In this document: positions 1 to 64,000 of the stretch, in pieces
Layout: every line of letters begins with the position of its first letter
How positions within the stretch are numbered: position 1 is the first letter of the stretch
Sequence record: KY555144.1
Strand: one strand, 5' to 3'
Length of the DNA: 64,000 bases
Program-made: the position numbers and the translations under genes
The notes under the pieces: model-generated
What the model saw: only the letters and a program-made list of their open reading frames with translations
What the model was told of the DNA's origin: nothing
Databases searched by the model: none

Positions 1-2
1 GG

Positions 3-779
3 GCTCTGGGCGAAGTTTTGTGGGACTACTATGACTTGCATTATTTCAAGCGCAAGCGGTCCGAGTGGAAGTACCAAAGATTTGCTTTGGTTTATCAACA
101 ACTTGCCGACGCGGCCTCGGACACCTCCATCGCGTCCAAGTTTCAGACCTATGATCACCTGCCGCACCTGGAGCCGAAGGTGCTCAAGGCCCGGCTTGAC
201 GCGGGTCACGCCGACGAGCGCGGGCGGCCGATTCCGGACCGCAAGGAGCACTTCCGGCGGGTGGTGGTCAGCGTCGACTCGGCCAACAAGCCCGGCGCCC
301 GCAACGACTACAGCGTGGCCCAGGTCTGGGGGGAGACCCACGCCCGCAAGCACTACCTGATCTACCAGGAGCGCAAGAAGGTCGACATCACCGGCCTGAC
401 CGAGATGATCGAGCGGGTGGCCAAGCGCTACGAGGTCGACGCCATCCTGGTCGAAGACAAGGGCAACGGCACCGCCTACATCCAGGCGCGGGGCCAGACC
501 GACAACCAGCGGCGGCTCGCCCCGGCCCCGATCGAGGCGATTCAGGTCCCGAGCACCTATTCCAAGGAGTTCCGCTTCAACGAGATCGTCCCGATGATCG
601 AGGCCGGCGAGGTCTTCCTGCCGGGCAAGGCCCCGTGGCTCGACCTGCTGATCCGCGAAATCGGTCAGTTCCCCGAAGGCGCCCATGACGACCAAGTCGA
701 CGCCATGACGCAGTACCTCCGCTGGGCCAAGTCCAAGCGCACGCGGTTCGGCGCGCGCAAGGTCGGCTCGATGGGCTGA
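3..779 (+). CDS. terL: Terminase large subunit, C-terminal nuclease domain (5'-truncated)
   Basis: Frame open from window start; SVDSA...VEDKGNG and FPEGAHDDQVDAMTQ motifs of TerL RNase H-like domain. Confidence 0.93.
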   Translation, partial: ALGEVLWDYYDLHYFKRKRSEWKYQRFALVYQQLADAASDTSIASKFQTYDHLPHLEPKVLKARLDAGHADERGRPIPDRKEHFRRVVVSVDSANKPGARNDYSVAQVWGETHARKHYLIYQERKKVDITGLTEMIERVAKRYEVDAILVEDKGNGTAYIQARGQTDNQRRLAPAPIEAIQVPSTYSKEFRFNEIVPMIEAGEVFLPGKAPWLDLLIREIGQFPEGAHDDQVDAMTQYLRWAKSKRTRFGARKVGSMG

Positions 780-852
780 CGAGGCCCGTTAACCACGTTT
801 GTTAACCTCCGTCGGGGCCTTAACCCTAACACGGCGAGGGTTAACAGGTCCA

Positions 853-1010
853 GGGACCCTTCGAAATTAACCTTTCGGGGACCCTGGGAAATCATAAGGC
901 GGGGACCCTGGCCATTTTCCGGCTGGGGACCCTGGCAAATTCATCGCCGGGGACCCTCCGAAATTCATCCTCGGGGACCCTGGCGAATTAAAAGCCGGGG
1001 ACCCTGGCGA
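853..1010 (+). repeat. 7 copies of (G)GGGACCCT at exact 24-bp period
   Basis: Cores at 853, 877, 901, 925, 949, 973, 997. Confidence 0.95.
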
Positions 1011-1025
1011 ATCATGGAGCCGACG

Positions 1026-1217
1026 ATGGCCGGATTTCTCAACCTGATCCCGAACCTCGCGCCGTTCGCGCTTTGGGGCGTCCTCCTCTGGATCGCCGCC
1101 GAGGTGGTCTGGAGCGTCAGCCTCTGGGTCTACGGCCTGCGGACCCTGTTCAAGCTGCACCGCGACGATCTGGCCGAGGCGATCAGCTTCGAGCGGGCCT
1201 TGAGCCCCTTCGACTAG
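1026..1217 (+). CDS. Small membrane protein
   Basis: GGAG 6 nt before ATG 1026; hydrophobic N-half. Confidence 0.7.
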   Translation: MAGFLNLIPNLAPFALWGVLLWIAAEVVWSVSLWVYGLRTLFKLHRDDLAEAISFERALSPFD

Positions 1218-1236
1218 GCGCGGCCCGCCGACCTAA

Positions 1237-1260
1237 GTCACAGACTGTAGGTTTCGTGAC
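1237..1260. promoter_or_regulatory. GTCA-N16-TGAC palindromic site
   Basis: GTCACAG-N10-TCGTGAC; one of 8 related copies. Confidence 0.55.
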
Positions 1261-1300
1261 AAGGTAGGATATTCCACAGCGATTTCAAAGGCTTATCGCC

Positions 1301-1549
1301 ATGCCGATCCACCGTCTCTTCCACGATCTGACCGTCCGTATCGTCGTTTTGGGGTGGATTTATGCCAAAAAGCCCCGAAAAACCGCTTCAAAAGGGCATA
1401 ATTTTCAGCCCCATCCGCCGGCCCAGGCCGTCCAGTGGTACGGCGACGTGGTGCGTTCGTTCCTCGAATCGCTTGAGGCGCTCAAGCCGGCGCTCACGAA
1501 ACGCGGCTGGCGTCAAGCCCTCTCGATGCGCCGCCCGCCTAAGTCATAG
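1301..1549 (+). CDS. Hypothetical protein
   Basis: 82-aa ORF between two palindromic sites; weak codon signal. Confidence 0.4.
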   Translation: MPIHRLFHDLTVRIVVLGWIYAKKPRKTASKGHNFQPHPPAQAVQWYGDVVRSFLESLEALKPALTKRGWRQALSMRRPPKS

Positions 1550-1566
1550 ACCGTGGCCTTCGTGAC
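1543..1566. promoter_or_regulatory. GTCA-N16-TGAC palindromic site
   Basis: GTCATAG-N10-TCGTGAC. Confidence 0.55.
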
Positions 1567-1775
1567 AGGATCACGCTTCCGTTACCGGAGAACCCCTTGC
1601 CGCACCTGGGTTTCTGGCTCGCCGCCGGCTCGATAGCCCTGGCCTGGGCGATCGGGGCTCTGGCGCGGCTCCACCCCGGCCGCGCCAGCCCGCGCCGCCG
1701 GTATCGCTCGGCCAAAGCATCATATATGAGCCCTTAACCCCCCTAAGGTCTCATATATGCGACCTTACGGCCCTC

Positions 1776-1932
1776 TTGACGCCCTCGTGTTCCTCTGAAC
1801 GCGAGGGCGTTTTGACGTCGTCACATTTTCGACTTGACGCGGGAGCGTTTTGACGTCCGAGCGTTTTGACGCGGGCGCATTTTTGATTCGACGGGCGAGC
1901 GTTTTGACGTCCGAACGTTTTTCAACTTGACG
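1776..1932 (+). repeat. Cluster of 7 TTGACG, four as GCGTTTTGACG
   Basis: TTGACG at 1776, 1812, 1834, 1850, 1866, 1904, 1927. Confidence 0.85.
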
Positions 1933-1954
1933 TCGTTTCATTTACCGGGAGCCC

Positions 1955-2134
1955 GTTAAGGTTAACGCCGGTCACCGAGCCCTGGGGCGATTAACCACCA
2001 GAGCGTTAACCCTTCGCCCGTTAACCTATCGGTTGTTAAGGTTAACGCCCCGTTAGGGTTAACGCCGCTTAACCCTGCGCCCGTTAAGGTTAACGCGCCC
2101 CGGCCCAGGCGCCGCCCGGCCCTACCCGTTAACC
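1955..2134. repeat. Cluster of 12 TTAA (CtrA half-site-like)
   Basis: TTAA at 1956, 1962, 1991, 2006, 2021, 2036, 2042, 2059, 2069, 2084, 2090, 2129. Confidence 0.85.
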
Positions 2135-2158
2135 CTAACCGCCCGACCCCCGCGCCCA

Positions 2159-2200
2159 GGCCATACCCGGTAGGGCCTGACGGCCCTACCGGGTATGGCC
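2159..2200. repeat. Perfect 19-bp inverted repeat with 4-nt loop
   Basis: GGCCATACCCGGTAGGGCC-TGAC-GGCCCTACCGGGTATGGCC. Confidence 0.92.
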
Positions 2201-2204
2201 CCGC

Positions 2205-2433
2205 GCCCCGGCGGAGGCCAGGGACCGCCCCGGCGGAGGCCAGGGACCGCCCCGGCGGAGGCCAGGGACCGCCCCGGCGGAGGCCAGGGACCGCCCCGGC
2301 GGAGGCCAGGGACCGCCCCGGCGGAGGCCAGGGACCGCCCCGGCGGAGGCCAGGGACCGCCCCGGCGGAGGCCAGGGACCGCCCCGGCGGAGGCCAGGGA
2401 CCGCCCCGGCGGAGGCCAGGGACCGCCCCGGCG
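2205..2433 (+). repeat. Tandem repeat, 10 perfect 22-bp units plus a partial
   Basis: Unit GCCCCGGCGGAGGCCAGGGACC. Confidence 0.97.
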
Positions 2434-2448
2434 CTTTTTCGCGCCCCG

Positions 2449-2480
2449 TTTACCTTTTGTTAACTTCTGGCCTCTAGGGT
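2449..2480 (+). promoter_or_regulatory. CtrA-box promoter
   Basis: TTTA-N7-TTAAC then CTAGGGT at fixed spacing. Confidence 0.75.
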
Positions 2481-2528
2481 CGCCCTTGTCCCCGCCGCAC
2501 TCCCGCGCCGGGCAAGGAGCTTCCCGCC

Positions 2529-2714
2529 ATGGTCCCCGACTCGATCATGAACCCCCGCGACCACTTCCACCGCCTGCGCGAGGAAACCGCCCGCGCTCTG
2601 GTCGAGACGTTCGCCGAAACCGACCCCGGCGAGGACTACCGCGCCGAGGAAAAGGCCGGCGCGTGGGTTGTCGCCTATTACGACGCGGCGGGCGAATTCG
2701 TCGCCTATCTCTAG
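2529..2714 (+). CDS. Hypothetical early protein
   Basis: AAGGAG RBS; follows promoter. Confidence 0.75.
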   Translation: MVPDSIMNPRDHFHRLREETARALVETFAETDPGEDYRAEEKAGAWVVAYYDAAGEFVAYL

Positions 2715-2738
2715 CCGCCTTCGCCCCCTGGCGCCGCG

Positions 2739-2770
2739 TTAACGGTTTGTTAACATATCGGCGCCAGGGT
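2739..2770 (+). promoter_or_regulatory. CtrA-box promoter
   Basis: Perfect TTAA-CGGTTTG-TTAAC then CCAGGGT. Confidence 0.8.
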
Positions 2771-2813
2771 CGCCCTAGCCCGGCGCGTCGCCGCGCCTTC
2801 GGAGAAAAGCCCC

Positions 2814-3617
2814 ATGCTCTACACCCCCGCCGCTCGCCGCCTTCGCGCCTATCGCGAAACCGCCGCGAAGAACACCGAAATTCACGCCCGCCCGCATATG
2901 GCCGGCAACGTCGCCGGCTATAACGAATCGGTTTGGCCGACGACGGCGCTAGGCGTCGCCGCCAAGGCCGGCGCCTTCAAGCGCCCCGAAACCGCCGGCA
3001 ACTGGTCGGAAGATCGCAAAGCCTATTACGCCCCCGCGTGGCCGGCCGGCTGGCGCGTGCTGGGCACGGCCGAAGAGGTCTGCCGCAAGGAAGGATCGCG
3101 CCGGGTGGAACATTCGGGATGGTACACGACGCCCGACGACTACAGCGCCACTCTTTCGGGCTATGTGCTGCAAATCCCCGCCCGCGACGGGGTCGCCCAA
3201 TACGTCGCCGGGACCGCTCATAGCGAGTTTGACGGGGTCACCGTCTACCCCTCGCGCCGTTTCGACAACCCGCTAGACGCGGCGAGCGCCGCCGACCAAA
3301 TCGCCGAACGCGACGCCGAAGAGGAACGCGAATATCAAAGCGCGTGGCAAGCGGGCGTGCGCTTCGCCGAACTGGGCGCCGAGGTCAAGGAGGCCCGCGC
3401 CGAAGCCCTGGCGATCCTTGGCGAGCGTCGCAAGGTCAAGGGGCTGGAAACCCCCGCCTTGTGCGGCGCGATCCGGGCGCAAGTCGAGTCCTTGCTGGAG
3501 AAGATCGAAGAGGCCCGCGCCAAGCGCGACGCCCTGGCGCAAGGCAATGACCCCGGCCTCATGTTCTACCCCTCGCCGCGTCTGGTCGCGGCCTTCAATG
3601 AGGGGGCGGGGCTTTGA
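2814..3617 (+). CDS. Hypothetical early protein
   Basis: GGAG RBS; GC3-rich codons; 267 aa. Confidence 0.8.
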   Translation: MLYTPAARRLRAYRETAAKNTEIHARPHMAGNVAGYNESVWPTTALGVAAKAGAFKRPETAGNWSEDRKAYYAPAWPAGWRVLGTAEEVCRKEGSRRVEHSGWYTTPDDYSATLSGYVLQIPARDGVAQYVAGTAHSEFDGVTVYPSRRFDNPLDAASAADQIAERDAEEEREYQSAWQAGVRFAELGAEVKEARAEALAILGERRKVKGLETPALCGAIRAQVESLLEKIEEARAKRDALAQGNDPGLMFYPSPRLVAAFNEGAGL

Positions 3618-3823
3618 GGGTCGCCCGCGATAGCTTCGCCGTGTTCTGGTCGCGCCCTGGCCAGAAATGGGGGTTTCACGCCGACATGAAACGGGCGCTT
3701 TACCCAACCCCCAAGGCCGCCGCCGACGCCTTCCGCGTCATGTTCCCGCGTGACGTGGTTCGGAGCGTCCGCGACGCTTCCGGCCGCTTCCTGGCCTTCA
3801 AGGAGTCCGCCCCGTGCGCCTGA
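3614..3823 (+). CDS. Hypothetical protein (start uncertain)
   Basis: Overlap-coupled to neighbours. Confidence 0.6.
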   Translation: MRVARDSFAVFWSRPGQKWGFHADMKRALYPTPKAAADAFRVMFPRDVVRSVRDASGRFLAFKESAPCA

Positions 3824-4095
3824 TCAGCTACAACGTCAACGGAACCGGTTTCAAGGGCGGCTCCGCCCCGCCCGCCCCATGCCCTGGCCTCGCCGGACAC
3901 GCCGACGAGGCGGGGCTATGGGTTCCCGACCGTGAGACGGTCGCCGCGCTTCTCCCCCGGCGCTGGCGCCACGCCTTCGCCCGCGCGGCGTTTTGGTATG
4001 ACGCCCGCGACAACAAAAAGCCTTGCCGCGCCGACCTCTACGACGCGCGCGGCCGGTACCTGACTCAGGTCTGGGCGCATCCGGTTTTCGCCTGA
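3814..4095 (+). CDS. Hypothetical protein
   Basis: AAGGAG before GTG. Confidence 0.7.
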   Translation: MRLISYNVNGTGFKGGSAPPAPCPGLAGHADEAGLWVPDRETVAALLPRRWRHAFARAAFWYDARDNKKPCRADLYDARGRYLTQVWAHPVFA

Positions 4096-4099
4096 TCGG

Positions 4100-4128
4100 A
4101 CGCCCCGGAAAAATTTCCGGGGCGTTTA
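4100..4128 (+). terminator. Hairpin/terminator
   Basis: ACGCCCCGGAAA-AA-TTTCCGGGGCGT followed by TTT. Confidence 0.6.
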
Positions 4129-4188
4129 CCTTTTGTTAACCTCTGGCCTCTAGGGTGACTTTCGCCGCCGGGCAATCCCGCCCGCCGG
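4125..4188 (+). promoter_or_regulatory. CtrA-box promoter plus leader hairpin (60-bp repeat, copy 1)
   Basis: TTTA-N7-TTAAC, CTAGGGT, CGGG-CAAT-CCCG; 4129-4188 identical to 5534-5593. Confidence 0.8.
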
Positions 4189-4214
4189 ACCCTCTTTCAA
4201 GGATTGCTCCCGTC

Positions 4215-5258
4215 ATGACCTCTCATGCCATGGTCGCGCACCGTTGGGCGCAGGACGACGAGAACGGCCGCACCGCGCGCGGCTTCAACATGTATTTCGA
4301 GCGCTACGGGCGCGGCGCCGACCGCGTCAACGTGATTTTCTCCTACGGGACTCACTTCCCGGCCGCCGCCTTCGTGACCGACGCGCACGGCCGCCGCGTC
4401 GCTCTGGTCACCACGCGGACTCGGAGCATTTCGACCGCTAAGCACATGTCGCACATTCGCCGGGCGATCCGTGGCCCTTATTTCAACGTCCCGGACGTGT
4501 CGCGGATGCACAAGCCGGGCGGCGCGGGCGACTTCCACGGGGACAACCTGCGCGCCTATATCGAGAGCGCCGCCGGCCTCGCCGCCAAGGCCAAGCGCGC
4601 CCGCGTCAACGGCCCTTGGCTGCTTTCGCAGGCCCGCGACGTGCTCGCCGAAGCCCAACGCTACGCCGACGCCTTCAAGCTGAAAACCAAGGTTCCGCCC
4701 TTGGAAGACGTCGCCGGCGCATGGGCGAAGATGACGGCCGCCAAGGCGCGGGCCGAAGCCAAGGCCCGCAAGGAGGCCGAAAAGCGCGCCCGCGAGGCCC
4801 GCGAAGCCGAACGCCTCGCCGACGCCGAAGCCTTCGCCGGGTGGATGCGCGGCGAGCGCCAGAGCGCCCCGTTTAGCTACCGGGTGCGCGATGACGGGAC
4901 CGTCTATCTTCGCCGCTTCCGGGGCGTGGTCCGCGACCTGCGCAGCCAAGAGCGCGACGGCTCGCGCGTCGATGAACTGCAAACCTCGCAAGGCGCGGCC
5001 GTGCCGTGGGAACACGCGGTCAAGGCCTTCCGGTTCATCAAGCTTTGCCGCGAACGCGGCGAGGGCTTCCACCGTAACGGCCGGGTGATTCGCGTCGGTC
5101 ACTTCCAAGTCGATTCGATCGCCCCCAATGGCGACATGGTCGCCGGGTGTCACCGGTTCGCGTGGGATGAAATCGAACGCCTCGCCAGGGCCGAAGGGGT
5201 TTTCGACCTCCCCGCCGCCGCCGACGCCGTCGAAACCCGGCAAGCCGAACCGGCCTAA
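4215..5258 (+). CDS. Hypothetical early protein with coiled-coil segment
   Basis: ATG 4215 after AAGGA; strong codon bias. Confidence 0.8.
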   Translation: MTSHAMVAHRWAQDDENGRTARGFNMYFERYGRGADRVNVIFSYGTHFPAAAFVTDAHGRRVALVTTRTRSISTAKHMSHIRRAIRGPYFNVPDVSRMHKPGGAGDFHGDNLRAYIESAAGLAAKAKRARVNGPWLLSQARDVLAEAQRYADAFKLKTKVPPLEDVAGAWAKMTAAKARAEAKARKEAEKRAREAREAERLADAEAFAGWMRGERQSAPFSYRVRDDGTVYLRRFRGVVRDLRSQERDGSRVDELQTSQGAAVPWEHAVKAFRFIKLCRERGEGFHRNGRVIRVGHFQVDSIAPNGDMVAGCHRFAWDEIERLARAEGVFDLPAAADAVETRQAEPA

Positions 5259-5268
5259 GCCCGCCCTC

Positions 5269-5295
5269 CAGCGCCCCGGCTTCCCGCCGGGGCGC
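5269..5295 (+). terminator. GC hairpin after gene
   Basis: GCGCCCCGGC-N5-GCCGGGGCGC; near-identical copy at about 5491-5516. Confidence 0.55.
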
Positions 5296-5315
5296 GCCCT
5301 TCGAAAGGTCCGCCC

Positions 5316-5483
5316 ATGAAACCCGTCATTGTTCTGGAACTCGACCAAGCCAGCGCGGACGCCGTAAGCGAAGCCCTCGCCCATGTCTGGCGCGAGGTTT
5401 TCGACAAGAGCCGCACCGGCGCGGCCGGCAAGCTTCGCGCCGTGCTGGATCGCCTCAACACGGTGACCCCCGCCAAGCGCTAG
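5316..5483 (+). CDS. Small hypothetical protein (55 aa, not in ORF track)
   Basis: AAAGG RBS; MKPVIVLELDQ...TPAKR. Confidence 0.7.
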   Translation: MKPVIVLELDQASADAVSEALAHVWREVFDKSRTGAAGKLRAVLDRLNTVTPAKR

Positions 5484-5529
5484 ACCCTCCAGCGCCCCGG
5501 CTCCCCGCCGGGGCGCTTTCGTGTACGCG

Positions 5530-5593
5530 GTAACCTTTTGTTAACCTCTGGCCTCTAGGGTGACTTTCGCCGCCGGGCAATCCCGCCCGCCGG
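5530..5593 (+). promoter_or_regulatory. CtrA-box promoter plus leader hairpin (60-bp repeat, copy 2)
   Basis: GTAA-N7-TTAAC, CTAGGGT, CGGG-CAAT-CCCG. Confidence 0.8.
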
Positions 5594-5614
5594 CCTCGCT
5601 TAGGACCCGCTCAA

Positions 5615-5914
5615 ATGGCCCTTTTCGTCGTCGCTATTGACCCCGCCCTCATCCCCTCCGCCGCCGGTTTCGTCGTCGCCTCCCCCTACGGGTGCGGCAA
5701 GTGGCGCGCGTGCGTCGGGAGCGAGGCGGACATGATCACGCTTCGCGACAAGATGCGCCGGGCGCACCCGACCCCGGAAGGCTACAGCGTCCAGCCCCTG
5801 GCGCAATTCCTGGCCTATCTGGAGACGGTCGGGGCTAATCCTTATGACCAGTACCGCGCCCGCGACGCCGCCGCGCGCATCCTTGACACCCTGACAACGC
5901 ACCTCGCCGCCTAA
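5615..5914 (+). CDS. Hypothetical early protein
   Basis: Follows promoter; AGGA RBS. Confidence 0.75.
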   Translation: MALFVVAIDPALIPSAAGFVVASPYGCGKWRACVGSEADMITLRDKMRRAHPTPEGYSVQPLAQFLAYLETVGANPYDQYRARDAAARILDTLTTHLAA

Positions 5915-5964
5915 CCCCTCAAAGCCCCCGGCCGCGCCGGGGGCGCCTCTCTGGAGCAAAGACC

Positions 5965-6276
5965 ATGCAAACCCGTCTCATCGTCGTGCGCGCGCCGACC
6001 GCCGCCGAACTCGCCGACCCGTCCAGCCGCGCGGGCGGCGCCGAAGTCGTCTTTGAGCGCGCCGACCGCGAGGGCCGCACGCGGCTTGTGTTCGCCTCCT
6101 ACTGCTACGGCTCATATCAGCAATGGGGCGAAACCGTCGACGTGCTCGGCGACAACGTCGAGGCCGCCACCCTCTGGGCGCGCGGCATGGCCCGCGTTCA
6201 TGACCTCATCCAAGAGGACCCGGACGACGACGAGGGCGACGACGCCCCGGCCGAAGACGACGACGGGGAGGCGTGA
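5965..6276 (+). CDS. Hypothetical protein, acidic C-terminus
   Basis: GGAG RBS. Confidence 0.75.
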   Translation: MQTRLIVVRAPTAAELADPSSRAGGAEVVFERADREGRTRLVFASYCYGSYQQWGETVDVLGDNVEAATLWARGMARVHDLIQEDPDDDEGDDAPAEDDDGEA

Positions 6277-6279
6277 GCC

Positions 6280-6702
6280 ATGCGAACCACGAAAGCCCAA
6301 CGCTTCGCCGCCGTCGCCTTTGACGCCCTGGCCAAGGCCCTAAGCGAAGAGCCCCGCCGCGTCGTCTCCCGCGTGACCAAATGGGAGGGGGCGGGCCATA
6401 GCTTCGCCAACCTGCAACGCGATTATGAGCGTTACGGCCCCGGCCGCCGCTCATGGTTCGGCCGCGACGAAATGCGGTTCTTTGGGACGCGCCTAGAGGC
6501 CGCCCCGCTGGACTTTCCCGCCCTTCGCGTCACCCTCTTTCTGACCTCCGAAACCCCGCCCGGCGCCGGCCGGGTCTGGACCCTTCGCGCCTATCTCTGG
6601 GACTCGGCCGATATCGAGACTTTGACGCGCGGCGACGAAACCGACGCGGCGACCGCGCAAGCCGCCTTTGACCTGCTTTGGCCGATCCTTTCCGGCCGGT
6701 AA
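6280..6702 (+). CDS. Hypothetical protein
   Basis: GGAGG RBS. Confidence 0.75.
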   Translation: MRTTKAQRFAAVAFDALAKALSEEPRRVVSRVTKWEGAGHSFANLQRDYERYGPGRRSWFGRDEMRFFGTRLEAAPLDFPALRVTLFLTSETPPGAGRVWTLRAYLWDSADIETLTRGDETDAATAQAAFDLLWPILSGR

Positions 6703-6757
6703 CCTTTTGTTAACTTCTGGCCTCTAGGGTGTCTTTGCGGCCGGGCAATCCCGCCCG
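6699..6757 (+). promoter_or_regulatory. CtrA-box promoter plus leader hairpin
   Basis: GTAA-N7-TTAAC, CTAGGGT, CGGG-CAAT-CCCG. Confidence 0.8.
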
Positions 6758-6782
6758 GTCCGCTCGCCAAGGATCGCACCGC

Positions 6783-7055
6783 ATGACCCGCGCGCAAGCC
6801 CTCGCCGACATGAACGCCCTCCCCGGTATCATCGCCTCCTTTGATCGCGAGACGGGCGAATATCGCGTGACCCTCCGCTTTGGCCCGCTCCCCATGGGGC
6901 GTGGCGCGCAAGAGTGGATGCACGCCCGCCGCGAAGCCGTCGCCAGCTACAGCGACGACAAGGCCGACGCCCTGGCCACCGCCCGCGACATGTCCAAGCG
7001 TTGGGAGGCGATGAGCGCCCAAGAGCGTTCGCACCTCTATCACAACCCCGCCTAA
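6783..7055 (+). CDS. Hypothetical protein
   Basis: ATG 6783 after CTCGCCAAGGATCGCACC leader (repeated before 7121). Confidence 0.75.
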   Translation: MTRAQALADMNALPGIIASFDRETGEYRVTLRFGPLPMGRGAQEWMHARREAVASYSDDKADALATARDMSKRWEAMSAQERSHLYHNPA

Positions 7056-7120
7056 AGCCCTCGCCGCCCTGGCCACCGCCGGGGCGGCTCCCCTCAACCC
7101 CTCGCCAAGGATCGCACCCC

Positions 7121-7405
7121 ATGACCGCCCGCAAGCCCCTGACCAAGGAACAAAAGGCCCGCCGCCGCGCCACGCGCCGCGCCGCCCGCCTCACGTGGTC
7201 CGATGAGCGCCGCGCCCGCGAATTCGAGCGTCAAGCCCGCTTCTTCCTGATGATCGCCACCCGCGCCCAAGGCGCCGGCCAAGGCCAGGAAGCCGCCCGC
7301 CTCGCGACCGTCGCGCAGCGCAAGGTCACCAATTGGCGCATGGCGCAGGCCTGCGCCCGGATCAATGCGCTTGCGGTTCATCCGTGGGCGGGGGTCGCGG
7401 CCTAA
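7121..7405 (+). CDS. Hypothetical basic protein
   Basis: Same leader/RBS as 6783 gene. Confidence 0.75.
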   Translation: MTARKPLTKEQKARRRATRRAARLTWSDERRAREFERQARFFLMIATRAQGAGQGQEAARLATVAQRKVTNWRMAQACARINALAVHPWAGVAA

Positions 7406-7590
7406 TGCCCCGCCGCGTCCGCTACATGCCGTCCGACGCTCTGGACCTCGCCGACGCGCTCGGCGAGGGGCTGGACCTCGTCGCCACCCTGAGCGAGGCC
7501 CGCCGCGCCGGCGCCCCGTTCGCCGACACCCTCGCCGCCCTAGAGGACTGGGCGCTTAACAATCGCCACCTGATCGAAGAGGACGCCTAA
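7405..7590 (+). CDS. Hypothetical protein
   Basis: TAATG overlap. Confidence 0.65.
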   Translation: MPRRVRYMPSDALDLADALGEGLDLVATLSEARRAGAPFADTLAALEDWALNNRHLIEEDA

Positions 7591-7593
7591 CCC

Positions 7594-7794
7594 ATGCCCC
7601 GCCCCCTGAGCCCGCCCATGTCGCACCCTCACGCCCTGGCGCTGATCGCCCTCGCCGGGCGCGTGCTGGACCTGACCCGCCTGCACCCTGGCGATCAACG
7701 CAAGGCCGCGATTGACCTAATCGGCGACCTCTACGCCCTCGCCGACGACATCGACGCCGACCCCGCCGCCCTGACGCAACCGGAGGCCGCCTAA
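7594..7794 (+). CDS. Hypothetical protein
   Basis: GAGGA RBS; tight packing. Confidence 0.7.
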   Translation: MPRPLSPPMSHPHALALIALAGRVLDLTRLHPGDQRKAAIDLIGDLYALADDIDADPAALTQPEAA

Positions 7795-7797
7795 GCC

Positions 7798-8382
7798 ATG
7801 ACCGCCACCCGCTACCGCCTCCCGAACATGGCCGCCTATGGCAAGGGGCTTTCCGACTCGCTTTATGCGGCGTCGGAAGTCGTCGCCCGCGCCATCCCGG
7901 CCGAAACCTCCGCCACCGGGCCGGCCGCGCTGGAAAACCTCCGCTCGGCCCTGATCACCTACAGCGCCGGGGCGCATACGCCCAAGGCCCCGGACTCGGT
8001 CCTGGCGACTCTGCTCTGGGTTGTCGAAATGGCGCAAGAGCGCGCCACCGACTCCGATTTCAACACCGCCCGCGAGGCGCTGGATGAACACGACGCGCTA
8101 GGCTTTGTCACCGATTGGCTAGAGGCGCACGGGCTGGACGTCTCGCGCATCCGGGCCGCCGAACTCAACGCCGAAGCCCGCGCCCTTCTTGTGGAAGAGG
8201 CGGACGCCGAACAAGCCAAGCTGGACGCCTTGGAAGCCGCCGCCCTGGCCGAAGCGCCGGGCGACGTGATCACCGACGCCTTGCGCCCCTATCTGGGCGC
8301 CGCCCTGGCCGAAACCCACGCCGACGACGTGCTAGACGCCCTCACGCGCGCCGGCTTCCAAATCACCCGCAAGGAGGCCTAG
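7798..8382 (+). CDS. Hypothetical protein
   Basis: GGAGG RBS. Confidence 0.8.
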   Translation: MTATRYRLPNMAAYGKGLSDSLYAASEVVARAIPAETSATGPAALENLRSALITYSAGAHTPKAPDSVLATLLWVVEMAQERATDSDFNTAREALDEHDALGFVTDWLEAHGLDVSRIRAAELNAEARALLVEEADAEQAKLDALEAAALAEAPGDVITDALRPYLGAALAETHADDVLDALTRAGFQITRKEA

Positions 8383-8385
8383 ACC

Positions 8386-8874
8386 ATGGCTCGCGACGTG
8401 TCCCGCTTCGCCACCCCTGAAAAGATCATCGGGGGTTACCTCATGACCGCCCAACGCGACGGGGCCATGACTGAGGCCGCCGACGTCATCGCCACCCTAG
8501 AGGCGGCCGGCTATGTCATCGCCCGCCGCCGCGACGTCTACACCGACTCGGGGGTCAAGTTGGGCGACGCCCTGGCGGCGCTTTACGACGCCGTCCCGAA
8601 CTACGCCGTGCGCTCGCAACGGCTCGCCGACGCCCTGACCCCGGCGCGGGATTACGTCTATCAGCCCCGGTTCCGGGCCAAGCTGGACGCCGCGCCCGGC
8701 GCGCGCCTGACCGACTGCGAAACCGGCGCGTGCGTCTATTTCCAGCCGGGCGACGACGCCGAAGCCTTCCGCGCCCTCTTCGCCCCCTGGCTTCGCGACG
8801 ACGACGAGACGGGCGACGGAAAGGCCCTGGCGTCGATGATGAACGCCACGGCCGAAGAATACTTTTCCGGCTAA
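8386..8874 (+). CDS. Hypothetical protein
   Basis: AAGGAGG RBS. Confidence 0.8.
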   Translation: MARDVSRFATPEKIIGGYLMTAQRDGAMTEAADVIATLEAAGYVIARRRDVYTDSGVKLGDALAALYDAVPNYAVRSQRLADALTPARDYVYQPRFRAKLDAAPGARLTDCETGACVYFQPGDDAEAFRALFAPWLRDDDETGDGKALASMMNATAEEYFSG

Positions 8875-8898
8875 GTCATCATTCCTACCGTCTATGAC
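8875..8898. promoter_or_regulatory. GTCA-N16-TGAC palindromic site
   Basis: GTCATCA-N10-CTATGAC directly after TAA stop. Confidence 0.5.
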
Positions 8899-9055
8899 TT
8901 GTCACCGGCCGAACTCTTGCCCGGTGACAGTCTGGGCAAGTAAAGCTCACTCTGGATTTTATGACTTAGCGCAAAGGATTGAAATTGCTCGAAAAATTCC
9001 TCGAAGCCCATAAAGTCGTTTTCTGGCTGCTTTTGCTGGCCTGTTTGTGGCGCTT

Positions 9056-9112
9056 TTAACGCTTTGTTAACCCCTGGCCCTCTAGGGTCGAATTCCCGGC
9101 GCGGCAATCCCG
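9056..9112 (+). promoter_or_regulatory. CtrA-box promoter plus leader
   Basis: Perfect TTAA-CGCTTTG-TTAAC, CTAGGGT, GGCAATCCCG. Confidence 0.8.
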
Positions 9113-9141
9113 CCGCCCGGCCTTCCTTCGGAGCTTCCAAA

Positions 9142-9588
9142 ATGTTCGCTTCCGTGACCCTTCCCGCCCATGACGCCCAAGGCCTGAGCCTCGAAACCGT
9201 CCACATGGTTTTCGCCCGCGAACTGGCGCAACATTTCGAACACGTGATTTCCGCCCCCGTGGTCGAAAGCTGGCGCGACGAGGAAACCGGCGCCGACCAC
9301 GCGCAAGCCGCCGTTTGCTTCACCGTCTCGGCGACCCCGGCCGCGTGGGAAGCCAAGGGCGGGCGCCTCGCGCGCCGGCTGGAAAACCTCGCCGCGCGCT
9401 ATGCCGCCGACTGCGACGCCCCGGCCCTGACGGTCACCCATTGCGACGGGCTAACGGTCTATGTCGGCGCTCTGGAAGCCCTGGCGCGCCCCGCTCCGGT
9501 GCAAGGCCCGACCCGCGACGCGGACCCGGCTTTCCTCCCCCGCCAGCGTGAGGACAAGGCCGCCCGCTTCGATCGCCTGACCGCCTAG
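9142..9588 (+). CDS. Hypothetical early protein
   Basis: GGAG RBS before ATG 9142. Confidence 0.8.
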   Translation: MFASVTLPAHDAQGLSLETVHMVFARELAQHFEHVISAPVVESWRDEETGADHAQAAVCFTVSATPAAWEAKGGRLARRLENLAARYAADCDAPALTVTHCDGLTVYVGALEALARPAPVQGPTRDADPAFLPRQREDKAARFDRLTA

Positions 9589-9606
9589 CCCCTGGCCTCC
9601 CCCCTA

Positions 9607-9642
9607 GCGCACCGCCCCTAGAAAGGCGGTGCGCTTTTCTGT
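9607..9642 (+). terminator. Intrinsic terminator
   Basis: AGCGCACCGCC-CCTAGAAA-GGCGGTGCGCT followed by T-tract. Confidence 0.8.
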
Positions 9643-9731
9643 GTCTGTTTACTTGTTGTTAAGGAATAGCCTGCTAGTGTCCCCTTGTCGGCGGACGCAT
9701 CCCGCGCCCGCCCCTCTCTGGATCGCTCCCC

Positions 9732-10124
9732 ATGGCCCGCCCCTCTGACCTGCTCAACGTCAACGCCGCCCGCGTCCTGGCTTGCCTTGAGCCTATCGCC
9801 GCCGCCGCTAAGACGGCCCCGGCCGCCGACCGCGCCGCCCTTTCCTACCTGCTCGACGCTGGCGAGTATGTCGCCGCGTGGCGCCGCAACCTCACGGAAA
9901 CCGACCGCCGCAAGGCCTATGGCGCGGCCTGCGCCGCCGAAGCCCTGGCGCTCGCCAACGCCTATCAGCCCGCCACCCTGCAAGGCGGCGCCGTCCGCCG
10001 CGCTCTGGGCGCCTATGCCGCCGCCCTAAAGGTCCTGCTGGACGGGGAGCCGGTTAAGGCGGTCCGCGCCGCCGAAGGCGCGGCGCTTTCGGTCCGCGCT
10101 CGCTACGCCAACACCCGCCTTTAA
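9732..10124 (+). CDS. Hypothetical Ala-rich protein
   Basis: GGA RBS; codon bias. Confidence 0.75.
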   Translation: MARPSDLLNVNAARVLACLEPIAAAAKTAPAADRAALSYLLDAGEYVAAWRRNLTETDRRKAYGAACAAEALALANAYQPATLQGGAVRRALGAYAAALKVLLDGEPVKAVRAAEGAALSVRARYANTRL

Positions 10125-10152
10125 CCTCTTGTTAACACCCCCCGGCTATGGT
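10121..10152 (+). promoter_or_regulatory. CtrA-box promoter
   Basis: Perfect TTAA-CCTCTTG-TTAAC then GCTATGGT at the same spacing. Confidence 0.75.
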
Positions 10153-10178
10153 CGGGGGGTCGCAAGGAGACACCCGAC

Positions 10179-10373
10179 ATGACCCGCCCCGGCCCCGCCT
10201 CGCTCTTGACCCCGCAAGCCCGCTTCTCGTCGTCGCGCGTCCTGATCCTTCCGGGCGCGGCGCCTATGCCGATTCGCCAGCCGCGCGGCCTTAGCGCCGT
10301 CGAGTGCGTCGCCCTTGGCGTGACGCTGGGCGCGGCGCTCTACCTCGCCGCCCGCGTGTTCGGTCTGGTCTGA
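10179..10373 (+). CDS. Small protein with C-terminal TM helix
   Basis: AAGGAG RBS; hydrophobic tail. Confidence 0.75.
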   Translation: MTRPGPASLLTPQARFSSSRVLILPGAAPMPIRQPRGLSAVECVALGVTLGAALYLAARVFGLV

Positions 10374-10384
10374 CCAGACCCCCG

Positions 10385-10410
10385 CCCCGGCCCTACCGGT
10401 AGGGCCGGGG
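10385..10410. repeat. Perfect 26-bp palindrome
   Basis: CCCCGGCCCTACCGGTAGGGCCGGGG. Confidence 0.9.
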
Positions 10411-10819
10411 GTGTGTCCCATAATGAGACACCCCCCGCCACCTAGTATCTTTTTTGATTCGGAGGGACCCAAAGGCCCCCTACGTTAACCATTTTTCGCG
10501 GCGCCCCCCGGCGCCTACGGATCATTTTGAAAAATCGCGTTGACAAAACCAGCAATCAACGTCAAGGATCGCGACGTCGAGCAGCCCTGCCCGACACGGG
10601 CGGCCCGCCCCCCATTCGCCGCCCGACGGCCCCATCTCCGACGTCCACCGGGGGTGGGGCCTTTTCATTTTCCAGCCGGGGGACCCAAGGCCCCCTGGCT
10701 TTGTAAATCGGACCGCCAAAAGGTCCCTCCAAAAATTTTCAAAACCAGAAACGACCGGTTGACACTTCCAGACTTGGCTTCTAAGTGTTGCGCGACGACA
10801 CGCAATCGAGGAGCCCGTC

Positions 10820-11566
10820 ATGACCGACGACATCGCCGCCGCCACCCCGCTGACCAAGTTCACGCCCTACGACTGGCGCGGCTATATCGAGTTCCCGGCC
10901 ACGGTCGATCTGGCCAAGCTGGTTCAGGCCGTCTACGCCCGCTCGGTCCCCAAGGGCCTGGGCTTCCTCCACTTCGCCCCCGGCGATCTGGACGAGGGCC
11001 GCGTGACCACCGCCATCTATGACGCCCAGGAGCGCTTCACCGAGGCCGAAGCCCAGTCGGCGCTCGACTTCAACGGCGAGCCCCGCGACAGCCGTCACCG
11101 CTTCTTCGACTTCGACTATGTCGACGGCCGGGCGGTGAAGTTCAACCTCTACCGCGATCTCAACGACCGCCGCTTCTACAGCGAACTCGACTGGTACGAC
11201 CATTCCGAGTACGACGTCTTCGATCTGGTCGCCACCCTGCGCGACCTGTCCGATGCCGACACCAAGGCCTATCTTGACGCGGTCGCCGCCGCCAAGGCCC
11301 AGAAAAAGGCCGACGAGTTCGCCGCGACCGAAGCGCGCGCCCTCCTGCTGGTCCGCGCCCTGAAAAACGTCATGGGCGGCTCGGAGACCATCCCCCGCGA
11401 GGAGTTCTATCGCCGCTATGGCGGCAAGCCGAGCGTCATGTACGCCGCCGACGCCCAGGATCGCCCCTATTTCGACTACGCGTTCAACCGCGACCACACC
11501 ATTGTCACCGTCCGGCCGGACGAGGGCGGCGAGGCCCTCTACGCCCGCGACGCCGTCCCGGCCTGA
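10820..11566 (+). CDS. Hypothetical protein
   Basis: GAGGAG RBS; TTGACA promoter-like sequence at about 10759. Confidence 0.85.
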   Translation: MTDDIAAATPLTKFTPYDWRGYIEFPATVDLAKLVQAVYARSVPKGLGFLHFAPGDLDEGRVTTAIYDAQERFTEAEAQSALDFNGEPRDSRHRFFDFDYVDGRAVKFNLYRDLNDRRFYSELDWYDHSEYDVFDLVATLRDLSDADTKAYLDAVAAAKAQKKADEFAATEARALLLVRALKNVMGGSETIPREEFYRRYGGKPSVMYAADAQDRPYFDYAFNRDHTIVTVRPDEGGEALYARDAVPA

Positions 11567-11570
11567 TCCC

Positions 11571-11798
11571 ATGAGCGACGAACGCGGCCCCGGCCACACC
11601 AAGTTCTACGCCTCCGAGGACGGCAAGCACGTCATGCGCTGCCTGAACAACGACCCGGCCTGGGTCAGTCCGGTCGTCCATGACGAGGCCCCGCTGCCGG
11701 CCTGGAAGGTCGCCTCGATGTTGCAGGACGCCTATAATCTCGGTAAGCGCGAGCAGCAGGAGATCATCCGCCGCGCCATTGGAGCCTCTTCGAAATGA
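11571..11798 (+). CDS. Hypothetical protein
   Basis: ATG 11571; coupled to next gene. Confidence 0.7.
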   Translation: MSDERGPGHTKFYASEDGKHVMRCLNNDPAWVSPVVHDEAPLPAWKVASMLQDAYNLGKREQQEIIRRAIGASSK

Positions 11799-12469
11799 CC
11801 GACCTGACCCTTGGCGAGCGCTATGCGCGGGAGGCCCTGGCGCTCGCCCTGTTCGGCCAGCGCCGCACGTCCTCGTCGATCGGCGGCGCGCCAGCCTCGC
11901 TCTGGCACGAGATCGCGCCCCAGCAGCGGGAAAGCTGGCGCGAGCAGGCCGATCGCCTCGTCGCCGAGCAGGGCGGCGACGCCACGGCCGTCACCAAGGA
12001 CCAGAAGCGCAAGCTGGAGCGCTGGGAAGGCGAACTGCTCGCCCTGGCCAGCGGCCTGGACCCGGACGGCTATCACGACGCCAAGGACCACCGCGCCGAT
12101 CGCGACATCGCCTCCTATTACCAGGAGATGCAGCCCTACGACTACAAGCTCTCCAACGAGGTGCTGCTGAACGCCCACTCGCACGCCGACGCCCTGGGCC
12201 TGGACCTCCCGGCCTTTCCGACCGACTACTTCTCGCCCCAAGCGGTCGAGTCGGTCAGCCGGCGCGTCCTGACCGACTGGGAGGCCTGCATCATGGCCGT
12301 GTCGCAGAAAGACATCCCGCGCCGCTACGAGAACTACAAGTTCTCCGTCCCCTTCGCCTTCCGCTTCACCGAAGAAACCCTGACCCTCTTCAACGCCGTC
12401 ATTCCCCTGGGAACCGAGCGCGACGTCCCCAACCGCACGCCGGCCGACAACAAGAGGTACCCCGCCTGA
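11795..12469 (+). CDS. Hypothetical protein
   Basis: GGAG RBS; codon bias. Confidence 0.8.
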   Translation: MTDLTLGERYAREALALALFGQRRTSSSIGGAPASLWHEIAPQQRESWREQADRLVAEQGGDATAVTKDQKRKLERWEGELLALASGLDPDGYHDAKDHRADRDIASYYQEMQPYDYKLSNEVLLNAHSHADALGLDLPAFPTDYFSPQAVESVSRRVLTDWEACIMAVSQKDIPRRYENYKFSVPFAFRFTEETLTLFNAVIPLGTERDVPNRTPADNKRYPA

Positions 12470-12747
12470 TGCGCCGTCTCGCCATCCTCACCCTCACGGC
12501 CGCCGCGTTCGCCCTGACTGCCTGCGCCGAGCAGACCAAGGTGGACGATCAGGTCTACGCTAAGCTGGAGAACGGCTGCGTCGTCCACAAGATCGTCCGC
12601 CAGGAGAAGGGCAGCATGTTCGTCGAGGAGGTCTTCACCACCATCTGCCCAAACGGGGCGACCCGGACGGAGTGGGAGACCACCAAGATGGTCGGCAAGA
12701 CGGTGACCGTCGAAAAGCACGCCACCGAAACCCCGGCGACGCGCTAA
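12469..12747 (+). CDS. Predicted lipoprotein
   Basis: MRRLAILTLTAAAFALTA-C: signal peptide II with lipobox LTAC. Confidence 0.8.
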   Translation: MRRLAILTLTAAAFALTACAEQTKVDDQVYAKLENGCVVHKIVRQEKGSMFVEEVFTTICPNGATRTEWETTKMVGKTVTVEKHATETPATR

Positions 12748-13286
12748 TGACCGCCGCCCTGACCCTCTCGCGCCGCTTCACCCCTACCGATCTGGCCGGG
12801 GCGATGAAGATGGTCGCCCCTTACGGCATCCTGGCCGATCCCCGCGCCGCCAGCCTCGCCGCCTCCATGGGGATGGCCTCGGGCGACGCCCGGCACGAAG
12901 AGACCATCCTGGGCCTCAAGGTCCTGCTGTTCAAGAACGTCCCGGTCTGGACCGAGGCGGTGCTCGCCCTGACGGCCGAGCCGCCGGGGGAGGTCTTGCG
13001 TTTCCTGATTCTGGGGCGTAACGCCCACACCCGCTTCATCGCCCGCCGGGCCGAGGCCTGGGGCTGGCGCGAGCAGTACGACCCGATGTTCGCCACGCCC
13101 GAGAACTACTGCGCCCTGCGTGACCAGTTCCAGGCTGATTTTCCCGAGCGCCATTTTGGCGGGACCCACGGCTTGAACGCCAAGGGCCTCGCCGATCTCC
13201 TGGCCCGCGAGGACGTGCTGGACGTCCAGTTTCATGTCCCTCAGACTGAACCGGACGACCTTCTCCTGAAGGACTTCAACCCTTAG
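12747..13286 (+). CDS. Hypothetical protein
   Basis: TAATG overlap. Confidence 0.75.
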   Translation: MTAALTLSRRFTPTDLAGAMKMVAPYGILADPRAASLAASMGMASGDARHEETILGLKVLLFKNVPVWTEAVLALTAEPPGEVLRFLILGRNAHTRFIARRAEAWGWREQYDPMFATPENYCALRDQFQADFPERHFGGTHGLNAKGLADLLAREDVLDVQFHVPQTEPDDLLLKDFNP

Positions 13287-13293
13287 GCGTATC

Positions 13294-13668
13294 ATGAGCG
13301 TCAACTACTACATCGAGCGTAAAGCGCGCCATCCTCAGATCGGCCCCTGGGTGAAGGAGCTACACATCGGTCAGTGGGCCGACGGTCGCTTCCTCTTTCA
13401 GGGCGAGACCTTCCGAACCACGCGGGCGTGGCGCGACCATCTCCGGACCCTGACGGGCGACGAACGCATCGCCAGCGAGAACGGCGTGGTCATGACCCTG
13501 CGCGAGTTCTGGAACATGGTCGGCCAGACCCTGGCCAACGACACCACGCTCGACTACGCTCTGAACGTCGCCCAGGGCTTCGAGCAGTATAGCCTCGCGC
13601 GCGGCTTCCTGGAGGGACGCTACTGGATGGACGGCCCCTTCGCCTTCACCAGCAACGAGTTCCATTGA
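13294..13668 (+). CDS. Hypothetical protein
   Basis: Codon bias; tight packing. Confidence 0.75.
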   Translation: MSVNYYIERKARHPQIGPWVKELHIGQWADGRFLFQGETFRTTRAWRDHLRTLTGDERIASENGVVMTLREFWNMVGQTLANDTTLDYALNVAQGFEQYSLARGFLEGRYWMDGPFAFTSNEFH

Positions 13669-14093
13669 TGCCCGGATTTTTCGCCCGCCTGCTTTACCGG
13701 ATCGCCGGCGTCGCCCCGATTAACACGCCCAGGACCGCCGCCCTGGTCGCGGCGGTCTGGTGGACGACCCGGATGAACGTCGAGGCCGCCGTCGACCCTG
13801 GCACGAGCGACGCCGAAAAGCTCCAACTGGCCGACGCCTTCCAGGACGAGCTTTGCCGGCTGATCGACGGGTGCCTGGGGCGGATCGGCAAGCGTTCCGA
13901 GGGGCTGGCGATCGACTTTGACTACACGCCCGACCCGTTGCTGGCCGAGGCCCTGCGCAAGGCCGGCGTCTCGCGCAGCGTCTGGAGCGATCTGTGGCTC
14001 AACAAGACCCGCATGGTCGTCCAGTCCCACCAGATCAGCGTCAAGCCCGGACTGGCGGGCCAGCGCTACACCATCCCCATCGGAGAGGCCTGA
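13668..14093 (+). CDS. Hypothetical protein
   Basis: TGATG overlap. Confidence 0.75.
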   Translation: MPGFFARLLYRIAGVAPINTPRTAALVAAVWWTTRMNVEAAVDPGTSDAEKLQLADAFQDELCRLIDGCLGRIGKRSEGLAIDFDYTPDPLLAEALRKAGVSRSVWSDLWLNKTRMVVQSHQISVKPGLAGQRYTIPIGEA

Positions 14094-14395
14094 TGCCCTA
14101 CTACCGCAAGAAGCCCGTCGTGATCGAGGCCATCACCTTCGACGAACTCGTCGCCCACGGGATCGCCGAGTACAAGGCCGGGCGGGGGAACTACGTCAAC
14201 GGCATGCCCTGGTCGTTCGACTACAAGGGCCAGCGGATCACCCACGAGGACGACGACACCTATCTGATCCCGACTCTGGAGGGGACCATGACCTTCAGCC
14301 GAGGCGCGATGCTGATCACCGGGGTCCAGGGCGAAGTCTACCCGTGCGCGATGGACATCTTCGAAGCAACCTACGAGCGCGTGGAGGCCCCGTGA
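14093..14395 (+). CDS. Conserved phage protein (KKPVVIEA...IPTLEG...GEVYPC type)
   Basis: TGATG overlap; recognisable small phage protein pattern. Confidence 0.8.
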   Translation: MPYYRKKPVVIEAITFDELVAHGIAEYKAGRGNYVNGMPWSFDYKGQRITHEDDDTYLIPTLEGTMTFSRGAMLITGVQGEVYPCAMDIFEATYERVEAP

Positions 14396-14661
14396 GCAAG
14401 TCCCAGCCCAGCAAGGCCGAACTGATGGCGGTCGGCGAGCGCAAGCACGAGACCTGCCGCTACGGCCGCCTGACCGAGATGTGGACCACCAACCTCGTCA
14501 CCAACAAGGAGACGGCGGGCGTGGCGCCGCTCTGCACCTTCGATCCGCCCGGCGATCTCCCGCCGGCCCTCAAACGGGTCTGGGGTGGCATCATCGATCT
14601 TGATCGCGACTGCGCCGTCTGTCTCGCCCACCGCGAGGTCCCGCTGGAGCCGCTCCCGTGA
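14392..14661 (+). CDS. Hypothetical protein, Cys/His-containing
   Basis: GTGA overlap; GGAGG RBS. Confidence 0.7.
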   Translation: MSKSQPSKAELMAVGERKHETCRYGRLTEMWTTNLVTNKETAGVAPLCTFDPPGDLPPALKRVWGGIIDLDRDCAVCLAHREVPLEPLP

Positions 14662-14954
14662 GCAAGACCTGGGACCACCGCGTCTTCTGCCCTTGCGGCC
14701 ACAATGACGAGCACTATGGCGGCGATCCGGCCCTGGCCGGGTACTGGTACAAGAACGACGTCTGCCCCCGCTGCGCCACGCGCGGCGACCGCTGGCGCGT
14801 CTTCACCGTCCGCTGGGTCTCGAAGGCCAAGCTCTGGGCGCCGTGGACCTGGGGCCGGGGCTATTGGGAGGCCGACACTGGCGAGGCGCGCAAGCCCCTG
14901 ACCGAGGTCTGGCCGGTGCTCGCGGGCAAGGAGGCGATCCATGCCGAAATCTGA
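14658..14954 (+). CDS. Hypothetical Zn-ribbon protein
   Basis: CPCGH...CPRC. Confidence 0.7.
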   Translation: MSKTWDHRVFCPCGHNDEHYGGDPALAGYWYKNDVCPRCATRGDRWRVFTVRWVSKAKLWAPWTWGRGYWEADTGEARKPLTEVWPVLAGKEAIHAEI

Positions 14955-15342
14955 GGTCGACGGTGTCCTCGACGCGGCCTTCCCGCCGCTGGTCAAGGTC
15001 TGGACCTACGACAAGGCCCCGCGCTACCGCGCCAAGCGAGTCCTGCGCATGGAGCACCACGCCGCCCCAAGGACCATCTGGGTCGTCGGCCGGCGCCTGC
15101 CGCTTCCGTGGATCAACCTCTACTGGCCGCTGCGCTACTGGTATGTCGAGCCGGGCGAGAAGCCCGTCAAGCTCGCCGCCCAGTTCAGCACCCCCGAGGC
15201 CGCCGCCAAGTTCATCGCCACCCAGCCGGACTTCTTCCCTCACCGCCCGGCCGTGCGCCTGGATGATGTCCACTACTTCACCCAGCGGGGCGATCCGGCC
15301 ATCCTGGGCGAGCCCAAGCCCCGCAAGGAGCGTGTCTTTTGA
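14941..15342 (+). CDS. Hypothetical protein
   Basis: AAGGAGG RBS. Confidence 0.75.
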   Translation: MPKSEVDGVLDAAFPPLVKVWTYDKAPRYRAKRVLRMEHHAAPRTIWVVGRRLPLPWINLYWPLRYWYVEPGEKPVKLAAQFSTPEAAAKFIATQPDFFPHRPAVRLDDVHYFTQRGDPAILGEPKPRKERVF

Positions 15343-16004
15343 GCATCCGGATCGGCGAGCGCCACCTCGAATACACCACCGACAAGGTCTACTGGCTCCC
15401 GCGCGGCTATTCCAAGCGGAGCGGCCGGTACGTCTACCCGCACCACGGCTGGTCGTGGACCGAGTGGCGCTCGGAGGTCACCGACACCTACGAGACCCTG
15501 GAGCGCGCCCAGCAGGCGATCTCCGGCGGCTATCTCAAGGACATGATCAAATCCCAGGAGATCGTCGACATCGTCATCCTCCAGGTCCGCACGGTCCGGG
15601 AGATCGTCGAGGACCGCACCATCGTGGCCCATGACCTCGCCGGCAAGCCGCTCGACCGGGCCGAGCCGTCGGTGAACGCCCAGGGTCATGTCCTGGAGCC
15701 GGGCGTCTATGTCTTCCTCAACTATGACGGCGACGCGGACCCGTCCACCTATGCGGTCTATGGCAAGGTCCTGGCCATCCACGAGGACCGCGTCAGCCTG
15801 TGGGTGGTCAACGGAGCTTGGACCATGGTCCTGACCGCCGCCGACGGGACCTTGCGGGTCGCGCCCGAGAGCCACGGCCCCGCCGGGCGCGAGGTCTTCA
15901 TCCTCTATGCCGGCGAGCCGCCCAACCCCTTGACCGGGTCGGACTTCTACACCGACCAGTTCAACGCCTATCTCAAGTTGCGCGGCCTGGAAGACGCCGC
16001 CTGA
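15339..16004 (+). CDS. Hypothetical protein
   Basis: AAGGAG RBS; TTGA overlap. Confidence 0.75.
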   Translation: MSIRIGERHLEYTTDKVYWLPRGYSKRSGRYVYPHHGWSWTEWRSEVTDTYETLERAQQAISGGYLKDMIKSQEIVDIVILQVRTVREIVEDRTIVAHDLAGKPLDRAEPSVNAQGHVLEPGVYVFLNYDGDADPSTYAVYGKVLAIHEDRVSLWVVNGAWTMVLTAADGTLRVAPESHGPAGREVFILYAGEPPNPLTGSDFYTDQFNAYLKLRGLEDAA

Positions 16005-16012
16005 AGGACATC

Positions 16013-16624
16013 ATGACCGACTCGCCTCTTCACCCGACCGACCGCGCGATCCTCGACCTCCTCCAGGAGGAGGCCGCCGAGACCCTGCTGGAATTCGCCC
16101 CGGTGATCGGCCGGCTGGTCAAGATCGCCTCCAAGGTCAAGCGCTTCGGCAACGGGACCAACCCGTTCGATCCGGGCGCCAAGCCCAATCTCGAACTCCT
16201 GGAGGACGAGATCGGCGACCTGGAGGCCCTGGTCGACCTCCTGGCCGAGCGCGGTCTGATCTCGCGCGAGCGGATCGCCGCCCGCAAGGTCTGGAAGCGT
16301 GGCATGCTCAAGACCCACGGGACGCTGCCCGAGGACGCCTTCTCGGCCGAGAACCTCCCGCCCATGCGCGCTCCTGGACATGGTCTTGATCCGACCAACC
16401 CGATCGTCCAGGCCGCCAAAGCCGTGCGCAACGGCGGCTACACCGCCCTCTTTGGCGGTCACGCCCCGTCGGCCGAGCCGCCCGAGCCGGGCAAGCCGCT
16501 CTACATCCGCTTCATCGACAGCCAGTCGATCCATTCCAACCGCTTCCTGGCCTGGGAAGAACTGAGCCGCACCGACCGCCAGCGGTGGAACGACGCGGCC
16601 GAGGCCGGCAAGATCGCCCCGTAA
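16013..16624 (+). CDS. MazG-like nucleotide pyrophosphohydrolase domain protein
   Basis: LQEEAAE...LEDEIGDL acidic helix pair; AAGGA RBS. Confidence 0.6.
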   Translation: MTDSPLHPTDRAILDLLQEEAAETLLEFAPVIGRLVKIASKVKRFGNGTNPFDPGAKPNLELLEDEIGDLEALVDLLAERGLISRERIAARKVWKRGMLKTHGTLPEDAFSAENLPPMRAPGHGLDPTNPIVQAAKAVRNGGYTALFGGHAPSAEPPEPGKPLYIRFIDSQSIHSNRFLAWEELSRTDRQRWNDAAEAGKIAP

Positions 16625-16634
16625 CGAGGACCCC

Positions 16635-17204
16635 ATGACCCAGCTTCTCCCCGACACCCTCTATGTGACGTCCCAGGACCTGCCCGAGGGTCCCGTCTAC
16701 AGCGCCACGACCCAAGAAGGCCTGTCCGGCGCCGTGCGCTACACGCGGTTCGATCACGACCAGCATATCAAGGCCGCTCAAATGCTTCTGGCCGGCGCCA
16801 CGATCCACGAGGCCCACGGGCAGTACGGCATCGCCGCCGGCCTGAAGGCGGCCGTGACCGAGGCCGGCGTCAACATCGTCGGCGAGGCCTCCGACCTCCT
16901 CAAGGCCCAGGAACTGACGATCGCCCAGTTGCGCCGCCAGCACAACGACCTCCTGGTCGCCAACAACCACTATCTGGCCGACGCCCGTGCCGCGCGGGCC
17001 GGCGAACCGGCTCCGGACGCCTCACCCGAGGTCCTCGCCGCGATCCGGGCGATCGGCGTGGCTGATCTCCAGCGCAAGGCCAAGGACTACCTGGAGGACT
17101 ACGAGTACCGGGGCGAGTTCGGGACCTTCCAGCCCGGTCCGCAGGAACGGATCGTGCTCGACGATCTCCTGCAAGGCTTCCTGGCCCTGATCACCGAGGC
17201 CTGA
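16635..17204 (+). CDS. Hypothetical protein
   Basis: GAGGA RBS. Confidence 0.8.
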   Translation: MTQLLPDTLYVTSQDLPEGPVYSATTQEGLSGAVRYTRFDHDQHIKAAQMLLAGATIHEAHGQYGIAAGLKAAVTEAGVNIVGEASDLLKAQELTIAQLRRQHNDLLVANNHYLADARAARAGEPAPDASPEVLAAIRAIGVADLQRKAKDYLEDYEYRGEFGTFQPGPQERIVLDDLLQGFLALITEA

Positions 17205-17205
17205 C

Positions 17206-17436
17206 ATGGACGAAGCGGCCATCCGAGAGGAGTTCGAGCGCCGGATGTTGACGCTGATGCGCAACGCCCCGCCCGGCTATGTCCAAGCCGCGCTGGAACG
17301 CCGACCGGATGGACGCTACGTCCAGATGACCATCCAGCGCAACTACCGTCACTTCCGGATCGGCTTCGAGATGGGCTACATCGCCCGCGCCAAGGACGAC
17401 GCCCTGAAGGGCATGAAGAAGGGCTCCAAGCGGTGA
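17206..17436 (+). CDS. Hypothetical protein
   Basis: GAGG RBS. Confidence 0.7.
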   Translation: MDEAAIREEFERRMLTLMRNAPPGYVQAALERRPDGRYVQMTIQRNYRHFRIGFEMGYIARAKDDALKGMKKGSKR

Positions 17437-17651
17437 TCCCCTACGATCTGCGTCAGCAGCATGACGAGTGGGGTAACGCCGAGCACCTCCTGTCGCCGCT
17501 CGACGCGGGCAAGCTGCGCGACAACGACTGGCTCCGCGTCTCGGGCGATTGCGTCTGCGCGGTCTGTGGCAAGCTCTACTACGACCACCCGCCCGTCCTG
17601 GGCGCGCTCTGGCTCAACCGCATCTGCGATGGGAACTTGGTGAAGCTCTGA
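17433..17651 (+). CDS. Hypothetical Zn-binding protein
   Basis: CAVC...H...C; GTGA overlap. Confidence 0.7.
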   Translation: MIPYDLRQQHDEWGNAEHLLSPLDAGKLRDNDWLRVSGDCVCAVCGKLYYDHPPVLGALWLNRICDGNLVKL

Positions 17652-17818
17652 TGAAGGACGACAAGGGCCTCCCCATGGCCTTCACCCTGATCGGGGCGAT
17701 CGCCCTGATCATCATCCTGTCGACGATCTTCCTCGGAGTCGCGCGGCGCTATGGCTGGACCGAGCCGAAGCTGGACCTGAATCTGGACCCGCCCGAAACT
17801 GTGAGGCCCATTCGATGA
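17651..17818 (+). CDS. Small membrane protein
   Basis: TGATG overlap; one TM helix. Confidence 0.7.
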   Translation: MKDDKGLPMAFTLIGAIALIIILSTIFLGVARRYGWTEPKLDLNLDPPETVRPIR

Positions 17819-18021
17819 TCAATCCCGACGGCGTTCTGATCAAGACCTGGGAGGTCCACTGCCGGGCCTGCCAGGAGCCCTATTTGGGCATCCGGGGCGA
17901 CATGTCCCAGGCCCAGGCGGAGCTTCGCAAGATGGGCTGGCGCACGCGCGGCGGGCGCTGGGTCTGCGCGGTCTGCGAGCCGGGCGTGCCAATCGGCCAC
18001 CGGTGGACAGATGAGCCCTGA
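17815..18021 (+). CDS. Hypothetical Zn-ribbon protein
   Basis: CRAC...CAVC. Confidence 0.7.
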   Translation: MINPDGVLIKTWEVHCRACQEPYLGIRGDMSQAQAELRKMGWRTRGGRWVCAVCEPGVPIGHRWTDEP

Positions 18022-18112
18022 ATGACTTACCTGTCGTCCATATAGGGCCATTACGCCTTACCTGTAAGGCGCCCAGAAATGGGCTAGTCGCGGCTCCAAG
18101 CCCTCTGGAGGG

Positions 18113-18316
18113 CTACTTTTCCATGAATTTCCGCACCTGGAGGTAGCGCCCGAGCAGATCGTGGAGCACCTCGGCCTCCTTGAGCGTGATGATCTGCTCG
18201 CCGAGCGACGTCGGCCCCTCTAGGGCTACGAGGACCTGATCGTCGACGGCGTCCTCGACCGTGACGACGATCGGGTTGCCGAGTTCGTTGATGAAGGCCT
18301 TCTGAAGCTGTCGCAC
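18113..18316 (-). CDS. Hypothetical protein
   Basis: AAGGAG RBS on minus strand, downstream of the protease gene. Confidence 0.7.
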   Translation of the reverse strand: MRQLQKAFINELGNPIVVTVEDAVDDQVLVALEGPTSLGEQIITLKEAEVLHDLLGRYLQVRKFMEK

Positions 18317-18320
18317 GGTG

Positions 18321-19067
18321 CTACTCCTTGAGGTAGCCGGCGGCGATCGCCTCGGCCCTGGTGTCGGCTTTGCTCAGGACCGAATAGCCCCGCGCCTGGA
18401 TGAAACGGACGTCCTCGTAAAGCTGGACCTCCAGCTTGCCGTCGAGCGCGATGCGCCCCAGCCGGACGGGCGTGGCCACGAACGGCGCTGGCTCTCCGCC
18501 CTTCCAGACATTGATCTCGACCTCGCCGCGATCGGCCGTCGCCACCACCAGCGAGGCGTGGCCGCCGATCCAGTTGGGATTCCAGATTTCCAGCCACATC
18601 GTGTCGCCGCCCGCGCCGGCGTCGGCCAAGCGGCGCGCCAGCGTCAGGGCGTAGTCCTCGCAGTCGCCGCAGAAGGCGTTTTCGGCCCAAAAATCGCCCT
18701 GCTGGTACATCATGCGGTCGGAAGTGTACTGAAAAGTGCTCCTGAGCGCCTTGTCTTGCTCAAAAACCTCTGAAAATGCCAATTTTTGCCCCTTCCTGAC
18801 CTCGCAGAGGGGATTTTTGGCCCATTTTTCGCAGAAAACCCGCAGATCGGGGATCGCCACCGCCACTTCGCCGCCATAGGCGGGCGTCTCGCCGTCCGAG
18901 CCGCTGGATTTTGGGTCGGCGGGGCATTGGTGGTCGACGGCGGCCGGCGCGGTGACGAACGGGAGGTCCTGGCCCGGCGCGGCGAGGGAAAGAGCGTTCC
19001 AGGCGAACCCGCCCAGGGCGCCAAACAGGATCGTTGCGATCGCGACGACGACAAGCCAGAAACGCAT
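18321..19067 (-). CDS. Exported transglutaminase-like cysteine protease (BTLCP/LapG-like)
   Basis: N-terminal signal/TM; GDCEDYA and downstream HASLVV motifs. Confidence 0.8.
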   Translation of the reverse strand: MRFWLVVVAIATILFGALGGFAWNALSLAAPGQDLPFVTAPAAVDHQCPADPKSSGSDGETPAYGGEVAVAIPDLRVFCEKWAKNPLCEVRKGQKLAFSEVFEQDKALRSTFQYTSDRMMYQQGDFWAENAFCGDCEDYALTLARRLADAGAGGDTMWLEIWNPNWIGGHASLVVATADRGEVEINVWKGGEPAPFVATPVRLGRIALDGKLEVQLYEDVRFIQARGYSVLSKADTRAEAIAAGYLKE

Positions 19068-19132
19068 GATCGACACCCCTTAAGTGTCATTAACCATGAC
19101 ACAAGATGTCGTGAATCGCAACATTCGCGCAT

Positions 19133-19339
19133 AAGAAGAGCCCCGCCTGTCGTGATTCCAGGCGGGGCTCGTGCTGCTTAGGAGAAACAGAAGAGAAGAG
19201 GTCGATCCCTGGGTGGCGGATCAACCTCTCGACAGTTTACTTGAGCATACCGGTCTCCTTCCTTGGTCTGGACTGTCTGGCGGCCTTGAACGGCCCCTTG
19301 TGTAGATTTGAAGCTAAACCGGCAACGAAACGGCGTCAA
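19133..19339 (-). ncRNA. Candidate sRNA unit containing an MLK-stop minigene
   Basis: Minus-strand TTGACG-N15-TTTAGCTT; AAGGAG then ATG CTC AAG TAA (19258-19247); 12-bp terminator stem 19138-19170. Confidence 0.45.
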
Positions 19340-19370
19340 GACCTAAATGTGCTGATTCACGACTTCGAAT

Positions 19371-19386
19371 GTCGTGAATCTTGACA
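19371..19386 (+). promoter_or_regulatory. GTCGTGAATC-TTGACA promoter (portal operon)
   Basis: Exact motif; inverted copy at 19354-19363. Confidence 0.75.
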
Positions 19387-19494
19387 ACCGGGCGTTAACC
19401 ATGCCATTTTCCCGCCTACCTGCCCAACCGGTAGGGCCTCCAACGTCAACTTGGGGAGGATGCGTGCGTCCTCCCCTCCTTCTCCGGGCGCCGC

Positions 19495-21393
19495 ATGGCC
19501 GGTCAGACGCCGAACTCCCTGAACATCTCGCGGGTCGCCCGCGCGACCTCGCAGGCCATCTATCTGGTCACCCATCCTGAGTACCAGCACTGGCGCTCGG
19601 AGTGGACCAAGCTGCGCGACGTCCTGGCGGGTCAGCGCGAGATCAAGCGCAAGGGTGAGGCCTATCTGCCGGCCATGAAGGGCGCCGACAAGGACGACTA
19701 CAAAATCTACCTGGAGCGGGCGACCTTCTTCAACATGCTCGCCCAGACGCGCGATGGCATGACCGGCATGGTCTTCCGCCGCGACCCGTCGATCAAGAAC
19801 CTGCCGCCCAAGTTCAAGGACGCCGTGCGGCGCTTCGCCAAGGACGGCTCCTCGCACGCCACTTTCGCCAAGGCGGTCCTGTCGGACCAGTCGGGCATTG
19901 GCCGCTACGGCGTCCTGGTCGACGTCACCGATTCCCCGGTCCGCAACGCCCAGCCGTCGAGCTTCGCGGTCGGCTACGCGGCCGAAAACATCCTCGACTG
20001 GGACGAGGTGGTCGACACCGCCGGCTTCTATGTCCCCAGCCGCGTCCTGCTGCGCGAATTCGTCCGCGATCTGCGCTGGAAGAGCGACATCGAGCCCCTG
20101 ACCACCGCCAAGGCCCGCAAGGCGCGCGCCGAGGCCCTGGCCTCCGGCTCCTCGTCCAGCCCCCTGGTGCGCCAGACCGCCCGCACCCTGGGCGGCTACA
20201 GCTACATCACCGTCTATCGGGAACTGAAGCTCGAAGAGATCGAGTGGCCGTCCGGTGAGGTCAAGCCCGCCTACGTCCAGTACCTCTACGAAGAAGACCC
20301 CGAGTCGACCCCGATCGCCCGCCTCGTCCCCAACGTCCGGGGCGAGCCGCTCGACTTCATCCCCTTCAAGTTCTTCGGCGCCTCGGGCAACACCGCCGAC
20401 GTCGAAAAGCCGCCGCTGCTCGACATCTGCGACCTCAACCTGTCGCACTACCGCACCTACGCCGAACTCGAATACGGCCGCCTGTTCACCGCCCTGCCGG
20501 TCTATTACGCGCCGGGCACCGACAGCGAGGGCACCGGCGAATACCACATCGGCCCGAACATGGTCTGGGAAGTCCCGCAAGGTTCCGAGCCGGGCATCCT
20601 GGAATATACCGGCCAGGGCCTGAAGGCCCTCGAAACCGCCCTCAACGACAAGGAGCGGCAGATCGCCGCGATCGGCGGCCGGATGATGCCCGGCGCCTCC
20701 AAGTCGGTGTCGGAGAGTAACAACCAGACGACCCTTCGTGAGGCCAACGAGCAGTCGCTGCTCCTCAACATCATCCAGGCCTGCGAGGCGGGGATGACCG
20801 ACGTCGTCCGCTGGTGGCTGATGTGGCGCGACGTGCCGCTCGCCGAGACCGAGAACCTGCGCTACGAGATCAACACCGACTTCCTGTCGACGCCGATCGG
20901 CGCGCGCGAGATGCGGGCGATCCAGCTTATGGCCAACGACGGCCTGCTGCCCGACCCGGTCTTCTACGAGTACATGCGCAAGGCCGAGGTCATCACCTCG
21001 GACATGACCTTCGAGGAGTTCCAGGAACTGCGCGCCGATCCGGATTCGTTCATCAACAACCCGGACGCCCAGGCCCGCCAGCGCGGCTTCACCAACCGCA
21101 GCCAGGAACTCGAACAGACCCGCATGGCGCGCGAGGCCGACTTCACCCAGCAGAAGATCGACATCCAGGAGCGCGCCGTCGCCGTCCAGGAAGGTCACGC
21201 CGAAGTCGCCCACTCCGTCGGTTCGACCTCGGTTTCGGCCTCGCGCAAGCTGGGCGATCCCGAGCAGGCCAAGCCCGCGCAGGCCGAGGCCGCCCAGATC
21301 GCCAATCAGCGCCGTCAGATCAGCAACGCCGCCAAGACCCCGCCGGCGGCGCCGGGCGCTCCCCCCGCCCCGAACCCGAGGACCGCCCGATGA
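19495..21393 (+). CDS. Portal protein
   Basis: 632 aa, DUF4055-like portal pattern, position before head genes as in phiCbK-like phages. Confidence 0.85.
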   Translation: MAGQTPNSLNISRVARATSQAIYLVTHPEYQHWRSEWTKLRDVLAGQREIKRKGEAYLPAMKGADKDDYKIYLERATFFNMLAQTRDGMTGMVFRRDPSIKNLPPKFKDAVRRFAKDGSSHATFAKAVLSDQSGIGRYGVLVDVTDSPVRNAQPSSFAVGYAAENILDWDEVVDTAGFYVPSRVLLREFVRDLRWKSDIEPLTTAKARKARAEALASGSSSSPLVRQTARTLGGYSYITVYRELKLEEIEWPSGEVKPAYVQYLYEEDPESTPIARLVPNVRGEPLDFIPFKFFGASGNTADVEKPPLLDICDLNLSHYRTYAELEYGRLFTALPVYYAPGTDSEGTGEYHIGPNMVWEVPQGSEPGILEYTGQGLKALETALNDKERQIAAIGGRMMPGASKSVSESNNQTTLREANEQSLLLNIIQACEAGMTDVVRWWLMWRDVPLAETENLRYEINTDFLSTPIGAREMRAIQLMANDGLLPDPVFYEYMRKAEVITSDMTFEEFQELRADPDSFINNPDAQARQRGFTNRSQELEQTRMAREADFTQQKIDIQERAVAVQEGHAEVAHSVGSTSVSASRKLGDPEQAKPAQAEAAQIANQRRQISNAAKTPPAAPGAPPAPNPRTAR

Positions 21394-21716
21394 GCTACCT
21401 CCTGTCGCCCTACAAGGCCCCCGAGCCCGAAGTGGTCGCCGCCCACGCCAAGACCCTCCTGGCCCAGCAGGGCTACAGCGCCCGTGACGCGCTGATCGGG
21501 CGCTGCCAGGAAGCGAGCGTCGATCTGGCCCGCACCGCCGGTCTCAACGTCGCCGAGGCCGCCGAGGTCGGCGAGGAGATCGCCAACTTGCAGCGGCTGG
21601 TCGCCGAACTGACCGCCACCCAAGCCAAGCTGGAGGCCGAGGGCCGCAGCGCCTACGAAGCCGCCGCCCTCAACGCCGCGACGGCCGTCTATCTGTCGCG
21701 CGGCCTGACGCCGTAA
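21390..21716 (+). CDS. Hypothetical protein
   Basis: ATGA overlap with portal stop; GAGGA RBS. Confidence 0.75.
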   Translation: MSYLLSPYKAPEPEVVAAHAKTLLAQQGYSARDALIGRCQEASVDLARTAGLNVAEAAEVGEEIANLQRLVAELTATQAKLEAEGRSAYEAAALNAATAVYLSRGLTP

Positions 21717-21735
21717 CCCTAGCTTGTAGAGTAAC

Positions 21736-21915
21736 ATGCCCTCGCGCTACGATTCCCTTGAAGACCTGATGCACGACCTCGATCACGAGGGCATCGTGGA
21801 CGATGGCTTTGGCGAACTGGACGAGGAGGACCTGTCCCTTCTCGCCCCGCCGGGCAAGAAGACCGCGCCCGCGCCGGCCGCCAAGAAGCGGGGCCGCCCC
21901 AAGAAAGCGACCTGA
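21736..21915 (+). CDS. Small acidic/basic protein with AT-hook-like KKRGRPKK (59 aa, not in ORF track)
   Basis: Translated directly; TGATG coupling to next gene. Confidence 0.7.
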   Translation: MPSRYDSLEDLMHDLDHEGIVDDGFGELDEEDLSLLAPPGKKTAPAPAAKKRGRPKKAT

Positions 21916-22154
21916 TGCGCCACGCTTCCGCGCGCTGGAACGTCCTGACCGTCCGCCTGGACGACGTCGCCCACTGGGTCGACGAGGTCGACGTGACCAT
22001 CACCGATCTGGAGACGGGCGAGCACCCGCGCGGCGAGGACGGCGAGTTCCTCCCCATCCTGGCGGCGACCCCCGAAACCATCACCCTCTACAACGGCCAC
22101 GCCATCGCCGGCCGCTACGAGATCACCTCCAGCCTTGAGGCGCCCCGTGCCTGA
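21915..22154 (+). CDS. Hypothetical protein
   Basis: TGATG overlap. Confidence 0.7.
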   Translation: MRHASARWNVLTVRLDDVAHWVDEVDVTITDLETGEHPRGEDGEFLPILAATPETITLYNGHAIAGRYEITSSLEAPRA

Positions 22155-22320
22155 GACGACCCTGATCGGCGATCCGAACGCCGAGCGGACCATCGAGGTC
22201 CTGGCCATGCACCCCGACGAGGCCGCGAGCTTCGTTCCCACGCCCGAGCAGGCCGCCAAGATCGCGGCGGGCGACATGATCATCGGGATCATCCGCTACG
22301 GTCCGCCGCCAACGTCGTGA
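22147..22320 (+). CDS. Hypothetical protein
   Basis: GAGG before GTG 22147. Confidence 0.65.
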   Translation: MPETTLIGDPNAERTIEVLAMHPDEAASFVPTPEQAAKIAAGDMIIGIIRYGPPPTS

Positions 22321-22329
22321 ATCTTGACA
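22314..22329 (+). promoter_or_regulatory. GTCGTGAATC-TTGACA promoter
   Basis: Exact motif. Confidence 0.7.
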
Positions 22330-22380
22330 CGCCATGTCAGGTGTGATGACGTAGCCCTCGTTAACCACGAGGGCTTTTCC

Positions 22381-22638
22381 ATGACCACCGCCGTCGACAT
22401 CCAAGCCGCCGGGCACAACCTGATCGTCTACCTGACGGACATCTATGTCGAAGACGGCGAGGCCCAGGAGCGCGACTCCATCGAGTTCGTCCGCAAGGGC
22501 GCCAAGCGGACCTTCCACGTTCACCAGACCCGCGACCTCTATGTGACCGAGGTCCGCGACGCCGAGACCGATCTCAACGCCCTGATCGACGCCGGCGACG
22601 AGGCGGCGGCCCGCCAGTACATCGCCGAGGCGACTTAA
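22381..22638 (+). CDS. Hypothetical protein
   Basis: GAGG RBS. Confidence 0.75.
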   Translation: MTTAVDIQAAGHNLIVYLTDIYVEDGEAQERDSIEFVRKGAKRTFHVHQTRDLYVTEVRDAETDLNALIDAGDEAAARQYIAEAT

Positions 22639-22828
22639 GTTCATAGCGGCGCCGATTGCCCAGCGGGCGCATGCCGGACACGCGCTGGGAAACCAAATCG
22701 GCCGCGATGCGCGCGAGGGCTTTTTGATGCAGGCCTAGCGCGTCAACAGGTGGCGCCGGCTCCTGGGTTCCAGGGGTTCCTTTCAACCTGAATCGCGGCA
22801 AGTCCGGGCTCCTTTCCCAGAGGGCTCC

Positions 22829-23405
22829 ATGAGCGACGATTTCGACAAGCGTTTCGACGAGATGAAGGCGGCCCTGGACGGCATCGCTCCGGGCCAGCTT
22901 CGGCTCCCCTTCCCCGGATCGGCCTCGGCTTCGGCCGAGGAGTTGATCCGCCGCTTCTCGGCCCTCAATCCCGCCCCGGCCTTCGTGCTCGGGGCGGCCG
23001 TCAAGCTCTCGGACGCCCCGCCCGAGCCGCCGCTGCTGCGCGACGGCCACGCCGACGAGGTCTTCGTCGACCTGCCGTTCGACCACAAGACGGTGGCCGA
23101 CTGCAAGGCCAAGTTCGTCGACAGCCACAAGGTTCTCCAGGGCTTTTCGGGCGGTCGAGGAAGCGGCGCCCAAGATCACGATCCAGGTCTATCTCAAGAA
23201 CGGGCAGGTGCGCGAGTACGACGTCGACACCCAGGCCGCCGCCCGCGAGCACGCCTACGAGATCATCCAGACCGGCTATCGCGCCGTCGACGAGGCCGAC
23301 CCCACCGTCCTGACCCACTGGCCGCCGCACGAGATCAAGAAGGTCAAGATCAAGGCGCCCGCGCCGTGGACGACCCGCTTTTTCGACCGCGTGCGGGGCA
23401 CCTGA
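22829..23405 (+). pseudogene. Hypothetical gene split by an apparent +1 frameshift near 23140
   Basis: Codon-biased frame switches at CAGGGCT; removing one G gives VLQAFRAVEEAAPKITIQ through to the stop at 23405. Confidence 0.6.
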
Positions 23406-23641
23406 TGTCCACCGCGCTCGACGCCGTCCTCGCCCGGATCGAATCCGGCGAGCCCTTTACCTATGCCGGCCTGAGCGCGGTCAACGACGCGGCTGGCGGC
23501 GACGAATCGCGTGACCGGCTGGCCGACCGCACGATCCAGAAGTACCGCCGCAAGGGCTGGATCACCTTCACTCGCGAGGGCCGCTACGTGGTCTGGCGTC
23601 CGACGCCGGCCGGCGCCGCCCAGTTCAACCTCCAAGCTTAG
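23405..23641 (+). CDS. Hypothetical protein, possible winged helix
   Basis: TGATG overlap; ADRTIQKYRRKGWITFTREGRY resembles wHTH. Confidence 0.7.
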   Translation: MSTALDAVLARIESGEPFTYAGLSAVNDAAGGDESRDRLADRTIQKYRRKGWITFTREGRYVVWRPTPAGAAQFNLQA

Positions 23642-23651
23642 GAGCCCGTCC

Positions 23652-24035
23652 ATGTGCGTTGTTTCCGCCGTGATGGACTACGGCCGCCGGCAATGGCCCG
23701 ACCTGATGGGGCCGGGCGGTCCGACCATCGTGCCGGGCGTGGATCAGCCCTGGTTCGAGATCGTCTCGCCCGGCCTGCCGCCGGCCCCGGTCCATCCCCA
23801 GCCCAAGGTCCCGACCCGCGCCGAGATCGAGGCTTTCCGCCGGCTGGTCCAGGCCGCCAATGAATTCGACCAGCAGACCGGTCAGCCGCACTGCGAGGAC
23901 CCCGAGAAGATCAAGCTGCTCGACGCGATCAACAAGCTGGCCGATCGCCTCGACGCCATCGAAAAGCGTCTCGCCGCCCAGGACAGCGCCGACGCCGAGG
24001 ACGCGGCGGCGATCACCGCCTCGGTCAAGACGTGA
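23652..24035 (+). CDS. Hypothetical protein
   Basis: AGGAG RBS. Confidence 0.75.
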   Translation: MCVVSAVMDYGRRQWPDLMGPGGPTIVPGVDQPWFEIVSPGLPPAPVHPQPKVPTRAEIEAFRRLVQAANEFDQQTGQPHCEDPEKIKLLDAINKLADRLDAIEKRLAAQDSADAEDAAAITASVKT

Positions 24036-24277
24036 GCGTCTTCGATCTCCCGGCCGACGGCTTTGATCGCCGCAAGCCGCTCTACCGGGTCTTCAACATC
24101 GACGGCGAGAAGCAGTGGTGGACGGTGATCGCCGCCCTCAACGCGCCGGGCCGCCGCTGCACCAAGCAGGAGGCCATGGGCTGCGAGGACTACGTCGCCG
24201 CCCATGCCTGGGCCGAGCACTTCTGGAACTGTTACGCCGCCACGGGCAAGGCGACCATCTACGAGAGCACGCGATGA
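24032..24277 (+). CDS. Hypothetical protein
   Basis: GTGA overlap. Confidence 0.7.
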   Translation: MSVFDLPADGFDRRKPLYRVFNIDGEKQWWTVIAALNAPGRRCTKQEAMGCEDYVAAHAWAEHFWNCYAATGKATIYESTR

Positions 24278-24558
24278 AACTCACCGTCAGCGGTCAGGAC
24301 ATGAGCGGGACCGAGACCGTCTATCTGATGCTGGTCCCCCGCGTGGGCGTGCGCCTGGAGAGCGACAAGCCCGTCACCCTGACCTTCGATCCGCTGCCCG
24401 GCGCGGCCGGCGCCGTCAGGGTCGATCCCAAGACCCCCCTGACCCTGGCCGAGAACCCCAAGCCGAGCGAACTGCGGCTGCTGCCGGCCGGCGCCGAGCA
24501 GGTCTTCTACCTCAACGCCAATGGCCGCTGGATGGTGACCTTCCGGGAGGAGCCGTGA
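24274..24558 (+). CDS. Hypothetical protein
   Basis: ATGA overlap. Confidence 0.7.
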   Translation: MKLTVSGQDMSGTETVYLMLVPRVGVRLESDKPVTLTFDPLPGAAGAVRVDPKTPLTLAENPKPSELRLLPAGAEQVFYLNANGRWMVTFREEP

Positions 24559-24794
24559 AACCGGCCCAGCCCATGCCCAACGGCATGCCGTTCGGACGCG
24601 ACGGCTTTCCTCGCGTCGAGAAGATCGACGCGGTGCGCAACATCGTCACCTTCCATACCGGTGAGACGTCCCCGATCACCCGTTACCTCGCCGGCGGCGA
24701 GGAGGTCGGCAACCCGCTGCGCGCCCAGGTCATCGTCTGCGGCCCCTATCGCGGCAAGTGGCTGGTCATTCCGGTCGAGGAGGGTGACATTTGA
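24555..24794 (+). CDS. Hypothetical protein
   Basis: GGAGG RBS; GTGA overlap. Confidence 0.7.
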   Translation: MKPAQPMPNGMPFGRDGFPRVEKIDAVRNIVTFHTGETSPITRYLAGGEEVGNPLRAQVIVCGPYRGKWLVIPVEEGDI

Positions 24795-25030
24795 GCCGCC
24801 CCCGCAGCGTCACCGAAGTCCTCTGCGACGACTTCCGCGCCCTCCTGACCACGGGCTTCTACGTCACCGACGAGCATGGCGAGGTCCATGGGCCGGGCAC
24901 CCCGCTGGGCGATGCGGCCCTGGCGGCGACCAAGGCGTGGCGCGGCGATCTCTGGAAGGCCTTCCGCCCGATCGACGACAGCATGTGCCCGGTCCGCGTC
25001 CACGAGCGCGAAGCCGCCAAGCGTCCGTGA
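24791..25030 (+). CDS. Hypothetical protein
   Basis: GGAGG RBS; TTGA overlap. Confidence 0.7.
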   Translation: MSRPRSVTEVLCDDFRALLTTGFYVTDEHGEVHGPGTPLGDAALAATKAWRGDLWKAFRPIDDSMCPVRVHEREAAKRP

Positions 25031-25398
25031 CCCACCGTCCCTCGGCCTATCTCCGGACCCCGCCGATGCGCTATCCCGGCCCTTCCGGCTTCGATGAACG
25101 GCTGCACCGGGCCGACGGTCGCCCGACGCGGCTTTTGGTCGCGCCGCATCTGGCCTGGGCGCTCCACCAGCTACGGCGCTATGGTTCGCCGATCGACTGG
25201 CTCCTGCCGGTGACGCGCGAGGGCCTCGCCGCGCCGGGCGATCGTCCGTTCGGCCAGAAGACGGTGCGTCTCAAGCTCGGGCGCCGGAGGCTGACCCGCC
25301 TGGGCGACTATCTCGAATACATGCAGTTCGCGAGCGATGCAGACCTTGCAACCTACAAGCAGTGGCTGAAGGAGACGCCGATTTTTCCGGTGTCGTGA
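25027..25398 (+). CDS. Hypothetical protein
   Basis: GTGA overlap. Confidence 0.65.
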   Translation: MTHRPSAYLRTPPMRYPGPSGFDERLHRADGRPTRLLVAPHLAWALHQLRRYGSPIDWLLPVTREGLAAPGDRPFGQKTVRLKLGRRRLTRLGDYLEYMQFASDADLATYKQWLKETPIFPVS

Positions 25399-25407
25399 TT
25401 CTTGACA
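25392..25407 (+). promoter_or_regulatory. GTCGTGATTC-TTGACA promoter
   Basis: One-base variant that keeps GANTC. Confidence 0.7.
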
Positions 25408-25443
25408 CCCTATGTCGTCTGTGGTGACATCCGCTCGTTAACC

Positions 25444-25809
25444 ATGACGGGCTCCCCGATGATCCGCCTGACCAAATCCCAGCACTACACGAACACGGCG
25501 GAGAACGACCGTAGCTGGTATCTCGATCCGGGCCTGACCTTCGAGGTCCACGGCCTGCCGCCCGTCAAGCCGGAGCAGAAGATTGGCTACCCGGACGCCG
25601 GCGCCCTGGTCGTCCTTCATGGCGAGGCCCACTATGTCGACGAGGATGTCGAAACCATCCTCACCTTGATCAAGATCGCGCGGAACCCGCAGCGCTATCG
25701 ACTGGCGACGACCGAGGGGAAGCTGATCGCCCACGAGGACCTGATCTACCTCGGCTACTCGGACGGCTCGTTCGATTACGGCCTGATGGGCGAGGAGCGC
25801 TACCAGTGA
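25444..25809 (+). CDS. Hypothetical protein
   Basis: Follows promoter; codon bias. Confidence 0.7.
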   Translation: MTGSPMIRLTKSQHYTNTAENDRSWYLDPGLTFEVHGLPPVKPEQKIGYPDAGALVVLHGEAHYVDEDVETILTLIKIARNPQRYRLATTEGKLIAHEDLIYLGYSDGSFDYGLMGEERYQ

Positions 25810-26489
25810 TTGGCAACCTCATCGCTCAGCGCCAGCCCGAGGCGCTCGAACTGGCGCGCAAGATCGTCGACGGTCATGTCCTGACCGACAGCGGCCTGAC
25901 GACGATCCTCGCCCAGGCCCTGGTCGACGAGGCGGCGACCTACGAGGACCGGCGCCTCGCCTTCATGCACCCTTCGATCCTCTGCGCCAACGGTGAGTAT
26001 TACGACTTCACCGATCCGGACGCCTTTTCCTGGGACATCGAGGTGATCGCCGCTGGCCTGCGCGCCCCGCGCTTCACCGCCCAGACCCGCAGCCTGGGGA
26101 CCTATTCGATCCTCCAGCACTCGGTCCTGGCCAGCTACATCGTCCCCAAGGGCTTCGAACTGGAGGCCCTGCTGCACGACGCCCAGGAGAGCGTGCTCGG
26201 CGACAAGGCCACGCCGTTCAAAATCCTCCTGCCCGACTACAAGCACTACGAGGACGCGGCCGAGCGCGCCGTGCGGCGCAAGTACGGCCTGCCCGAGACG
26301 ATGTCGCGCGAGGTCAAGCACGCCGACGTCGTCATGCTCGCCACCGAGAAGCGGGACATCATGCCCAACCCCGAGGACGAGTGGGAAATGCTCAGGGATA
26401 TCAAGCCCTTGGACTTCCCGATCGAGGTTTGGGACGTCGAGCACGCCCGCAAGGTCTTCCTCGACCGCTTCGCCGATCTGACGGCCTGA
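25806..26489 (+). CDS. HD-domain 5'-deoxynucleotidase (YfbR-like)
   Basis: YSILQHS...LLHDAQE...GD...PFK...ADVVMLATEKRD. Confidence 0.85.
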   Translation: MIGNLIAQRQPEALELARKIVDGHVLTDSGLTTILAQALVDEAATYEDRRLAFMHPSILCANGEYYDFTDPDAFSWDIEVIAAGLRAPRFTAQTRSLGTYSILQHSVLASYIVPKGFELEALLHDAQESVLGDKATPFKILLPDYKHYEDAAERAVRRKYGLPETMSREVKHADVVMLATEKRDIMPNPEDEWEMLRDIKPLDFPIEVWDVEHARKVFLDRFADLTA

Positions 26490-26528
26490 CGTCCGCTCCT
26501 GACGTAGAACGATACGAGAACATCCGCT

Positions 26529-27053
26529 ATGCGCCATGTCACCCTCACCCTGGATGGTCCGATCGCTGTCGGCAAGTCGCGGCTGCTGCGCACCATCGCC
26601 TTCGCCCTGGAGAAGACCTATACGGGCAAGTTCGCCTTCACCGGCGACGTGGTCGACTGCGCGCCCCTGGCGGTCAACACCATCGAGCCGATGACCATCA
26701 CCGTGGTCGAGAAGACCGACGGCCGCGCCTATCCCGTGACCCAGGCCGCGCTCTTGAGCGCCGAGGCGGCGCGCGAACTGACCGCCGGCCTGACCAGCGA
26801 CGAACTCGTGGCCGAAATCTCCAAGGCCGTCGGCGCCGCCGCCCGCGCCGGCCTGAGCCGCGCGGTGATCGGCAAGGACATCGTGCGCGGGGTCTCCGAC
26901 TGGAACGGCGACGCCAACGACACCGTGATCGGCCGGGCCGCCAAGCAGGCCCGCGCCGCCGGCTACGCGGTCAAGAAGGGCATGGATGGCGACCTCGTCA
27001 TCGAGTGGAAGACCAAGGTCGCTCCGCCCTTCGCCGGCTATCTGGACCGCTGA
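26529..27053 (+). CDS. Hypothetical protein
   Basis: Codon bias. Confidence 0.75.
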   Translation: MRHVTLTLDGPIAVGKSRLLRTIAFALEKTYTGKFAFTGDVVDCAPLAVNTIEPMTITVVEKTDGRAYPVTQAALLSAEAARELTAGLTSDELVAEISKAVGAAARAGLSRAVIGKDIVRGVSDWNGDANDTVIGRAAKQARAAGYAVKKGMDGDLVIEWKTKVAPPFAGYLDR

Positions 27054-27057
27054 GCCG

Positions 27058-27261
27058 ATGTCGACCCGCATCCAGCCGCATGACCTTCGCCTCCAGTCGG
27101 CGATCGCCCACTTCCACGAGCGCAACCTGATGTGCCCGGAGCCGGACTGCGACTGGGGCGTGATCGAGACCGGGGAAGAGGACCCCGACACCTGCATCCC
27201 CATCACCAAGACCTGTCCGGTGTGCGCCGGCCGGGGCTTCCTGCCGAAGAAGGCCGCCTGA
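27058..27261 (+). CDS. Small Zn-finger protein
   Basis: CPEPDC...CPVCAGRG. Confidence 0.7.
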   Translation: MSTRIQPHDLRLQSAIAHFHERNLMCPEPDCDWGVIETGEEDPDTCIPITKTCPVCAGRGFLPKKAA

Positions 27262-28319
27262 TGACCGACGTCTACGCCCCCGATCTCTGCATCTACCATG
27301 GCAACTGCGCCGACGGGTTCACCGCCGCCTGGGCGGTCTACCGCCGTTTCGAGGGCGCGGTGCAGTTCCTGCCCGGCGTCTACGGCCGCCAGATCAGCGA
27401 CGACGTCGTGCTGGGCCGCCACGTCCTGCTGGTCGACTTCTCCTTCAAGAAGGAGGAGTTGAAGCGCATCGCCCAGATCGCCGCCTCGGTGACCATCATC
27501 GACCACCACAAGTCGGCGGCCGAGGACCTCAAGGACTTCATCGTCTCCGAGGCGCTGATGGACCTGACCCCGGCCGAATACGCCGAACTCTGCCATTTCG
27601 CCGGGCGCCTGCCGATCCGCGCTCTGTTCGACATGGATCGCTCGGGCGCGGGCATGACCTGGGACTTCTTCCACCGCGACACCCCGCGCATGAAGATCAT
27701 CGACTATGTCGAGGACCGCGACCTGTGGCGCTTCGACCAGGAAGGCTCGCGCGAGGTCTCGGCCTACATCTTCGCCCATGACTACCGCTTCGACAACTGG
27801 GACGCCCTGGCCGGCGAGATCGAGATCGACCTCCCGACGGTGATCGCCGCCGGCGCGGCGATCGAGAAGAAGCACCACAAGGACATCGGCGAGCTTCTGC
27901 GCCAGACCCAGCGCGAGATGATCATCGGCGGCTACCGCGTGCCGGTCGCCAACATGCCCTACACCCTGGCCAGCGACGCGGCCAACAAGATGGCCTCCAC
28001 CCCGCGCGCCGACGGCACCCTGCCGGCCTTCGCCGCCTGCTACTTCGACAACAACGCCGGCAAGCGGGCCTTCTCGCTGCGGGCGATCGACGGCGGCGCC
28101 GACGTCTCGCAGATCGCCAGTCAGTACGGCGGCGGCGGGCACGCCAAGGCCGCCGGCTTCTCGGCCGACCAGGGCTGGGAGGGCGAGGGCGACGAGGCCT
28201 ATGACGCGTGGCTGAAGACCAGGGTCGCCGCCAGCATCGCCGAACTGGAAGCCGGCAAGGGCATCCCCGGCGAACTGGTCGAGGCCGAGTTCGCCAAGCG
28301 CCGGGCGGGGACGGCGTGA
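27261..28319 (+). CDS. DHH/DHHA1 phosphoesterase with extra C-terminal helix
   Basis: YHGNCADG, LVDFS, IIDHHKSA, EDRDLW, GGGGHAKAAGF. Confidence 0.9.
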   Translation: MTDVYAPDLCIYHGNCADGFTAAWAVYRRFEGAVQFLPGVYGRQISDDVVLGRHVLLVDFSFKKEELKRIAQIAASVTIIDHHKSAAEDLKDFIVSEALMDLTPAEYAELCHFAGRLPIRALFDMDRSGAGMTWDFFHRDTPRMKIIDYVEDRDLWRFDQEGSREVSAYIFAHDYRFDNWDALAGEIEIDLPTVIAAGAAIEKKHHKDIGELLRQTQREMIIGGYRVPVANMPYTLASDAANKMASTPRADGTLPAFAACYFDNNAGKRAFSLRAIDGGADVSQIASQYGGGGHAKAAGFSADQGWEGEGDEAYDAWLKTRVAASIAELEAGKGIPGELVEAEFAKRRAGTA

Positions 28320-28492
28320 CCGAGACCCGCACCCGGATCGCCAAGGCCGTCCACACCCTCGTCAAGGTGCTGACCGCGCCCGACGTCCCGGACGAACTGA
28401 CCAAGAAGCTCGTCCTCGCCGATATCAAACGCGCCCGCTGGGAACTCCAGGAGATCGAGCGCATCTGCCAACAGGAGATCGCCGGTGGCTGA
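28316..28492 (+). CDS. Hypothetical protein
   Basis: GTGA overlap. Confidence 0.65.
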   Translation: MTETRTRIAKAVHTLVKVLTAPDVPDELTKKLVLADIKRARWELQEIERICQQEIAGG

Positions 28493-28961
28493 TCTGACGA
28501 TCAATCTCGACGCCCTGCCGGCTCCGCCCGAGCCGCCGGCCTACGATTTCCGGGACGATCACAACCTCGTCCCCCGCGCCCGGATAATCGCCGACGGCCT
28601 CCTGGCCGGCCGCCACATCCTCCACGGCGACGAGCACACCCTGGCGCGCGCCGTGATCGTGCTGCTGGAGGAGCGGGAGAAGAAGGCCAATTCGCCCTGC
28701 ACCTTGATCGTCGTCGAGGGCGTGGTCGAGCGCGATCGGCTGCAAAATCTGCTCGATCCGACCACCAAGGCCTTCCATGTCATCACCCCGATGCAGCGCG
28801 GCGAGGCCACGCGGGGCCGGCGCTATGCGGCGATCTTCGTCCGCTATCCCTCGGCCGCGTGGTTCGACGCCAAGAACGTCGAGACCCACCAGTTCCAGGC
28901 CTGGGAACGCGAGCACCTCTTTCCCCGCCTCCTCAAGGGCGGTCACTTCCAGCACATCTAG
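28485..28961 (+). CDS. Hypothetical protein
   Basis: AGGAG RBS. Confidence 0.75.
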   Translation: MADLTINLDALPAPPEPPAYDFRDDHNLVPRARIIADGLLAGRHILHGDEHTLARAVIVLLEEREKKANSPCTLIVVEGVVERDRLQNLLDPTTKAFHVITPMQRGEATRGRRYAAIFVRYPSAAWFDAKNVETHQFQAWEREHLFPRLLKGGHFQHI

Positions 28962-28967
28962 GACCCC

Positions 28968-29132
28968 ATGCAACAGCCCGAAACCATCACCGTCGACGTC
29001 CAGCCGGCCGAAGTCCCCGCGCCCAAGCCGCGCCCGCGCGCCAAGGTCCACGAGCCCCAGCGGTTCAACACCTTCAAGGCCGCCCTGTTCGGCACCACGT
29101 CCCTGATCCAGATCACCCGCTACGCCGGATGA
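28968..29132 (+). CDS. Small hypothetical protein (54 aa)
   Basis: AGGA RBS; ATGA overlap with next gene. Confidence 0.65.
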   Translation: MQQPETITVDVQPAEVPAPKPRPRAKVHEPQRFNTFKAALFGTTSLIQITRYAG

Positions 29133-29398
29133 ACCCCTCCCGCCGCCGCGCGATGCTGGCCCAGATCGAGACCTGCAAGCAGTCGAGCTTGGTCGTCGAG
29201 GAGGCGACCAAGCACTGGCGGCGCGATTATGAGGCCTATCACCACGTGATGGTCTCCGGGCAGGTGGGGCGCTATTCCGAGGAGGCCCTGAAGGCGCTTA
29301 CCCTTCAAGCCTCCGCCACCTACGAGGCGCTCTTGGACGCGCTCCGTGTACACGCCAATAACCTCGAACGCCTGCGTTCGCTGCGAGGCCATTTCTGA
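29129..29398 (+). CDS. Hypothetical protein
   Basis: ATGA and TGATG coupling on both sides. Confidence 0.65.
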   Translation: MNPSRRRAMLAQIETCKQSSLVVEEATKHWRRDYEAYHHVMVSGQVGRYSEEALKALTLQASATYEALLDALRVHANNLERLRSLRGHF

Positions 29399-29838
29399 TG
29401 CGCTACTACCTCGACACCGAGTTCAACGGCTTTGGCGGGGAACTGATCTCCCTGGCCCTGGTTCGCGAGGACGGCAAATGGCTGTACCTCGTCTATGAGA
29501 CGCCCAAGGTGATTGATCCGTGGGTCGCCGAGAACGTGATCCCGATCATTCACCTACCGGGCCTGCTGCCGATCCACGTCTCCCACGAGGCGGGCGCGGA
29601 ATTTCTCGCCCAGTTCCTGGCGGGCGACGACGCGGTCGAGATCATCACCGACTGGCCTGACGACATCCGCTATTTCTGTCAGGCGATCATCGCCGGACCC
29701 GGCATGCTCTCGCCTATGGTCCCGAATCTGAAGTTTTCCATGGTGCGGACCGACGCCTACCCGACCACCCTGCCGGGCGCGGTGCAGCACAATGCCGTCT
29801 GGGATGCGCGCGCCCTGCGCCACCTCATGCTCTCGTGA
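29398..29838 (+). CDS. DEDDh 3'-5' exonuclease
   Basis: YLDTEF...DWPDD...HNAVWDA. Confidence 0.85.
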   Translation: MRYYLDTEFNGFGGELISLALVREDGKWLYLVYETPKVIDPWVAENVIPIIHLPGLLPIHVSHEAGAEFLAQFLAGDDAVEIITDWPDDIRYFCQAIIAGPGMLSPMVPNLKFSMVRTDAYPTTLPGAVQHNAVWDARALRHLMLS

Positions 29839-30368
29839 GGCCCACGGCTCGGCGCCGGCGCAAGAAGCCGGCGCGCAACTTCCGGATGATGGCGGCGACC
29901 TCGACCACGAGCGTCGCCACCCACCGCACCTATCCGGGCAAGCTGATCGCCCCGGCGCCGGGCCACTGCCGCTGGTGTACTGGCCCCATCCTCAAACCGG
30001 ACGGCTCGATCAACCGCCGCAAGACCTTCTGCTCGCAGGTCTGCGTCTCCCACTACCTACTGCGCGCCGATCCCGCCGAGATGCGCCGCCACGTCTTCTT
30101 CCGCGACCAGGGAGTCTGCGCCGCTTGTAAAAAGAGATGGCTCTACCTTGACGATAGTGGCTGGCAGGCCGACCACATCGAGCCCCTCTTCCTGGCCTTC
30201 GGGGACCTCGCCTACTGGGAGCCGGAGAACGTCCAGGTCCTCTGCACCGACCCCTGCCACAAGCAGAAATCGGCCGACGACATGCGCAAATACGGCTTCG
30301 TCCTGAAGCTGACTCGCGAGCGCAAGCAGCCCGAAAAGCGGCGGCGGTTAGCCGAAAGACTATCTTGA
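29835..30368 (+). CDS. HNH endonuclease
   Basis: CAAC...DHIEP...ENVQVLC...CHKQKS plus N-terminal Zn knuckle. Confidence 0.85.
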   Translation: MRPTARRRRKKPARNFRMMAATSTTSVATHRTYPGKLIAPAPGHCRWCTGPILKPDGSINRRKTFCSQVCVSHYLLRADPAEMRRHVFFRDQGVCAACKKRWLYLDDSGWQADHIEPLFLAFGDLAYWEPENVQVLCTDPCHKQKSADDMRKYGFVLKLTRERKQPEKRRRLAERLS

Positions 30369-30382
30369 GTCAAGCGCGATCT

Positions 30383-30421
30383 GTCGTGAATCTTGACATT
30401 CGGCGAATTTTTTGCTAGGTT
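30383..30421 (+). promoter_or_regulatory. GTCGTGAATC-TTGACA-N15-GCTAGGTT promoter (capsid operon)
   Basis: Matches Caulobacter sigma73-type -35/-10. Confidence 0.85.
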
Positions 30422-30526
30422 CCCCAGCATCCCGATAGAGGTTGGCACATCCCGACGCCGCCAGCCGTCTCGCAACGCGACGGGTCGTCGCCCATACCAC
30501 GGGGTCCGTGGGTAGAGAGAAACTGT

Positions 30527-31318
30527 ATGCCTGTTCTGTCCTACGATACGCTCGACATGGTCCCCGAGGGCCTGCGCGAGTTCGCGAAGCAAGTCGACGG
30601 CAGCGAGAAGTTCCAAGTGAACGTCGTCAGCGCCGCGAAGATCGACGAGTTCCGCGACAACAACATCAAGATTTCGAAGGAGCGTGACGCGCTCCTGGAG
30701 AAGGTGGCCCGGCTGGAGCCGATCGTCGGAGAAGACCCGGACGCCTTCAGCGCCAAGCTGACGGAACTGCAAGCGATCGCCCAGCGCGTCGCCGACGGTG
30801 ACCTGAAGGAAGGCCGCGCCCTCGAAGAAGCGCTCCAGAAGCGCACCGAGGAGATGCGGAAGCAGTACGACGACCGTCTCCAGCAGACGGGCAAGGAACG
30901 GGCCGCGTGGCAGTCCAAGCACGATGAACTGGAGCGCCGGTTCAAGCAGTCGCTGGTCAGCAACGCGATCACCGCCGCCGCGATGGCGCAGGGCTCGGGT
31001 ATCGACCCGACCGCGATCACCGAGGTGGTTCGCTCGGGCCTGGACGTGTTCAAGGCCGACGATCAGGGCCGTCTGACCCCCTATGTGGGCGACGCTCCGC
31101 TCTACGGCGCCGACGGTGTCACGCCGATGACGCCGAAGGAATGGCTGCAAAAGCTGAAGGAGGAGAAGCCGTTCTTCTTCCTCAACAGCAGCGGCGGCGG
31201 GGCCGGCGGAGACAAGACCAAGACGGTTCACGGCGTCACGCCGGAGCGTCTGAAGGGCATGTCGGCGGCCGAGCGTCTGGCCATCGCCAATGGCGAGAAG
31301 TCGGCGCGGCTGCGCTAA
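30527..31318 (+). CDS. Probable capsid scaffolding protein
   Basis: Coiled coil, directly before MCP; Gly-rich linker and C-terminal helix. Confidence 0.75.
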   Translation: MPVLSYDTLDMVPEGLREFAKQVDGSEKFQVNVVSAAKIDEFRDNNIKISKERDALLEKVARLEPIVGEDPDAFSAKLTELQAIAQRVADGDLKEGRALEEALQKRTEEMRKQYDDRLQQTGKERAAWQSKHDELERRFKQSLVSNAITAAAMAQGSGIDPTAITEVVRSGLDVFKADDQGRLTPYVGDAPLYGADGVTPMTPKEWLQKLKEEKPFFFLNSSGGGAGGDKTKTVHGVTPERLKGMSAAERLAIANGEKSARLR

Positions 31319-31342
31319 GTCACGAAACCCTGGTTTCGTGAT
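31319..31342. promoter_or_regulatory. GTCA-N16-TGA palindromic site
   Basis: TAA-GTCACGA-N10-TCGTGAT. Confidence 0.55.
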
Positions 31343-31458
31343 CTGATCTAGGCCCCTCGGGGCGGAGTTGCCGGGCTCTCTTGCAAAAGCCCGGACCGAT
31401 TTCGCCCGCATGGGCCAGAGCTTGAGCGCCGATCCTGGCGATCGCTCGAACAAGTCAA

Positions 31459-31482
31459 GTCATGAAACCCTAGTTTCGTGAC
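31459..31482. promoter_or_regulatory. GTCA-N16-TGAC palindromic site
   Basis: GTCATGA-N10-TCGTGAC upstream of MCP. Confidence 0.55.
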
Positions 31483-31581
31483 AAGAGAATTCCCTCGGTG
31501 ACGGCCGGTCGACCGAGGGGCAGACCGAGACGGGGTCCGTCTCTCAACCAGACCGGTGCGAACACCAAGAGGAGCAAGCCA

Positions 31582-32517
31582 ATGGCTGCTGTGACCCTGC
31601 TGCAAGCGTCCGAAATGGCGCTCGGCAACGACGAAGTCAAGCGCGCCGCGATCATCGAACTTTTCGCGACGCCCGACATCCTGCGCGTGATCCCGTTCCT
31701 GGACATCCAGGGCGGCGCGTACACCTACCTGCAAGAAGGCCAGCTCTCGGGCGTCGCCTTCCGGGGTATCAACGAGTCCTACGACACGTCGACCGGCGTG
31801 ATCAACCCGCAAGTCGAGCGCCTGCGCATCGTCGGCGGTGACCTGGACGTCGACAAGTCCCTGCTGAAGACCCACGGCGCCAACGTGCGTTCGCAGCAGG
31901 AGCGCATGAAGGTCAAGGCCCTGAGCCTGTACCTCGCCGGCAAGATCATCAACGGCGACTCGGAAGCCGACCCCCGCGAGTTCGACGGTCTGCGCAAGCG
32001 CATCACCGGTTCGCAACTGTTCCCGGCCGGCGCGACCGCTGGCGGTGACGCCCTGTCGCTGGCCGTCCTGGACGAAGCCATCGACGCGGTCGACGGCGCC
32101 ACGCACCTGATCATGTCGAAGCGCATGCGTAACCTGCTCGCGCAGTCGGCCAACAACCCCAACGTCACCGGCTACGTGACCTGGGACAAGGACGAGTTCG
32201 GCATGCGCGTGATGCGCTACGCTGACCTGCCGATCCTGGTCACCGACTACGACGACAAGAACCAGCAGGTCATCGACTTCAACGAAGCCTGCCCTGGCGG
32301 CGGCTCGGCGGTCGGCACCTCGATCTACGTCGTCAACATCGGCGACGAAGGCGTGGTCGGCCTCCAGAACGGCGTCATGGAGATCGAAGACCTCGGCGAG
32401 ATCGACGCCAAGCCGGTTCTGCGCACCCGCGTTGAATGGCTGGTCTCGCTGGCCGTCCTGAGCGGTCGCTCCGCCGCTCGCGTCTGGGGCATCAAGAAGG
32501 CCGCCGTCACCCGCTAA
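31582..32517 (+). CDS. Major capsid protein
   Basis: AGGAG RBS; HK97-type MCP pattern (FRGINESY, NGDSEADPREFDGL); highly biased codons. Confidence 0.92.
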   Translation: MAAVTLLQASEMALGNDEVKRAAIIELFATPDILRVIPFLDIQGGAYTYLQEGQLSGVAFRGINESYDTSTGVINPQVERLRIVGGDLDVDKSLLKTHGANVRSQQERMKVKALSLYLAGKIINGDSEADPREFDGLRKRITGSQLFPAGATAGGDALSLAVLDEAIDAVDGATHLIMSKRMRNLLAQSANNPNVTGYVTWDKDEFGMRVMRYADLPILVTDYDDKNQQVIDFNEACPGGGSAVGTSIYVVNIGDEGVVGLQNGVMEIEDLGEIDAKPVLRTRVEWLVSLAVLSGRSAARVWGIKKAAVTR

Positions 32518-32594
32518 GGGTGATGGCTCAGGGGGCTCCTAGCCCCCTGACCTTCCTGGTCCTCTCCACCCCCATCTAAGCAGGAAATCCCCAG

Positions 32595-33041
32595 ATGGAA
32601 TCCAAGATTCGTCACCAGTACGACGCGCTCCTGGCGCTTCAGCCGGTCGGCACCGCTGCGGTGACCGCCGACGGCTCGTCGGTCAACGCCGTCGACATCT
32701 ACCGCATCGCCAACGGTCGCGGCGACGTCGCCGGCCGTTACGGCATCGGCTCGTTCGACATCGTGTTCTACTTCAAGGCGGCCACCACCGGCGGCGCGAC
32801 CCCGGAGACGTACACGATCAACGTCGTGACCACCGACGCCGCTGACGCCAACCCCGTGGTGCAGGAGACCTTCACGGTCGAAAGCAACATGATCGGCGAC
32901 CCCTACGTCCTGGCCTTCCACCCGGCTTCGCTGAAGCTGAAGGACGCCGACGCGGCCAAGGTGAAGCTGACCATCGACGTGGCCGGCACCGCGCCGTCGC
33001 TCGACTTCTACGCCTTCGTGGCCCCGCACTCGCACCAGTAA
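32595..33041 (+). CDS. Minor capsid/decoration protein
   Basis: Follows MCP; beta-rich 148 aa; strong codon bias. Confidence 0.7.
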   Translation: MESKIRHQYDALLALQPVGTAAVTADGSSVNAVDIYRIANGRGDVAGRYGIGSFDIVFYFKAATTGGATPETYTINVVTTDAADANPVVQETFTVESNMIGDPYVLAFHPASLKLKDADAAKVKLTIDVAGTAPSLDFYAFVAPHSHQ

Positions 33042-33076
33042 TGGGCGAGCCGGGTTCCCGGCGTTCGGTCAAAGTC

Positions 33077-33109
33077 AACCCCCGGACCCTGGTCCGGGGG
33101 TTTTCTTTT
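33077..33109 (+). terminator. Intrinsic terminator
   Basis: AACCCCGGACC-CT-GGTCCGGGGGTT then T-tract. Confidence 0.75.
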
Positions 33110-33129
33110 GGGCGATACGGCCCAGAAAT

Positions 33130-33145
33130 GTCGTGAATCTTGACA
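33130..33145 (+). promoter_or_regulatory. GTCGTGAATC-TTGACA promoter
   Basis: Exact motif. Confidence 0.75.
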
Positions 33146-33232
33146 CAAGGGCCGTTTCATGCCAGAAGTCAAGTCTCTTTTGAGCGCGGCATAGAAGGGC
33201 CGTGCCGGTCTCCCCCGAAACGGAAAATCCCC

Positions 33233-33619
33233 ATGAGCAACAAGAACCTCGTGCCCGTCTACTCGCCGGAAGGCAAGAAGGAACTGCACACCCGCCTGAA
33301 CGCCTACGACCTCGTCAATGGCGCCGGCTGGACCTGGAAGCCGGGCATCGAGACCACGCCGGCCGCGATCCCGCCCTACCGCGCTCCGGCCGTCGGCGCT
33401 GAACCGGCCCAAGCCGTGCTGGATCGCGCCGGTCACCGCAACGATCGCACCCTGACCGAAGTGGTCGGCGACGAAGCCGAGGCCGACGCTGATCTGGACG
33501 TCGCCGAGGACGAAGTCGTCGAGGACGCCGCTGACGAGGCTCCGGTCGCCGAAGAAGCCCCCGCCGCCCCTGCCGCCCCGGCGGCGCGCGGTCGTGGCCG
33601 TAAGCCCACGGCGGCCTAA
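33233..33619 (+). CDS. Acidic protein with RGRGRK tail
   Basis: ATG 33233; resembles the 47371 gene. Confidence 0.75.
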   Translation: MSNKNLVPVYSPEGKKELHTRLNAYDLVNGAGWTWKPGIETTPAAIPPYRAPAVGAEPAQAVLDRAGHRNDRTLTEVVGDEAEADADLDVAEDEVVEDAADEAPVAEEAPAAPAAPAARGRGRKPTAA

Positions 33620-33622
33620 GCC

Positions 33623-33904
33623 ATGGTGGAACTCGGCTACTTCAGCAAGACCTGGGTCGTGGACGTCACCTCGACCTCCGACGTCTTCCCCAACCCCGGC
33701 AACGGGCAGACCTTCATGCTGCGCGCCGACCGCAAGATTCACCTCGCGCGGTCGGTGGACAACAACGCCGAGGCCACCACGGGCGACTGCCTCCTCCTGG
33801 CCGACGAGCCCGCCAGCTTCGCTATGGAAGTCGGCGGCTCGATCGCCTTCATCCTGGCCGCCGGCGAGACCGACGGCAAAATCTTCATCACCCAGGTGAA
33901 CTAA
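33623..33904 (+). CDS. Hypothetical virion-associated protein
   Basis: In structural operon. Confidence 0.7.
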   Translation: MVELGYFSKTWVVDVTSTSDVFPNPGNGQTFMLRADRKIHLARSVDNNAEATTGDCLLLADEPASFAMEVGGSIAFILAAGETDGKIFITQVN

Positions 33905-33907
33905 GCC

Positions 33908-34300
33908 GTGGCGAACCAGTCCTACAAGCTGCACGACGTGATCATCGCCTACGTCAAGGCCAGCAACCCGGAACTCGGGCTGCTGACCGCCGCCCCGAAC
34001 CCGGACGGCACCGGCGTAGTCGAGCCCAACAGCGTCTTTGGCTACGGACGTCAACCCATCGCGTTTGGCACGACCGTGCGCATGACCGGCGTCGACGCCG
34101 GCAAGTCCTCGATCTCCAACACCGTGCCGATCGTCTTCGGCCCGACCGTCACCGAAGGCTGGCCGACGGTCACCCACTGGGGCGTGTTCGACGAGAACGG
34201 CGACCTGCTCGACTACGGCCCGCTGCCGGCGACCCGCACCCTGCCGGTCGGCGACTCGATCTCGTTCGGTGTGGGGGCGGTGCAACTCCGCTACGCCTAA
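33908..34300 (+). CDS. Virion structural/fibre-associated protein
   Basis: GYGRQPI...WPTVTHWGVFD...GDLL pattern of small siphophage fibre-base proteins. Confidence 0.7.
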   Translation: MANQSYKLHDVIIAYVKASNPELGLLTAAPNPDGTGVVEPNSVFGYGRQPIAFGTTVRMTGVDAGKSSISNTVPIVFGPTVTEGWPTVTHWGVFDENGDLLDYGPLPATRTLPVGDSISFGVGAVQLRYA

Positions 34301-34303
34301 GTC

Positions 34304-36247
34304 ATGGCCCGCGTCTGGACCGCACGCGCTGGCGCCCTGGTCCGCTCCGAAGCGGTCCTGGTCTCCAATCTCCAGCAGGCGACCGAGTTCGTCGGCGAGA
34401 TCGCGTTCGACGCCACCCTCAAGCCGTATTCGGGGCAGTCCTCCGCCATCGTCGCCGAGTTCGGCCTCGATGGCGACTCGGTCTGGTGGCCGGGCTATCC
34501 GGTCGCGTTCGATCCGCCGTTCCTGATCATCGGCGAGTTCGGACTGAGCCTGTCGAAGGGCGCCTCGTCGATCTTCCCGTTCGAGTTCGATCGGGGCATC
34601 GACGACAAGACCTCCCTGGTCCAGGCCCTGAACGACGCCGGCTACACGGGCGGCGGGGGCGGCACGCCCTTCGACGACAGCTTCGACATCGTCCTGAGCG
34701 ACGGTGACGAGGATGTCTCGCAAGGCGCCCTGGACCTCACCGGCCTGTCGGTCGGCGAGTCGATCGTCAATCTCGACGTCCTGCTCGGCAAGCTCATCCC
34801 GCCGATGCCGCCGGCCTTCCCGAACGGCACGCTGTCGATCAGCAACACCGCCGGCAACGACCCGCGACTGGCGAGCGGCTTCACCGACAATATCGGCTCG
34901 GGCCTGACGGCGGGGACCTCGGTCACCCGCATCACCGCCGCCGGCGTTTCGACCTTCGCCTTCAACGACGTCGGTCCGGGCAATGACGGCGTCCTCCAGG
35001 CCCTGCTCAACGGCGCGGTCGCCGCCACCCGCACCCTGACTGGCGCCGACGAGGGCAACTATTCGGGTCTGGTGATCGCCGACCAGAAGGACTACCCGAC
35101 CGACCGGCCGGGCTTCTGGAAGTCGATGGACGTCAGCCTCAACCTCCTGGCGGTCCCGGTCGGGGTCGACAAGATCAGGCTCAACCATACGGCGGCGGGC
35201 CAGACCAACGAGGTGGTGTTCATCCGCGACACCCTGACGGCGGTCCCGACTGTGAGCGCCGGCAGCGTCGTCCAGGAAAACGCCGGCACCCTGGCCTATT
35301 CGTCGGGCGTGCCCCATTATGGCACCGGCGCGACCCTGACGGTGGGCCTGTCGTTCAACAACCTCGCAGGGGAGACCTATTACGGCGGCACGGACCCGGT
35401 GACGATCTCCGGCTCCAATTCGATCATGTCGAACAAGACGCTGAGCTACGGCGCGATCGGGTTCACCACGCCATTCGCGCGCAACACCACCGCCGCCCAG
35501 GCGATCACCCCGCAGTCGGTCGCCATCGACGGCACCAACGTCCACACCTCGGGCGTGATCCAGGGCACGGCGCGCAACGTCAACGGGGCTTCGGCCACGG
35601 TGACCCTGTCCTCGACGGTGATCCTGGTCAAGCGCGGAACGGCGACCGGCAAGCTCGACGAGCTTTCGATCCCGGTTTCGGGCATGGGCTCGACGCCCAA
35701 CGGCCTCAACGCCACCCGCGTCGGACTGGGCGCGGGCGACACCCCGGCCGGCACGCCTCAGTCCTGGGACCAGACTGCCGCCCTGGCGACCCACGAAGCC
35801 GCCTGCGTGGCCGGGATCATCGGGCACAACACGACCAACTACGCCACCGGCTACCTCCCGCAGGGACCCAATCTCTCGGTGGGCCGGACCGGGGCGCAGT
35901 ACATCACCCTGTCGTTCAAGCGCGCCGCGCGCTCGACCTTCCGGATCGCGCTTTCTGGCTCCTACGCCGGCTGCTGGATCAAGCTGCCCGGCGTGTCGAC
36001 CGCCCAGCCCAACGCCCCGAACGGCTGGTGGAACGCGTTCCAGGCCTATGACGGCGCCGGCATCCCCGGCGAGGCGGGCGATCCGAACGCCGGCTGCGCC
36101 CTCGGGGCGGTCATGAACGGCGCCTCGGGCACGTTCCAGATCACCTTCGGTACGGAGTCCTCGACCAACGCGACCAACAACGAAATCCTGGTCCGCCTGA
36201 AGTTCAACTCCGGGCAGACGCTCACCGCGCTGTCGTTCACGAACTAA
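34304..36247 (+). CDS. Virion structural protein (beta-rich, T/G/S/N-rich)
   Basis: 647 aa in structural operon. Confidence 0.8.
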   Translation: MARVWTARAGALVRSEAVLVSNLQQATEFVGEIAFDATLKPYSGQSSAIVAEFGLDGDSVWWPGYPVAFDPPFLIIGEFGLSLSKGASSIFPFEFDRGIDDKTSLVQALNDAGYTGGGGGTPFDDSFDIVLSDGDEDVSQGALDLTGLSVGESIVNLDVLLGKLIPPMPPAFPNGTLSISNTAGNDPRLASGFTDNIGSGLTAGTSVTRITAAGVSTFAFNDVGPGNDGVLQALLNGAVAATRTLTGADEGNYSGLVIADQKDYPTDRPGFWKSMDVSLNLLAVPVGVDKIRLNHTAAGQTNEVVFIRDTLTAVPTVSAGSVVQENAGTLAYSSGVPHYGTGATLTVGLSFNNLAGETYYGGTDPVTISGSNSIMSNKTLSYGAIGFTTPFARNTTAAQAITPQSVAIDGTNVHTSGVIQGTARNVNGASATVTLSSTVILVKRGTATGKLDELSIPVSGMGSTPNGLNATRVGLGAGDTPAGTPQSWDQTAALATHEAACVAGIIGHNTTNYATGYLPQGPNLSVGRTGAQYITLSFKRAARSTFRIALSGSYAGCWIKLPGVSTAQPNAPNGWWNAFQAYDGAGIPGEAGDPNAGCALGAVMNGASGTFQITFGTESSTNATNNEILVRLKFNSGQTLTALSFTN

Positions 36248-36256
36248 GGGACGGCC

Positions 36257-36955
36257 ATGGCGATCAACAGCACTGAACTCGTCGACCGGCTGATCAAGCT
36301 GGTCGCCTTCGGGGTCACCAAGACCGGCAAGGCGTCCGACAAGTCCGGCTCGAACGAATCGATCCCTTCCCCGACCGTGGTGTTCCCCGAGAACATCTGG
36401 AACGAGAAGGGCCTGCTCCCGGCCCTGCCGCCGGCCGCTGACACGCCTCAGGTCAAGGTCTATTCGGGCGCCACGCGCATCCGGGCGACCGCCGACCCGA
36501 CCGCCCAGCCCAACGAGACGTGGCTGGCGACCTCGACCTTCGGGACGCCGTCGACGCGGCTGACCAACTTCATCGCGCCCTCGGTGGGCGGCTCGGGCTA
36601 CGCGGCCCGCGTCTTCATCGGGGACCCCAACACCGGCCCGGCGGCCCGTATCTTCCCCGACACCACGGGCGAGGAATGGACCTTCGACTATATCGCCGGC
36701 GTCCTCAACTTCCCGACCGCCGTGCCGGGCTCCAAGACCGCCACGATCGGCACGGGGTCCGTCAGCATCGCGACCAACGGCATCTATCTCGAACTCTACC
36801 GCTACATCGGGGCCACCGGCGGCGGCGGAGGCGGGGTCGACCCCGGCAGTCTCGGCACCATGGCCTACCAGGACGCCGACGCAGTCGACATCACCGGAGG
36901 CGACATCAGCAACGTCGTCTTCACCAACGTCACCATCGACGGTGGAACCTTCTAA
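36257..36955 (+). CDS. Virion structural/fibre protein
   Basis: C-terminal LGTMAYQDADAVDITGG fibre-type motif. Confidence 0.75.
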   Translation: MAINSTELVDRLIKLVAFGVTKTGKASDKSGSNESIPSPTVVFPENIWNEKGLLPALPPAADTPQVKVYSGATRIRATADPTAQPNETWLATSTFGTPSTRLTNFIAPSVGGSGYAARVFIGDPNTGPAARIFPDTTGEEWTFDYIAGVLNFPTAVPGSKTATIGTGSVSIATNGIYLELYRYIGATGGGGGGVDPGSLGTMAYQDADAVDITGGDISNVVFTNVTIDGGTF

Positions 36956-36974
36956 CCCCCAGGAGCCCTGAACC

Positions 36975-37391
36975 ATGGCCTCTCTCGTCTACAACTCCAT
37001 GCTGCACGATCTGGTCAATGGCGACATCGCCTTTGACACCGACACCTTCAAGGTGATGCTGGTGACCTCGGCCTACACGCCGAACAAGGACACCCACACC
37101 CGCAAGAACCAAGTCACCAACGAGGTGACCGGCGCGGGCTACACCGCCGGCGGTCAGACCTCGGCCGTGACCATCACGCCCGACACCGCCAACGACCGCG
37201 AGGACCTGTCCTTCGCCACGGTCACCTGGACCAGCGCCACCATCACCGCCCGCGCGGCCGTGATCTACAAGGACACCGGCACGGCCACGACCTCGCCGCT
37301 GATCGCCTATGTCGACTTCGGCACGGACGTGTCGTCGACCAACGCGAACTTCGCCGTGTCGTTCTCGTCGCCGCTGCGCTTCCAGAACTAA
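36975..37391 (+). CDS. Virion structural protein
   Basis: AGGAG RBS; FKVMLV...YTAGG...ITARAAVIY...IAYVDFG pattern. Confidence 0.75.
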   Translation: MASLVYNSMLHDLVNGDIAFDTDTFKVMLVTSAYTPNKDTHTRKNQVTNEVTGAGYTAGGQTSAVTITPDTANDREDLSFATVTWTSATITARAAVIYKDTGTATTSPLIAYVDFGTDVSSTNANFAVSFSSPLRFQN

Positions 37392-37398
37392 GCCCTAA

Positions 37399-37422
37399 GT
37401 CACGATCCCATAGGATCGTGAC
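37399..37422. promoter_or_regulatory. GTCA-N16-TGAC palindromic site
   Basis: AAGTCACGA-N10-TCGTGACTT. Confidence 0.55.
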
Positions 37423-37465
37423 TTAGTCCGCCTCCTCGTCTCCGCCGCCTCAAGGGTCCTTCGCG

Positions 37466-40400
37466 TTGGTCGATATCGTCGCCGGCACGCCTGTGTCCGT
37501 CTCCTATTCGGGGGCGTCGACGACCTATGTCGCGGCGGAAACGGGCCAGATGACCGTCCACCTGTGGGGCGGCGCCGGCGCGGGCGGCTACTATTCCAAC
37601 GGCTCGGGCGCCGCCAACAAGTATGGTGGCGCGGGCGGTTACGCCCTTGTCAGCTTCCTGGTCAAGGAAGGCGATGTTCTGACCCTTGAGGTCGGGCAAG
37701 GCGGGCAGGCCGCCACCGGCTCGGGAACCACCGCCACGGCGGGTGGCAATGGCGGCTGGCCCGATGGCGGCTACGGCGGCAAGTCCACCAACGCCTATAT
37801 CGGGTTTGGCGGTGGCGGCGGCTCGACCCGCCTCTACCGCAATGGTGAACTGGTCGCCGTCGCGGGCGGCGGGGGCGGCGCGACCGGCCTCTACAACGGC
37901 GGCAACGGCGGCGGCGTGCTTGGCTTGGCCTCGGCCGACGCCAACTCCGGCGCGGGCGGCACCCAGAGCGTGGGCGGCACCGCCGGCTCGGGCACCCTGG
38001 CGATCCAGACCGGTCTCGGGTTCCAGGGCGGTCGCGGCGGCGCGACCGCCTCGACCGCGCATGCCTATGCTGGCGGCGGCGGTGGCGGCGGCCTCTATGG
38101 CGGTGCCTCCAACGGCGGCGGATCGCTGGCCGGTGGCTCGGGCGGCGGCGGCTCGGGCTATCTCAATCAAAATCTCCTCTACTCCGGACGCCTACAGGCC
38201 GCGCGCGCCGATACGAGTGGCGTGCCGTTCGATGTCGCCGGCATCCGCCCCGCCGGTGTCGCCGAGGGCGGCACGGGTCCGACGGTGGCGAGCACGGGCT
38301 GGGGCTCGATCACGCCCGGCGGCGACGGCTTCGCCTATCTCGCCCTGACCTCGGTGGCCTCGGCCCCGTCCTTCCCGACTTCGGGCACCACCACGCTCGC
38401 CTACAGTGGCGCGCGGCAGACCTACACCGTCACCCAGCTTTCGACCGTCGACATCGAGATGTGGGGCGCGGGTGGTGGTGGCGGCTTCTACACCACCGGC
38501 GGGGCTTCACCGCGCTATGGCGGGGCGGGCGGCTACACCAAGTTCACTAAGGTCCTGTTCCCCGGCGATATCGTCGAGATCGAGGTGGGTCAAGGCGGTC
38601 TGGCCCCGGACGGGGTCGGCGGCAATATCGGCGGCGCGGGCGGCTGGCCCAATGGCGGGGACGCGGGCCGTCCGTCCGCCAACGTCAACGCCTATATGGG
38701 CGGCGGTGGCGGCTCGACCAACATCTATGTCAATGGACGCCTGCTCGGCGTCGCCTCGGGCGGCGGCGGCGGCACCGGCCTCCTCAATGGCGGCAATGGC
38801 GGCGGCAAATGGGGTCTGGCCGACACCAACGGGGCGTCGGGCACGGCCGCCACCTGGGCGCGCGACAACAGCACCAGCACGGGTCTGGCGCGTGGCTTCC
38901 TGCTGCGCGGCGGTCACGGCTCGCCGAACGAAACCCGCGACATCGCCCACGCCAACGCGGGCGCGGGCGGCGGCGGCGGTTATTGGGGCGGCGGTGGCGC
39001 GCGCGGCAGCGTAGGGGCGGGCGGCGGCGGCTGCGGCTACATCAACGGCGATCTGACCTGGGACCGCTCCTATCAGTGGGGTACGCAAGGCACGGGTCAG
39101 CCCTATACGGGCGGCGCCTATACCGCTGGCGTGGGCGTGGGGGGCACCTGCGGCACTAGCGCCGGCACGACGACCAATGGCGGTGATGGTCAAATCGTCC
39201 TGACGGTGACGGCCGCCAGCACCGCGACCCTGCCGACCGACAAGAACGCCCTGACCTATAGTGGCGCGGTCCAGCACTATGTCGCCCCGTCCGCCGGCGT
39301 CATCGACCTGAAGATGTGGGGGTCTGGCGGCGGCTCGGGCGTGCGCACCTCGGGCACGCCCGGTCGTGGCGGCGGCGGCGGCTGCACGCTGGTCCCCTTC
39401 GTGCCGATCAAGGCGGGGGACATCATCACCTTCGCCGTGGGGCAAGGTGGTCGCGGCGCGGTCGACGCCAACTCCATTTCGCCCGGCGGCTGGCCCAACG
39501 GCGGCTATTCGGGTCCCTCGGCCTCGGCCGGTGGTGGCGGCGCCAGCCTGTTCTATGTCAATGGCGAGCTTGTCGCGGTCGCCGGTTCCGGCGCGGGCGC
39601 CGGTATCTCCAACGGCGGGTTCCCCGGTGGTTCGGCTTCGTGCGATCCCGGCTACGTTAACTTCACCTCCCACGGCGGCACCCAGACCACGGCGGGCTGG
39701 TGCCCCACGCGCGTGCTCGAAGGCACCACCTACGGCACCTACATGCTGGCCGGTGATGGCCAGATCGACGGCGTCGCTCCTGACAACGTCAACGTCAACA
39801 CTGGCGGCGGCGGCGGCGGCGGCTATTATGGCGGCGGCGGCAACGCCACCAACTCCAGCCGCTATTGGGGCGGCAACGGCGGCTCGGGCTATATCAACCC
39901 GAAGTACACCGGCACGATCACTGGCGCGTCGAGCGCGCTTGCCGCCAACAACACCGATCCTGACTATGTCGCCGGCGTCGGTGTCGCGGGTGTCGGCTCG
40001 ACGACCTATGCCAATCCCGTCACCAATGGCGGCGATGGTCGGATCGTCTTCACCTATGAAATCCCGCCCAATCTTGTCGAAAGCCTGACCACGGCGGTGC
40101 CGGTCGACGGAACGGTCAAGACCTACATCGTCGGCGCTGACGGTAACCTCGTGCTCGACCTGTGGGGCGGTGGCGGCGGCGCGGCGACCATGCTGGCCGG
40201 CGGGGGCAGTGAGCGCGGCGGCGGCGGCGGCTATACCGGGGGCACGATCCCGGTCACTGCCGGGCAGGTCATCCGGTTCTATAACGCGCGCGGCGGCGGC
40301 GGCGGCGTCTACACCAGTGGCACCGCCACGGCTCTGGTGGGCACCGGCGGCCCGAGCGGCTGGCCCGATGGCGGTCCTGGTGGCTATTATGCCGGTGCGG

Positions 40401-43400
40401 CGAGCCCGGCGCAGAACGGCATCCTGGCGGGCGCCGGTGGTGGCTCCTCGCGGGTCTATGTCGACGACCAATTGATCCTGCTGGCGGGCGGCGGCGGCGG
40501 CGGCGGCGATGGCGGCACCACCCGTACCCCTGGCGGCGGCGGCGGTCTGACCGGCGGCAATTCTGACGCACCTTCAGGTCAGAACCAAGGCGGCACGCAA
40601 ATTCGAGGCGGCGTCAACACGTCGCGTTCGACCGACACGGTCGCGGCGGGGGGCCTCTTCCGAGGCGGTTCGGGCTTCGCCACGGGCGGAGCCGCCAATG
40701 TCAGCAACGCCACGGCGGGCGGCGGCGGCGGCGGCGGTCTGTTCGGGGGCGCCGGTTCGGGCGGCTCTGTGATCTTTATCGGCGGCGCGGGCGGCTCGGC
40801 CTTTATCTTCGACGGGCTGATCGTTTCGAAATCCGACCCTTACCGCGCCGAGGTCATCGCCCAGATGACCTTCGAGACCGGCGGTGTCATCGACGACGGA
40901 CGCCTGCGCGAAATCCTCCCGGTCGACACGGTGCCGACGGCCGTCACTACCACGCCCAAGTACGGCGCCTATTGCGGCAACTATCCCGGCAGCGGTCACA
41001 CCACCATGACCGTGCCGGCCTTCGGCCTGCAAAACTTCACGATCGAGGCGTGGTTCAGCCCCAACTCGCTCGCCAGCGGCGTTCTCTTCGCCTACGGTAA
41101 CAGCGGGGTTGGCGGCTTCTCGCTGCACTATAACACCAATACCCTGACCCTGCGCCACAATGGCGATGCGGCCACCGACCTGACCTGGGCCGACACCGCC
41201 CGCGTCGCCAACGTCTGGGCGCACTATGCCGTCGTTCGCGACATGGCCGGCACCCGCGTCTATAAGGACGGCCGGCTGGTTCTGACCTATGTCAATTCGA
41301 TTGGCACTAGCTTCACGGCCACGCAACTGACCCTGGCCAACTATACGGGGGCCTCGGGCAACAGCACGCGCTTCGCTGGCCGGATCGATGAGTTCCGCGC
41401 CACCCTGGGCGCGTGCCGGTACGTCAAGCCCTTCACCCCGTCGTCTTTCGCGGCGACTTCGCCCTACATCCCGACCCTGACGTCCACCACCCAGGCTCCG
41501 CAGGGCTCGTCAGGCACCGCCGCCAACAATGGCTCGGCAAAATATATCGCCGGACGCGGCGTTGGAGCCCAGACGCGTTTTACGGCTGGTACCGCCCCGT
41601 CGGGCGGCGATGGGCAGATCAGCTACTTCCTCGGCACCTCGACCGTCACGGCGGCGGGACCGATCGGCACGGTCATCGTCTCGGGCCTGACCGACGCCGC
41701 CGCTGGCGCCTTCTATCCCCTGCCGCCCGTGGGCTCGGTCGTCGTCGAGCCCTATACCGGCGCGCGCGTCAACTATGAGGTCACCGAGGCCGTCGGCGCG
41801 CGGATCAAGGTCGAGATGTGGGGTGGCGGCGGCGGCGGCAGTTCGGCCAACAACACCCTGACCACCAACGGCGGCGGCGGCGGCGGCTACACCGTCATCG
41901 AACTCGACCTTGTCCAGGGTGACCGGATCACCGTCCAGACGCCGTCGGGCGGGGCGGGCGGCGTCAACGCCGGTAGTGGCTCGGCGATCAACCTCGGTGG
42001 TTATCCCGACGGCGGTGACGGTTATCGGCCGGCCTTCACGGCGCTCAACTGCGGCGGCGGCGGCTCGGCGCGCCTGTGGGCGCAAGGCAATCTGGCGGCC
42101 GTCGCCGGCGGCGGCGGCGGCGCGGCCTATGGCGGCGGCGGCTATGACTTCCCTGGTGGCGCGGGCGGCGGCAACCTCGGCGGCCCCGGCGCCTATGACG
42201 GCGTCAACGCCACCTTCCCGAACGGCGGCGGCACCCAGATCGCCGGCGGCGTCGGAACGGCCAATGGCGTCAACGGGACATCGCTGCAAGGCGGTCACGG
42301 CGGCACCGTTTCGGGGATCGCCAACAACGGTTGCGGCGGCGGCGGCGGCTATTATGGCGGCGGCGGCGGCGGCGCTTACAAATCGGGTGGCGGCGGCTCG
42401 GGCTATGTCAACACCGGTCTGCCGGGCTACCGCACGGGCTCCACCACGGGCGGCTCGGGCAACCTGCCGGCCGGCATGTCTTCGCCCAACTACGTCTCGG
42501 GCATCGGCGTCGGCTCGAATGGCAAGGGCGGGGCGTTCACCAACGGCGGTAACGGCCGGATCGTCATCTCGGTCATCACCCCGACGCCGGGCAACGCGTC
42601 GGGATCGATCGGCACCGTCAACGTCTCGGGTCTGGACAATTTCGGCCTGCTGATCGGCGTTCCGACCGGTCCGCTCGACACCATCGACGTCGTGGTTCCG
42701 GTCGGGGTGTCGGGCCAGCCCGGTTTCGCCGAAGGCCCGCTGACCACCATTGGCGTCGGTCCGGCCGAGACGATTCCCCAGGCCCAGGCCGTCGTCATCG
42801 TCCCGATCAACGATCAGACCTCGATCCTGATCGAGCCGCCGATCAACGCGCCACTGGAGGTCCCCGGAGACGGGATCGGCGAGCTTGACACGATCGTCGT
42901 CTCGCCGTTCGATTCGACCCAGACGGCGGGCGTCGCCTTCGACGCTGCGGACCTGCCGACCATCACCCTGGTCGCGCCCGAGGCCGACGCGGTTGAGATT
43001 CCGCCGGTCCTGACGTCGGGCGACATCGGCACGGTCATCGTCACCGCGACCGAGGCGACCACCCAGGTCATTCCGCCGGTCGAGACCAGCGGCGACATCG
43101 GCACCATCACCGTCGTGACGGTGACGGGTGAGGCGTCGTGGAACAACAACGTCTCGGCCTCGGGCGACATCGGCACGATCATCGTTACCGTGCCCGACGT
43201 CGCGGCCGTGGGCGACGATCTGGCCGAAGGGCTGATCGGCACGATCACGGTGATCGCGCCCGAGGGCGTGGCGCTCCAGGACGCCAATGTCGCGGCCGAC
43301 ATCGGCACCATCTCGGTCTATCCGATCGAAGGCGGTCAGCCGGGCGACGCGGTCGGCGACATCCCCTATATCCAGGTGGTCACGCCGGGCGCGACGGTCA

Positions 43401-45856
43401 ACGCCTCGTCGGGCGACGACATCTCGCTCTATGCCGATATCGGCACGATCTACGTCCTCCAGGTCTATGGCCAGGGCTTCTGGATTTCCGAGGACAATTA
43501 CGTCCACGCCCTGCCCGATCCGCTGATCGTCACCACCACCGCGCCGGAGGGCTCGGCGCGCGGCGACGTCCATATCGTCCAGCCGCTGCCGGCCATCGTC
43601 GTCACCGCGCCGGTCCCGGTCGCGGCGGGTAACGCCCAGGCCGACGCCTATACGGGCGACTTCATCATCCTGGTCGCGCCGCCGGTTCCGCAAACGGAAC
43701 TGAACGCGAACGTCAACGTCTCGATGCCGCCGCCGATCGTCATCAACGGCAATGACGCGGAAGCCTCGCTTGACCTGAGCGTGCCGTTCAGCGACACGGC
43801 GGTGTTCGTCACCGGCCCCGAGGCCCTGGGCCTGGGCTTCCACGGCGGCGAGATGGGGCCGCCGATCGTGGTCACCCCGCCGCAGGGTGGCCCGGAGATT
43901 TCGGTCGAAATCTTCGTCGATCCCGGCACGATCCTGGTGGAGGCCCCGCGCTTCCACTATATCCCCCCGATCACGGTGTTCCCGCCCGAAGGCGTGGCCC
44001 TCGACGCCAAGTCGGCCGAGGCCTCCGGTGATCTCGGCACCATCACCATCGGGGTCCCGACCGGCGGCTACCAAGCCAACGTCGCCATCAACCTGCCGCT
44101 GCCGACGATCTTCGTCAACGTCCCGCAGGTCATGGTCTTCGCCTCGGTCGCCGTGTCGGGCGACATCGGGACGATCATCCTCACCCCGCCGGCCGCCACC
44201 CTGACTGCCGGCGCGGACGCGGCCTTCACCCTGCCCGGCCCGATCGTCGTCACCGCGCCCGAGGCGACGGCGACGGCGGGCACGGCGGCGGCGACCTCCG
44301 GCGCCCTGACCACGATCACCCTGACCCCGCCCGAGGGTTCGGTCTCGACCGGCGCGGCGGCGGCGACCTCGGGCGCGATCGGCACGATCCTCGTCTCGCC
44401 GTTCGACGGCAGCGTCTTCATTTCCTATCCGGGCAATGCGTCGGGCGCGATCGGCACGATCGTCGTCACCCCGCCGGTCGCGACCGTCTCCAACGGCCGC
44501 AACCTGTCGATCGCCCTGCCCGGCCCGATCATCGTCACCCCGCCTGCGGCCCAGCCTCAGGCTGGCGCGGCGATCACCGGCGACATCGGCACGATCGTCG
44601 TCACCAACCCGGACGGCCAGGGCACCGGCGACACCGTGCTGGCCTCGGGCGCGATCGGCACGATCTTCGTCACCACCCCGGACGGTGCGGCGACCGGGCG
44701 GGGCCTGGGCACGGGCGCGATCGGTACGATCGTCGTCACCCCGCCAGTAGCGTCCCTGACCACCGGCGCCAACAAGACCGTCGCCCTTCCCGGTCCGATC
44801 GTCGTCACCCCGCCGGTCGGCGTGGGTCGTGTCCCCGCCGTCGGCGCGGGCGATCTGGCGACGATCACCATCACCAGCACGCCCGAGGCCACCCTGTCGG
44901 TGGGCCAGGGCATCGACGGCCAGATCGGCACGATCACGGTCACGCCGCCCGAGGCGCTGCCGCAGGGCTCGGTGTTCGTCGACCCGACCGACGAAATGGT
45001 CGTGCAGGTCCTGCCTCCGCAGGCCATCCTCTTCCGCGAGGCCACGGTCATCGTCGGCTTCCCGACGGTCTATCTGGTCGCGCCCGAGGCGATCACCTAT
45101 TCGCTGGCCGAATTCGCCTCGATCACCCTGCTGCCGCCGGACGCCTATGTCGACGTCCCGCTCCCGCTGGGCAAGAACCGCATCCGCTACCGCCGCAACA
45201 CCACCGCCGGCCGCGCCCCGGCCAGCCTGCGCCCCAACGAGATCGCCCTGAACGAGACCGATGGCCTGCTGTTCACGCGTGACGGCGCCGGCGCGGTCAA
45301 GGCCACCCCGCTGGGCTTCCTGACCGGCGCGGGCGTGCCGCCGCCGATCACCGACAACGGCAAGGTCCTGTCGGGCGGCCTGTCCTGGGAGACGCCGAAC
45401 ACCCGCTACCTCCTGCCGGTCCGCAACGCGCCGCCGGCCGGCGCGCGCATCGCCCTGGGCGAGGGCGTGGTGGGCGTCACGACCTTCACCCCGACGGTCG
45501 ACGTCACCTACACGCGCCCGTTCTTCGTGGCCAAGACCATCGACATCCAGGCGCTGTCGGTGGATGTGGTGGGCGCCGCCGCCGCTACGGCCGAACTGGG
45601 CCTGATCGGCTGGTCCCTGTCGGGCGTGCCCGGCGCGACCCTGGCGCTCGGTACGGTCAGCACCGCGACCACCGGCGTCAAGACGGCGACCGGCACGGCC
45701 GTGACCTTGACGCCGGGCTGGTACGCCTCCACCTTCAAGGTCACCGGCGCGGCGGGGGCGTCGTTCCGGGCTCCGACCGCACCGACGGCGATCGCGCCGG
45801 ACCTCACCGTGACGCCGGGCGCCCCGGCGCCGGTCATGGCAGACCTGGAGGCCTAA
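37466..45856 (+). CDS. Giant fibre/filament protein (Gly-rich domains, LamG-like lectin, beta-repeat shaft)
   Basis: 2796 aa; repeated WGGGGGG modules; FTIEAW...WAHYAVVR...IDEFR LamG-like segment; GDIGTIxVTxP repeats. Confidence 0.88.
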   Translation: MVDIVAGTPVSVSYSGASTTYVAAETGQMTVHLWGGAGAGGYYSNGSGAANKYGGAGGYALVSFLVKEGDVLTLEVGQGGQAATGSGTTATAGGNGGWPDGGYGGKSTNAYIGFGGGGGSTRLYRNGELVAVAGGGGGATGLYNGGNGGGVLGLASADANSGAGGTQSVGGTAGSGTLAIQTGLGFQGGRGGATASTAHAYAGGGGGGGLYGGASNGGGSLAGGSGGGGSGYLNQNLLYSGRLQAARADTSGVPFDVAGIRPAGVAEGGTGPTVASTGWGSITPGGDGFAYLALTSVASAPSFPTSGTTTLAYSGARQTYTVTQLSTVDIEMWGAGGGGGFYTTGGASPRYGGAGGYTKFTKVLFPGDIVEIEVGQGGLAPDGVGGNIGGAGGWPNGGDAGRPSANVNAYMGGGGGSTNIYVNGRLLGVASGGGGGTGLLNGGNGGGKWGLADTNGASGTAATWARDNSTSTGLARGFLLRGGHGSPNETRDIAHANAGAGGGGGYWGGGGARGSVGAGGGGCGYINGDLTWDRSYQWGTQGTGQPYTGGAYTAGVGVGGTCGTSAGTTTNGGDGQIVLTVTAASTATLPTDKNALTYSGAVQHYVAPSAGVIDLKMWGSGGGSGVRTSGTPGRGGGGGCTLVPFVPIKAGDIITFAVGQGGRGAVDANSISPGGWPNGGYSGPSASAGGGGASLFYVNGELVAVAGSGAGAGISNGGFPGGSASCDPGYVNFTSHGGTQTTAGWCPTRVLEGTTYGTYMLAGDGQIDGVAPDNVNVNTGGGGGGGYYGGGGNATNSSRYWGGNGGSGYINPKYTGTITGASSALAANNTDPDYVAGVGVAGVGSTTYANPVTNGGDGRIVFTYEIPPNLVESLTTAVPVDGTVKTYIVGADGNLVLDLWGGGGGAATMLAGGGSERGGGGGYTGGTIPVTAGQVIRFYNARGGGGGVYTSGTATALVGTGGPSGWPDGGPGGYYAGAASPAQNGILAGAGGGSSRVYVDDQLILLAGGGGGGGDGGTTRTPGGGGGLTGGNSDAPSGQNQGGTQIRGGVNTSRSTDTVAAGGLFRGGSGFATGGAANVSNATAGGGGGGGLFGGAGSGGSVIFIGGAGGSAFIFDGLIVSKSDPYRAEVIAQMTFETGGVIDDGRLREILPVDTVPTAVTTTPKYGAYCGNYPGSGHTTMTVPAFGLQNFTIEAWFSPNSLASGVLFAYGNSGVGGFSLHYNTNTLTLRHNGDAATDLTWADTARVANVWAHYAVVRDMAGTRVYKDGRLVLTYVNSIGTSFTATQLTLANYTGASGNSTRFAGRIDEFRATLGACRYVKPFTPSSFAATSPYIPTLTSTTQAPQGSSGTAANNGSAKYIAGRGVGAQTRFTAGTAPSGGDGQISYFLGTSTVTAAGPIGTVIVSGLTDAAAGAFYPLPPVGSVVVEPYTGARVNYEVTEAVGARIKVEMWGGGGGGSSANNTLTTNGGGGGGYTVIELDLVQGDRITVQTPSGGAGGVNAGSGSAINLGGYPDGGDGYRPAFTALNCGGGGSARLWAQGNLAAVAGGGGGAAYGGGGYDFPGGAGGGNLGGPGAYDGVNATFPNGGGTQIAGGVGTANGVNGTSLQGGHGGTVSGIANNGCGGGGGYYGGGGGGAYKSGGGGSGYVNTGLPGYRTGSTTGGSGNLPAGMSSPNYVSGIGVGSNGKGGAFTNGGNGRIVISVITPTPGNASGSIGTVNVSGLDNFGLLIGVPTGPLDTIDVVVPVGVSGQPGFAEGPLTTIGVGPAETIPQAQAVVIVPINDQTSILIEPPINAPLEVPGDGIGELDTIVVSPFDSTQTAGVAFDAADLPTITLVAPEADAVEIPPVLTSGDIGTVIVTATEATTQVIPPVETSGDIGTITVVTVTGEASWNNNVSASGDIGTIIVTVPDVAAVGDDLAEGLIGTITVIAPEGVALQDANVAADIGTISVYPIEGGQPGDAVGDIPYIQVVTPGATVNASSGDDISLYADIGTIYVLQVYGQGFWISEDNYVHALPDPLIVTTTAPEGSARGDVHIVQPLPAIVVTAPVPVAAGNAQADAYTGDFIILVAPPVPQTELNANVNVSMPPPIVINGNDAEASLDLSVPFSDTAVFVTGPEALGLGFHGGEMGPPIVVTPPQGGPEISVEIFVDPGTILVEAPRFHYIPPITVFPPEGVALDAKSAEASGDLGTITIGVPTGGYQANVAINLPLPTIFVNVPQVMVFASVAVSGDIGTIILTPPAATLTAGADAAFTLPGPIVVTAPEATATAGTAAATSGALTTITLTPPEGSVSTGAAAATSGAIGTILVSPFDGSVFISYPGNASGAIGTIVVTPPVATVSNGRNLSIALPGPIIVTPPAAQPQAGAAITGDIGTIVVTNPDGQGTGDTVLASGAIGTIFVTTPDGAATGRGLGTGAIGTIVVTPPVASLTTGANKTVALPGPIVVTPPVGVGRVPAVGAGDLATITITSTPEATLSVGQGIDGQIGTITVTPPEALPQGSVFVDPTDEMVVQVLPPQAILFREATVIVGFPTVYLVAPEAITYSLAEFASITLLPPDAYVDVPLPLGKNRIRYRRNTTAGRAPASLRPNEIALNETDGLLFTRDGAGAVKATPLGFLTGAGVPPPITDNGKVLSGGLSWETPNTRYLLPVRNAPPAGARIALGEGVVGVTTFTPTVDVTYTRPFFVAKTIDIQALSVDVVGAAAATAELGLIGWSLSGVPGATLALGTVSTATTGVKTATGTAVTLTPGWYASTFKVTGAAGASFRAPTAPTAIAPDLTVTPGAPAPVMADLEA

Positions 45857-45860
45857 GACC

Positions 45861-46529
45861 ATGCCGACCAACATCAACATGGCGCCGGACACCACCCTGC
45901 TGGCCGACATCCTCCTCAATGGCGGGGCTGGCGCGCCAGCGGACCTGGAGGATGGCGAACTCTATATCGACGAGGCGGGGCGCAAGCTCTATGTTGAGAC
46001 CGTGGTCGGCGTCCAGGCCATTCCGCTCGACGTCGGCTATGTCCCGCGCCGTCCCAGCGGCACGCCGCTCGATTACGTGGTCAACAAGACCGAGACCGGG
46101 GCCGAGTGGGGACCGCTGGAAGGCGGGGCCGGCGGCTCGCCGTTCGACGCGGCCGAGTTCCGCATCCCCGGCTTGGCTCCCACGGGCCTGGACACGGTTG
46201 CCATGCCCGGCGCCTCCGGAGGCCTGGGCCTGTTCGAGATGCCGATCCAGGACGTGCTCCTGAGCATCCGCGTACACGCCTCGGCGGGCGCGGGGTCCGT
46301 GACCGTGGCGCTCTATCCGTACAACGGCTCGCTCGGCTCGCTGATCTTCACCCAGACCCTGACCTTCGCCGCCCCCGAGGCCCAGGTCGTGCCCGTGTCC
46401 CAGCCCCTGACGCCGGGCGTCTACGCCTGGGTCTGGACCGGGACCGACGGCCTGACCCTCGACGCGATCAAGGGCTCGCTCCCGTGGGCGACGCGCGAGC
46501 AAACCCATCCCGTGGCGATGAAGTTCTAA
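45861..46529 (+). CDS. Fibre-associated protein
   Basis: N-terminal APADLEDGELYID attachment-type motif. Confidence 0.75.
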   Translation: MPTNINMAPDTTLLADILLNGGAGAPADLEDGELYIDEAGRKLYVETVVGVQAIPLDVGYVPRRPSGTPLDYVVNKTETGAEWGPLEGGAGGSPFDAAEFRIPGLAPTGLDTVAMPGASGGLGLFEMPIQDVLLSIRVHASAGAGSVTVALYPYNGSLGSLIFTQTLTFAAPEAQVVPVSQPLTPGVYAWVWTGTDGLTLDAIKGSLPWATREQTHPVAMKF

Positions 46530-46531
46530 CG

Positions 46532-47308
46532 ATGGCGATCCAGAACCCCCATTCCACCACGCCCGGCGCCATGCCGCACCTGACGCCCGGCGAGATCGGC
46601 GTCAACAAGGCCGACGACATCCTCTGGTTCCGCTCGCAGGGGCGCCGCGTGCCGATCATCCTGAGCGACCTTGACCGCGCCCCGCCGGCGGACGGCTATG
46701 TCGGCGCGCCCCTGACCCTGGTGGACGGCGCGCCGGCCTGGAACGTCAAGCTCTTGCCGTCCTCGATCGTCTCCGGCGCGGTCAAGGTCGATCTCCCGCC
46801 CGCCGCCGGGCTACACGCCGTGCCGAGCGTCCTGCTCCAGGGCCTGGGGGCCGATCGCGCCCTGGCGTCCAATGATCTGGACCTCACCCCCTTCTATGTC
46901 CGCTCCGACTCCATCACCCTGACCCATCTGGCCTTCAGCGTGCGCTCGGCGGGCGCGCCGGCCATGCGCGTGGGGATCGTCGATGCCTTCGGCGTCGTCC
47001 AGGCCGACATCCTGGTCGCCGCGCCGGTCGTGGGGGCCAATGTCGTGGCTCTCTCGCCGGTCCTGACCCTCCAGCGCGGCGTCTACCGCACCATCCTGGC
47101 GACGACCGGGGCGGTGACCGTGGGGATCGCCACGGGCGCGCGCATGGAGCAGGGCTGGGACATCATCGCCGACGCGCCGTCGTTCATCCGGGGCTACAGC
47201 GGCAGCAAGAACACCGGCGGCGGTATCGGGAGCCTACCGGCGCTGACCCCGCGCCGCGACCCCGCGCCGGGCCAGGATCACGCCGTCCTCCTGCGCTGGA
47301 CGGCGTGA
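46532..47308 (+). CDS. Fibre-associated protein
   Basis: N-terminal STTPGAMPHLTPGEIGVN motif; C-domain resembles end of the giant fibre. Confidence 0.75.
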   Translation: MAIQNPHSTTPGAMPHLTPGEIGVNKADDILWFRSQGRRVPIILSDLDRAPPADGYVGAPLTLVDGAPAWNVKLLPSSIVSGAVKVDLPPAAGLHAVPSVLLQGLGADRALASNDLDLTPFYVRSDSITLTHLAFSVRSAGAPAMRVGIVDAFGVVQADILVAAPVVGANVVALSPVLTLQRGVYRTILATTGAVTVGIATGARMEQGWDIIADAPSFIRGYSGSKNTGGGIGSLPALTPRRDPAPGQDHAVLLRWTA

Positions 47309-47340
47309 ATCTTGACACTCGGTCGAAATACGGTTAACCT
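47302..47340 (+). promoter_or_regulatory. GGCGTGAATC-TTGACA-N15-GTTAACCT promoter
   Basis: Motif variant. Confidence 0.7.
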
Positions 47341-47370
47341 GCGCGCTCATCTGGAGTTTCGAGCGCCATC

Positions 47371-47637
47371 ATGGCCGAGCTTGTCCGCATCTATCACCCC
47401 GAGACGAACGAGCCGTTCGACGTGATTCCGTCGACCGCTGAACGTCTGCGCCTGGGTCAAGGTCTGGACGGTCTGGTGTGGCTCTCGCAGCCCTTCTCCC
47501 GCGCCGCTGCCGAAGAGCCGGCGCCGGAAGCCCCCAAGGGGCGAGGTCGTAAGCGCGTCGCCGCGCCCGTCTCGGACGAAGCCGAAGACGATGGCTGGCG
47601 TGACGCGCCGACCGAGGACGCTTCCGAAGCCGCGTAA
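47371..47637 (+). CDS. Acidic protein with KGRGRKR motif
   Basis: GGAG RBS; resembles the 33233 gene. Confidence 0.75.
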   Translation: MAELVRIYHPETNEPFDVIPSTAERLRLGQGLDGLVWLSQPFSRAAAEEPAPEAPKGRGRKRVAAPVSDEAEDDGWRDAPTEDASEAA

Positions 47638-47681
47638 GGCGCTTCCCCGTCCACTCTGCTGAAATTCGGTCTCAGTCCCAT

Positions 47682-47757
47682 GTCGGTCTAGCTCATGGGG
47701 TAGAGCGGCGGTCTCCAAAACCGCGCGTGGCAGGTTCGAGTCCTGCGACCGGCGCCA
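47682..47757 (+). tRNA. tRNA-Trp(CCA)
   Basis: Cloverleaf; loop CT-CCA-AA; encoded CCA. Confidence 0.95.
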
Positions 47758-47762
47758 TTTCC

Positions 47763-47837
47763 GCGTCCATCGTATATGGGTTATTGCTTCGCGTTGCCAA
47801 CGCGACGAACCGGGTTCGAGTCCCGGTGGACGCTCCA
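47763..47837 (+). tRNA. tRNA-Gly(GCC)
   Basis: Loop TT-GCC-AA; U73; CCA. Confidence 0.95.
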
Positions 47838-47843
47838 ATCCAG

Positions 47844-47917
47844 GCGGATATAGCTCAAAGGGAGAGCTACTGCCTTCCAAGCAGAAGATGCGGGTTCGAG
47901 CCCCGCTATCCGCTCCA
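47844..47917 (+). tRNA. tRNA-Gly(TCC)
   Basis: Loop CT-TCC-AA; U73; CCA. Confidence 0.95.
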
Positions 47918-47938
47918 AAATTTTCTTCCACGACAAGC

Positions 47939-47967
47939 TTGACAGCCGTCGAGATTTGTGAGAGCCT
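47939..47967 (+). promoter_or_regulatory. Promoter of Glu/Asp tRNA unit
   Basis: TTGACA-N15-GAGAGCCT; twin of the 48735 promoter. Confidence 0.75.
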
Positions 47968-47976
47968 TCAACCATT

Positions 47977-48039
47977 ATGACGCACCTCCTGACCCGTTAC
48001 GAACGCGAGGCCACCGGCCTCGATACCACCACCGCCTAA
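47977..48039 (+). CDS. Putative leader peptide MTHLLTRYEREATGLDTTTA
   Basis: Near-leaderless ORF between promoter and tRNA-Glu/Asp; alternative hairpins. Confidence 0.5.
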   Translation: MTHLLTRYEREATGLDTTTA

Positions 48040-48073
48040 AAGCGGTTCTGGTAACCGAGGCCTTTTGTCATGT

Positions 48074-48151
48074 GGCCCGGTCGTCTAGCGGTTTGCAGGA
48101 TTCGTGACTTTCAATCACGAGAGCGGAGTTCGAGTCTCCGTCGGGCCTCCA
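48074..48151 (+). tRNA. tRNA-Glu(TTC)
   Basis: Loop CT-TTC-AA; CCA. Confidence 0.92.
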
Positions 48152-48174
48152 CCCCCAAAGCCTCCTCTGAGCTT

Positions 48175-48249
48175 GGTGCGTTCGTATATCGGTCAATACT
48201 CCGGATTGTCGATCCGGCAAGAGGGGTTCGATTCCCCTACGCACCGCCA
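48175..48249 (+). tRNA. tRNA-Asp(GTC)
   Basis: Loop TT-GTC-GA; G73; CCA. Confidence 0.95.
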
Positions 48250-48259
48250 GGGCTTTTCC

Positions 48260-48418
48260 ATGCCGCTCCAGTCGGGTTCGAGCGACGCCGTCGTCTCGCA
48301 CAACATCGCCAAGCTGATCGACGAGGGCTACTCCAGGGAGCAGGCCGTGGCGATCGCCCTCTCCCAGGCGCGCAAGCCGCGCCGTCCGAAGGTCTCGCGC
48401 GGCTCGCGCCGGCGCTGA
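48260..48418 (+). CDS. Small basic phage protein
   Basis: MPL..G.S...NI..L..EGY...QAVAIAL pattern; Arg-rich tail. Confidence 0.75.
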
Positions 48419-48489
48419 CCTCGCCTCGCTAAAGCACCCCCAGGTTCCCGGCCTCGTCGTGAGGCCGCCTGCGGTCGCGCGAGGCTTCC

Positions 48490-48714
48490 ATGACCTTTCT
48501 TGATCTTCGTTCGCAGTCGAGCGCCGTGCTCCTGCGCCATGTGTCTTCCCGATCCCCGATGGCGGAAGCGGCTCGCACCGAGTTGCTGACCCGAGGCCTC
48601 GTTCCGCTCCTCACGCGGCACAACGGCTGGCGCCTCGCCCCGAGCGAGCCCTTTCCGCAGCATCTCATCCCGCGCCCCGATCCGCTCGCGAGGTTCACGT
48701 GGCGGGCGGGATGA
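48490..48714 (+). CDS. Hypothetical protein
   Basis: GAGG RBS. Confidence 0.55.
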   Translation: MTFLDLRSQSSAVLLRHVSSRSPMAEAARTELLTRGLVPLLTRHNGWRLAPSEPFPQHLIPRPDPLARFTWRAG

Positions 48715-48734
48715 AGATTTTTCTCACGACGTGC

Positions 48735-48763
48735 TTGACATTCGTTTGAAGTTGTGAGAGCCT
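48735..48763 (+). promoter_or_regulatory. Promoter of Pro/Thr/Lys/Leu/His/Ala/Ser tRNA operon
   Basis: TTGACA-N15-GAGAGCCT. Confidence 0.8.
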
Positions 48764-48857
48764 ACCCAACGTCACGGATCACGACACTCCTCGGAGTGCA
48801 AAAGCGCGATCCTTCGTTATTCCCTGGACGCCAGCGGGCGTCCGTTCGAGAGCCATC

Positions 48858-48995
48858 ATGTTCGCCTTGTCGCATTACAGCCTGAGCACGAAAGCCGCCT
48901 CCCCGGCGTCGCTTTCGCTTGCCCTGCTGGCGACGGCCACGAAGCCCTCGACCAAGCCGACCACCTCGGCCTCGCACTCGACGGATCACCTCTAG
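48858..48995 (+). CDS. Putative attenuator leader peptide (45 aa; 41 residues are S/A/T/L/K/P/H)
   Basis: MFALSHYSLSTKAASPASLSLALLATATKPSTKPTTSASHSTDHL; composition equals downstream tRNA set. Confidence 0.8.
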   Translation: MFALSHYSLSTKAASPASLSLALLATATKPSTKPTTSASHSTDHL

Positions 48996-49071
48996 GGTAT
49001 CTCGTCTCGGGTGCGGGCCTTGGAGCCGCACCCGCTACCAACATCCTGTTGACCTAGCGCAAGGCGGCTCC
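48968..49071 (+). promoter_or_regulatory. Alternative helices of attenuator (A:B, B:C, C:D)
   Basis: 48968-81 pairs with 49007-19; 49008-16 with 49026-34; 49022-29 with 49064-71. Confidence 0.75.
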
Positions 49072-49097
49072 CAGCAAGGAGACCGCCTTTTCTTTTT
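49061..49097 (+). terminator. Attenuator intrinsic terminator
   Basis: AAGGCGGCTCC-CAGCAA-GGAG(A)CCGCCTT then TTCTTTTT, 13 nt before first tRNA. Confidence 0.85.
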
Positions 49098-49109
49098 CGC
49101 GTTGATCAT

Positions 49110-49185
49110 CGGGGTGTAGCTCAGTCGGTAGAGCGCTCGGTTCGGGACCGAGAGGCCGTGGGTTCGAGTCCCGCCACCCAGACCA
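49110..49185 (+). tRNA. tRNA-Pro(CGG)
   Basis: Loop TT-CGG-GA; C1-G72, A73. Confidence 0.93.
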
Positions 49186-49192
49186 ACGCCAT

Positions 49193-49267
49193 CGGGATGT
49201 AGCTCAGCGGTAGAGCGCGCGGCTGGGGGCCGCGAGGCCGCAGGTTCGAGACCTGCCACCCCGACCA
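49193..49267 (+). tRNA. tRNA-Pro(GGG)
   Basis: Loop CT-GGG-GG; C1-G72, A73. Confidence 0.92.
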
Positions 49268-49272
49268 ACAAT

Positions 49273-49345
49273 GCTGCTGCGCCTGGATCGGCGCCGGCCC
49301 CTTGGTATGGGGAAGTAGAAGGTTCAATTCCTTCCGGCAGCACCA
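49273..49345 (+). tRNA. tRNA-Thr(GGT)
   Basis: CCCC/GGGG stem, loop TT-GGT-AT; G1-C72, C2-G71. Confidence 0.75.
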
Positions 49346-49350
49346 ACAAT

Positions 49351-49420
49351 GCCGATGCCTCTAGGAGGACACGTCTTTCGTAATGACGTCAGGTGGGTGC
49401 GATCCCCACTTTCGGCTCCA
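49351..49420 (+). tRNA. tRNA-Thr(CGT), non-canonical
   Basis: Loop TT-CGT-AA with T.T closing pair; T-loop TGCGATC; short D-arm. Confidence 0.6.
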
Positions 49421-49455
49421 TCAAGATGATCAAGGAGAGATCAGACGAAACAAAT

Positions 49456-49542
49456 GGATGTGTCACCTCAGTGGCGAGAGGACCGGGCTCTTAATCCGGC
49501 AGCGAAAGCTCATCGTGGGTTCGAGTCCCACCACATCCTCCA
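49456..49542 (+). tRNA. tRNA-Lys(CTT) with long variable arm
   Basis: Loop CT-CTT-AA; 87 nt; U73. Confidence 0.85.
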
Positions 49543-49547
49543 ATAAT

Positions 49548-49637
49548 GCACGAGTGACCCGAGCGGCGAAGGGCGTCGACTTTTAATCGACTGGGCGTCC
49601 AGCCTCACCGAGGGTTCGAGTCCCTCCTCGTGCTCCA
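49548..49637 (+). tRNA. tRNA-Lys(TTT) with long variable arm
   Basis: Loop CT-TTT-AA; 90 nt; U73. Confidence 0.85.
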
Positions 49638-49643
49638 AGATGT

Positions 49644-49729
49644 GCGAAAGTGGCGGAACAAGGTAGACGCACCGGTCTCAGGTACCGGCGGCTTCGGTCA
49701 TGAGGGTTCGAGTCCCTCCTTTCGTACCA
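49644..49729 (+). tRNA. tRNA-Leu(CAG)
   Basis: Class II; loop CT-CAG-GT; A73. Confidence 0.95.
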
Positions 49730-49736
49730 ACGACAT

Positions 49737-49821
49737 GCCGGTCTGGCGGAAATGGCAGACGCAGTGGCTTCAAGTCCCACCGCCTTCGGGCGTCCCGGTT
49801 CGATGCCGGGGACCGGCACCA
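49737..49821 (+). tRNA. tRNA-Leu(CAA)
   Basis: Class II; loop TT-CAA-GT; A73. Confidence 0.9.
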
Positions 49822-49827
49822 CCATGA

Positions 49828-49915
49828 TGCGAAGTGGCGGAATTTGGTAGACGCACCGGCATGAGAGGCCGGCGCCCTTCGGGGCGTGAGGGTTCGAGTC
49901 CCTTCTTCGCGACCA
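49828..49915 (+). tRNA. tRNA-Leu(GAG)
   Basis: Class II; loop AT-GAG-AG; A73. Confidence 0.92.
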
Positions 49916-49928
49916 AAGACGAGATCAT

Positions 49929-50000
49929 GCCGGCCGGCGCAGGCGCGCGGGGGAGGTTGTGTCCCTCCTTGGCTCAGTTCGATACTGAGGGTCGGTTCCA
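49929..50000 (+). tRNA. tRNA-His(GTG)-like, non-canonical
   Basis: GCCGGCC/GGTCGGT acceptor (G1.U72); GGAGG/CCTCC stem with TT-GTG-TC loop; TTCGATA T-loop; CCA. Confidence 0.6.
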
Positions 50001-50005
50001 GTTAC

Positions 50006-50076
50006 GGGGTATGCGCAGGGCGCAGGCATCCTTTGCAAGGAAGTCGGGGTGGGTTCGAGTCCCACATACTCCACCA
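50006..50076 (+). tRNA. tRNA-Ala(TGC)
   Basis: G3.U70; loop TT-TGC-AA; A73. Confidence 0.88.
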
Positions 50077-50080
50077 ACAC

Positions 50081-50168
50081 GGTAGGTTGGCTGAGAGGCC
50101 GAAGGCGCCCGTTTCGAAAACGGGAGAACTGCAAGGTTCCGTGGGTTCGAATCCCACACCTACCTCCA
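50081..50168 (+). tRNA. tRNA-Ser(CGA)
   Basis: Class II; loop TT-CGA-AA. Confidence 0.93.
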
Positions 50169-50172
50169 ACAT

Positions 50173-50260
50173 GGATGTATGGCTGAGAGGCCGAAGGCGC
50201 CCGCTTGGAAAGCGGGTGAACCGCAAGGTTCCGTAGGTTCGAATCCTACTACATCCGCCA
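50173..50260 (+). tRNA. tRNA-Ser(GGA)
   Basis: Class II; loop TT-GGA-AA; G73. Confidence 0.95.
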
Positions 50261-50264
50261 ACAG

Positions 50265-50351
50265 GGTAGGTGGTTCCGGCCTGGGGCCGGACCCGGTTGC
50301 TAACCGGCCGGAGCCGCAAGGCTTGGGGTTCGATTCCTCCTCCTACCGCCA
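50265..50351 (+). tRNA. tRNA-Ser(GCT)
   Basis: Class II; loop TT-GCT-AA; G73. Confidence 0.88.
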
Positions 50352-50359
50352 CTTCGATG

Positions 50360-50616
50360 TTGACACCCGCGACGCGGCCTGTCATACGTCACGACAGAGC
50401 GAACACCCCCCGGCCGGGTTTGTTGTCATACCGGGTCGTCACGCCCCGTCGGGGCTCTAGTAGCTCTTCGTGTGGAGTTTTCCGCCTCCCTCCCAGACAA
50501 GGAGGCGGACCCAACCAACATCGCGATCTCCCGTGATCGTCGGCGACGGGCGCCGTCAGAGACCTTTGCCTGCGCGGCTCCGCTGCGGCCTCGGTCTCGT
50601 CCCGACCAAATTTTTT
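50360..50616 (+). ncRNA. Candidate structured ncRNA with own promoter
   Basis: TTGACA-N15-GTCATACG; multiple hairpins; no credible ORF; ends in T-run. Confidence 0.4.
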
Positions 50617-50627
50617 CGTCGTGGTGC

Positions 50628-50656
50628 TTGACACTGCGAAACTGTTCTGCTAGGGT
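50628..50656 (+). promoter_or_regulatory. Promoter of Tyr/Phe/Val/Ile/Gln/Asn/Arg tRNA operon
   Basis: TTGACA-N15-GCTAGGGT. Confidence 0.85.
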
Positions 50657-50663
50657 TCACGTC

Positions 50664-50762
50664 ATGAGCAAGACCTATCGTCAATTTGTGCGCCAGATTC
50701 AGGTCGTCCGGAATATCCGGGCGGGCCGCTCGCGCATGGCTGACGAAGGGTTCAGGGACTAG
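50664..50762 (+). CDS. Putative attenuator leader peptide (32 aa)
   Basis: MSKT-YRQFVRQIQVVRNIR-AGRSRMADEGFRD; 15 consecutive residues drawn only from downstream tRNA specificities. Confidence 0.82.
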   Translation: MSKTYRQFVRQIQVVRNIRAGRSRMADEGFRD

Positions 50763-50792
50763 GTCCCGCACCACGCTCAACCAGCTTTCGAG

Positions 50793-50830
50793 AGGCCCGC
50801 CTGGAAACCCCAGGCGGGCCTTTTTCTTTT
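50793..50830 (+). terminator. Attenuator intrinsic terminator
   Basis: AGGCCCGCCTGG-AAACC-CCAGGCGGGCCT then TTTTCTTTT; 5' arm can instead pair with 50720-50732. Confidence 0.9.
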
Positions 50831-50865
50831 CCCCCTTTCGATCACGGAGATCGCCAAACAGACAC

Positions 50866-50950
50866 GGATGCTTAAAGCTGGAGGGCTCCAGCCGGGGACT
50901 GTAAATCCCCTCTCTTCGGAGGAGTGGTTCGATCCCACAAGCATCCACCA
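50866..50950 (+). tRNA. tRNA-Tyr(GTA)
   Basis: Class II; loop CT-GTA-AA; A73. Confidence 0.9.
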
Positions 50951-50955
50951 ACCAC

Positions 50956-51031
50956 GGACTCGTAGCTCAGCAGGTAGAGCGCCGGCTTGAAACCCCGGAG
51001 GTCGGAGGTTCGATTCCTCCCGTTTCCACCA
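50956..51031 (+). tRNA. tRNA-Phe(GAA)
   Basis: Loop TT-GAA-AC. Confidence 0.92.
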
Positions 51032-51036
51032 ACAAC

Positions 51037-51112
51037 GCCCGATGAGCCAGATGGGAAGGCGCCGCCGTGACATGGCGGGATTGAGAAGGTTCGATTCCTT
51101 CATCAGGCACCA
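51037..51112 (+). tRNA. tRNA-Val(GAC)
   Basis: Loop GT-GAC-AT; A73. Confidence 0.9.
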
Positions 51113-51114
51113 AT

Positions 51115-51190
51115 GCAAGTGTAGCTCAGTCGGTAGAGCAGCGGACCGATAATCCGCCCGTCCCTGGTTCGAGTCCAGGCATTTGCACCA
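51115..51190 (+). tRNA. tRNA-Ile(GAT), C33 variant
   Basis: Loop CC-GAT-AA; A73. Confidence 0.85.
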
Positions 51191-51197
51191 ATTCTGA

Positions 51198-51272
51198 TGT
51201 GGCATAGCTCAGGGGTAGAGCGCGCGCTTGATAAGCGTGAGGTCGGGGGTTCGAAGCCCTCTGCCACTACCA
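51198..51272 (+). tRNA. tRNA-Ile(GAT)
   Basis: Loop TT-GAT-AA; A73. Confidence 0.9.
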
Positions 51273-51305
51273 GTTTCCAGGCCGGCGGAGATGCGCCGGA
51301 CCTGA

Positions 51306-51381
51306 TGGCGTTTAGCATAGTGGGAGTGCAGGGGTGTCACATACCTCGATCGAACTGGTTCGATTCCAGTAACGCCAACCA
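51306..51381 (+). tRNA. tRNA-Val(CAC)
   Basis: Loop GT-CAC-AT; A73. Confidence 0.88.
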
Positions 51382-51386
51382 AACGT

Positions 51387-51460
51387 TGAGGGTTCGTCTA
51401 ATGGTAGGACGGCTGGGTCTGGTCCAGCTAATCTAGGTTCGAGTCCTAGCCCCTCATCCA
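51387..51460 (+). tRNA. tRNA-Gln(CTG)
   Basis: Loop GT-CTG-GT. Confidence 0.9.
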
Positions 51461-51467
51461 AGTTTGT

Positions 51468-51541
51468 TCTCGGGTGGTCTAATGGTAAGACATCTGGTTT
51501 TGGTCCAGAGGATTGGGGTTCGATTCCTTGGCCGAGAACCA
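51468..51541 (+). tRNA. tRNA-Gln(TTG)
   Basis: Loop TT-TTG-GT. Confidence 0.9.
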
Positions 51542-51556
51542 ACTATTTGAGTTTAT

Positions 51557-51631
51557 TCCAGTCAATGCACAAGGTGTGCAGCGGCACTGTTAATGCCTGT
51601 GAGCCCGGTTCGATTCCGGGGTCTGGAGCCA
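51557..51631 (+). tRNA. tRNA-Asn(GTT)
   Basis: Loop CT-GTT-AA; G73. Confidence 0.9.
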
Positions 51632-51657
51632 ACACGTCGGCCTCGGCCGGCACATGC

Positions 51658-51740
51658 GCCCTGGTAACCGAGGGGGATTACGAATCCCTTAGTCGTAGCA
51701 GGAGTTGAAAAGGGTGGTTCGAATCCACTCCAGGGTGCCA
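51658..51740 (+). tRNA. tRNA-Arg(ACG)-like, lacking a normal D-arm
   Basis: Acceptor, anticodon (TT-ACG-AA) and T arms intact; about 8 nt in place of D-arm, about 23-nt variable region. Confidence 0.6.
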
Positions 51741-51747
51741 AATTCAT

Positions 51748-51830
51748 AGCGCGCAGGCCGAGCAGGATCATCGTCAGGCGTCGCCCTCCGAAGGCGAAGA
51801 GGCCCGGTTCGAGTCCGGGGCGCGCTGCCA
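51748..51830 (+). tRNA. tRNA-Arg(CCG) with enlarged D-loop
   Basis: Loop CT-CCG-AA; D-loop about 17 nt. Confidence 0.8.
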
Positions 51831-51833
51831 TCC

Positions 51834-51911
51834 GCGCGGGTAGCTCAATGGACCCAGAGCAGCCGTCTTCTACACGGTGGGTTGGGGGTTCGAATCCCTC
51901 CCCGTGCGCCA
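51834..51911 (+). tRNA. tRNA-Arg(TCT)
   Basis: Loop CT-TCT-AC; CCA. Confidence 0.92.
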
Positions 51912-51914
51912 AAC

Positions 51915-52232
51915 TTGACGGGCGATGCCGAATCGCTCAGCTTCCTGATCGGCTCTCGATGGGCCGCCACTGCACGCCACCGACGCCCTCCCGGTACAAG
52001 GAGGGGCGCACGTCGGCGACGTTCCAACCCAGTTCCGGACGATCTTCGAACGCGGCCTGCCGTGGAGGGGTGCTGGAAGGGCCGGGGTTGTGGGAACCGT
52101 CGAGCATCTCCTACATCCGGATTGGGCTTCCTGGGGGCTCCTCCGGTCAACCAGGGCCTGACCCGACCCCGGAGATGCGCCGCCTACGATCACCCAGGAC
52201 CGTCCTGGCGGTGGAAAGGGTCTGAAATTTTT
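51915..52232 (+). ncRNA. Candidate ~310-nt structured ncRNA after last tRNA
   Basis: Long-range stems such as GCATCTCC/GGAGATGC; no codon-biased ORF. Confidence 0.4.
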
Positions 52233-52246
52233 CTGGCGCTGATGTG

Positions 52247-52378
52247 TTGACACTCCTCGGAGGTTCGTCTAAAACCAGCAGCGTCAGAGCGGCGTTGGAC
52301 CACGAGGTCCGCCGCGAGCTTCTGCGTTGTCGTCAGGAACGGCCCGTCAGCAATCCCGCTGGCGGGTCGTTTCGTTTT
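52247..52378 (+). ncRNA. Candidate sRNA (promoter, hairpin, terminator)
   Basis: TTGACA-N15-TCTAAAAC; hairpin 52281-52327; terminator 52341-52378. Confidence 0.5.
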
Positions 52379-52414
52379 GGGCGCGATGCGACGTTCAGTC
52401 CAACCATGGGTAGT

Positions 52415-52453
52415 GTCATGAATCTTGACTTTCGGCGCTTATTCCGGTAGCTT
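52415..52453 (+). promoter_or_regulatory. GTCATGAATC-TTGACT-N15-GGTAGCTT promoter
   Basis: Motif variant. Confidence 0.7.
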
Positions 52454-52498
52454 TCCCGACATCAGCAAACGCTCACAAGTCGGGGACCGAGAGCCGTC

Positions 52499-52915
52499 AT
52501 GTCGCAAGACCACCACGGCTCGTCCTCGGGCCAAGAACGCATCTACCAGAAACTGGATGAGCTTGGCTCCATGCACGCGCGCACCCGTGAAGATATTGCC
52601 CGCATCCAGGAGATGATGCGAGCGGTCGGTTCGTCGCAGGAGCGAATCGAAAAGCGTCAGGACCATTTCGAGCGCGAAATCTGGCGCGAGATGGAAGATC
52701 GCGCCGCGCGCACGAGCGCCCAACTCGACGAAATCAAGAGCCACACCAACCTGCGCATCGAGGAGATCGAGGCCAAGGTCGACACGATCCGCGAGGAGCG
52801 GATCGCCGAAAAGGCCCAGTGGCGCGGCCCCGAGAAGGCCATCGCCGCCCTGGTCGCCGTCGCCGGGGCCATCGCCGCCTTCGCCACCATCCTCACTTTC
52901 CTGAAGGGACACTAG
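52499..52915 (+). CDS. Coiled-coil protein with C-terminal TM anchor
   Basis: Heptad-rich body; IAALVAVAGAIAAFATILTFL tail (XhlA/holin-like topology). Confidence 0.75.
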   Translation: MSQDHHGSSSGQERIYQKLDELGSMHARTREDIARIQEMMRAVGSSQERIEKRQDHFEREIWREMEDRAARTSAQLDEIKSHTNLRIEEIEAKVDTIREERIAEKAQWRGPEKAIAALVAVAGAIAAFATILTFLKGH

Positions 52916-52950
52916 GACTTATAGTCAAGCTTGGGTGCCTGCGGCCAGAA

Positions 52951-52966
52951 GTCGCGCTTCTTGACA
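52951..52966 (+). promoter_or_regulatory. GTCGCGCTTC-TTGACA promoter (degenerate, no GANTC)
   Basis: Motif variant. Confidence 0.5.
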
Positions 52967-53022
52967 CCCGATCTGGGCCGGCATAACCATAGGGCCATCA
53001 TTCCTGGGTGGAGTTTTCCCTA

Positions 53023-53229
53023 ATGGCTGTCGCGCTTACTGTCGTCTCGGTTGAGACCGAATCTACCATCCAAGGTGTTGACCCCGACGCGGCGCATGTC
53101 CGCCTGATCGAGGTCCTGCATACCGCCGCAGAAGCGGGTCTTGGGGAAATGACGTTGGAAGTCAAAGCGGAGATCGCGGCGCTGCTCCAGCAGGCGTCCG
53201 TGGAACTCTCCCACTGCCGGCCGGTGTAG
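53023..53229 (+). CDS. Hypothetical protein
   Basis: GGAG RBS. Confidence 0.6.
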   Translation: MAVALTVVSVETESTIQGVDPDAAHVRLIEVLHTAAEAGLGEMTLEVKAEIAALLQQASVELSHCRPV

Positions 53230-53263
53230 GGGTCCCGTAAATCGCCATCCCAGAGGGAGCGAC

Positions 53264-54130
53264 GTGTCCGAGTCTGCTGAGTTCAACCCGCTCGACCAAA
53301 ATCAGTTCCCTCCTCGCCTCACCAAGGCTGCTGCGCGACAGGCGCGGCGCCAGGAGCGCAGCCAGAAAAAGGACCCCACGGCCAACAAGCCGAACTACAA
53401 GGCGCTCGAAGCCAAGACCGAACGCCAACGGCGCTATATCCAGGCCCTCAAGGCCGGTGAAAGCGTCATCGCCATTGGTGGGGCCGGCACGGGGAAGACC
53501 TATATCCCGTCCCGGCTCTTCGCCAAGAAGCTGATCGAAGCGAAGATCGAACGCCTGATCATCGCCCGCGTCACCGCCTCGCGCCCCAAGCACGCCCTGG
53601 GCTTCCTGCCCGGCAAGCTGGAAGCCAAACTCGCCCCGTGGCTCGTCCCGGTGATCGAGGGCGTCAAGGCCGAGATGAACGCCCAGACCTACACGCAGTT
53701 GCAGGAGGCCGGCAAGATCGAGTTCGCCTCGTTCGAGCATATGCGGGGCCGGACCTTCGCCGAGTGCTGCGTCCTCCTCGACGAGGCGCAGAACGCCGAC
53801 TACAAGGACCTGAAGATGGTCCTGACCCGCTGGGGCGAGAACGCCCAATACGCGGTCACCGGCGACGTCGACCAGATCGACGTCGACGATTCGGGCCTGG
53901 AGACGGTCGTCGACATCGTCGAGACCCACGACATCCCGATCCACGTGATCGAGTTCACCGACGAGGACGTGGTCCGCTCGCCCATGGCCAAGGCCTGGGT
54001 CAAGGCGTTCTCCGCCCACGAGGGCAAGGACGGTCGGACGCGGCGCTTCCATCGCCCCACTGTCAGGAATCTTGACGTCCTGCCGGCTTTTATCGATAAT
54101 GGCCGAGTCACGAAACCCGTGGCGTCGTGA
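53264..54130 (+). CDS. phoH: PhoH-family ATPase
   Basis: GGAGTGKT, LGFLPG, MRGRTF, LDEAQN, TGDVDQID, DVVRS. Confidence 0.95.
   Translation: MSESAEFNPLDQNQFPPRLTKAAARQARRQERSQKKDPTANKPNYKALEAKTERQRRYIQALKAGESVIAIGGAGTGKTYIPSRLFAKKLIEAKIERLIIARVTASRPKHALGFLPGKLEAKLAPWLVPVIEGVKAEMNAQTYTQLQEAGKIEFASFEHMRGRTFAECCVLLDEAQNADYKDLKMVLTRWGENAQYAVTGDVDQIDVDDSGLETVVDIVETHDIPIHVIEFTDEDVVRSPMAKAWVKAFSAHEGKDGRTRRFHRPTVRNLDVLPAFIDNGRVTKPVAS
54062..54077 (+). promoter_or_regulatory. GTCAGGAATC-TTGACG promoter (neck operon)
   Basis: Motif variant inside phoH 3' end. Confidence 0.6.
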
Positions 54131-54131
54131 C
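54107..54131. promoter_or_regulatory. GTCA-N17-TGAC palindromic site
   Basis: GTCACGA-N11-TCGTGAC. Confidence 0.45.
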
Positions 54132-54147
54132 AAAGACGTAGCGCACC

Positions 54148-54669
54148 ATGGCCTTCACCTTCGTTGTTGAGACTGGCGCCGGAGACCCGGCCGCGAACTC
54201 GTACTGCGACGTGCAGTTCGCGGACGACTACATCTACGCCAATGTCTACGCCAACACCGCCTGGGACGCGCTGGATCAGGATGGCAAGGAACGCTTCCTG
54301 GTCCGGGCGTCCAAGTACCTCGACCGCACGATCGCCTGGGCCGGGGAGAAGGTCGACGAGGATTCCGGCCTGCGCTGGCCGCGCACCGGGGTCTACGACA
54401 TCGACGGCTTCCTGATCCCCAGCGACGCGATCCCGCAGCAACTCATGGAGGCCACCGCCGAGATGGCGGCGGCCCTCATGAACAACGACTGGACCTCGCC
54501 GCAGACCACGCGCGGCATGAAGGAAATCCAGGTCGACGTCATCGAACTGAAGTTCGACAGCGAAATCCAGCGCGGCTCCATGCCCGATATCGTCATGTCG
54601 ATCCTCGAAGGTCTGGGGGTCGTCAAGACCGGCACCCGTCCGGCCTTCAAGAAGATCATTCGCCACTAA
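54148..54669 (+). CDS. Head-tail adaptor (DnaT-like family)
   Basis: ANSYCDV...A...LDR...GLRWPR...IPQQL..ATAEMA pattern. Confidence 0.8.
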   Translation: MAFTFVVETGAGDPAANSYCDVQFADDYIYANVYANTAWDALDQDGKERFLVRASKYLDRTIAWAGEKVDEDSGLRWPRTGVYDIDGFLIPSDAIPQQLMEATAEMAAALMNNDWTSPQTTRGMKEIQVDVIELKFDSEIQRGSMPDIVMSILEGLGVVKTGTRPAFKKIIRH

Positions 54670-55061
54670 TGGCCCTCGAAGCCTTCATCCGTTCCCAGGT
54701 CGTCATCGCCTTCAACCAGCTTGACGACATTGCCAAGCGCTGGACCTACGTCCAACGCTCGGGCGATCCGGTGCGCGATGTCGAGAGCGGCGTGACCACC
54801 TATCCATCGACCGAGATCGTCATTCCCAAGGCGGTCAAGGTGCGGTTCAAGAAGGACGAGAAGGACGCCCACGGCCAGACCCTGGTGGGCGAGAAGGTCC
54901 TGTTCCCCCGCGTCTTCCTGCCGGGCGACTTCGAGACCGCGACCTCCGACTATCTCGTCGATCAGAACGACATCATCTGGGAGATCATCAGCGACCTGGG
55001 CGACCCGGCCTCGGCGCTGGCGATGTTCCAGGTCCGCAGCACGCGGAAGAAGACCCCGTGA
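54669..55061 (+). CDS. Head closure/neck protein
   Basis: TAATG overlap; synteny. Confidence 0.7.
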   Translation: MALEAFIRSQVVIAFNQLDDIAKRWTYVQRSGDPVRDVESGVTTYPSTEIVIPKAVKVRFKKDEKDAHGQTLVGEKVLFPRVFLPGDFETATSDYLVDQNDIIWEIISDLGDPASALAMFQVRSTRKKTP

Positions 55062-55531
55062 AGTCGGGCGGAGCCAAGCTCAGCTTCTACACCGACGGGA
55101 ACCTGGAGGCGGCGTTCAAGCGCTTCTTCGCCACCGCCGAGAAGCGCTATGACGAGCGGGCCGATCGCCTGCTGATCAAGCTGAACGAACTGATCCTGGC
55201 CCGCACCCCGGTGTGGGAAGGCGACACCATCCACAACTGGCGCTGGTCGACGCGCGCCCCGGACATGCGCCACGAGGCCCCGCTCGACAATGGCGATCCG
55301 GGCCGCACGAGCGAGATGGACCTGGGCCAGGAGCCGCGCCGCCGCGTTAACGAGACGCGCCCCCGCCAGTCGCTGGCCGGCGCCCTGCGCGCCAAGGAGC
55401 CGATCGACATCTATCTGACCAACACCGCCGAGAGCGCGGTCGATCTCGAATACGGCCTGCTCCCGACCAGGGCGCAGAGCCGAAACAAGATGGGGATGGT
55501 CCGAATCTCGATTAAAGAGGTGTTCGGATGA
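55058..55531 (+). CDS. Neck protein (HK97 gp10-like)
   Basis: RTPVWEG...NW...YLTN...LEYG. Confidence 0.75.
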   Translation: MKSGGAKLSFYTDGNLEAAFKRFFATAEKRYDERADRLLIKLNELILARTPVWEGDTIHNWRWSTRAPDMRHEAPLDNGDPGRTSEMDLGQEPRRRVNETRPRQSLAGALRAKEPIDIYLTNTAESAVDLEYGLLPTRAQSRNKMGMVRISIKEVFG

Positions 55532-55602
55532 TCCCCGCCTTCATCATCCTGCCGCGCGTCTATCTCGCCGCGTGGCTGTCGTTTTGGCTGGGAGAGGACT
55601 GA
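55528..55602 (+). CDS. 24-aa hydrophobic micro-protein
   Basis: MIPAFIILPRVYLAAWLSFWLGED; GAGG RBS; ATGA and TGATG coupling. Confidence 0.55.
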   Translation: MIPAFIILPRVYLAAWLSFWLGED

Positions 55603-56057
55603 TGCTCGAACACGACATGCTCCGGCAAGTCCTGGAGCAGCAGGCCGTCGCCGCCGCCCCGACGATCGGGCTGAAGCTGAACTTCGACAACTCCGAATTC
55701 GTCCAGCCCAAGGACGGTGCGCACTGGGCTGAGTTCTGGGTCCAGACGGGCAACACCGTGCCCTGCGAGGTCGCTGGCCCGCGCGGCTACGAAAAGACCT
55801 CGGGCCTGATCCAGTTCACGCTCAAGGCCCCCGAGGAAGAAGGCAACGGCGCGATCCTCAAGAAGGCCGGCGCGCTCAAGAAGGTCTTCAACCGCCGCCA
55901 ATGGGTCGTGCCGCCGGACGGCTATGTCACCCTCGACCCGATCTCGGTCCAGTCGCACGGCAAGCCGATCGACGGCTTCTATAATGTCGTGGTCTGGGCG
56001 ACCCTCTGGTTCCACCACCGCGATCCCGACGCCGACGATCGCTGGATTCGCGGTTGA
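55602..56057 (+). CDS. Tail terminator/completion protein
   Basis: GAGGA RBS; position before tail tube; DUF4128-like pattern. Confidence 0.75.
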   Translation: MLEHDMLRQVLEQQAVAAAPTIGLKLNFDNSEFVQPKDGAHWAEFWVQTGNTVPCEVAGPRGYEKTSGLIQFTLKAPEEEGNGAILKKAGALKKVFNRRQWVVPPDGYVTLDPISVQSHGKPIDGFYNVVVWATLWFHHRDPDADDRWIRG

Positions 56058-56080
56058 CCGCGTCTTTCACGCCGGCTAAG

Positions 56081-56119
56081 GTCGTGAATCTTGACATTTC
56101 CCAAAGTCTAGGGTAGGGT
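56081..56119 (+). promoter_or_regulatory. GTCGTGAATC-TTGACA-N15-GGTAGGGT promoter (tail operon)
   Basis: Exact motif. Confidence 0.8.
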
Positions 56120-56200
56120 CACCACACTTGCGATGCAGGGCCGGGTCGGCACGCTCGCTGACCCCCTTTTGTCACAAAACCGTGGATTGGTGACCTGCCC

Positions 56201-58033
56201 ATGGCTGCATCGTTCTTCGCCGACTCCAACCGCGCGCGGATGCGCTACATCAAGGAGAACAACGTTGTCTGGGGCGTGACCCCCGCCAGCGGCGTCTCCC
56301 GTGAACTGCGGTACACCGGCTCCACCGTCAACGCCCAGAAGGACACGACCCTCTCGGAAGAAATCCGTGCTGACCGCATGGTGTCCGAGATCGTCGAAGT
56401 CGCCGCGCGCACGACGGGCGAAATCAACATCGAATTCTCGGCCGGCTCGCACGACGACCTGCTGGAAGCCTTCATGTATGGCGCCTGGACGCGCCCGATG
56501 ACCTTCGACTCGGTCCAAGGCGTCTCGCTCGAATGGGCCGACACCGACACCCTGTACGTCAAGGGCAAGAACGTCACGCCCTACTTCTTCGCCGGCCGCC
56601 GCGTCCGCACCCAGGGCTTCATCAACGTCGCCAACAACGGCTACTGGCAGATCGACACGATCACCTTCAACGCCGGCGCCAACCGCACCGAGATCAACAT
56701 GTCGACGTCGACCGCTGTCGCTGAGCGCGGCACGGCCTACTCGGCGCTGTACGACGCCAACGACGTCATCGTGCTGAACAACACCGCCATCCGTGCTGGC
56801 ACCGCCGGCGAGGCGGCGTTCGACTCCAACGGCACCAACGCCTTCGCTGCGGCGATCGCGGCGGGCCAACTGTCGGTCGGCCAGAAGATTTTCGTCGAAG
56901 GCCTGGGCTTCGAGACCGGCACGGTCGTCCTGGCTGGTCTGCCGACCGCCGGAGCCCGCGTCCAGATCAGCGACGGCGTCAAGACGGTGCCCTTCCAGTT
57001 CGGCGGCTCGGCGGCTCAGCCGACCGTGGTCGTCGCCCTCGGCGCCGACGAGACGGAGACCGCCCAGAACCTCGCCGACGCGATCAACAAGCTGCGCGTG
57101 CGCAAGCAACTGGAAGTCGGGGCCTCGGCCGCGACCGGCACCGTGACCCTGCGCAACCTGCTGGTCACCGGCGGCTCGATCATCGAGACCGTGGCCGACG
57201 CCAATGTCACCGTGACCAACTTCTCGGGCGGCGACGCCTCGCTGCGCGGCGTGTTCACGATCGAAGCGCTGACCGACGACAAGATCACCGTCAACCCCGC
57301 GCCCGCGACCCTGGCCAACACGACGGCCAAGGTCAACATCAAGGGCTCGATGCTCCGCAACCCGTTCGACCCGGACGTGATCACGGCGCAGTCGTTCACC
57401 TTCGAGACCGGCTTCGAGGACGTCGACCAATACTACCTCGCCGACGGCATGCGGATCGGCACGGTCGCGCTGAACATCGCGGCCAACTCGATCCTGACGG
57501 GCTCGTTCGGTCTGCAAGGCCGCGCCTCGACCCGCCAGAACACCTCCAAGCTCGGCGAAGCGCCCTACACCGCGCTCCAGACGACCGCGACGCCCGTGGC
57601 CAACGCCACCGTCAACGTCGGCAAGATCGCGATGAACGGCGAAGAACTGTCGACCGCCGTGCAGTCGATCGCCATCAACGGCACGAACAACCTGCGTGAC
57701 CAGATGGCCGTGGGCTATAAGTTCCCCGCCGGCATCGGCGCGGGCCGCATGGAAATCTCCGGCTCGCTGGTCGCCTACTTCGCCGACGGCAACCTGTGGG
57801 ACAAGTTCATCAACCACGAGACCGTCTCGGTGAGCTTCCCGCTGACCGACGTGCTGGGCAACCACTACGAGTTCACGATCCCGGCGGCGAACTTCTCGAC
57901 CGACACCGTGAACCCGGCCGGCGGCAACCAGGACATCATGGAGAACCTGGAATACACCGCCAAGCGCGACCCGGTCACTGACTGCCAGTTCCAGATCGAC
58001 CGCTACTCCTCGATCTTCGCGAACACGAACTAA
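56201..58033 (+). CDS. Major tail tube protein with inserted domain
   Basis: SEEIRADRM...GEINIEFS...; GRMEISGSLVAYF; synteny. Confidence 0.88.
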   Translation: MAASFFADSNRARMRYIKENNVVWGVTPASGVSRELRYTGSTVNAQKDTTLSEEIRADRMVSEIVEVAARTTGEINIEFSAGSHDDLLEAFMYGAWTRPMTFDSVQGVSLEWADTDTLYVKGKNVTPYFFAGRRVRTQGFINVANNGYWQIDTITFNAGANRTEINMSTSTAVAERGTAYSALYDANDVIVLNNTAIRAGTAGEAAFDSNGTNAFAAAIAAGQLSVGQKIFVEGLGFETGTVVLAGLPTAGARVQISDGVKTVPFQFGGSAAQPTVVVALGADETETAQNLADAINKLRVRKQLEVGASAATGTVTLRNLLVTGGSIIETVADANVTVTNFSGGDASLRGVFTIEALTDDKITVNPAPATLANTTAKVNIKGSMLRNPFDPDVITAQSFTFETGFEDVDQYYLADGMRIGTVALNIAANSILTGSFGLQGRASTRQNTSKLGEAPYTALQTTATPVANATVNVGKIAMNGEELSTAVQSIAINGTNNLRDQMAVGYKFPAGIGAGRMEISGSLVAYFADGNLWDKFINHETVSVSFPLTDVLGNHYEFTIPAANFSTDTVNPAGGNQDIMENLEYTAKRDPVTDCQFQIDRYSSIFANTN

Positions 58034-58040
58034 GGGCTTA

Positions 58041-58064
58041 GTCACGATTCCCCCGAATCGTGAC
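58041..58064. promoter_or_regulatory. GTCA-N16-TGAC palindromic site
   Basis: GTCACGA-N10-TCGTGAC after tail tube gene. Confidence 0.55.
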
Positions 58065-58183
58065 AGCCCCACCCGCTTCCCCCGATAGACCAAAGTCCCC
58101 AGGACAGAAGTCTCAGCGCTGAGCAGGGCCGCCCGGAAATCGGGGCCGGGCGGCCCACCCTCCCCGATACGGAACCCCCGAAC

Positions 58184-58612
58184 ATGACCGACAAGATCAA
58201 GATCGACATGCTGGACCTCTTCTCGACCGATCGCGAGTCGGAAGAAGCGGGCGTCTGGATTTACCTGGACGAGGCCGAGCAGACCGGTTTCAAGATTCGC
58301 GCCCTGGGCGCCAAGGCGGTTCTCGACCTGCGCGAGGAACTGACCAAGAAGTACCAGTCTCTGATCCGCGCGGGCGGCAAGCTCCCGGACGAGAAGGTCG
58401 AGGAAATCAACCTGAAGGTCATCGCCGGCGGCGTGCTGGCGGACTGGAAGGGCATCATCGTCGGCGGCGAGGAAATCCCCTACAGCGCCGAGGCGGCCTA
58501 TACGGTCCTGAGCAACCCGAAGCTGGGCAAGATGTCCGCCTTCATCGCTCAGCACTCGATGGACGCCCAGAACTATCGCGACGACGCTCGTGAGGACGCC
58601 GCAAAAAACTAA
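58184..58612 (+). CDS. Tail assembly chaperone (G)
   Basis: Between tail tube and TMP; ends GCA AAA AAC TAA. Confidence 0.88.
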   Translation: MTDKIKIDMLDLFSTDRESEEAGVWIYLDEAEQTGFKIRALGAKAVLDLREELTKKYQSLIRAGGKLPDEKVEEINLKVIAGGVLADWKGIIVGGEEIPYSAEAAYTVLSNPKLGKMSAFIAQHSMDAQNYRDDAREDAAKN

Positions 58613-59079
58613 CGGCGGCTCTGGAGTTCACGCTCAGCCAGAAGCACGGGGGTAGCGGGCGCGTCAAGTCGGCGGCCCGCGCCCCCAATGCCGAATCGCC
58701 TGACGACTGGCTGGCGCGGATCAAGGCTCAGAACTCCGGCCCTCCGCCGAGCGCGGACGACGAGTTCGACCTGAACGCAGAGCCGAAGGGGATTGAGCCC
58801 TATCCGGACCTCCTGTGGGTCTGGGACGGTTTCTGGCGCCTCTCGAACAAACGCCCCAACGGCATGTCCGGCCCGATGCGGATTCCGACCTCGGAGATCG
58901 AGGCCTTCACCCGCATCCGGCGCTGGGACTACGCCAAGAGCAACGAATTCCTGTTCTACGTCGACATGATGGACGAGGTCTACATGGCCCACGTCGCCAA
59001 GGTCCTCGAAGAGCAGGAGCGCCAGCGAGAAACCGCCGCCAACAAGCCCCCGATCCACAATAAGCGGGGCCGCCGATAG
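58184..59079 (+). CDS. Tail assembly chaperone G-T, via -1 frameshift at A AAA AAC (58603-58609)
   Basis: -1 frame open from the slip site to 59079, containing LWVWDGFWRLSNKR. Confidence 0.85.
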
Positions 59080-59084
59080 GATCA

Positions 59085-62000
59085 ATGGACAGCGAAGCCC
59101 TCAAGCTTAAGATCGATTCCTCGCAAGCGCGTACCGACCTGGACGCGCTTGCGAAGTCCCTCGACCGCGCGTCCAAGGCCGCCGGCGCCATGCAGTCGAA
59201 CCTCGCCAAGGGGGTCGACAAATCCAACGAGGCCCTGTCGCGCGGGGCCAAGAACATCGAGAAGTTCGCCCGCGTCACGGCGGAACTCTCGAAGGTCAAG
59301 CTGTCGGGCGATCCCGCCAAGCAGTTGACCGAATTCGCCAACGCCGTCTCGGCCGTGGCGCGCGCGCGCGAGATCAGCGCCGCCAAGCTCAATGGCCTGT
59401 CGAAGTTCGTCCAGGTCGGCGCGGCTATCTCCAAGCTGCGGTTCACCGGCGAGTCCTTCTCGGGTCTGCACGCCCTGACCCAGGCGATGGACGAGGCCGG
59501 GCGCGCCCGCGCCGTCAGCGCCGCCAAGCTCAAGTCGTTCGTCGACTACATGGAAGTCGCCGCGCGCGCCTCGCGCCTGCGCTTCTCCTCCCAGACCTCC
59601 GAAGCCCTGAAGTCCCTGGCCAGCGCCATGGATGCGGTCGCGCGTTCGCGCGTGGTCAGCCCCCAGAAGCTGGCGGCCTTCAAGGAACTCTTCGCCACCC
59701 TGGCCACCGCCAAGGGCGTGCCGAACGCCGGCGCGATCGCCCGCGACCTCGACACCATCGCCGGGGCCGCCTCGCGCGCCGCCAAGGCCATGGCGGAACT
59801 CAAGGGCGCGCGCTCGGGCATGGGCTCGATGCGGGCCTCGGGCGGCTCCGGAGGCGGCGGAGGCATCGCTTCGGGCGCGTCCTCCAACGTCAAGCGCTTC
59901 AACGAGGAAGTCGCCAAGGTCAAGGGCCATACCGACAACGCCGCCAAGGGCGTCGACGGCCTGGGCAAGGGCCTGGGTTTCCTGACCGGCCGCTTCAACC
60001 TCTCCTATCAGGCGGGTACGCTGTTCTCGGCGCTGTTCTCGTCCTTCACCTTCGGCCAACTGGTCAAGGGCATCTACGACACCACGGTCTCGTTCCAGAA
60101 GCTGAACAAGGCCATGCTGTTCGTCACCGGCACCTATGCCGGAGCCCACAAGGCGACCCAGGACTTCATCGACATCTCGGTGCAACTGGGCGCGTCCGTC
60201 GAAGACAACGCCGACGCCTATTCGCGCTTCGCCATCTCGTCGGCCGCCGCCGGCCTGAAGCTGAACGACGTCAACAAAATCTACCGGTCCACCCAACTTG
60301 CCCTGACCGCCGTCGGCGCCAACAGCGAGCAGGTCGGCTACGCCTTCTACGGCCTGTCGCAGGCCATGGCGAAGGGCAAGATTTCGTCCGAAGAGTTCAA
60401 CCGTCAGATCGGCGAGCAAATCCCCGGCAACGCCCAGGCGGGCGCGCGCGCCCTGTCCAAGCTGACCGGGCAGCAGAAGTCGGTCGCCGACCTCTTTGAC
60501 GAGATGCGCAAGGGCACGCTCCAGTCCGCGCCGTTCCTGAAGGCCTGGGCCGACGAGATCAACCGCATGTTCGCCCCGCTGCTGCCGGAGGCCGAAAAGC
60601 GTCCTGACTTCCAACTGAACAAGCTGAAGACCGCCTTCTCCCTGTGGAAGGTGGAAGTGGGCCGGTCGCAGTTCATCGGCGCCCTGACCACCCAGTTCAA
60701 GAAGCTCTCGGACATGTTGATCGTGGTCGACGGGGACCACCAAGTCCTGACCGAGCGCGGGCGCAAGCTTGCCGAGTCGTTCGGCAAGGGACTGGCCCAG
60801 GCCGTCAACATCCTCGGCAACGCCCTGGCGTGGCTGGCGGACAACCTCGACAAGGTCGTCGCCGTGATCAAGGTGGTTGGCGCCCTGGCGATCGGCAACG
60901 AGTTCGCCAAGTGGGGCCGGCAGGTCGCGGCCTTCGCCGACAACATGCTGGGCGTCAAGCGGGCGATCGAGGAAGTCTCGGCCGCCGAGACCGCCGCCTC
61001 GGGCAAGCGCGCGGTGACCTCCAAGGCCGGGGCGGTCAACGCCGTCTCGACCGTGGCGTCCGATCGCATGGCGATGGCGACCAACCGCACCCGTAACGCG
61101 GTGATGGGCGGCACCTTCGTCGCCAATGCGGTGGCTCCGGCCGTGCGTCAGTCGCCGCAGTTCTCGCAACTCTCCTACCTGACCGGCAACCCGACCTCGC
61201 CCACGCGGGGCGCGCCGACGTTCGGCCGTCGCCAGCCCTATACCGGCACCATGACCTTCGACGCGCGCCCGACGGGCCGGGCCGGCGGCATGGGCGGCCT
61301 GTTCGCCGCCATGGGCTCGGGCGCGGCGACCGCCGCCACCGGAGCCTTCACGGGCCTGCGCAAGGCGCTCAACGTCCTGCCCGGCGTCGCCCTGGCGGGG
61401 GCCGTCGCCCTGGCGATCTTTGGCAACAGCATCACCAAGCTGAACGACAAGGCCGTCTCGTACAACAACATCGCCGCCGGCGCCCTGGGCACGGTGGGCG
61501 ACGAGATCGGCAACGGCATGACCGGGCTGATCAACGGCATCCGGGGCCTGTTCGGCGCCCAGCAGAAGGCCCAGGGCACCGGCGACTGGCTGGTGGACCT
61601 CTCGGCGACGCTGATCGTCTTCGGCAAGGCCATCTTCACCCTGGCGACCACGCTCGGTAAAATCCTCGGCACGCTGATGGCCAATGTCATCATCCCGTGG
61701 ATCGAATTGGGTCAGAAGCTGGCGTCGGGCGATCTGAAGGGCGCGGCGGCCAAGTCCGGTGAAGTCCTCATGGGTCAACTGGGCAAGGGTAACCGCGAGC
61801 GCTGGGCCGAACTGGGCAAGGAACTGGGCAAGGACTGGGGCAAGGCCCTGGACTACGCGGGCACGCGCCAGTCGATCGTCAACGGCGCCCTGAAGTCGGC
61901 GGCCGGCGACAGCGCCACCCCGCAGGGAGCCTCCGACAAATTGACCGAGGCGGCCCTGGCGCAGATGAAGGCCGCCGACCAGCAGGCCCTCGCCGCCGCC

Positions 62001-64000
62001 GACCTGAAGGACGCCACGGCGAACTTCAAGAAGGACCTGGAGCCGCTCAACTTCAACGACCTCTTCAAGCGCGCCTCGGCCCTGGCTGATGGCAGCTTCG
62101 CACGCACCGCCGCCGCGTCCAAGCCGGGCGGCGTGATGGCGCCGCCGGCCGTGGCGACCCAACAGACCGCCGCCACCATCAAGACCGTCATGGCCTCGAT
62201 GGGCGATCGCGTGTACGCGACGGCTGGTCAGCACCTCGGACAGACCGAGGCCAAGGATGCGGCGTCGCTGCAAGCCTACTTCAAGGCCAACGGCGTCACC
62301 ATCGACCCCAAGAAGCTCTCCTGGTGCGCGGCCTTCGTCAACGCGGTCCTGGCCCAGAACGGGCTCTCGGGCTCGGGCTCGCTGGCGGCTTCGTCCTTCA
62401 AGGACTATGGCGACGAGGTCTCGCGCACTGACGCCCGCAAGGGTGACATCGTCGTCCTCAAGCCCCAGGCGGCGGGCGCCACCGGTCACGTCGGCTTCCT
62501 CGACGGCTTCGACCGTCAAGGCAACGTGCGGGTGCTGGGCGGCAACCAAGGCGCGGCCGGTGGTGGCGGCGTCAACGTCTCGACCTTCGCCTCCAATCAG
62601 GTCGTCTCCTTCCGCCGCACGGGCAGCGGCGGGGCCTCCAACTTCCTGGGCGGCGGCATCACCGAGGCCCAGGGCGAAGAAGGCGGCTCGCGCTACGAGC
62701 GCCGGATGAACGCCTTCAAGGCGCTCGGGACGATCACCGGCCAAGCCTCGCCGGCCGCCGACGCCCTGGCCGACTACCAAGGCAACCTCGAAAAGCTGCG
62801 CGACATCATCGTCTCGGAAGAGAAGCTGATGAAGGACGTCGGAGGCGACGGCCAGTCGTTCTTCAACAAGACGAACCTGGAAGCCCTGGTCGCCGCCCAG
62901 AAGAAGTGGAACCGCTCGATCGTCGAGGCGCTCAACCCGATCGCCAAGGAAGCCCGGAGCCTCTCCGAGGCCAACGACGTCCTGCAACTGCGCGCCAAGG
63001 GCCTGTCGCAGGAAGCCGACTGGCAAGAGCGCCTGACCGAACTGCGCAACTCCGGCATCAATGTCGACCTGATGCAGGACGAGGCCAAGTGGACCCAGTA
63101 CCTGAACGAGTTGAAGAAGCAGGGCCTGGAGATCGACGTCAAGGCCCTGCAACTGAAGCCGGACGAACTGCGCTACCAGCAAGGCCGCGCCGAGGCGCTC
63201 CAGGCTGAACTCGACCTGACCAAGGCGCTGAATGACGCCAAGCTGGCGGGCATCGCCCGCACCGGCTCCAGCTACGACCGCACTCTGTCGGGCCTCGTCG
63301 CCGGCAAGGGCCGCGACGGCGAGACGCTCGATCAGACCCGCCAGCGTCTGGCGGGGTCGGTCGGCAGCGACGGCCGCAACGCGCTGGAGGCCCTGCAAGA
63401 GCAGGCCGGCGTGATGGAAGGCTCGCGCATGGCCGACGTCAAGGCCAGCATGCAGTCGCAGCTTGAGATCATGCGCGAGAGCGCGCGCCTCAACAACACC
63501 CAGCGCGGCATCTACGACGACTACCGCAACATCCTGGGCGAACTGCTGAACAAGCAGGGCGCCTCGCTGAAGGAACTGCTGGACTCGGCCGACGAGGAGA
63601 CCAAACGTCTCGCCCAGTCGTTCGTCCGCGCCAAGGCGGACTTTGAAAACCCGCCCGGCTTCCAGAAGTGGGCCGACTCCCTGGAACCGCTGGACAAGCG
63701 CCTCCAGGACATCAAGGCCAACTTCCTCGACAACTTCTCCGGCGGCATCACCGATGCGCTGCTGGGTGAGAAGGTCGACTGGAAGGCGATGCTGCACGAC
63801 ACCTTCAAGCAGATGCTGCGCGCCCAGGTCGATGAGGGTCTGAAGAGCCTCACCTACAAGCTGCTCGGCCAGGGTGGCGACCAGGGCGCGGCCCAAACCC
63901 CCGAAGCCCAGGCGCTGGTCTCGGCGGCCGATGTCCAATTGCAGGCCGGCAACAGCCTGCAACAAGCCGCCGCGAGCCTGATGCAGGCGGCTCAGACCAC
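59085..64000 (+). CDS. Tape measure protein (3'-truncated) with internal CHAP/NlpC-like domain
   Basis: MDSEALKLKIDS...; tape-measure domain about 60060-60620; WCAAFV...GHVGF...LGGNQ at about 62214-62618. Confidence 0.92.
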   Translation, partial: MDSEALKLKIDSSQARTDLDALAKSLDRASKAAGAMQSNLAKGVDKSNEALSRGAKNIEKFARVTAELSKVKLSGDPAKQLTEFANAVSAVARAREISAAKLNGLSKFVQVGAAISKLRFTGESFSGLHALTQAMDEAGRARAVSAAKLKSFVDYMEVAARASRLRFSSQTSEALKSLASAMDAVARSRVVSPQKLAAFKELFATLATAKGVPNAGAIARDLDTIAGAASRAAKAMAELKGARSGMGSMRASGGSGGGGGIASGASSNVKRFNEEVAKVKGHTDNAAKGVDGLGKGLGFLTGRFNLSYQAGTLFSALFSSFTFGQLVKGIYDTTVSFQKLNKAMLFVTGTYAGAHKATQDFIDISVQLGASVEDNADAYSRFAISSAAAGLKLNDVNKIYRSTQLALTAVGANSEQVGYAFYGLSQAMAKGKISSEEFNRQIGEQIPGNAQAGARALSKLTGQQKSVADLFDEMRKGTLQSAPFLKAWADEINRMFAPLLPEAEKRPDFQLNKLKTAFSLWKVEVGRSQFIGALTTQFKKLSDMLIVVDGDHQVLTERGRKLAESFGKGLAQAVNILGNALAWLADNLDKVVAVIKVVGALAIGNEFAKWGRQVAAFADNMLGVKRAIEEVSAAETAASGKRAVTSKAGAVNAVSTVASDRMAMATNRTRNAVMGGTFVANAVAPAVRQSPQFSQLSYLTGNPTSPTRGAPTFGRRQPYTGTMTFDARPTGRAGGMGGLFAAMGSGAATAATGAFTGLRKALNVLPGVALAGAVALAIFGNSITKLNDKAVSYNNIAAGALGTVGDEIGNGMTGLINGIRGLFGAQQKAQGTGDWLVDLSATLIVFGKAIFTLATTLGKILGTLMANVIIPWIELGQKLASGDLKGAAAKSGEVLMGQLGKGNRERWAELGKELGKDWGKALDYAGTRQSIVNGALKSAAGDSATPQGASDKLTEAALAQMKAADQQALAAADLKDATANFKKDLEPLNFNDLFKRASALADGSFARTAAASKPGGVMAPPAVATQQTAATIKTVMASMGDRVYATAGQHLGQTEAKDAASLQAYFKANGVTIDPKKLSWCAAFVNAVLAQNGLSGSGSLAASSFKDYGDEVSRTDARKGDIVVLKPQAAGATGHVGFLDGFDRQGNVRVLGGNQGAAGGGGVNVSTFASNQVVSFRRTGSGGASNFLGGGITEAQGEEGGSRYERRMNAFKALGTITGQASPAADALADYQGNLEKLRDIIVSEEKLMKDVGGDGQSFFNKTNLEALVAAQKKWNRSIVEALNPIAKEARSLSEANDVLQLRAKGLSQEADWQERLTELRNSGINVDLMQDEAKWTQYLNELKKQGLEIDVKALQLKPDELRYQQGRAEALQAELDLTKALNDAKLAGIARTGSSYDRTLSGLVAGKGRDGETLDQTRQRLAGSVGSDGRNALEALQEQAGVMEGSRMADVKASMQSQLEIMRESARLNNTQRGIYDDYRNILGELLNKQGASLKELLDSADEETKRLAQSFVRAKADFENPPGFQKWADSLEPLDKRLQDIKANFLDNFSGGITDALLGEKVDWKAMLHDTFKQMLRAQVDEGLKSLTYKLLGQGGDQGAAQTPEAQALVSAADVQLQAGNSLQQAAASLMQAAQT

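Follow-up and report, generated by a model that had tools for sequence, protein, structure and literature searches.

A repeated 15-base motif marks an apparently undescribed promoter family at non-early operons of Caulobacter phage Ccr5

A promoter family in the window and in the genome

The window analysed here comprises bases 1–64,000 (64,000 nucleotides) of the genome of Caulobacter phage Ccr5, a phiCbK-like phage (KY555144.1). Ahead of its portal, capsid, neck and tail operons, the first-pass annotation had described a late-gene promoter class in which a GANTC site is fused to the -35 box, and a genuine promoter class indeed lies there (Table 1). All nine of the GANTC-fused sites it listed (motif starts 19371 to 56081) contain an exact GANTC-TTGAC match, beginning at 19376, 22319, 25397, 30388, 33135, 47307, 52420, 54067 and 56086, always on the plus strand. 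The variable base is A in eight of these sites and T in one, the copy at 25392. The tenth site, at 52951, lacks GANTC as had been stated, and an eleventh member that had escaped the annotation, at 50618, lacks it as well. Allowing up to three mismatches, the 15-mer GTCGTGAATCTTGAC matches the window 19 times compared to 1.1 matches expected, a number reached in none of 100 shuffles. Extending the census to the whole genome yields 24 copies, 20 of which contain GANTC (9 of the 11 in the window), and the GANTC-less members (50618, 52951, 79821 and 201056) keep GTCRYG and C-TTGAC.

Table 1. Class promoters and adjoining elements in the window
Feature	Position	Strand	Details
Auxiliary operator-like copy	19349..19363	.	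GTGCTGATTCACGAC; inverted; exactly 22 bp upstream of the portal 15-mer
Portal-operon promoter	19371..19409	+	15-mer GTCGTGAATCTTGAC; -35 TTGACA 19381–19386; weak -10 region ~19404–19410; predicted start ~19416
CtrA-type half-site	19395..19402	+	TTAACCAT; within -35/-10 spacer of portal promoter
gp046 promoter	22314..22352	+	15-mer; TTGACA; -10 TGACGT
gp055 promoter	25392..25430	+	only window copy with GATTC; -10 TGACAT; TTAACC at 25438
gp066/major capsid operon promoter	30383..30421	+	TTGACA-17-TAGGTT
Intrinsic terminator, end of capsid operon	33077..33102	+	next promoter 28 bp on; phiCbK annotation agrees
gp069–gp077 (neck/tail-proximal) operon promoter	33130..33168	+	TTGACA-17-CAGAAG
gp078 and first tRNA block promoter	47302..47340	+	GGCGTGAATCTTGAC; -10 TAACCT overlapping TTAACC half-site
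tRNA-block promoter, GANTC-less	50618..50656	+	GTCGTGGTGCTTGAC; TTGACA-17-TAGGGT
Promoter of ORF starting 52499 (phiCbK gp084 equivalent)	52415..52453	+	GTCATGAATCTTGAC; TTGACT-17-TAGCTT
GANTC-less member	52951..52989	+	GTCGCGCTTCTTGAC; -10 TAACCA or AACCAT
Promoter within 3' end of PhoH-like gene	54062..54100	+	GTCAGGAATCTTGAC; TTGACG-17-GATAAT
Major tail tube promoter (ATG 56201)	56081..56119	+	TTGACA-17-TAGGGT

The information profile of the 24 copies consists of a 19-bp block and a -10 signal at 17-bp spacing. In the anchored alignment, this signal follows TTGACA at a fixed distance of 17 bp and comprises T/C at position 34 (22/24), A at position 35 (18/24) and T at position 39 (16/24), with a G two bases ahead of the hexamer in 16 of the 24 copies. 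TTGAC is invariant and followed by A in 18 copies, which therefore have a perfect -35 box; where present, GANTC occupies approximately -40 to -36 relative to the predicted start, directly upstream of the hexamer. The -35 TTGAC(A), the spaced -10 of the GCTANAWC/TAnnnT type and the operon-head position are those of host sigma73 (sigma70-type) promoters. These promoters would be used by host RNA polymerase carrying the main sigma factor; their parts are a near-perfect TTGACA, a 17-bp spacer and a host-like but often weak -10 (G-n-yAnnnT).

All 24 copies are co-directional with their downstream genes, and every window site heads a plus-strand operon or gene. The portal gene starts at 19495, downstream of its promoter; terminators precede the promoters at 33130 and 52415; and a hairpin (22354–22374, with a TTAACCA loop and a T-run) that is a terminator in the phiCbK annotation contains, in its left arm, the predicted start of the gp046 promoter (~22359). 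Downstream of 50618, a 32-codon leader ORF (50664–50762) is followed by a block of Phe/Val/Ile/Gln/Arg tRNAs. Genome-wide, the motif heads virion, tRNA, lysis cassette and terminase operons and, on the minus strand, operons for replication and nucleotide metabolism (NrdA, exonuclease, methylase/A1/DNA polymerase, helicase), while none of the 24 copies lies in the early gene blocks at 1–19 kb and 120–200 kb. The label "late-gene" was thus too narrow: replication genes have been described as early in published RNA-Seq data (PMC10688885), and because replication and nucleotide-metabolism operons share the motif, the class is non-early rather than late-only. We regard the repeated motif as a real promoter family that heads most non-early operons and is apparently undescribed, as no description of the phiCbK promoters was found in the literature searched. 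In Caulobacter cell-cycle research, phiCbK serves as the standard phage. The motif provides a map of about 24 non-early transcription units.

GANTC, GcrA and CtrA at the class promoters

The first-pass annotation had proposed that host CcrM methylation of GANTC, together with host GcrA and sigma73, sets late transcription. Of the 24 promoters, 20 do have GANTC no more than about 40 bp from the predicted start, host ccrM mRNA increases by ~1.3–1.5-fold during phiCbK infection (supplement of PMC10688885), and the copy at 25392 (TGATTCT) fits the flank preference YGAKTCK. The other GANTC sites of the window do not, and the phage consensus TGAATCT, which reads AGATTCA on the other strand, ranks 32nd of 32 heptamers for GcrA occupancy (PMC4647560), bearing out the remark in the same annotation that the match to the host motif is imperfect. 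In the host, GcrA sites are concentrated around -20 and between +2 and +30 (PMC4647560), reachable from sigma domain 2, whereas the phage site is found upstream of the -35 box, a region to which, according to modelling, the GcrA DNA-binding domain does not extend (PMC5887438). An earlier survey found the distribution of GcrA sites in these phages not to be unusual (PMC9437464), and the class also drives the replication genes reported as early.

The orthologous portal promoter was compared in five lineages (Ccr5, Bajun, Colossus, Marchewka and CcrSC). Ccr5 and Bajun have GANTC there, whereas Colossus, Marchewka and CcrSC do not but retain TTGACA and GTTAACCATG; such lack of conservation in orthologous promoters is the outcome that the annotation itself had named as a refutation. 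Across the class, GANTC is found in 20/24 promoters of Ccr5, 16/27 of Bajun, 8/21 of Colossus and 1/24 of Marchewka, and in 2 of the 10 CcrSC promoters of a filtered list, although two of these phages, Colossus and CcrSC, share their host with Ccr5. The lineages with the most GANTC are exactly those encoding a GcrA homolog. Among phages of host CB15, WWTC-TTGACA is constant and the preceding arm differs, being GTCGTG in Ccr5 and Rogue, GCCAG in Colossus and GACG/GCTG in CcrSC. In Marchewka (GTAAATC), the arm is kept and a G-to-A change destroys GANTC. Given the bottom-ranked heptamer, the out-of-reach position and the absence from orthologous promoters of three lineages, a read-out of methylation by host GcrA is very improbable, and the tempting epigenetic reading of a CcrM site at a promoter fails the comparison across related phages. 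Compared to Caulobacter GcrA/CcrM promoters (Haakonsen 2015; Wu 2018), the Ccr5 class shares a GANTC near a sigma73-type promoter, and the phage encodes a GcrA homolog, but flanks and position are wrong and GANTC is conserved neither in orthologous promoters nor in auxiliary sites. GANTC is apparently not a CcrM/GcrA switch but a side effect of a phage-specific control site, created where the GA at the end of the arm meets the TC in front of the -35 box. GAATC varies less than arm positions 2 and 4 in the Ccr5/Rogue/phiCbK group, so that some constraint acts on its bases.

A phage-private version of the host module could read the site instead, namely the phage GcrA homolog (phiCbK gp222 equivalent; 182 aa), whose DNA-binding domain would be re-tuned and which would activate via (methylated) GANTC beside the -35 box. 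Full-length homologs are encoded by Ccr5 and Bajun, and one is present in Rogue (PMC3556154); these lineages show the highest GANTC contents (Rogue in all but three or four copies), whereas Colossus and CcrSC encode no homolog, Marchewka only an N-terminal piece, and GANTC is rarer there. Compared to host GcrA, base-reading residues are changed (R33K, N34S, I37C, H41D) while R42, K39, G38 and the zinc ligands are kept, which makes a changed flank preference plausible, and GAATC is nearly invariant at promoter-proximal Ccr5 sites. However, the GcrA-positive lineages form one clade, so that the correlation with GANTC represents a single evolutionary event. Furthermore, the best-conserved bases (GTCG) lie outside GANTC, four promoters do without it, and N is nearly always A, a restriction unnecessary for a simple methyl-site reader. 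Positions -36 to -40 lie upstream of sigma region 4, out of modelled reach of a tethered GcrA domain (PMC5887438); the homolog carries G129D and F132H, and in host GcrA G129D and F132A abolish sigma binding; genes for CcrM-family methylases are absent from all compared phages; and GcrA binds as a monomer, leaving the phased palindromes described below unexplained. We therefore consider this reader unlikely, and slightly more doubtful still its specific form, in which the paralog is re-tuned (N34S, I37C, H41D) to methylated TGAATCT against the -35 box and methylation gates middle/late transcription. If true, the latter would constitute a virus-private epigenetic switch derived from a captured cell-cycle regulator and independent of the host GcrA regulon.

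The annotation had also presented the class as complementing CtrA-driven promoters. This separation is too simple, as CtrA half-sites sit at 12 of the 24 class promoters themselves: TTAACC occurs downstream of the -35 box in ten and just upstream of the motif in two more. Class promoters harbour 13 of the 20 TTAACC outside the terminal repeat and six of the nine TTAACCAT, and the portal-promoter TTAACCAT is kept in four of five lineages. Only half-sites were found, with no full TTAA-N7-TTAA box near any of the 24. The class resembles the CtrA promoters of phiCbK-like phages in its TTAACC/TTAACCAT half-sites, but the published sites, which activate early genes, are those of the terminal repeat (Mascolo 2022, PMC9437464), while those of the class are half-sites in or after the spacer. 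At about half of the promoters, they probably add host cell-cycle control, and they bear on the published idea of "lytic deferment".

Palindromic sites and a putative phage regulator

The 15-mer at the promoters has dyad symmetry at 10 of 14 positions, and further copies lie at fixed distances from it. At the portal promoter, the auxiliary copy and the 15-mer together read GATTCACGAC-N7-GTCGTGAATC; this copy is absent from the first-pass annotation. Operator-like palindromes (at least 11/14 matches) are located at offsets of -22 (four promoters), -16 (two) and +22 (two), amounting to 8 of the 24 promoters, and at none of the remaining 137 offsets scanned within 70 bp on either side. Other palindromes stand alone, at 97336/97358 and at 137628, where the copy covers the start region of an early-type promoter. 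Those at 97336 and 137628 have one mismatch each and, like the auxiliary sites, are better palindromes than the promoter 15-mer. GANTC is present in 2 of the 12 auxiliary or stand-alone copies.

These sites suggest that GTCRYG, the 5' part of the ten bases upstream of the -35 box, may be one arm of a palindromic operator, GTCGTGA-N-TCACGAC, whose other arm at promoters would be the -35 box itself (TC-TTGAC). The parse is uncertain because the upstream site in Bajun mostly has one arm only, and CGAC-N7-GTCG fits there as well. A phage-encoded dimeric DNA-binding protein would most likely read the operator, and at a third of the promoters another complete operator, at a distance of 22 or 16 bp, may permit joint binding. 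Such a regulator would time the operons either as an activator adjacent to the -35 box or by holding the box closed until release. From the observed motif, its copies, their orientation and -10 phasing, the palindromes and the lineage-specific arms we infer that a protein binds, and statements on its identity and the sign of its effect are likewise conditional.

The upstream bases could alternatively form an extended -35 or UP-like element of strong host-polymerase promoters, with timing set elsewhere, by CtrA/SciP half-sites, terminators or DNA entry. TC before TTGACA is part of the general sigma70 consensus, and the 18 perfect -35 boxes and the TTAACC half-sites at half of the promoters accord with this explanation. 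Yet phages of the same host differ in the arm (GTCGTG, GCCAG or GACG), which is unexpected for a polymerase contact; the arm recurs in full palindromes, both phased and stand-alone; and it is G+C-rich, unlike UP elements. Moreover, many -10 boxes are poor and an E. coli-type consensus promoter scan is passed by one of the 11 window copies (54062), which suggests dependence on a factor. Promoters of this kind, working without a regulator, thus appear improbable. We hold it somewhat likelier than its opposite that the class comprises the phage's non-early (middle and late) promoters and that their operator is read, most probably, by a dimeric regulator of the phage itself. The motif offers a testable operator for this putative regulator.

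One candidate reader is the phiCbK gp109 equivalent, a cI-like HTH repressor homolog matching phrog_4 over nearly its full length (E 6e-12). Another is a small HTH_3 protein (gp149 equivalent), and both are conserved in all five lineages. Co-variation between recognition helix and DNA arm is absent for gp109 and only suggestive for gp149. A T5 A1-like protein encoded in the phage (PMC3556154) is a further candidate only.

The class can be compared to systems of other phages. The lambda cI protein bound at OR2 adjoins the -35 box of PRM, and it binds cooperatively to phased operators. Similarly, the putatively dyad-symmetric site of Ccr5 adjoins or overlaps the -35 box, further sites are found at a distance of two helical turns, and a full-length cI-like homolog is encoded. 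In contrast to lambda, the Ccr5 phage is strictly lytic according to the literature, the -35 hexamer would double as an operator arm, about 24 promoters share the site genome-wide, and the reader protein is represented by candidates. While the Ccr5 promoters differ from the middle/late classes of T4 (MotA box) and phi29 (p4) in retaining a canonical -35 TTGACA and in showing no MotA/AsiA-like evidence, they share with them a phage-specific box combined with a host-type -10, which marks non-early genes and is lineage-specific among related phages.

The promoter class and its downstream units

The window matches bases 1-64000 of Caulobacter phage Ccr5 (KY555144.1) without a difference. This siphophage is phiCbK-like, with 97.7% identity to phiCbK across the compared stretch, and gene names were taken from the better-annotated phiCbK record (JX100813). 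All ten sites listed by the first-pass annotation were found at the positions claimed and on the + strand, nine of them with a GANTC (the CcrM site) fused to TTGAC and one, at 52951, without. Within the window, the 15-mer, in which the arm GTCRYG and a TC are joined to the -35 box, matches 19 times against 1.1 expected (at most three mismatches), including at a further promoter that the list had lacked (50618, see table). The entire Ccr5 genome contains 24 copies of the promoter, all 24 oriented with their downstream genes, and none of these lies in the small-gene blocks at 1-19 kb and 120-200 kb. On the + strand, copies head the portal, gp046, gp055, capsid, neck/tail, tRNA, tail tube, post-tape-measure, tail fibre-region, endolysin and post-lysis units, and others stand before gp146, before the terminase operon and before the units diverging from rIIA; those on the - strand lie ahead of NrdA, gp115, the exonuclease, the methylase/A1-like/DNA polymerase unit and the helicase.

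This distribution bears on the earlier description of the class as late. According to the phiCbK RNA-Seq study (PMC10688885), replication genes are transcribed early and structural and lysis genes in the middle or late phase. The same motif heads replication operons published there as early and also virion and lysis operons, so that it cannot by itself encode "late" and the label has to be dropped: this is a genuine promoter class, yet not one confined to late genes.

When the 24 sequences are anchored on the motif, a conserved block of 19 bp emerges (aaT-GTCGTGAATC-TTGACA), with a -10 hexamer exactly 17 bp past TTGACA in which position 1 is T or C, position 2 A and position 6 T, and in front of which stands a G. 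At this spacing, the hexamer resembles in sequence the -10 element of host sigma73. Many of the -10 boxes are poor, and an E. coli-type promoter scan passes one of the 11 in-window copies (54072); the anchored alignment was used because the boxes are too divergent for such a filter. The promoter class is real and, with its putative operator, undescribed within the literature searched, where no relevant account of the motif or of promoters in these phages turned up.

GANTC, CcrM and GcrA

The first-pass annotation proposed that late transcription reads the methylation state of GANTC or a phage activator. Both the heptamer flanks and the position of the site are wrong for host GcrA. The reverse complement of the phage heptamer TGAATCT is AGATTCA, a "low-ranked" GcrA site placed 32nd of 32 by Haakonsen et al (PMC4647560). 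Host GcrA sites are concentrated around -20 and from +2 to +30 (PMC4647560); the phage GANTC lies at about -40 to -36 relative to the predicted start, immediately 5' of the -35 box, and the sigma-tethered DNA-binding domain of GcrA was modelled as not reaching upstream of that box (Wu et al, PMC5887438). Four class members lack GANTC and all four retain GTCRYG and C-TTGAC. Of the 20 copies with GANTC, 19 have A at the middle position, and the constraint thus goes beyond GANTC. A CcrM-family methylase (PF01555) was matched in none of the five phage genomes, and a gp127-like protein, a putative methyltransferase, fits the phage DNA methyltransferase family phrog_799 but no Pfam model. Genome-wide, 307 GANTC sites are observed against about 458 expected, the site is rarer than expected in all five phage genomes and the majority of sites lie away from promoters, statistics that carry no weight either way on methylation.

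The comparison of lineages is more informative. Rogue retains the motif at every orthologous site. The Brevundimonas phage Bajun has 16 promoters with GTCG[TC]GAATC and 11 with variants that lack GANTC, among them GTCGTCGATC; the pattern is GCCAG-[GTA][AT][AT]T[CA]-TTGACA in Colossus (GANTC in 8 of 21) and G[CA]CGTAAATC in Marchewka (1 of 24), and CcrSC has the arms GACG/GCTG (2 of the 10 sites passing the filter). The portal promoter is clearly orthologous across the five lineages, four of which retain TC-TTGACA with GTTAACCATG after it; the ten upstream bases read GTCGTGAATC (twice), GCCAGTTTTC, GCCGTAAATC and GCTGCATTTC. Conservation of GANTC in orthologous promoters, on which the methylation proposal had been staked, breaks down in Colossus, Marchewka and CcrSC. 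Since Colossus and CcrSC share the host strain CB15, a methyl signal dictated by the host should persist in both, and it does not. We regard the methylation interpretation as unlikely. The lineage-variable portion of the promoter is the 5' arm, which points to a phage-encoded reader. An abundant CcrSC motif, AAGAAANCTG-TTGACA, was rejected as an ortholog because it forms a separate, early-region class; this class is very regular (AAGAAANCTG-TTGACA-N17/18-GAGAAA, the spacer containing the inverted repeat GCAT...ATGC) and has more than 40 copies in the terminal repeat and the early regions (4-24 kb and 180-280 kb).

One such reader might be the phage's own GcrA, re-tuned to the GANTC site at class promoters. 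Ccr5 and Bajun each encode a GcrA homolog, Marchewka has a partial one, Rogue also encodes one (PMC3556154), and none was detected in Colossus or CcrSC among the five lineages examined; its presence parallels the GANTC fraction, which is highest in lineages that carry it. However, the GcrA-positive lineages form one clade, and the correlation therefore counts as a single event. Compared with the solved host protein, W3, W15, T32, G38, K39, R42 and the zinc ligands are kept and the DNA-reading helix is changed (R33K, N34S, I37C, H41D), but the sigma-binding surface is altered as well (G129D, F132H), and in host GcrA G129D and F132A abolish sigma binding (PMC5887438). We consider a re-tuned GcrA at these promoters improbable; judged by its residues, the phage protein may behave unlike host GcrA, with an altered target or as a decoy.

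Operator-like palindromes and candidate regulators

GTCGTGA-A-TCTTGAC is self-complementary at 10 of 14 positions, and stronger palindromes of the type GTCGTGA-N-TCACGAC occur close to promoters. A scan that took in 70 bp to the left and right of each of the 24 promoters and required 11 or more matches out of 14 placed auxiliary palindromes at offsets of -22 (four), -16 (two) and +22 (two) and at no other offset within this range. GANTC is present in just two of the 12 auxiliary and stand-alone sites and is thus best explained as a junction between an arm ending in GA and the TC preceding the -35 box. The 15-mer is part of a putative operator. In Bajun, CGAC-N7-GTCG is the commoner pattern and fits as well, so that GTCGTGA-N-TCACGAC is a tentative parse. 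Raw counts of GTCG-N7-CGAC were abandoned as operator evidence, because codon periodicity raises N4, N7 and N10 alike and makes them unusable.

The Colossus arm GCCAG is repeated directly within the spacer; it has the 22-bp phasing in common with the Ccr5 auxiliary sites but differs in orientation. The stand-alone copy at 137628 overlaps the start region of an early-type promoter, and early-type - strand promoters carry operator-like GTCG...CGAC palindromes across the -10/start region, an arrangement hinting that the same regulator might shut off early genes. The divergent region before the portal gene contains, besides more operator-like copies, a - strand promoter (TTGACG-17-TAGCTT) downstream of an inverted arm.

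Features of the Ccr5 genome and, where stated, of Colossus
Feature	Position	Strand	Remarks
Additional class promoter	50618	+	GTCGTGGTGC-TTGACA-17-TAGGGT, without GANTC; heads leader ORF and tRNA block
Strong terminator	50790-50824		Downstream of 32-codon ORF
tRNAs after terminator	50956-51911		Phe, Val, Ile, Ile, Val, Gln, Gln, Ile, Arg
Hairpins with TTAACCA loop	22354-22378; 25430-25455		Directly after two promoters
Divergent intergenic region	19068-19494		Peptidase gene (-)/portal gene (+)
Operator-like copies in this region	19108; 19149
Auxiliary operator-like copy	19349-19363		In-window hit of the offset scan
Stand-alone operator-like copies	97336/97358; 137628
Early-type promoters	137628-137642; 131219; 153690	-	GTGTTGACA; early block
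GcrA homolog	162437-162982	-
Direct GCCAG repeat, Colossus	30407; 124537; 272241		22 bp downstream of arm

Three proteins kept in all five lineages come into consideration as phage-encoded readers: a full-length cI-like HTH repressor homolog (gp109 equivalent; HTH_3; phrog_4, E 6e-12), a small HTH protein (gp149 equivalent) and a T5 A1-like protein. The gp149 recognition helix is the same in Ccr5 and Bajun, which have a common arm, and differs in the other lineages, a pattern that may just be phylogeny; for gp109, the recognition helix does not match the DNA arm cleanly. As helix and arm do not co-vary cleanly, all three are named as candidates only.

CtrA-type half-sites, hairpins and a leader ORF

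The unique Ccr5 genome contains 38 TTAACC half-sites, 18 of them in the terminal repeat, the place of the published CtrA-activated early promoters (PMC9437464). Outside the repeat, 13 of 20 fall within -20 to +60 of class promoters, as do six of nine copies of TTAACCAT at such promoters; a full TTAA-N7-TTAA box was found at none of the Ccr5 class promoters. Half-sites placed within the spacer or beyond it hint that CtrA or SciP may act here as a brake, not as an activator.

At 50618, the -10 box lies only 7 nt before an ATG, predicting a near-leaderless transcript, and the ORF that follows has 32 codons, with Gln, Phe, Val, Ile and Arg abundant among them (QFVRQIQVVRNIR). The layout of 50618-50830 would fit a leader-peptide attenuator. 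The hairpin at 22354 has a T-run and is a terminator in the phiCbK annotation; as the predicted start lies inside its left arm, upstream read-through would terminate and transcripts starting there would not. Its right arm includes the gp046 ribosome-binding site.

Follow-up and report, generated by a model that had tools for sequence, protein, structure and literature searches.

The 64,000-nt stretch analysed here (the window) comes from Caulobacter phage Ccr5 (KY555144.1). It contains 31 tRNA or tRNA-like genes, 28 of which lie in three units composed of a promoter, a short ORF, a hairpin and a run of tRNA genes (Table 1). ARAGORN at its default threshold found 24 tRNAs in the whole window and Rfam about 23. 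A relaxed ARAGORN threshold added Thr(GGT), His(GTG), Ser(GCT) and two Arg genes, and Tyr(GTA) (50866-50950) and Thr(CGT) (49351-49420) were spotted by eye. Two ARAGORN labels were wrong: Ile(aat) at 51557-51631 should read Asn(GTT), and Arg(cct) at 51657-51740, which belongs to the added Arg pair, should read Arg(ACG). The majority of the added tRNAs give cloverleaf folds and align with annotated tRNAs of relatives. Seven tRNAs of the window are non-canonical, and some of them may be non-functional. Unit 1 carries the genes for Glu and Asp, unit 2 carries 14 genes (P,T,K,L,H,A,S), and unit 3 carries 12 (Y,F,V,I,Q,N,R). Unit 0 (Trp, Gly, Gly) is the sole tRNA block without a leader and hairpin of its own, and it is context outside the attenuator set. 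An earlier sequence-only reading had placed 28 of the 31 tRNAs in three units and had described the amino-acid sets of units 2 and 3 as non-overlapping. Our recount from ARAGORN at both thresholds, Rfam and inspection by eye agrees with it on both points, and the positions it gave for the parts were right apart from small corrections.

Each of the three units is opened by a TTGACA promoter hexamer and contains a short ORF, as had been proposed. With a preceding C, the hexamer (CTTGACA) is present at 13 places on the + strand of the window and at none on the - strand. In all 16 U3-type and C-type leaders, the ATG lies exactly 30 nt after the -35 hexamer, and this spacing points to a leaderless mRNA for unit 3. 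The gap in unit 1 is 32 nt, so its mRNA would be leaderless or almost leaderless. The first tRNA begins 5-30 nt past the hairpin and T-tract in each unit, so the tRNAs would be obtainable only through read-through. In phiCbK, terminators are annotated ahead of the tRNA clusters. The claim of a stem-loop with a T-tract before the first tRNA held for unit 3, where the structure is strong (50790-50824), and for unit 2, where it is clear, while the structure in unit 1 is weaker.

Table 1. Features of the tRNA units of Caulobacter phage Ccr5 (positions in the window).
Feature	Position	Strand	Remarks
Unit 0 block	47311..47917	+	CTTGACA promoter 47311-47317; gp078 ORF 47371-47637; tRNA-Trp(CCA), Gly(GCC), Gly(UCC)
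Unit 1 -35 hexamer TTGACA	47939..47944	+	ATG 32 nt downstream
Unit 1 leader ORF MTHLLTRYEREATGLDTTTA, 20 aa	47977..48039	+	conserved Glu codons 48001, 48007; Asp codon 48022
Unit 1 long hairpin	48016..48068	+	5' arm GGCCTCG 48016-48022; 3' arm 48056-48062; then TTTTGT tract
Unit 1 tRNAs	48074..48249	+	Glu(UUC), Asp(GUC); ARAGORN
Unit 2 -35 hexamer TTGACA	48735..48740	+	117 nt from hexamer to ATG; 5' UTR present
Unit 2 leader ORF (gp081), 45 aa	48858..48995	+	
Unit 2 region 0 GGCCTCGCACTCG	48968..48980	+	within 3' end of ORF; partner region 1
Unit 2 region 1 CGGGTGCGGGCC	49008..49019	+	alternative partners region 0 / region 2
Unit 2 region 2 GGAGCCGCACCCG	49022..49034	+	partners region 1 / terminator 5' arm (putative antiterminator role)
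Unit 2 predicted intrinsic terminator AAGGCGGCTCC / GGAGACCGCCTT + T-tract	49061..49098	+	ends ~10 nt 5' of tRNA-Pro
Unit 2 tRNAs	49110..50352	+	Pro CGG, Pro GGG, Thr GGT, Thr CGT, Lys CTT, Lys TTT, Leu CAG, Leu CAA, Leu GAG, His GTG, Ala TGC, Ser CGA, Ser GGA, Ser GCT
Unit 3 -35 hexamer TTGACA	50628..50633	+	ATG exactly 30 nt downstream, 11/11 relatives
Unit 3 leader ORF MSKTYRQFVRQIQVVRNIRAGRSRMADEGFRD, 32 aa	50664..50762	+	control run YRQFVRQIQVVRNIR 50676-50720
Unit 3 region 1 TCGTCCGGA	50704..50712	+	putative anti-antiterminator 5' arm; apex of long hairpin 50672-50752
Unit 3 region 2 (TCCGGGCGGGCC G CTCG)	50716..50732	+	partners region 1 / region 3
Unit 3 small hairpin	50755..50767	+	stop TAG (50760-50762) in loop
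Unit 3 predicted intrinsic terminator, 15-bp stem	50790..50834	+	region 3 50790-50804; region 4 50810-50824; then T-tract
Unit 3 tRNAs	50866..51911	+	Tyr GTA, Phe GAA, Val GAC, Ile GAT x2, Val CAC, Gln CTG, Gln TTG, Asn GTT, Arg ACG, Arg CCG, Arg TCT

The leaders of units 2 and 3 match the tRNAs of their own units codon by codon. In leader 2, 41 of the 44 residues belong to the set P,T,K,L,H,A,S, 35 of the 44 codons are cognate to the tRNAs of the unit, and all 14 anticodons are covered; codons 2-33 (the 32 after the ATG) contain a cognate codon for every one of the 14. Six of its codons are GCC (Ala), for which tRNA-Ala(UGC) is not a strict cognate. Leader 3 has 19 of 31 residues in its own set, with an unbroken run of 15. 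All 15 codons of its core are cognate and cover 10 of 11 anticodons (11 of 11 for the full leader), and rare codons ending in A or U make up 6/15 of this core versus 12.7% in genes. When scored against the other unit, the values were 2/44 for leader 2 and 5/31 for leader 3. When the window is translated in all six frames, no own-set run is as long as those of leader 2 (35, next best 20) and leader 3 (15, next best 9). Among 61,722 and 96,087 stop-free windows (six frames, 64 kb), the observed cognate-codon count and anticodon coverage were reached by the leaders alone. The proposal that each leader is enriched in its own set was therefore borne out for leaders 2 and 3 and not for leader 1, where Glu or Asp account for 3/19 residues and only an E-x-E and a D position are conserved.

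Conservation of the leaders in relatives had been set beforehand as a test of the reading. All three leaders are kept as ORFs in at least nine lineages of Caulobacter and Brevundimonas phages (Ccr5/phiCbK, Rogue/BL10, BL57, Colossus, CcrPW, RB23, Gurke, Domovoi and Bajun). Indels across the relatives are in-frame, and substitutions are confined to the amino-acid set of the unit, even between unlike residues (F/N, V/R, Q/R). The own-set fraction of the leaders is 0.53-0.95, versus 0-0.23 for the other units of the same phages; over all twelve phages scored, the fraction for other units is 0-0.33. Three natural experiments among the compared genomes are decisive. First, Erythrobacter and Sphingobium phages have a different tRNA grouping, and their leaders match the new groups (KGDERF; SYLTHQCW; PMVIAN). 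In these regrouped phages, MTYGFTKRDRREGDERGFTS lies upstream of Lys Lys Gly Gly Asp Glu Glu Arg Arg Phe tRNAs, MFTQTALHLLTQTPLYCQWQYSCSSL upstream of Ser Tyr Leu3 Thr His Gln2 Ser Cys Trp tRNAs, and MFNVIAMNNPAPAIMVPVAMACVEGTRD upstream of Pro2 Met Val Ile Ala Asn tRNAs. Such other groupings, with leaders that correspond to them, were seen in XM05, vB_EliS-L02, Lacusarx and environmental IMG/VR contigs. Second, tRNA-Trp moved into unit 2 in RB23, and the unit 2 leader acquired TGG (W). Third, the unit 2 leaders that contain an AAA codon are precisely those of phages with tRNA-Lys(UUU). The rare residues Trp, Cys and Met are found in leaders only alongside the matching tRNAs. Leader composition thus tracks the gain and loss of tRNAs, which was the second test set beforehand, and both tests favoured the reading.

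The RNA of unit 3 can form three mutually exclusive helices (1:2, 2:3 and 3:4). These are 90-95% paired in nine lineages, and each contains 3-4 pairs in which both sides changed in a compensatory way. Slid positions, used as controls, were 27-69% paired, and the observed values were matched by 0-1 of 500 shuffles, a statistic that overstates independence because the lineages share kinship. Region 2 codes for a conserved 'AGRS' and is a near-copy of the terminator 3' arm; in Bajun, its peptide is altered (A to T) and the pairing is preserved. By this covariation, unit 3 carries a conserved, classical set of predicted terminator, antiterminator and anti-antiterminator. With a ribosome placed at codons 2-16, an unpaired terminator arm costs about 10-32 kcal/mol; with the ribosome past codon 16, the cost is mostly 2-6 and at most about 10 kcal/mol (8 lineages). 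Own-set residues make up 104/123 positions within the predicted sensing window versus 40/119 outside. The modelled sensing window coincides with the own-set codons, where a stall would favour the antiterminator.

In unit 2, the predicted folds of Ccr5, Gurke, Domovoi and Bajun have the antiterminator replaced by a hairpin and the terminator when the ribosome is on the stop codon. No clear T-tract terminator was found in unit 2 of Colossus and CcrPW. At equilibrium the antiterminator is favoured even without a ribosome, by 14 kcal/mol in unit 2 and by 7-19 kcal/mol in unit 3, so the 'off' state would depend on kinetics. By thermodynamics, read-through may also be possible on untranslated transcripts of both units.

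The attenuator evidence for unit 1 is weaker than that for the other units. The 5' arm of its long hairpin lies within the leader ORF, with the stop TAA (48037-48039) in the apical loop. This hairpin carries a terminator annotation in phiCbK, its T-tracts are weak in most lineages, and no separate antiterminator was found in the unit. It is a weak terminator candidate.

Taken together, the large tRNA blocks are probably operons under ribosome-mediated transcription attenuators, whose control codons are read by the operons' own tRNAs. Conservation, co-evolution and the alternative helices of unit 3 support the leader-peptide attenuation suggested by the sequence-only reading. The whole case is computational: from anatomy, codon/anticodon match, conservation, co-evolution and helix covariation, which the sequences show, we infer leader translation, hairpin termination, the direction of the switch and its physiological trigger, for which the sequence-only reading proposed starvation or a host anticodon-nuclease defence. 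Host RNA polymerase would initiate at the TTGACA-type promoter, in units 3 and 1 at or beside the AUG to give a leaderless mRNA, and the leader would be translated by a ribosome. A shortage of any one tRNA of the set, or of its charged form, would make the ribosome stall within the sensing window. In unit 3, region 2 would then be released to pair with the terminator 5' arm; in unit 2, region 0 would hold region 1 and leave region 2 free for the terminator 5' arm. The terminator would be blocked in this stalled state and the tRNA genes transcribed. If all codons are read fast, the ribosome would reach the stop codon, the local hairpin 1:2 would re-form behind or ahead of it, and the terminator would form and end transcription before the first tRNA.

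A simpler and opposite logic, which we consider unlikely, is that a ribosome keeping pace with RNA polymerase blocks the hairpin, so that good decoding would give read-through and poor decoding termination. The consequence would be positive feedback, or tRNA expression licensed only in translating cells. It fits the stop codon of each of the three Ccr5 leaders lying within the loop of a hairpin, the C-type hairpins beginning 1-2 nt past the stop codon, and the hairpin of unit 1, which a ribosome on the last ~10 codons must melt. However, the terminators of units 3 and 2 lie 28 and 65 nt past the stop, beyond the reach of a terminating ribosome, and both units have conserved predicted antiterminators. 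Own-set codons also sit where a stall would free the antiterminator rather than where a ribosome would cover the terminator, and it is not obvious what a phage would gain from positive feedback on its tRNA supply.

The leaders might also sense the decoding of their own sets with an output other than intrinsic termination, namely an effect of the stalled or passing ribosome on RNase processing, tRNA precursor stability or Rho-dependent termination, the hairpins being processing or stability elements. The poor T-tracts of unit 1 in most lineages and of unit 2 in Colossus and CcrPW, the C-type units of XM05 and Lacusarx, where a conserved hairpin without a T-tract follows the stop codon, and the closeness of tRNA 5' ends to the hairpins would agree with this output. 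It is improbable given the canonical G+C-rich stems, T-runs and matching antiterminators predicted in unit 3 (9/9 lineages) and in unit 2 of the Ccr5, Gurke, Domovoi and Bajun groups.

That the short ORFs arose by chance or encode ordinary small proteins, their composition reflecting G+C-rich low-complexity sequence, is hardly credible: stop-free stretches are common in 67% G+C DNA, gp081 is annotated as a hypothetical protein, and the tRNA arrays of Ruegeria phage RpAliso have no recognisable leaders, but the comparative sequence data already contradict this reading, since the leaders are unique among ~60,000-96,000 six-frame windows, the partition follows the units and is no general bias, the match reappears in phages whose tRNAs are grouped in other ways (rare Trp, Cys and Met included), promoter-to-ATG spacing is fixed, and exchanges between chemically unlike residues are atypical of protein evolution.

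Multivalent attenuators are known from enterobacteria, where the ilvGMEDA leader contains Leu, Val and Ile codons and the thr leader Thr and Ile codons; trpL, hisL, leuL and pheL are further examples. The phage units, as we read them, share with these a short ORF near the promoter that carries control codons, an intrinsic terminator downstream of it, and mutually exclusive antiterminator and anti-antiterminator of which a stalled ribosome would select the former; the element of unit 3 has the trp-type four-region layout. Unlike them, the phage-encoded units would regulate tRNAs instead of biosynthetic enzymes, the mRNAs of units 3 and 1 are predicted to be leaderless, and where the known leaders deal with 1-3 amino acids, each phage leader covers 6-8 amino acids through 11-14 tRNA species, most of these being represented by one codon or a few. 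No sequence relationship to enterobacterial attenuators was found, nor a family relationship in Rfam. The pheM leader attenuates pheST, the phenylalanyl-tRNA synthetase operon; its target is again part of the decoding apparatus and not a pathway of biosynthesis. Whereas pheM responds to one amino acid and governs a synthetase, in the phage units the sensed tRNA would be the product of the operon itself, which would make this direct autoregulation. T-box riboswitches also sense a specific tRNA state through a terminator/antiterminator switch; they bind one uncharged tRNA directly, without a ribosome. Rfam gave no T-box match in the window, and the in-frame phage ORF with its fixed start suggests sensing by a ribosome, unlike the T-box.

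In mycobacteria, leaderless polycysteine short ORFs are described as cysteine-responsive attenuators (bioRxiv 10.1101/834739). As far as the accessible part of that preprint goes, they too are leaderless 5' short ORFs of polycistronic transcripts with codons for the regulated commodity, and differ in sensing a single amino acid, in controlling chromosomal genes of cysteine metabolism and in the downstream mechanism. The tRNA clusters studied here are the same arrays that Gill et al. 2012 viewed in phiCbK-like phages as codon-usage supplements; leaders and attenuation are not mentioned there, and Thr and Tyr tRNAs were stated to be absent (PMC3556154). The published RNA-seq time course of phiCbK contains no discussion of the tRNA/leader region, and we found no prior description in the literature of leader-peptide attenuators over phage tRNA operons.

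In conclusion, the arrangement of a block-specific leader and a putative RNA switch is found in phages infecting four bacterial genera. Most likely, the tRNAs would be produced only when decoding of the set codons slows. If true, the net effect would be negative feedback, with phage tRNA output matched to decoding demand.

KY555144.1 (Caulobacter phage Ccr5) matched the window at 100% identity with identical coordinates, the window being its first 64 kb, and Ccr5 belongs to the phiCbK-like Dolichocephalovirinae. Default ARAGORN called 24 tRNAs in the window and Rfam about 23. A relaxed ARAGORN threshold added Thr(GGT), His(GTG), Ser(GCT) and two Arg genes, while Tyr(GTA) and Thr(CGT) were recognised on inspection. 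The call Ile(aat) by ARAGORN was corrected to Asn(GTT), and Arg(cct), one of the two added Arg genes, to Arg(ACG). Most of the added or corrected tRNAs form cloverleaves, have CCA ends and align to tRNAs annotated in relatives. Together these steps gave 31 tRNAs, the number counted by the sequence-only reading of this DNA. Seven atypical tRNAs (two Thr, His, Tyr, Asn, Arg ACG and Arg CCG) were missed or, for Asn, mis-called by default ARAGORN, and the same seven were unmatched by the Rfam tRNA model. The phiCbK genome paper, in which terminators are annotated, gives Thr and Tyr tRNAs as absent (PMC3556154); since the atypical tRNAs escape standard tools, such published counts are too low. The length of the two tRNA-Lys genes, 87-90 nt, points to a long extra arm, which would be unusual for Lys.

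The tRNAs lie in four units, U0-U3 (see the table). The same reading had proposed that a TTGACA hexamer, a short ORF and a hairpin with a T-tract follow one another in U1, U2 and U3, and this order was confirmed. The first tRNA starts 5-30 nt past the hairpin in these units. Because the hairpin and T-tract precede it, the tRNAs can be transcribed only via the hairpin. A sigma-70 consensus scan, which demands a TATAAT-like -10 element, found no promoters; the hexamers are supported instead by strand bias (13 copies of CTTGACA on the + strand of the window, none on the - strand) and by fixed spacing. The distance from the -35 hexamer to the ATG was exactly 30 nt in 11 of 11 U3 leaders and 29-33 nt in U1, which places the AUG at or adjoining the transcription start in both. 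Leaderless mRNAs are common in Caulobacter. The U2 leader ORF is preceded by a 5' UTR. In all three leaders the stop codon lies in a small or large hairpin loop, and the same was seen in U1 and U3 of relatives. YTTGACR was found 55 times in the window (about 21 expected), and seven YTTGACG copies form a cluster. A fourth module, upstream of gp082 and PhoH, consists of GTTGACA, about 100 nt and a hairpin with a T-tract (CCCGCTGGCGGG TCGTTTCGTTTT), which is a terminator in the phiCbK annotation. Its leaderless position has no ATG, and the module may encode a small RNA or act as an attenuator of a different type.

Features of the tRNA region and of related sequences (window positions unless another sequence is named; L-numbers denote fetched sequences)
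Feature	Content	TTGACA	Position
U0	Trp, Gly, Gly; behind gp078		
U1	Glu, Asp	47939	leader ORF 47977-48039; stop codon 48037-48039
U2	14 tRNAs for P,T,K,L,H,A,S	48735	leader ORF 48858-48995; stop codon 48993-48995
U3	12 tRNAs for Y,F,V,I,Q,N,R	50628	leader ORF 50664-50762; stop codon 50760-50762
U2 region 0	ORF 3' end		48968-48980
U2 region 1			49008-49019
U2 region 2			49022-49034
U3 region 1			50704-50712
U3 region 2	TCCGGGCGGGCC		50716-50727
U3 region 3	terminator 5' arm		50790-50804
Atypical tRNA genes			49273-49423, 49928-50000, 50866-50950, 51557-51830
Thr(CGT)			49351-49420
Tyr(GTA)			50866-50950
Two tRNA-Lys genes			49456-49637
Last U3 tRNA, Ccr5	Arg(UCU)		51834-51911
Last U3 tRNA, phiCbK	Gly(UCC)		L003 6306-6383
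Fourth module	GTTGACA, hairpin, T-tract		52246-52380
YTTGACG cluster	seven copies		1775-1932
Leaders MTYGFTKRDRREGDERGFTS, MTFGRTKRDRREGDERGFTS, ..MFTRFGKRDRREGERGFSL	before Lys Lys Gly Gly Asp Glu Glu Arg Arg Phe		
Leaders MFTQTALHLLTQTPLYCQWQYSCSSL, MFTQTTLLTQCHYWQLLSSSSL	before Ser (Tyr) Leu Leu Thr His Gln Ser Cys Trp		
Leader MFNVIAMNNPAPAIMVPVAMACVEGTRD	before Pro Pro Met Val Ile Ala Asn		
Leader A, XM05			XM05 joined sequence 4678-4773
Palindrome	GTTCCCGATCGGGATC		L011 7921-7986; L021 9383-9448; L017 3-18; L018 79-144

In the U3 leader transcript, region 2 is a near copy of the terminator 3' arm and can therefore pair with the 5' arm, region 3. When the transcript was cut before the 3' arm, a 12(+4)-bp antiterminator was predicted in every lineage. 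The full transcript was predicted to fold into a 9-bp hairpin of regions 1 and 2 that tips a long hairpin, the terminator (a 15-bp stem and a T-run), and a small hairpin looped around the stop codon; region 1 falls inside the control codons. The three mutually exclusive helices, 1:2 (anti-antiterminator), 2:3 (antiterminator) and 3:4 (terminator), were paired at 92.6%, 89.6% and 94.8% in a nine-lineage alignment. Slid controls were paired at 27-69%, and the observed scores were reached by 0-1 of 500 shuffles. Each helix has 3-4 pairs altered on both sides. In Colossus a G of region 2 is replaced by U, a U of region 3 by A and an A of region 4 by U, and in Bajun a G-C pair of regions 2 and 3 has become A-U even though this exchanges Ala for Thr in the peptide. 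The 'AGRS' of the U3 leader is conserved as a nucleotide feature, not as a peptide feature.

The predicted U2 terminator consists of a stem and TTTTCTTTTT. In the predicted Ccr5 fold, region 0 pairs with region 1, which leaves region 2 free for the terminator 5' arm. When a ribosome sits on the U2 stop codon, the RNA 3' of it was predicted to fold to the 1:2 hairpin and the terminator. This switch (0:1, 1:2, 2:3, 3:4) was also predicted in Gurke, Domovoi and Bajun, making four lineage groups with Ccr5; no clear T-tract was seen in U2 of Colossus and CcrPW. U1 forms a long hairpin with its 5' arm within the ORF and the stop codon in the loop, followed by a weak T-tract (TTTTGT), and a search of U1 for a mutually exclusive antiterminator found none. 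Stalling of a ribosome at either the second Glu codon or the Asp codon would open the basal pairs of this hairpin, so that U1 may plausibly be a direct-occlusion variant. It is the least secure unit.

We modelled the ribosome by folding only the RNA 3' of it (A site plus 13 nt) and calculated the cost of unpaired region 3. An earlier masking model, which allowed base pairs across the ribosome, was uninformative, the antiterminator always winning at equilibrium. In eight lineages the U3 cost was about 10-32 kcal/mol with the A site at codons 2 to about 16; past codon ~16 it was mostly 2-6 and up to about 10 kcal/mol. Residues of the own set, i.e. the amino acids of the unit's own tRNAs, made up 104 of 123 inside this sensing window versus 40 of 119 outside (Fisher 2e-16, descriptive only, as the lineages are related). 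In the model, the structure-derived U3 window coincides with the own-set residues, and the leader tail (M, D, E, G, C and others) is without bias because it lies outside. For U2, the predicted antitermination drive was 16-18 kcal/mol when the ribosome stalled at codons 2-35 and fell to about half this value further on; all 14 U2 tRNAs are represented among these sensing codons. It is the sensing-window calculation that supports a read-through which would depend on leader translation and charged tRNA. The leaders might also gauge coupling, with the opposite sign, which we regard as unlikely. That the output is set by processing or by Rho and not by intrinsic termination appears quite improbable; an intrinsic terminator is predicted between ORF and genes in both U3 and U2.

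The codon content of the leaders was scored by the anticodons identified here and standard wobble rules. In leader 2, 35 of 44 codons were cognate to U2 tRNAs, and each of the 14 tRNAs has one or more codons there, already within the first 32 that follow the ATG. The 15-codon core of leader 3, YRQFVRQIQVVRNIR, was cognate to U3 throughout (15/15) and covered 10 of 11 anticodons, and the whole leader covered all 11. Leaders 2 and 3 each scored near zero against the other unit. When the window was translated in six frames, the longest run of the U2 set lay in leader 2 (35 residues, runner-up 20) and the longest of the U3 set in leader 3 (15 residues; runner-up 9, poly-Arg). Among 61,722 and 96,087 stop-free windows, cognate count and coverage were jointly reached by the leaders alone; in real-gene windows the frequencies were at most 4e-4, but 1.2e-3 for the cognate count of the whole 31-codon leader 3. 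A match by chance is hardly credible. Classical attenuators gain sensitivity through rare codons. Rare A/U-ending codons made up 6 of 15 in the leader 3 core, compared with 12.7% in genes when the same amino acids are considered (P=0.0075). Leader 1 contains two Glu codons and one Asp codon among 19. The claim that every leader is enriched in its own unit's set thus held for leaders 2 and 3 and could not be sustained for leader 1.

We compared phiCbK, Rogue, BL10, BL57, Colossus, CcrPW and RB23 and the Brevundimonas phages Gurke, Domovoi and Bajun. All three leaders were kept as ORFs in these relatives, as the first proposal would have it, with identical tRNA units. The U3 leaders differ at many positions, with changes within the set (F/N, R/Q, V/R, I/F/N/Y) and indels in frame. 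A functional peptide does not evolve by such swaps between chemically unlike residues; they are expected where any codon read by an operon tRNA suffices. The own-set fraction of the U2 and U3 leaders was 0.53-0.95, versus 0-0.23 for other units in these phages (0-0.33 when all twelve scored phages are included).

Whether leader composition tracks tRNA gain and loss was a check set beforehand that could have failed, and three cases bore it out. Firstly, the tRNAs are grouped differently in three CbK-like phages at a greater distance, the Erythrobacter phages XM05 and vB_EliS-L02 and the Sphingobium phage Lacusarx, and the leaders track the new groups. Trp, Cys and Met occur in the sensing part of leaders only where the unit carries those tRNAs; the exceptions are a few in non-sensing U3 leader tails, two U1 leaders and leader A of XM05, in whose unit no Met tRNA was called. 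The same pairs of leader and tRNA group were found in environmental IMG/VR contigs. Secondly, RB23 has a tRNA-Trp at the end of U2, and TGG is present in the U2 leader of RB23 alone. Thirdly, an AAA codon occurs in the U2 leader exactly where U2 has tRNA-Lys(UUU) (the Ccr5 and Rogue groups, Gurke and Domovoi), and the U2 leaders of the Lys(CUU)-only phages Colossus, CcrPW, Bajun and RB23 are without AAA.

Other candidate cases were set aside. A 'Gly(acc)' tRNA matched to a Gly codon in environmental leaders of the C type, one of the regrouped types, proved to be Leu(UAA), mis-called by ARAGORN; the leaders with this tRNA do contain a TTA codon. TCA/Ser(UGA) and CCA/Pro(UGG) were not clean tests because wobble lets other codons serve those tRNAs. 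The last U3 tRNA differs by one anticodon base between Ccr5 and phiCbK, and the leader 3 codon at 50754 is AGG in the former and CGG in the latter. This parallel was given no weight, as it lies outside the predicted sensing window and is absent in Rogue and BL57.

Unit A of Lacusarx has no clear leader. In the more distant CbK-like Ruegeria phage RpAliso (L020), whose tRNAs are dispersed among protein genes, no matching leader ORFs were recognised, and RPALISO_29 was rejected since it resembles a small membrane protein. The design is therefore not universal among prolate-headed alphaproteobacterial phages. An IMG/VR scan for the U3 pattern of region 2 plus terminator re-found the known isolates and nothing else. 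The tail of the A leader in XM05 and L02 (..ARVGDGGTAF) resembles U3 tails (..RMDDGGTFI, ..MGDGGTQI), and the B leader MTYGFTKRDRRE.. resembles U1 leaders MTYRLTSYEREA... By these resemblances the leader families appear to be homologous, their control codons having been rewritten as tRNAs changed units. A palindrome, absent from the window, is paired in Bajun and RB23 exactly in the slot of other phages' tRNA-Lys(UUU) and is found within the tRNA array of XM05 as well. It may mark where a small mobile element or a nuclease site has replaced tRNA genes.

Like known attenuators, the units have a short ORF directly behind the promoter hexamer, in all three cases, and control codons for what the operon supplies (14/14 in U2, 11/11 in U3, only three codons in U1); an exclusive antiterminator and an upstream helix are predicted in U3 and U2. 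U3 reproduces the trp-type four-region layout, and the multivalent ilv and thr attenuators share the working principle of the phage leaders. A cmscan of 47000-53000 (E<=1) matched no Rfam leader family (Trp, His, Thr, Leu, Phe and others) and no T-box riboswitch, giving only tRNA matches and weak chance matches. A T-box needs a specifier loop and a T-box motif and no ribosome, whereas here there are in-frame codons and a conserved start and stop. As the sequence-only reading had supposed, searches of open-access text gave no description of attenuator-controlled tRNA operons or of these leaders, which is not proof of absence. What is new here is the class of target, tRNA operons, and the unusually broad sensor.

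Classical attenuation as feedback on tRNA supply is the best-supported model. Slow decoding of an own-set codon would favour the antiterminator and hence tRNA synthesis, and fast decoding would lead to termination. The model takes the leaders to be translated, the hairpins to terminate transcription and the local 1:2 hairpin to have kinetic priority; this last point must be inferred because the antiterminator is favoured at equilibrium even without a ribosome. The trigger could be host tRNA loss, anticodon nucleases, late-gene demand or starvation. We consider it probable that CbK-like phages autoregulate their tRNA operons with multi-codon leaders that read the availability of each own tRNA. 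The leaders would sense tRNAs and not amino acids, raise output exactly when the tRNAs of the host are depleted, are cut by anticodon nucleases or cannot keep up with late-gene demand, and evolve together with tRNA gain, loss and shuffling, one codon at a time.

It is an open question why tRNA genes are carried by large phages, and another how these are expressed; here the genome itself names the monitored tRNAs. Leader composition predicts tRNA genes missed by standard tools (Thr, Tyr, His and Asn, reported absent), the match of leader and anticodon gives a rule for finding similar elements in other phages, and the leaders are compact natural parts reporting decoding capacity for chosen codons. 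If the model is true, leader-peptide attenuation would extend from amino-acid biosynthesis to the tRNA pool, from sensors of 1-3 amino acids to sensors of 6-8, and from cells to viruses.

Follow-up and report, generated by a model that had tools for sequence, protein, structure and literature searches.

Why would a bacteriophage place a transcription terminator, and a short open reading frame (ORF) ahead of it, between a promoter and a long array of tRNA genes? The question is raised by KY555144.1, the genome record of the phiCbK-like Caulobacter phage Ccr5, of which we analyzed a window of 64,000 nucleotides with coordinates identical to those of the record; all features described here lie on the + strand. 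Phage tRNA arrays have been proposed to compensate for loss or degradation of host tRNAs or for a mismatch in codon usage. The genomic study of phiCbK (PMC3556154) proposes that they add decoding capacity for codons that the phage uses frequently, and leader-peptide regulation of the arrays is not described in that paper, in which the strings "leader" and "attenuat" do not occur. Terminators 5' of arrays of the phiCbK type have been annotated earlier, without interpretation. The models presented here make it likely, in our view, that the arrays are fronted by ribosome-mediated (leader-peptide) transcription attenuators. In each unit, the tRNAs would stand behind a sigma-70-like promoter of their own, a short leader ORF, an RNA switch, and an intrinsic terminator, with the ORF written in the codons that these tRNAs decode. 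We refer to leader 1 plus array 2 as unit 2, to leader 2 plus array 3 as unit 3, and to the ORF at 47977-48039 (leader 3) plus tRNA-Glu and tRNA-Asp as unit 1b. Each of the three leaders is a short ORF that has a usable start and is located between the promoter and the tRNA genes.

Leader ORF 1 (48858-48995; 45 codons, with codons 4-34 as the sensing window) is gp081, annotated as hypothetical in Ccr5 and with a single PHROG match, 12742, to which no function is assigned there. An SD-like GAGAG (48848-48852), conserved in relatives, lies 5 nt 5' of its ATG. Recounting the translation (MFALSHYSLSTKAASPASLSLALLATATKPSTKPTTSASHSTDHL) bears out the original prediction that 41 of the 45 residues (S10 A8 T7 L7 K3 P3 H3) come from the seven specificities of the array, Ser/Ala/Thr/Leu/Lys/Pro/His. 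Among the 60,939 windows of 45 residues in the six frames of the window, leader 1 ranks first for this amino acid set, and its composition has a binomial probability of 5e-11 against a phage background of 0.44. Array 2 (49110-50351), read with ARAGORN at default and relaxed settings and by eye, holds 14 tRNA-like genes: Pro CGG, Pro GGG, Thr GGT, Thr CGT, Lys CTT, Lys TTT, Leu CAG, Leu CAA, Leu GAG, His GTG, Ala TGC, Ser CGA, Ser GGA, and Ser GCT. Default ARAGORN called 10 tRNAs in 49110-50351, and relaxed settings added Thr-GGT (49273-49345), His-GTG (approximately 49925-50005), and Ser-GCT (50265-50351); Thr-CGT (approximately 49351-49422) was read by eye, and its orthologue is called by ARAGORN in Rogue and BL10. 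The claimed number of 14 matching tRNAs was recovered in this way, with the proviso that four of these tRNA-like genes are non-canonical and that their function is judged from sequence.

At the codon level, too, the match between leader 1 and array 2 is close. As had been claimed for each isoacceptor, leader 1 contains a readable codon for every one of the 14 anticodons, and all 14 are represented within codons 4-34. Array 2 serves 35 of 44 leader 1 codons, the remainder being TTC, TAC, GAT, and six times GCC, the codon already singled out as lacking an array tRNA. The match is imperfect in that Ala-UGC should be unable to read GCC, which makes up six of the eight Ala codons. The codons of leaders 1 and 2 are enriched for decoding by the tRNAs they would regulate, and coverage of all anticodons is, given the peptide, only modestly unlikely (P of about 0.06 for leader 1 and about 0.03 for leader 2). 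One might argue that gp081 and the other short ORFs are small functional proteins, that the hairpins serve as nothing more than terminators or processing sites separating transcription units, and that the match is a coincidence of high GC content. Indeed, gp081 is annotated as a protein with its own PHROG family, and Ser/Ala/Thr/Pro-rich stretches are common in the six frames of the genome, the runners-up for the array 2 set reaching 40/45. These runners-up, however, are out-of-frame translations rich in Ser/Pro/Thr/Ala/Arg, without the Lys, His, and Leu diversity of leader 1. Moreover, the coincidence would be needed twice, beside the right arrays: the composition match was found for two leaders, each flanked directly by a promoter on one side and a terminator on the other, 5' of its own array. 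It would also have to survive sequence turnover and to track lineage differences in Trp and Lys-UUU (see below), and a terminator that separates a promoter from the only genes this promoter can serve is sensible only if it is conditional. We consider a coincidence of this kind extremely improbable.

Transcription of unit 2 would start near 48770, from a promoter-like site read from the sequence at 48735-48763 (-35 TTGACA at 48735-48740, a 17-nt spacer, and -10-like GAGCCT at 48758-48763) that is conserved in Ccr10, BL57, Rogue, and BL10. The layout TTGACA-N17-GAGCCT is common to this site and the site 5' of leader 3, and an (A/T)TCTTGACA-type motif occurs 18 times on the + strand, where 4.3 occurrences are expected. 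The 5' untranslated region (48776-48844; RNAfold dG, -29.1) is predicted to form two hairpins, at 48776-48812 and at 48825-48844, the second just 5' of the SD-like GAGAG. Both are 95 to 100% paired in five phages, and the changes they show are one compensatory A-U to C-G pair in the second hairpin and G-U wobble changes in the first. Further downstream, RNAfold returned all four helices of the original prediction (A:B, B:C, C:D, and D:E) in their predicted places. Segment A (48968-48981, leader 1 codons 37-42) pairs with segment B (49007-49019) over 13 bp with one bulge, and the helix extends toward the stop codon (dG, -31.0 with the extension). Segment B can also pair with segment C (49022-49034), namely 49009-49017 with 49026-49034, and positions 49022-49029 of C (GGAGCCGC) can pair with D as the antiterminator. 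The intrinsic terminator (49061-49097; dG, -18.5) consists of D (49061-49071), E (49078-49089), and a U-tract at 49088-49097 (TTTTCTTTTT), with its hairpin part at 49061-49089. A simple terminator scan missed it because of a bulged A, and phiCbK, CcrSwift, and Karma carry a "terminator" annotation at the orthologous site. The loop of C:D contains a spacer hairpin (49033-49059; RNAfold), absent from the earlier scheme, in which an A-U pair of the hairpin is replaced in a compensatory manner by U-A in Rogue and BL10.

The influence of a translating ribosome on these helices was modeled by thermodynamic folding with an assumed ribosome footprint, the A site being stepped along the leader 1 codons. 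The probability of the terminator was at most 0.2 when the ribosome was absent or had its A site at any of codons 4-34, conditions that gave A:B together with C:D, and at least 0.85 with the ribosome anywhere from codon 35 to the stop, where B:C and the terminator formed. The stalling logic that had been proposed for this leader holds in the masking model, with the switch located between codons 34 and 35. The switch score of 0.91 compares with 0.00 +/- 0.08 (maximum, 0.39) for 100 dinucleotide-preserving shuffles, none of which reached it (0/100). Estimated barriers of 15.9 kcal/mol for A:B to B:C, only 3.6 kcal/mol for the reverse, and 12.2 kcal/mol for C:D to the terminator, which is of equal energy, make the scheme for unit 2 coherent in terms of the model. 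In other words, fast decoding would carry the ribosome to codon 35 or beyond, where it would cover segment A; B:C and D:E would then form, and RNA polymerase would terminate at 49097, short of the array. Should one or more of the 14 decoding steps within codons 4-34 be slow, the charged tRNA being scarce, A:B would form, C would pair with D, the terminator would be blocked, and all 14 tRNAs would be transcribed. Read-through would likewise be expected when the ribosome is absent. For this scheme we infer that the leaders are translated, that transcription and translation are coupled, and in which direction and by what physiological trigger regulation would operate.

Unit 3 appears to be built along similar lines but on a different base composition. 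Its promoter-like site (50625-50656) has a -35 TTGACA at 50628-50633 and a -10-like TAGGGT at 50651-50656. The mRNA is probably leaderless because the leader 2 ATG lies 7 nt 3' of the TAGGGT, a spacing matched in Kikimora, PW, and SC; in all lineages the ATGs of leaders 2 and 3 lie 7 to 9 nt past a -10-like hexamer. Leader ORF 2 (50664-50762; 32 codons, MSKTYRQFVRQIQVVRNIRAGRSRMADEGFRD) is unannotated in Ccr5 and was found in 41 phage records, all from Dolichocephalovirinae. Codons 5-19 all specify Tyr/Arg/Gln/Phe/Val/Ile/Asn (15/15), and its core, YRQFVRQIQVVRNIR, ranks first for the array 3 set at 15/16 among approximately 90,000 windows of 16 residues. In Ccr5, leader 2 covers 11 of the 11 anticodons of array 3 (50866-51911), whose 12 tRNA-like genes, identified with ARAGORN, from orthologues, and by eye, are Tyr GTA, Phe GAA, Val GAC, two Ile GAT, Val CAC, Gln CTG, Gln TTG, Asn GTT, Arg ACG, Arg CCG, and Arg TCT. 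The Tyr, Asn, and Arg-ACG genes were read by eye in Ccr5; orthologues of these and of Arg-CCG are annotated in Kikimora, PW, and SC.

The trp attenuator, with its leader trpL, two Trp codons, and segments 1 to 4, offers a ready comparison. In unit 3, segments 1 (approximately 50672-50712) and 2 (approximately 50716-50752) form a self-hairpin of the ORF (dG, -47.7), and segment 3 (50776-50804) overlaps the terminator detected by the terminator scan (50790-50824, then a U-tract; 50776-50832 for segment 3 and terminator together). Codons 17-22 of leader 2 are complementary to the 5' arm of the terminator in 14 of 14 phages and covary with both arms. In an alignment of 12 phages, helices 1:2, 2:3, and 3:4 are 92.9%, 97.7%, and 99.2% paired, with two, three, and four compensatory pairs, respectively. 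Codons 4-16, which span the Tyr/Arg/Gln/Phe/Val/Ile/Asn run, would pair with the 3' half of the leader, and a ribosome stalled on this run would free that half for the 5' arm of the terminator. Consistent with this, a ribosome stalled at codons 8-14 led to the antiterminator in the model, and the barrier against rearranging a preformed leader 2 hairpin is about 24 kcal/mol. The equilibrium model of full-length unit 3 always gave the terminator, with no switch, and therefore the unit 3 switch rests on kinetic reasoning. Both units have mutually exclusive antiterminator and terminator helices, and in both the codons are placed such that stalling selects the antiterminator in silico, for unit 3 only if the transcript is cut off ahead of segment 4 and the barrier argument is added. 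As modeled, then, unit 3 is a trp-type four-segment attenuator: it shares with trp the helices 1:2, 2:3, and 3:4, all of which covary, the sensing codons in segment 1, and termination as the default without a ribosome, a condition in which read-through is predicted for unit 2. It differs from trp in its sensing run, with 15 codons that specify seven amino acids, in its cargo of 12 tRNA genes, in its ORF, which runs 33 nt past the core of segment 2, and in its probably leaderless mRNA.

In five Dolichocephalovirinae lineages both leaders are present, their sequences having diverged and their composition having been retained. Leader 1 homologues are ORFs of 39 to 48 codons in 15 phages from the five lineages. 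Nearly all aligned columns of 12 leader 1 sequences vary, and 110 of the 132 residue states in variable columns fall within the seven-residue set; the in-set share of the sensing part ranges from 24/28 to 34/34 across lineages, and a 9-nt in-frame insertion in Ccr10 adds in-set residues only. This pattern points to selection on the composition of leader 1, not on its sequence. Anticodon coverage by leader 1 is 15/15 in PW, 16/16 in Kikimora, 15/15 in Domovoi, and 12/12 in SC, and that by leader 2 outside Ccr5 is 8/8 to 10/11. The rare TTG (2% of Leu codons) is retained in leader 1 of every lineage, AAA (4% of Lys codons) occurs in leader 1 only where a Lys-UUU tRNA is present, and TGG is found only in the leaders of Bertelyvirus, whose array 2 ends with tRNA-Trp. 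The correspondence has exceptions, leader 1 of SC having four ACC codons without a Thr-GGU tRNA and a TCA without a Ser-UGA tRNA.

At shorter distances leader 1 is strikingly constant. Between Ccr5 and Rogue it shows no synonymous difference in 39 identical-residue codons, compared with 12 to 32% in neighboring genes; segment C is invariant in five phages, and the switch segments of leader 1 are invariant within each genus, so that they hold no covariation information for A:B or C:D. RNA structure could explain such extreme nucleotide conservation, synonymous sites included, and both ORFs are partly base-paired in the models. This would suit an untranslated structured leader (a processing signal, small RNA, or riboswitch-like element) whose frame and composition are by-products of base composition and RNA structure. 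Yet the open frame, with its start and its stop, is found in all five lineages even though the sequence has turned over almost completely and in-frame indels have occurred, replacements remain inside the amino acid set of the array, and SD-like elements or the leaderless start geometry are conserved. Furthermore, the two leaders have opposite base compositions, each matching its own array, and no Rfam family other than tRNA, T-box included, matches the region. We therefore give a non-coding leader a very slim chance. The T-box (RF00230) was not found by cmscan of 46500-54500 at an E value of <= 1, which returned tRNA-clan hits and weak chance hits only. Like a T-box, the attenuators proposed here would make terminator read-through respond to tRNA status; a T-box, however, binds uncharged tRNA directly, by means of its specifier codon and its T-box sequence, independently of translation, whereas conserved ORFs are present here.

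Unit 1b (47939-48073) is a weaker case. It has a promoter-like TTGACA at 47939-47944, a 20-codon ORF at 47977-48039 (MTHLLTRYEREATGLDTTTA), and a long hairpin (48016-48062) followed by TTTT, and it adjoins tRNA-Glu and tRNA-Asp (48074-48249). Leader 3 carries an ERE...D motif (GAA/GAG plus GAT) in all lineages but Bertelyvirus, which has a single Glu codon (RE...D). The long hairpin is present in all lineages, with arms that differ and pairing that is retained as judged by eye; the U-tract occurs in Ccr5 and Ccr10 only.

Intrinsic terminators follow leader 2 in all lineages and leader 1 in Shapirovirus, Poindextervirus, and the Brevundimonas phages. The Brevundimonas phages Kikimora, Domovoi, and Bambus are also predicted to have a ribosome-position switch, formed by helices of different sequence (Domovoi switch score, 0.57, versus a shuffle maximum of 0.46). 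Colossusvirus (PW and Colossus) and Bertelyvirus (SC, BL9, and RB23) keep leader 1 and showed no U-tract terminator and no in silico switch. Rho-dependent attenuation of the type known from tna or mgtA, in which the leader ribosome hides or exposes a C-rich, G-poor, unstructured loading site and an intrinsic terminator is lacking, may apply to leader 1 in these two genera. More broadly, the leaders might be regulatory with another output or direction, either through Rho-dependent termination, with C-rich leader 1 as a masked loading site, or through processing or stability of the tRNA precursor, efficient translation favoring tRNA expression. Leader 1 is C-rich in all lineages (C, 0.38 to 0.42, versus G, 0.25 to 0.27; C/G, 1.4 to 1.7), its retention in Colossusvirus and Bertelyvirus without a canonical intrinsic terminator fits such a role, and the leader 3 hairpin, which lacks a U-tract in most lineages, holds the last codons of the ORF and would be blocked directly by a ribosome at its end. 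But the C-richness of leader 1 follows from the NCN codons of Ser, Pro, Thr, and Ala, and leader 2 is G-rich (C/G, 0.6 to 0.8) and nonetheless has the same kind of composition match. In addition, both units have intrinsic terminators in Ccr5, canonical terminators with covarying antiterminators accompany unit 3 in all lineages, and canonical terminators with antiterminators accompany unit 2 in two deep lineages. On balance, an output of this other kind seems unlikely, and we favor attenuation at intrinsic terminators.

A related question is what such attenuators would sense. They might be real and report general translation capacity (ribosome availability, host shut-off, or a translation-targeting defense), with the composition match being secondary. 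Unit 2 is predicted to read through without a ribosome, so any block of initiation would induce it, and a leader for seven amino acids and 14 isoacceptors is a very broad sensor. For that purpose, however, three leaders with disjoint amino acid sets, each matched to its own array, would be needless, as would the retention of rare TTG and AAA, and unit 3 is predicted to terminate when no ribosome is present. Sensing of general capacity is thus very unlikely in our judgment, compared with sensing of the decoding steps served by the array itself.

Leader-peptide attenuation is well known; tRNA genes would be a new cargo for it, and we found no prior description of attenuator control of tRNA genes in the literature searched. 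The usual cargo, though not one that the mechanism demands, consists of genes for amino acid biosynthesis, amino acid transport, or aminoacyl-tRNA synthetases; here it is 14 and 12 tRNA genes. The his attenuator of Salmonella and E. coli has a leader, hisL, with seven His codons, six segments (A to F), and biosynthetic enzymes as cargo, and it terminates when the leader is not translated. Unit 2 resembles it in having a leader ORF rich in regulatory codons and more than four mutually exclusive segments that end in an intrinsic terminator, with the ribosome position selecting the helix chain, in this case a five-segment relay. It differs in covering seven amino acids and 14 isoacceptors, in its tRNA cargo, and in the predicted read-through without translation. 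Multivalent attenuators, such as thr (Thr and Ile) and ilvGMEDA and ilvBN (Leu, Val, and Ile), likewise integrate several charged tRNA supplies in a single leader, for two or three amino acids of linked pathways; here, there are seven per leader, and the set is given by the downstream tRNA genes, not by a pathway. The pheST attenuator of E. coli, with its leader pheM, controls an aminoacyl-tRNA synthetase in response to one amino acid. There, too, a component of the translation apparatus is attenuated and the cognate charged tRNA is sensed, but the synthetase is regulated, whereas here it would be the tRNA genes themselves.

The net effect of the proposed mechanism would be negative feedback, the supply of phage tRNA rising only when decoding is limiting, as could happen late in infection or upon loss of host tRNA. 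If this is correct, these would be the first tRNA genes under attenuation that senses their own products, and the phage would answer depletion of host tRNAs, possibly caused by host shut-off or by anticodon-nuclease defenses, codon class by codon class. Amino acid starvation would be expected to induce the arrays as well, because classical attenuators sense charged tRNA; under such starvation extra tRNA would not help. We lean slightly toward the further view that phages of the Dolichocephalovirinae balance supply and demand in their own tRNA pool autonomously, with the three modules splitting 16 of the 18 phage-encoded specificities among them and each block being transcribed only when its own codons are slow. 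The Trp and Gly tRNAs follow gp078, not a leader.

The observation behind the original prediction, that a leader peptide rich in Ser, Ala, Thr, Leu, Lys, Pro, and His precedes tRNA genes of the same specificities at 48735-50351, is confirmed. In silico analysis supports its interpretation as an attenuator, to which a second, covarying unit and comparative data lend further weight, and we consider feedback through attenuation a likely mechanism. The window (64 kb) exactly matches Caulobacter phage Ccr5 (KY555144.1; Shapirovirus, Dolichocephalovirinae), with coordinates unchanged. Its tRNA region (47682-51911) contains unit 2, which consists of a promoter-like site, leader 1, a switch of five segments (A to E) with a terminator, and array 2. 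Close relatives are phiCbK, Magneto, Swift, Karma, and Ccr10; the more distant comparison set comprised Poindextervirus (Rogue, BL10, and BL57), Colossusvirus (Colossus and PW), Bertelyvirus (SC, BL9, RB23, and BL47), and Brevundimonas phages (Kikimora, Domovoi, Bambus, and Papperlapapp).

Leader 1 (48858-48995), annotated as the hypothetical gp081, encodes MFALSHYSLSTKAASPASLSLALLATATKPSTKPTTSASHSTDHL. Translation gave the claimed composition of S10, A8, T7, L7, K3, P3, and H3 (41/45 residues; binomial P = 5e-11 against a background of 0.44). This is the single top window for the seven-residue set among 60,939 45-residue windows in six frames, the runners-up (40/45) being out-of-frame translations rich in Ser, Pro, and Arg. 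The 14 tRNA-like genes predicted for array 2 (49110-50351) were all recovered, 10 by ARAGORN at default settings, 3 more at a relaxed threshold, and Thr-CGT by eye in Ccr5, orthologues of the latter being called in Rogue and BL10. Every anticodon (14/14) has a readable codon in leader 1, all of them represented within codons 4 to 34. GCC, which occurs six times, is unserved by the array, as had been pointed out, and so are TTC, TAC, and GAT.

The alternative helices, originally read by eye, were all returned by RNAfold: A:B (48968-48981 with 49007-49019), B:C (49008-49016 with 49026-49034), C:D (49022-49029 with 49064-49071), and the terminator D:E (49061-49097). The proposed logic was that a ribosome stalled before A would allow A:B and the C:D antiterminator to form, and that full translation would give B:C and termination. 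We modeled the ribosome as a mask reaching 15 nt upstream and 10 nt downstream of the A-site codon and computed the terminator-helix probability codon by codon. The model reproduced this logic, with probabilities of ≤0.2 when the A site was at codons 4 to 34 and ≥0.85 from codon 35 to the stop; without a ribosome, the folding model also gave ≤0.2. The late-minus-early difference was 0.91, compared with 0.00 ± 0.08 (maximum, 0.39; n = 100) after dinucleotide-preserving shuffling of the whole region upstream of the terminator. Findpath barrier estimates are compatible with a kinetic switch. A:B (dG, -31.0) is separated from B:C by 15.9 kcal/mol, and the reverse step is easy (3.6 kcal/mol). Since B:C readily yields to A:B, termination would require a ribosome continuously over A. 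C:D has the same energy as the terminator and is separated from it by 12.2 kcal/mol, so that C:D, once formed, should outlast the transit of the polymerase.

The post-ORF switch is near-invariant within Shapirovirus plus Poindextervirus and within the Brevundimonas phages, and the A:B and C:D segments are not alignable across genera. This near-invariance points to strong constraint, yet it leaves A:B and C:D without covariation; the only compensatory changes lie in a hairpin in the 5' untranslated region (UTR) and a spacer hairpin within the C:D loop. In the Brevundimonas phages, the helices differ in sequence, but the terminator probability still jumps about 10 codons before the stop, and the switch score of Domovoi (0.57) was reached by none of 100 shuffles. 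Neither a U-tract terminator nor a switch was found downstream of leader 1 in Colossusvirus and Bertelyvirus, where this leader may use a different output. The 5' UTR of leader 1 (48776-48822; 5700-5770 in CcrPW, comparison sequence L005) has a hairpin with a U-rich run behind it (CCGAG..CTCGG and then TTCTCTTTTT in CcrPW), which by its sequence looks like a terminator ahead of the ORF.

A second unit, unit 3, lies downstream of array 2. It has a promoter-like TTGACA (50628-50633), an unannotated 32-codon ORF, leader 2 (50664-50762; MSKTYRQFVRQIQVVRNIRAGRSRMADEGFRD), a strong terminator with a U-tract detected by a terminator scan (50790-50824), and array 3 (50866-51911), whose 12 tRNA-like genes read Tyr, Phe, Val, Ile (two), Val, Gln (two), Asn, and Arg (three), with orthologues annotated in relatives. 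Codons 5 to 19 of leader 2 all encode Tyr, Arg, Gln, Phe, Val, Ile, or Asn, exactly the seven specificities of array 3. Its window YRQFVRQIQVVRNIRA ranks first among approximately 90,000 windows for this set, and the distinct anticodons of the array are all covered (11/11). For both arrays, then, the best-scoring window for the residue set adjoins the array on its upstream side, a coincidence that, occurring twice, is hard to ascribe to chance.

The leader 2 ORF folds on itself (dG, -47.7), with codons 4 to 16 pairing with codons 18 to 30, and its 3' half is complementary to the 5' arm of the terminator and the region upstream (dG up to -40). In a full-length equilibrium ribosome scan, the terminator appeared at every position, as expected for this class of attenuator. 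Since that scan is uninformative, ribosome positions were scanned on a truncated transcript and the rearrangement barrier was estimated. Because the terminator is always present at equilibrium, we infer the switch kinetically: in the model, a ribosome stalled at codons 8 to 14 leads to the antiterminator, and a preformed leader 2 hairpin faces a rearrangement barrier of about 24 kcal/mol. Across the 14 phages analyzed, codons 17 to 22 change in step with both terminator arms, the ORF segment and two arms being CCGGGCGGGCC, GGCCCGCCTGG, and CCAGGCGGGCC in Ccr5 and TCGGACGGGCC, GGCCCGTCCGA, and TCGGACGGGCC in SC. In an alignment of 12 of these phages, helix 2:3 was paired in 97.7% of cells, with compensatory change in 3 of 11 pairs; helix 3:4 in 99.2%, with change in 4/11; and helix 1:2 in 92.9%, with change in 2/7. 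Slid controls paired in 24 to 61% of cells.

Leader 1 is present in all five lineages as an ORF of 39 to 48 codons. Its sequence has been almost wholly turned over, but at the columns that vary, 110 of the 132 residue states still belong to the seven-residue set; the sensing part is in-set at between 24/28 and 34/34 positions, reaching 100% in the Brevundimonas phages. Ccr10 carries a 9-nt in-frame insertion that adds in-set residues only. Between Ccr5 and Rogue, there are no synonymous differences in 39 identical-residue codons, where the corresponding values are 12% for both gp078 and gp080 and 32% for gp076. Anticodon coverage is complete in each lineage (PW, 15/15; Kikimora, 16/16; Domovoi, 15/15; SC, 12/12). 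The array 2 of Bertelyvirus ends with tRNA-Trp, and TGG is found in Bertelyvirus leaders only; likewise, the rare AAA codon occurs in leader 1 of lineages with a Lys-UUU tRNA and is absent where only Lys-CUU is present. These differences appear to track array content, through few independent events. SC provides a counterexample, however, its leader 1 containing ACC and TCA codons without a matching tRNA.

A third unit (47939-48073) is weaker than units 2 and 3, and no consistent switch logic could be derived for it. Its leader 3 is an ORF of 20 to 21 codons (47977-48039 in Ccr5; MTHLLTRYEREATGLDTTTA). With its hairpin, it sits immediately ahead of tRNA-Glu and tRNA-Asp in Ccr5, and every lineage has these two tRNA genes downstream of it. 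A Glu-Arg-Glu ... Asp motif (GAA/GAG and GAT) is conserved in all but Bertelyvirus, which retains one Glu codon. Pairing in a long hairpin is kept across lineages with differing arm sequences, as judged by eye without a formal count, and a U-tract occurs in Ccr5 and Ccr10 only. A leader ahead of the Trp-Gly-Gly tRNAs was rejected: these are preceded by an ordinary 88-residue gene, gp078 (PHROG 10343), and no terminator. Between tRNA-Gly-TCC and the leader 3 promoter, Rogue and BL10 (L002 and L003, 2330-2773) have about 290 nt of inserted sequence that Ccr5 lacks, the gap being 442 nt rather than 156 nt.

Beyond these phages, tblastn with leader 2 matched only within 41 Dolichocephalovirinae records. 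An IMG/VR scan with the unit 3 terminator pattern yielded known isolates and 10 unrelated terminators without tRNAs and nothing new, no relative turned up when metagenomes were scanned with gp080, and the hits of DNA-pattern scans with leader 2 were all chance matches to bacterial contigs of high GC content (1 unidentified metagenome and 14 genome contigs, mostly actinobacterial). No tRNAs were present within the 68 kb examined of Sphingobium phage Lacusarx, a distant CbK-like phage. In Roseobacter phage DSS3P8 (L028), also CbK-like and distant, the tRNA arrangement differs. A leaderless-looking 20-codon ORF there (5964-6026; MSHKAANESEQRAGRTGNNA), which contains a single GAA and a single GAG codon and none for Asp, precedes a Glu-TTC/Glu-CTC tRNA pair (6230-6415) by about 200 nt and may correspond remotely to leader 3.

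In mechanism, units 2 and 3 would be leader-peptide transcription attenuators, unit 3 resembling the trp attenuator and unit 2 the multisegment relay of his; an Rfam search of 46500-54500 (E ≤ 1) gave no T-box match, and they are not members of the T-box riboswitches. They differ from known attenuators in cargo (tRNA genes instead of enzymes or synthetases), in breadth (seven amino acids per leader instead of one to three), and in what is sensed, part of which is the product of the very genes under control. To our knowledge, no leader-peptide attenuator with any of these three properties has been reported. No description of attenuator-controlled tRNA genes was found in the full-text literature searched, which covers only a minority of subscription journals, and this does not prove that none exists. 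Generally, tRNA genes are held to be promoter controlled, via growth rate and the stringent response, and phage tRNA arrays are viewed as constitutively coexpressed accessories. Under the mechanism proposed here, the leaders would be translated in a manner coupled to transcription, and stalling under a suitable biological trigger would bring about read-through. A peptide sampling 14 isoacceptors would then gate exactly those tRNAs, a direct feedback from decoding speed to tRNA supply that would widen classical attenuation to seven amino acids. It would also account for the splitting of arrays into blocks with fixed amino acid membership, for terminators lying between promoters and tRNAs, and for the conservation there of unannotated or "hypothetical" mini-ORFs. 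Whether phage tRNAs respond to the depletion of host tRNAs would thereby become a testable question in a tractable laboratory host, Caulobacter crescentus NA1000 or CB15, and the leader-switch element could find use as a compact, natural means of sensing multicodon decoding capacity.

Some further features of the region deserve mention. In bacteria, the class II tRNA shape, with its long variable arm, is normally confined to Leu, Ser, and Tyr. The tRNA-Lys genes CTT (87 nt) and TTT (90 nt) of array 2 (49456-49637) have long variable arms and a discriminator base U, and their nearest sequences are phage Ser tRNAs (55 to 59% identity). ARAGORN at default settings and Rfam overlooked or misassigned eight noncanonical tRNA-like genes in arrays 2 and 3 (Thr-GGT, Thr-CGT, His-GTG, Ser-GCT, Tyr-GTA, Asn-GTT, Arg-ACG, and Arg-CCG; 49273-49422, 49925-50005, 50265-50351, 50866-50952, and 51557-51831), Asn-GTT being called Ile-AAT and Arg-ACG being called Arg-CCT. 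The phiCbK genomics paper (PMC3556154) lists tRNAs and predicted terminators but makes no mention of leaders or attenuation. According to it, these phages have no Thr or Tyr tRNA, contrary to the candidates found in Ccr5.

Upstream of the tRNA region lies a giant ORF of 2,796 codons (37466-45856), whose relatives carry lectin-like or PE-PGRS-like annotations. Between array 2 and the leader 2 promoter, about 270 nt of conserved noncoding sequence (50352-50620), kept in Rogue and BL10, carries its own TTGACA (50363-50368) and a hairpin (approximately 50481-50509); it may represent a small RNA or an element involved in processing. Finally, the -35-like motif (A/T)TCTTGACA occurs 18 times in the whole window against 4.3 expected, nearly always on the + strand (for example, at 19378, 22321, 25399, 30390, 33137, 47309, 48732, 50625, 52958, and 56088), and probably represents the main class of phage promoter for the host polymerase.
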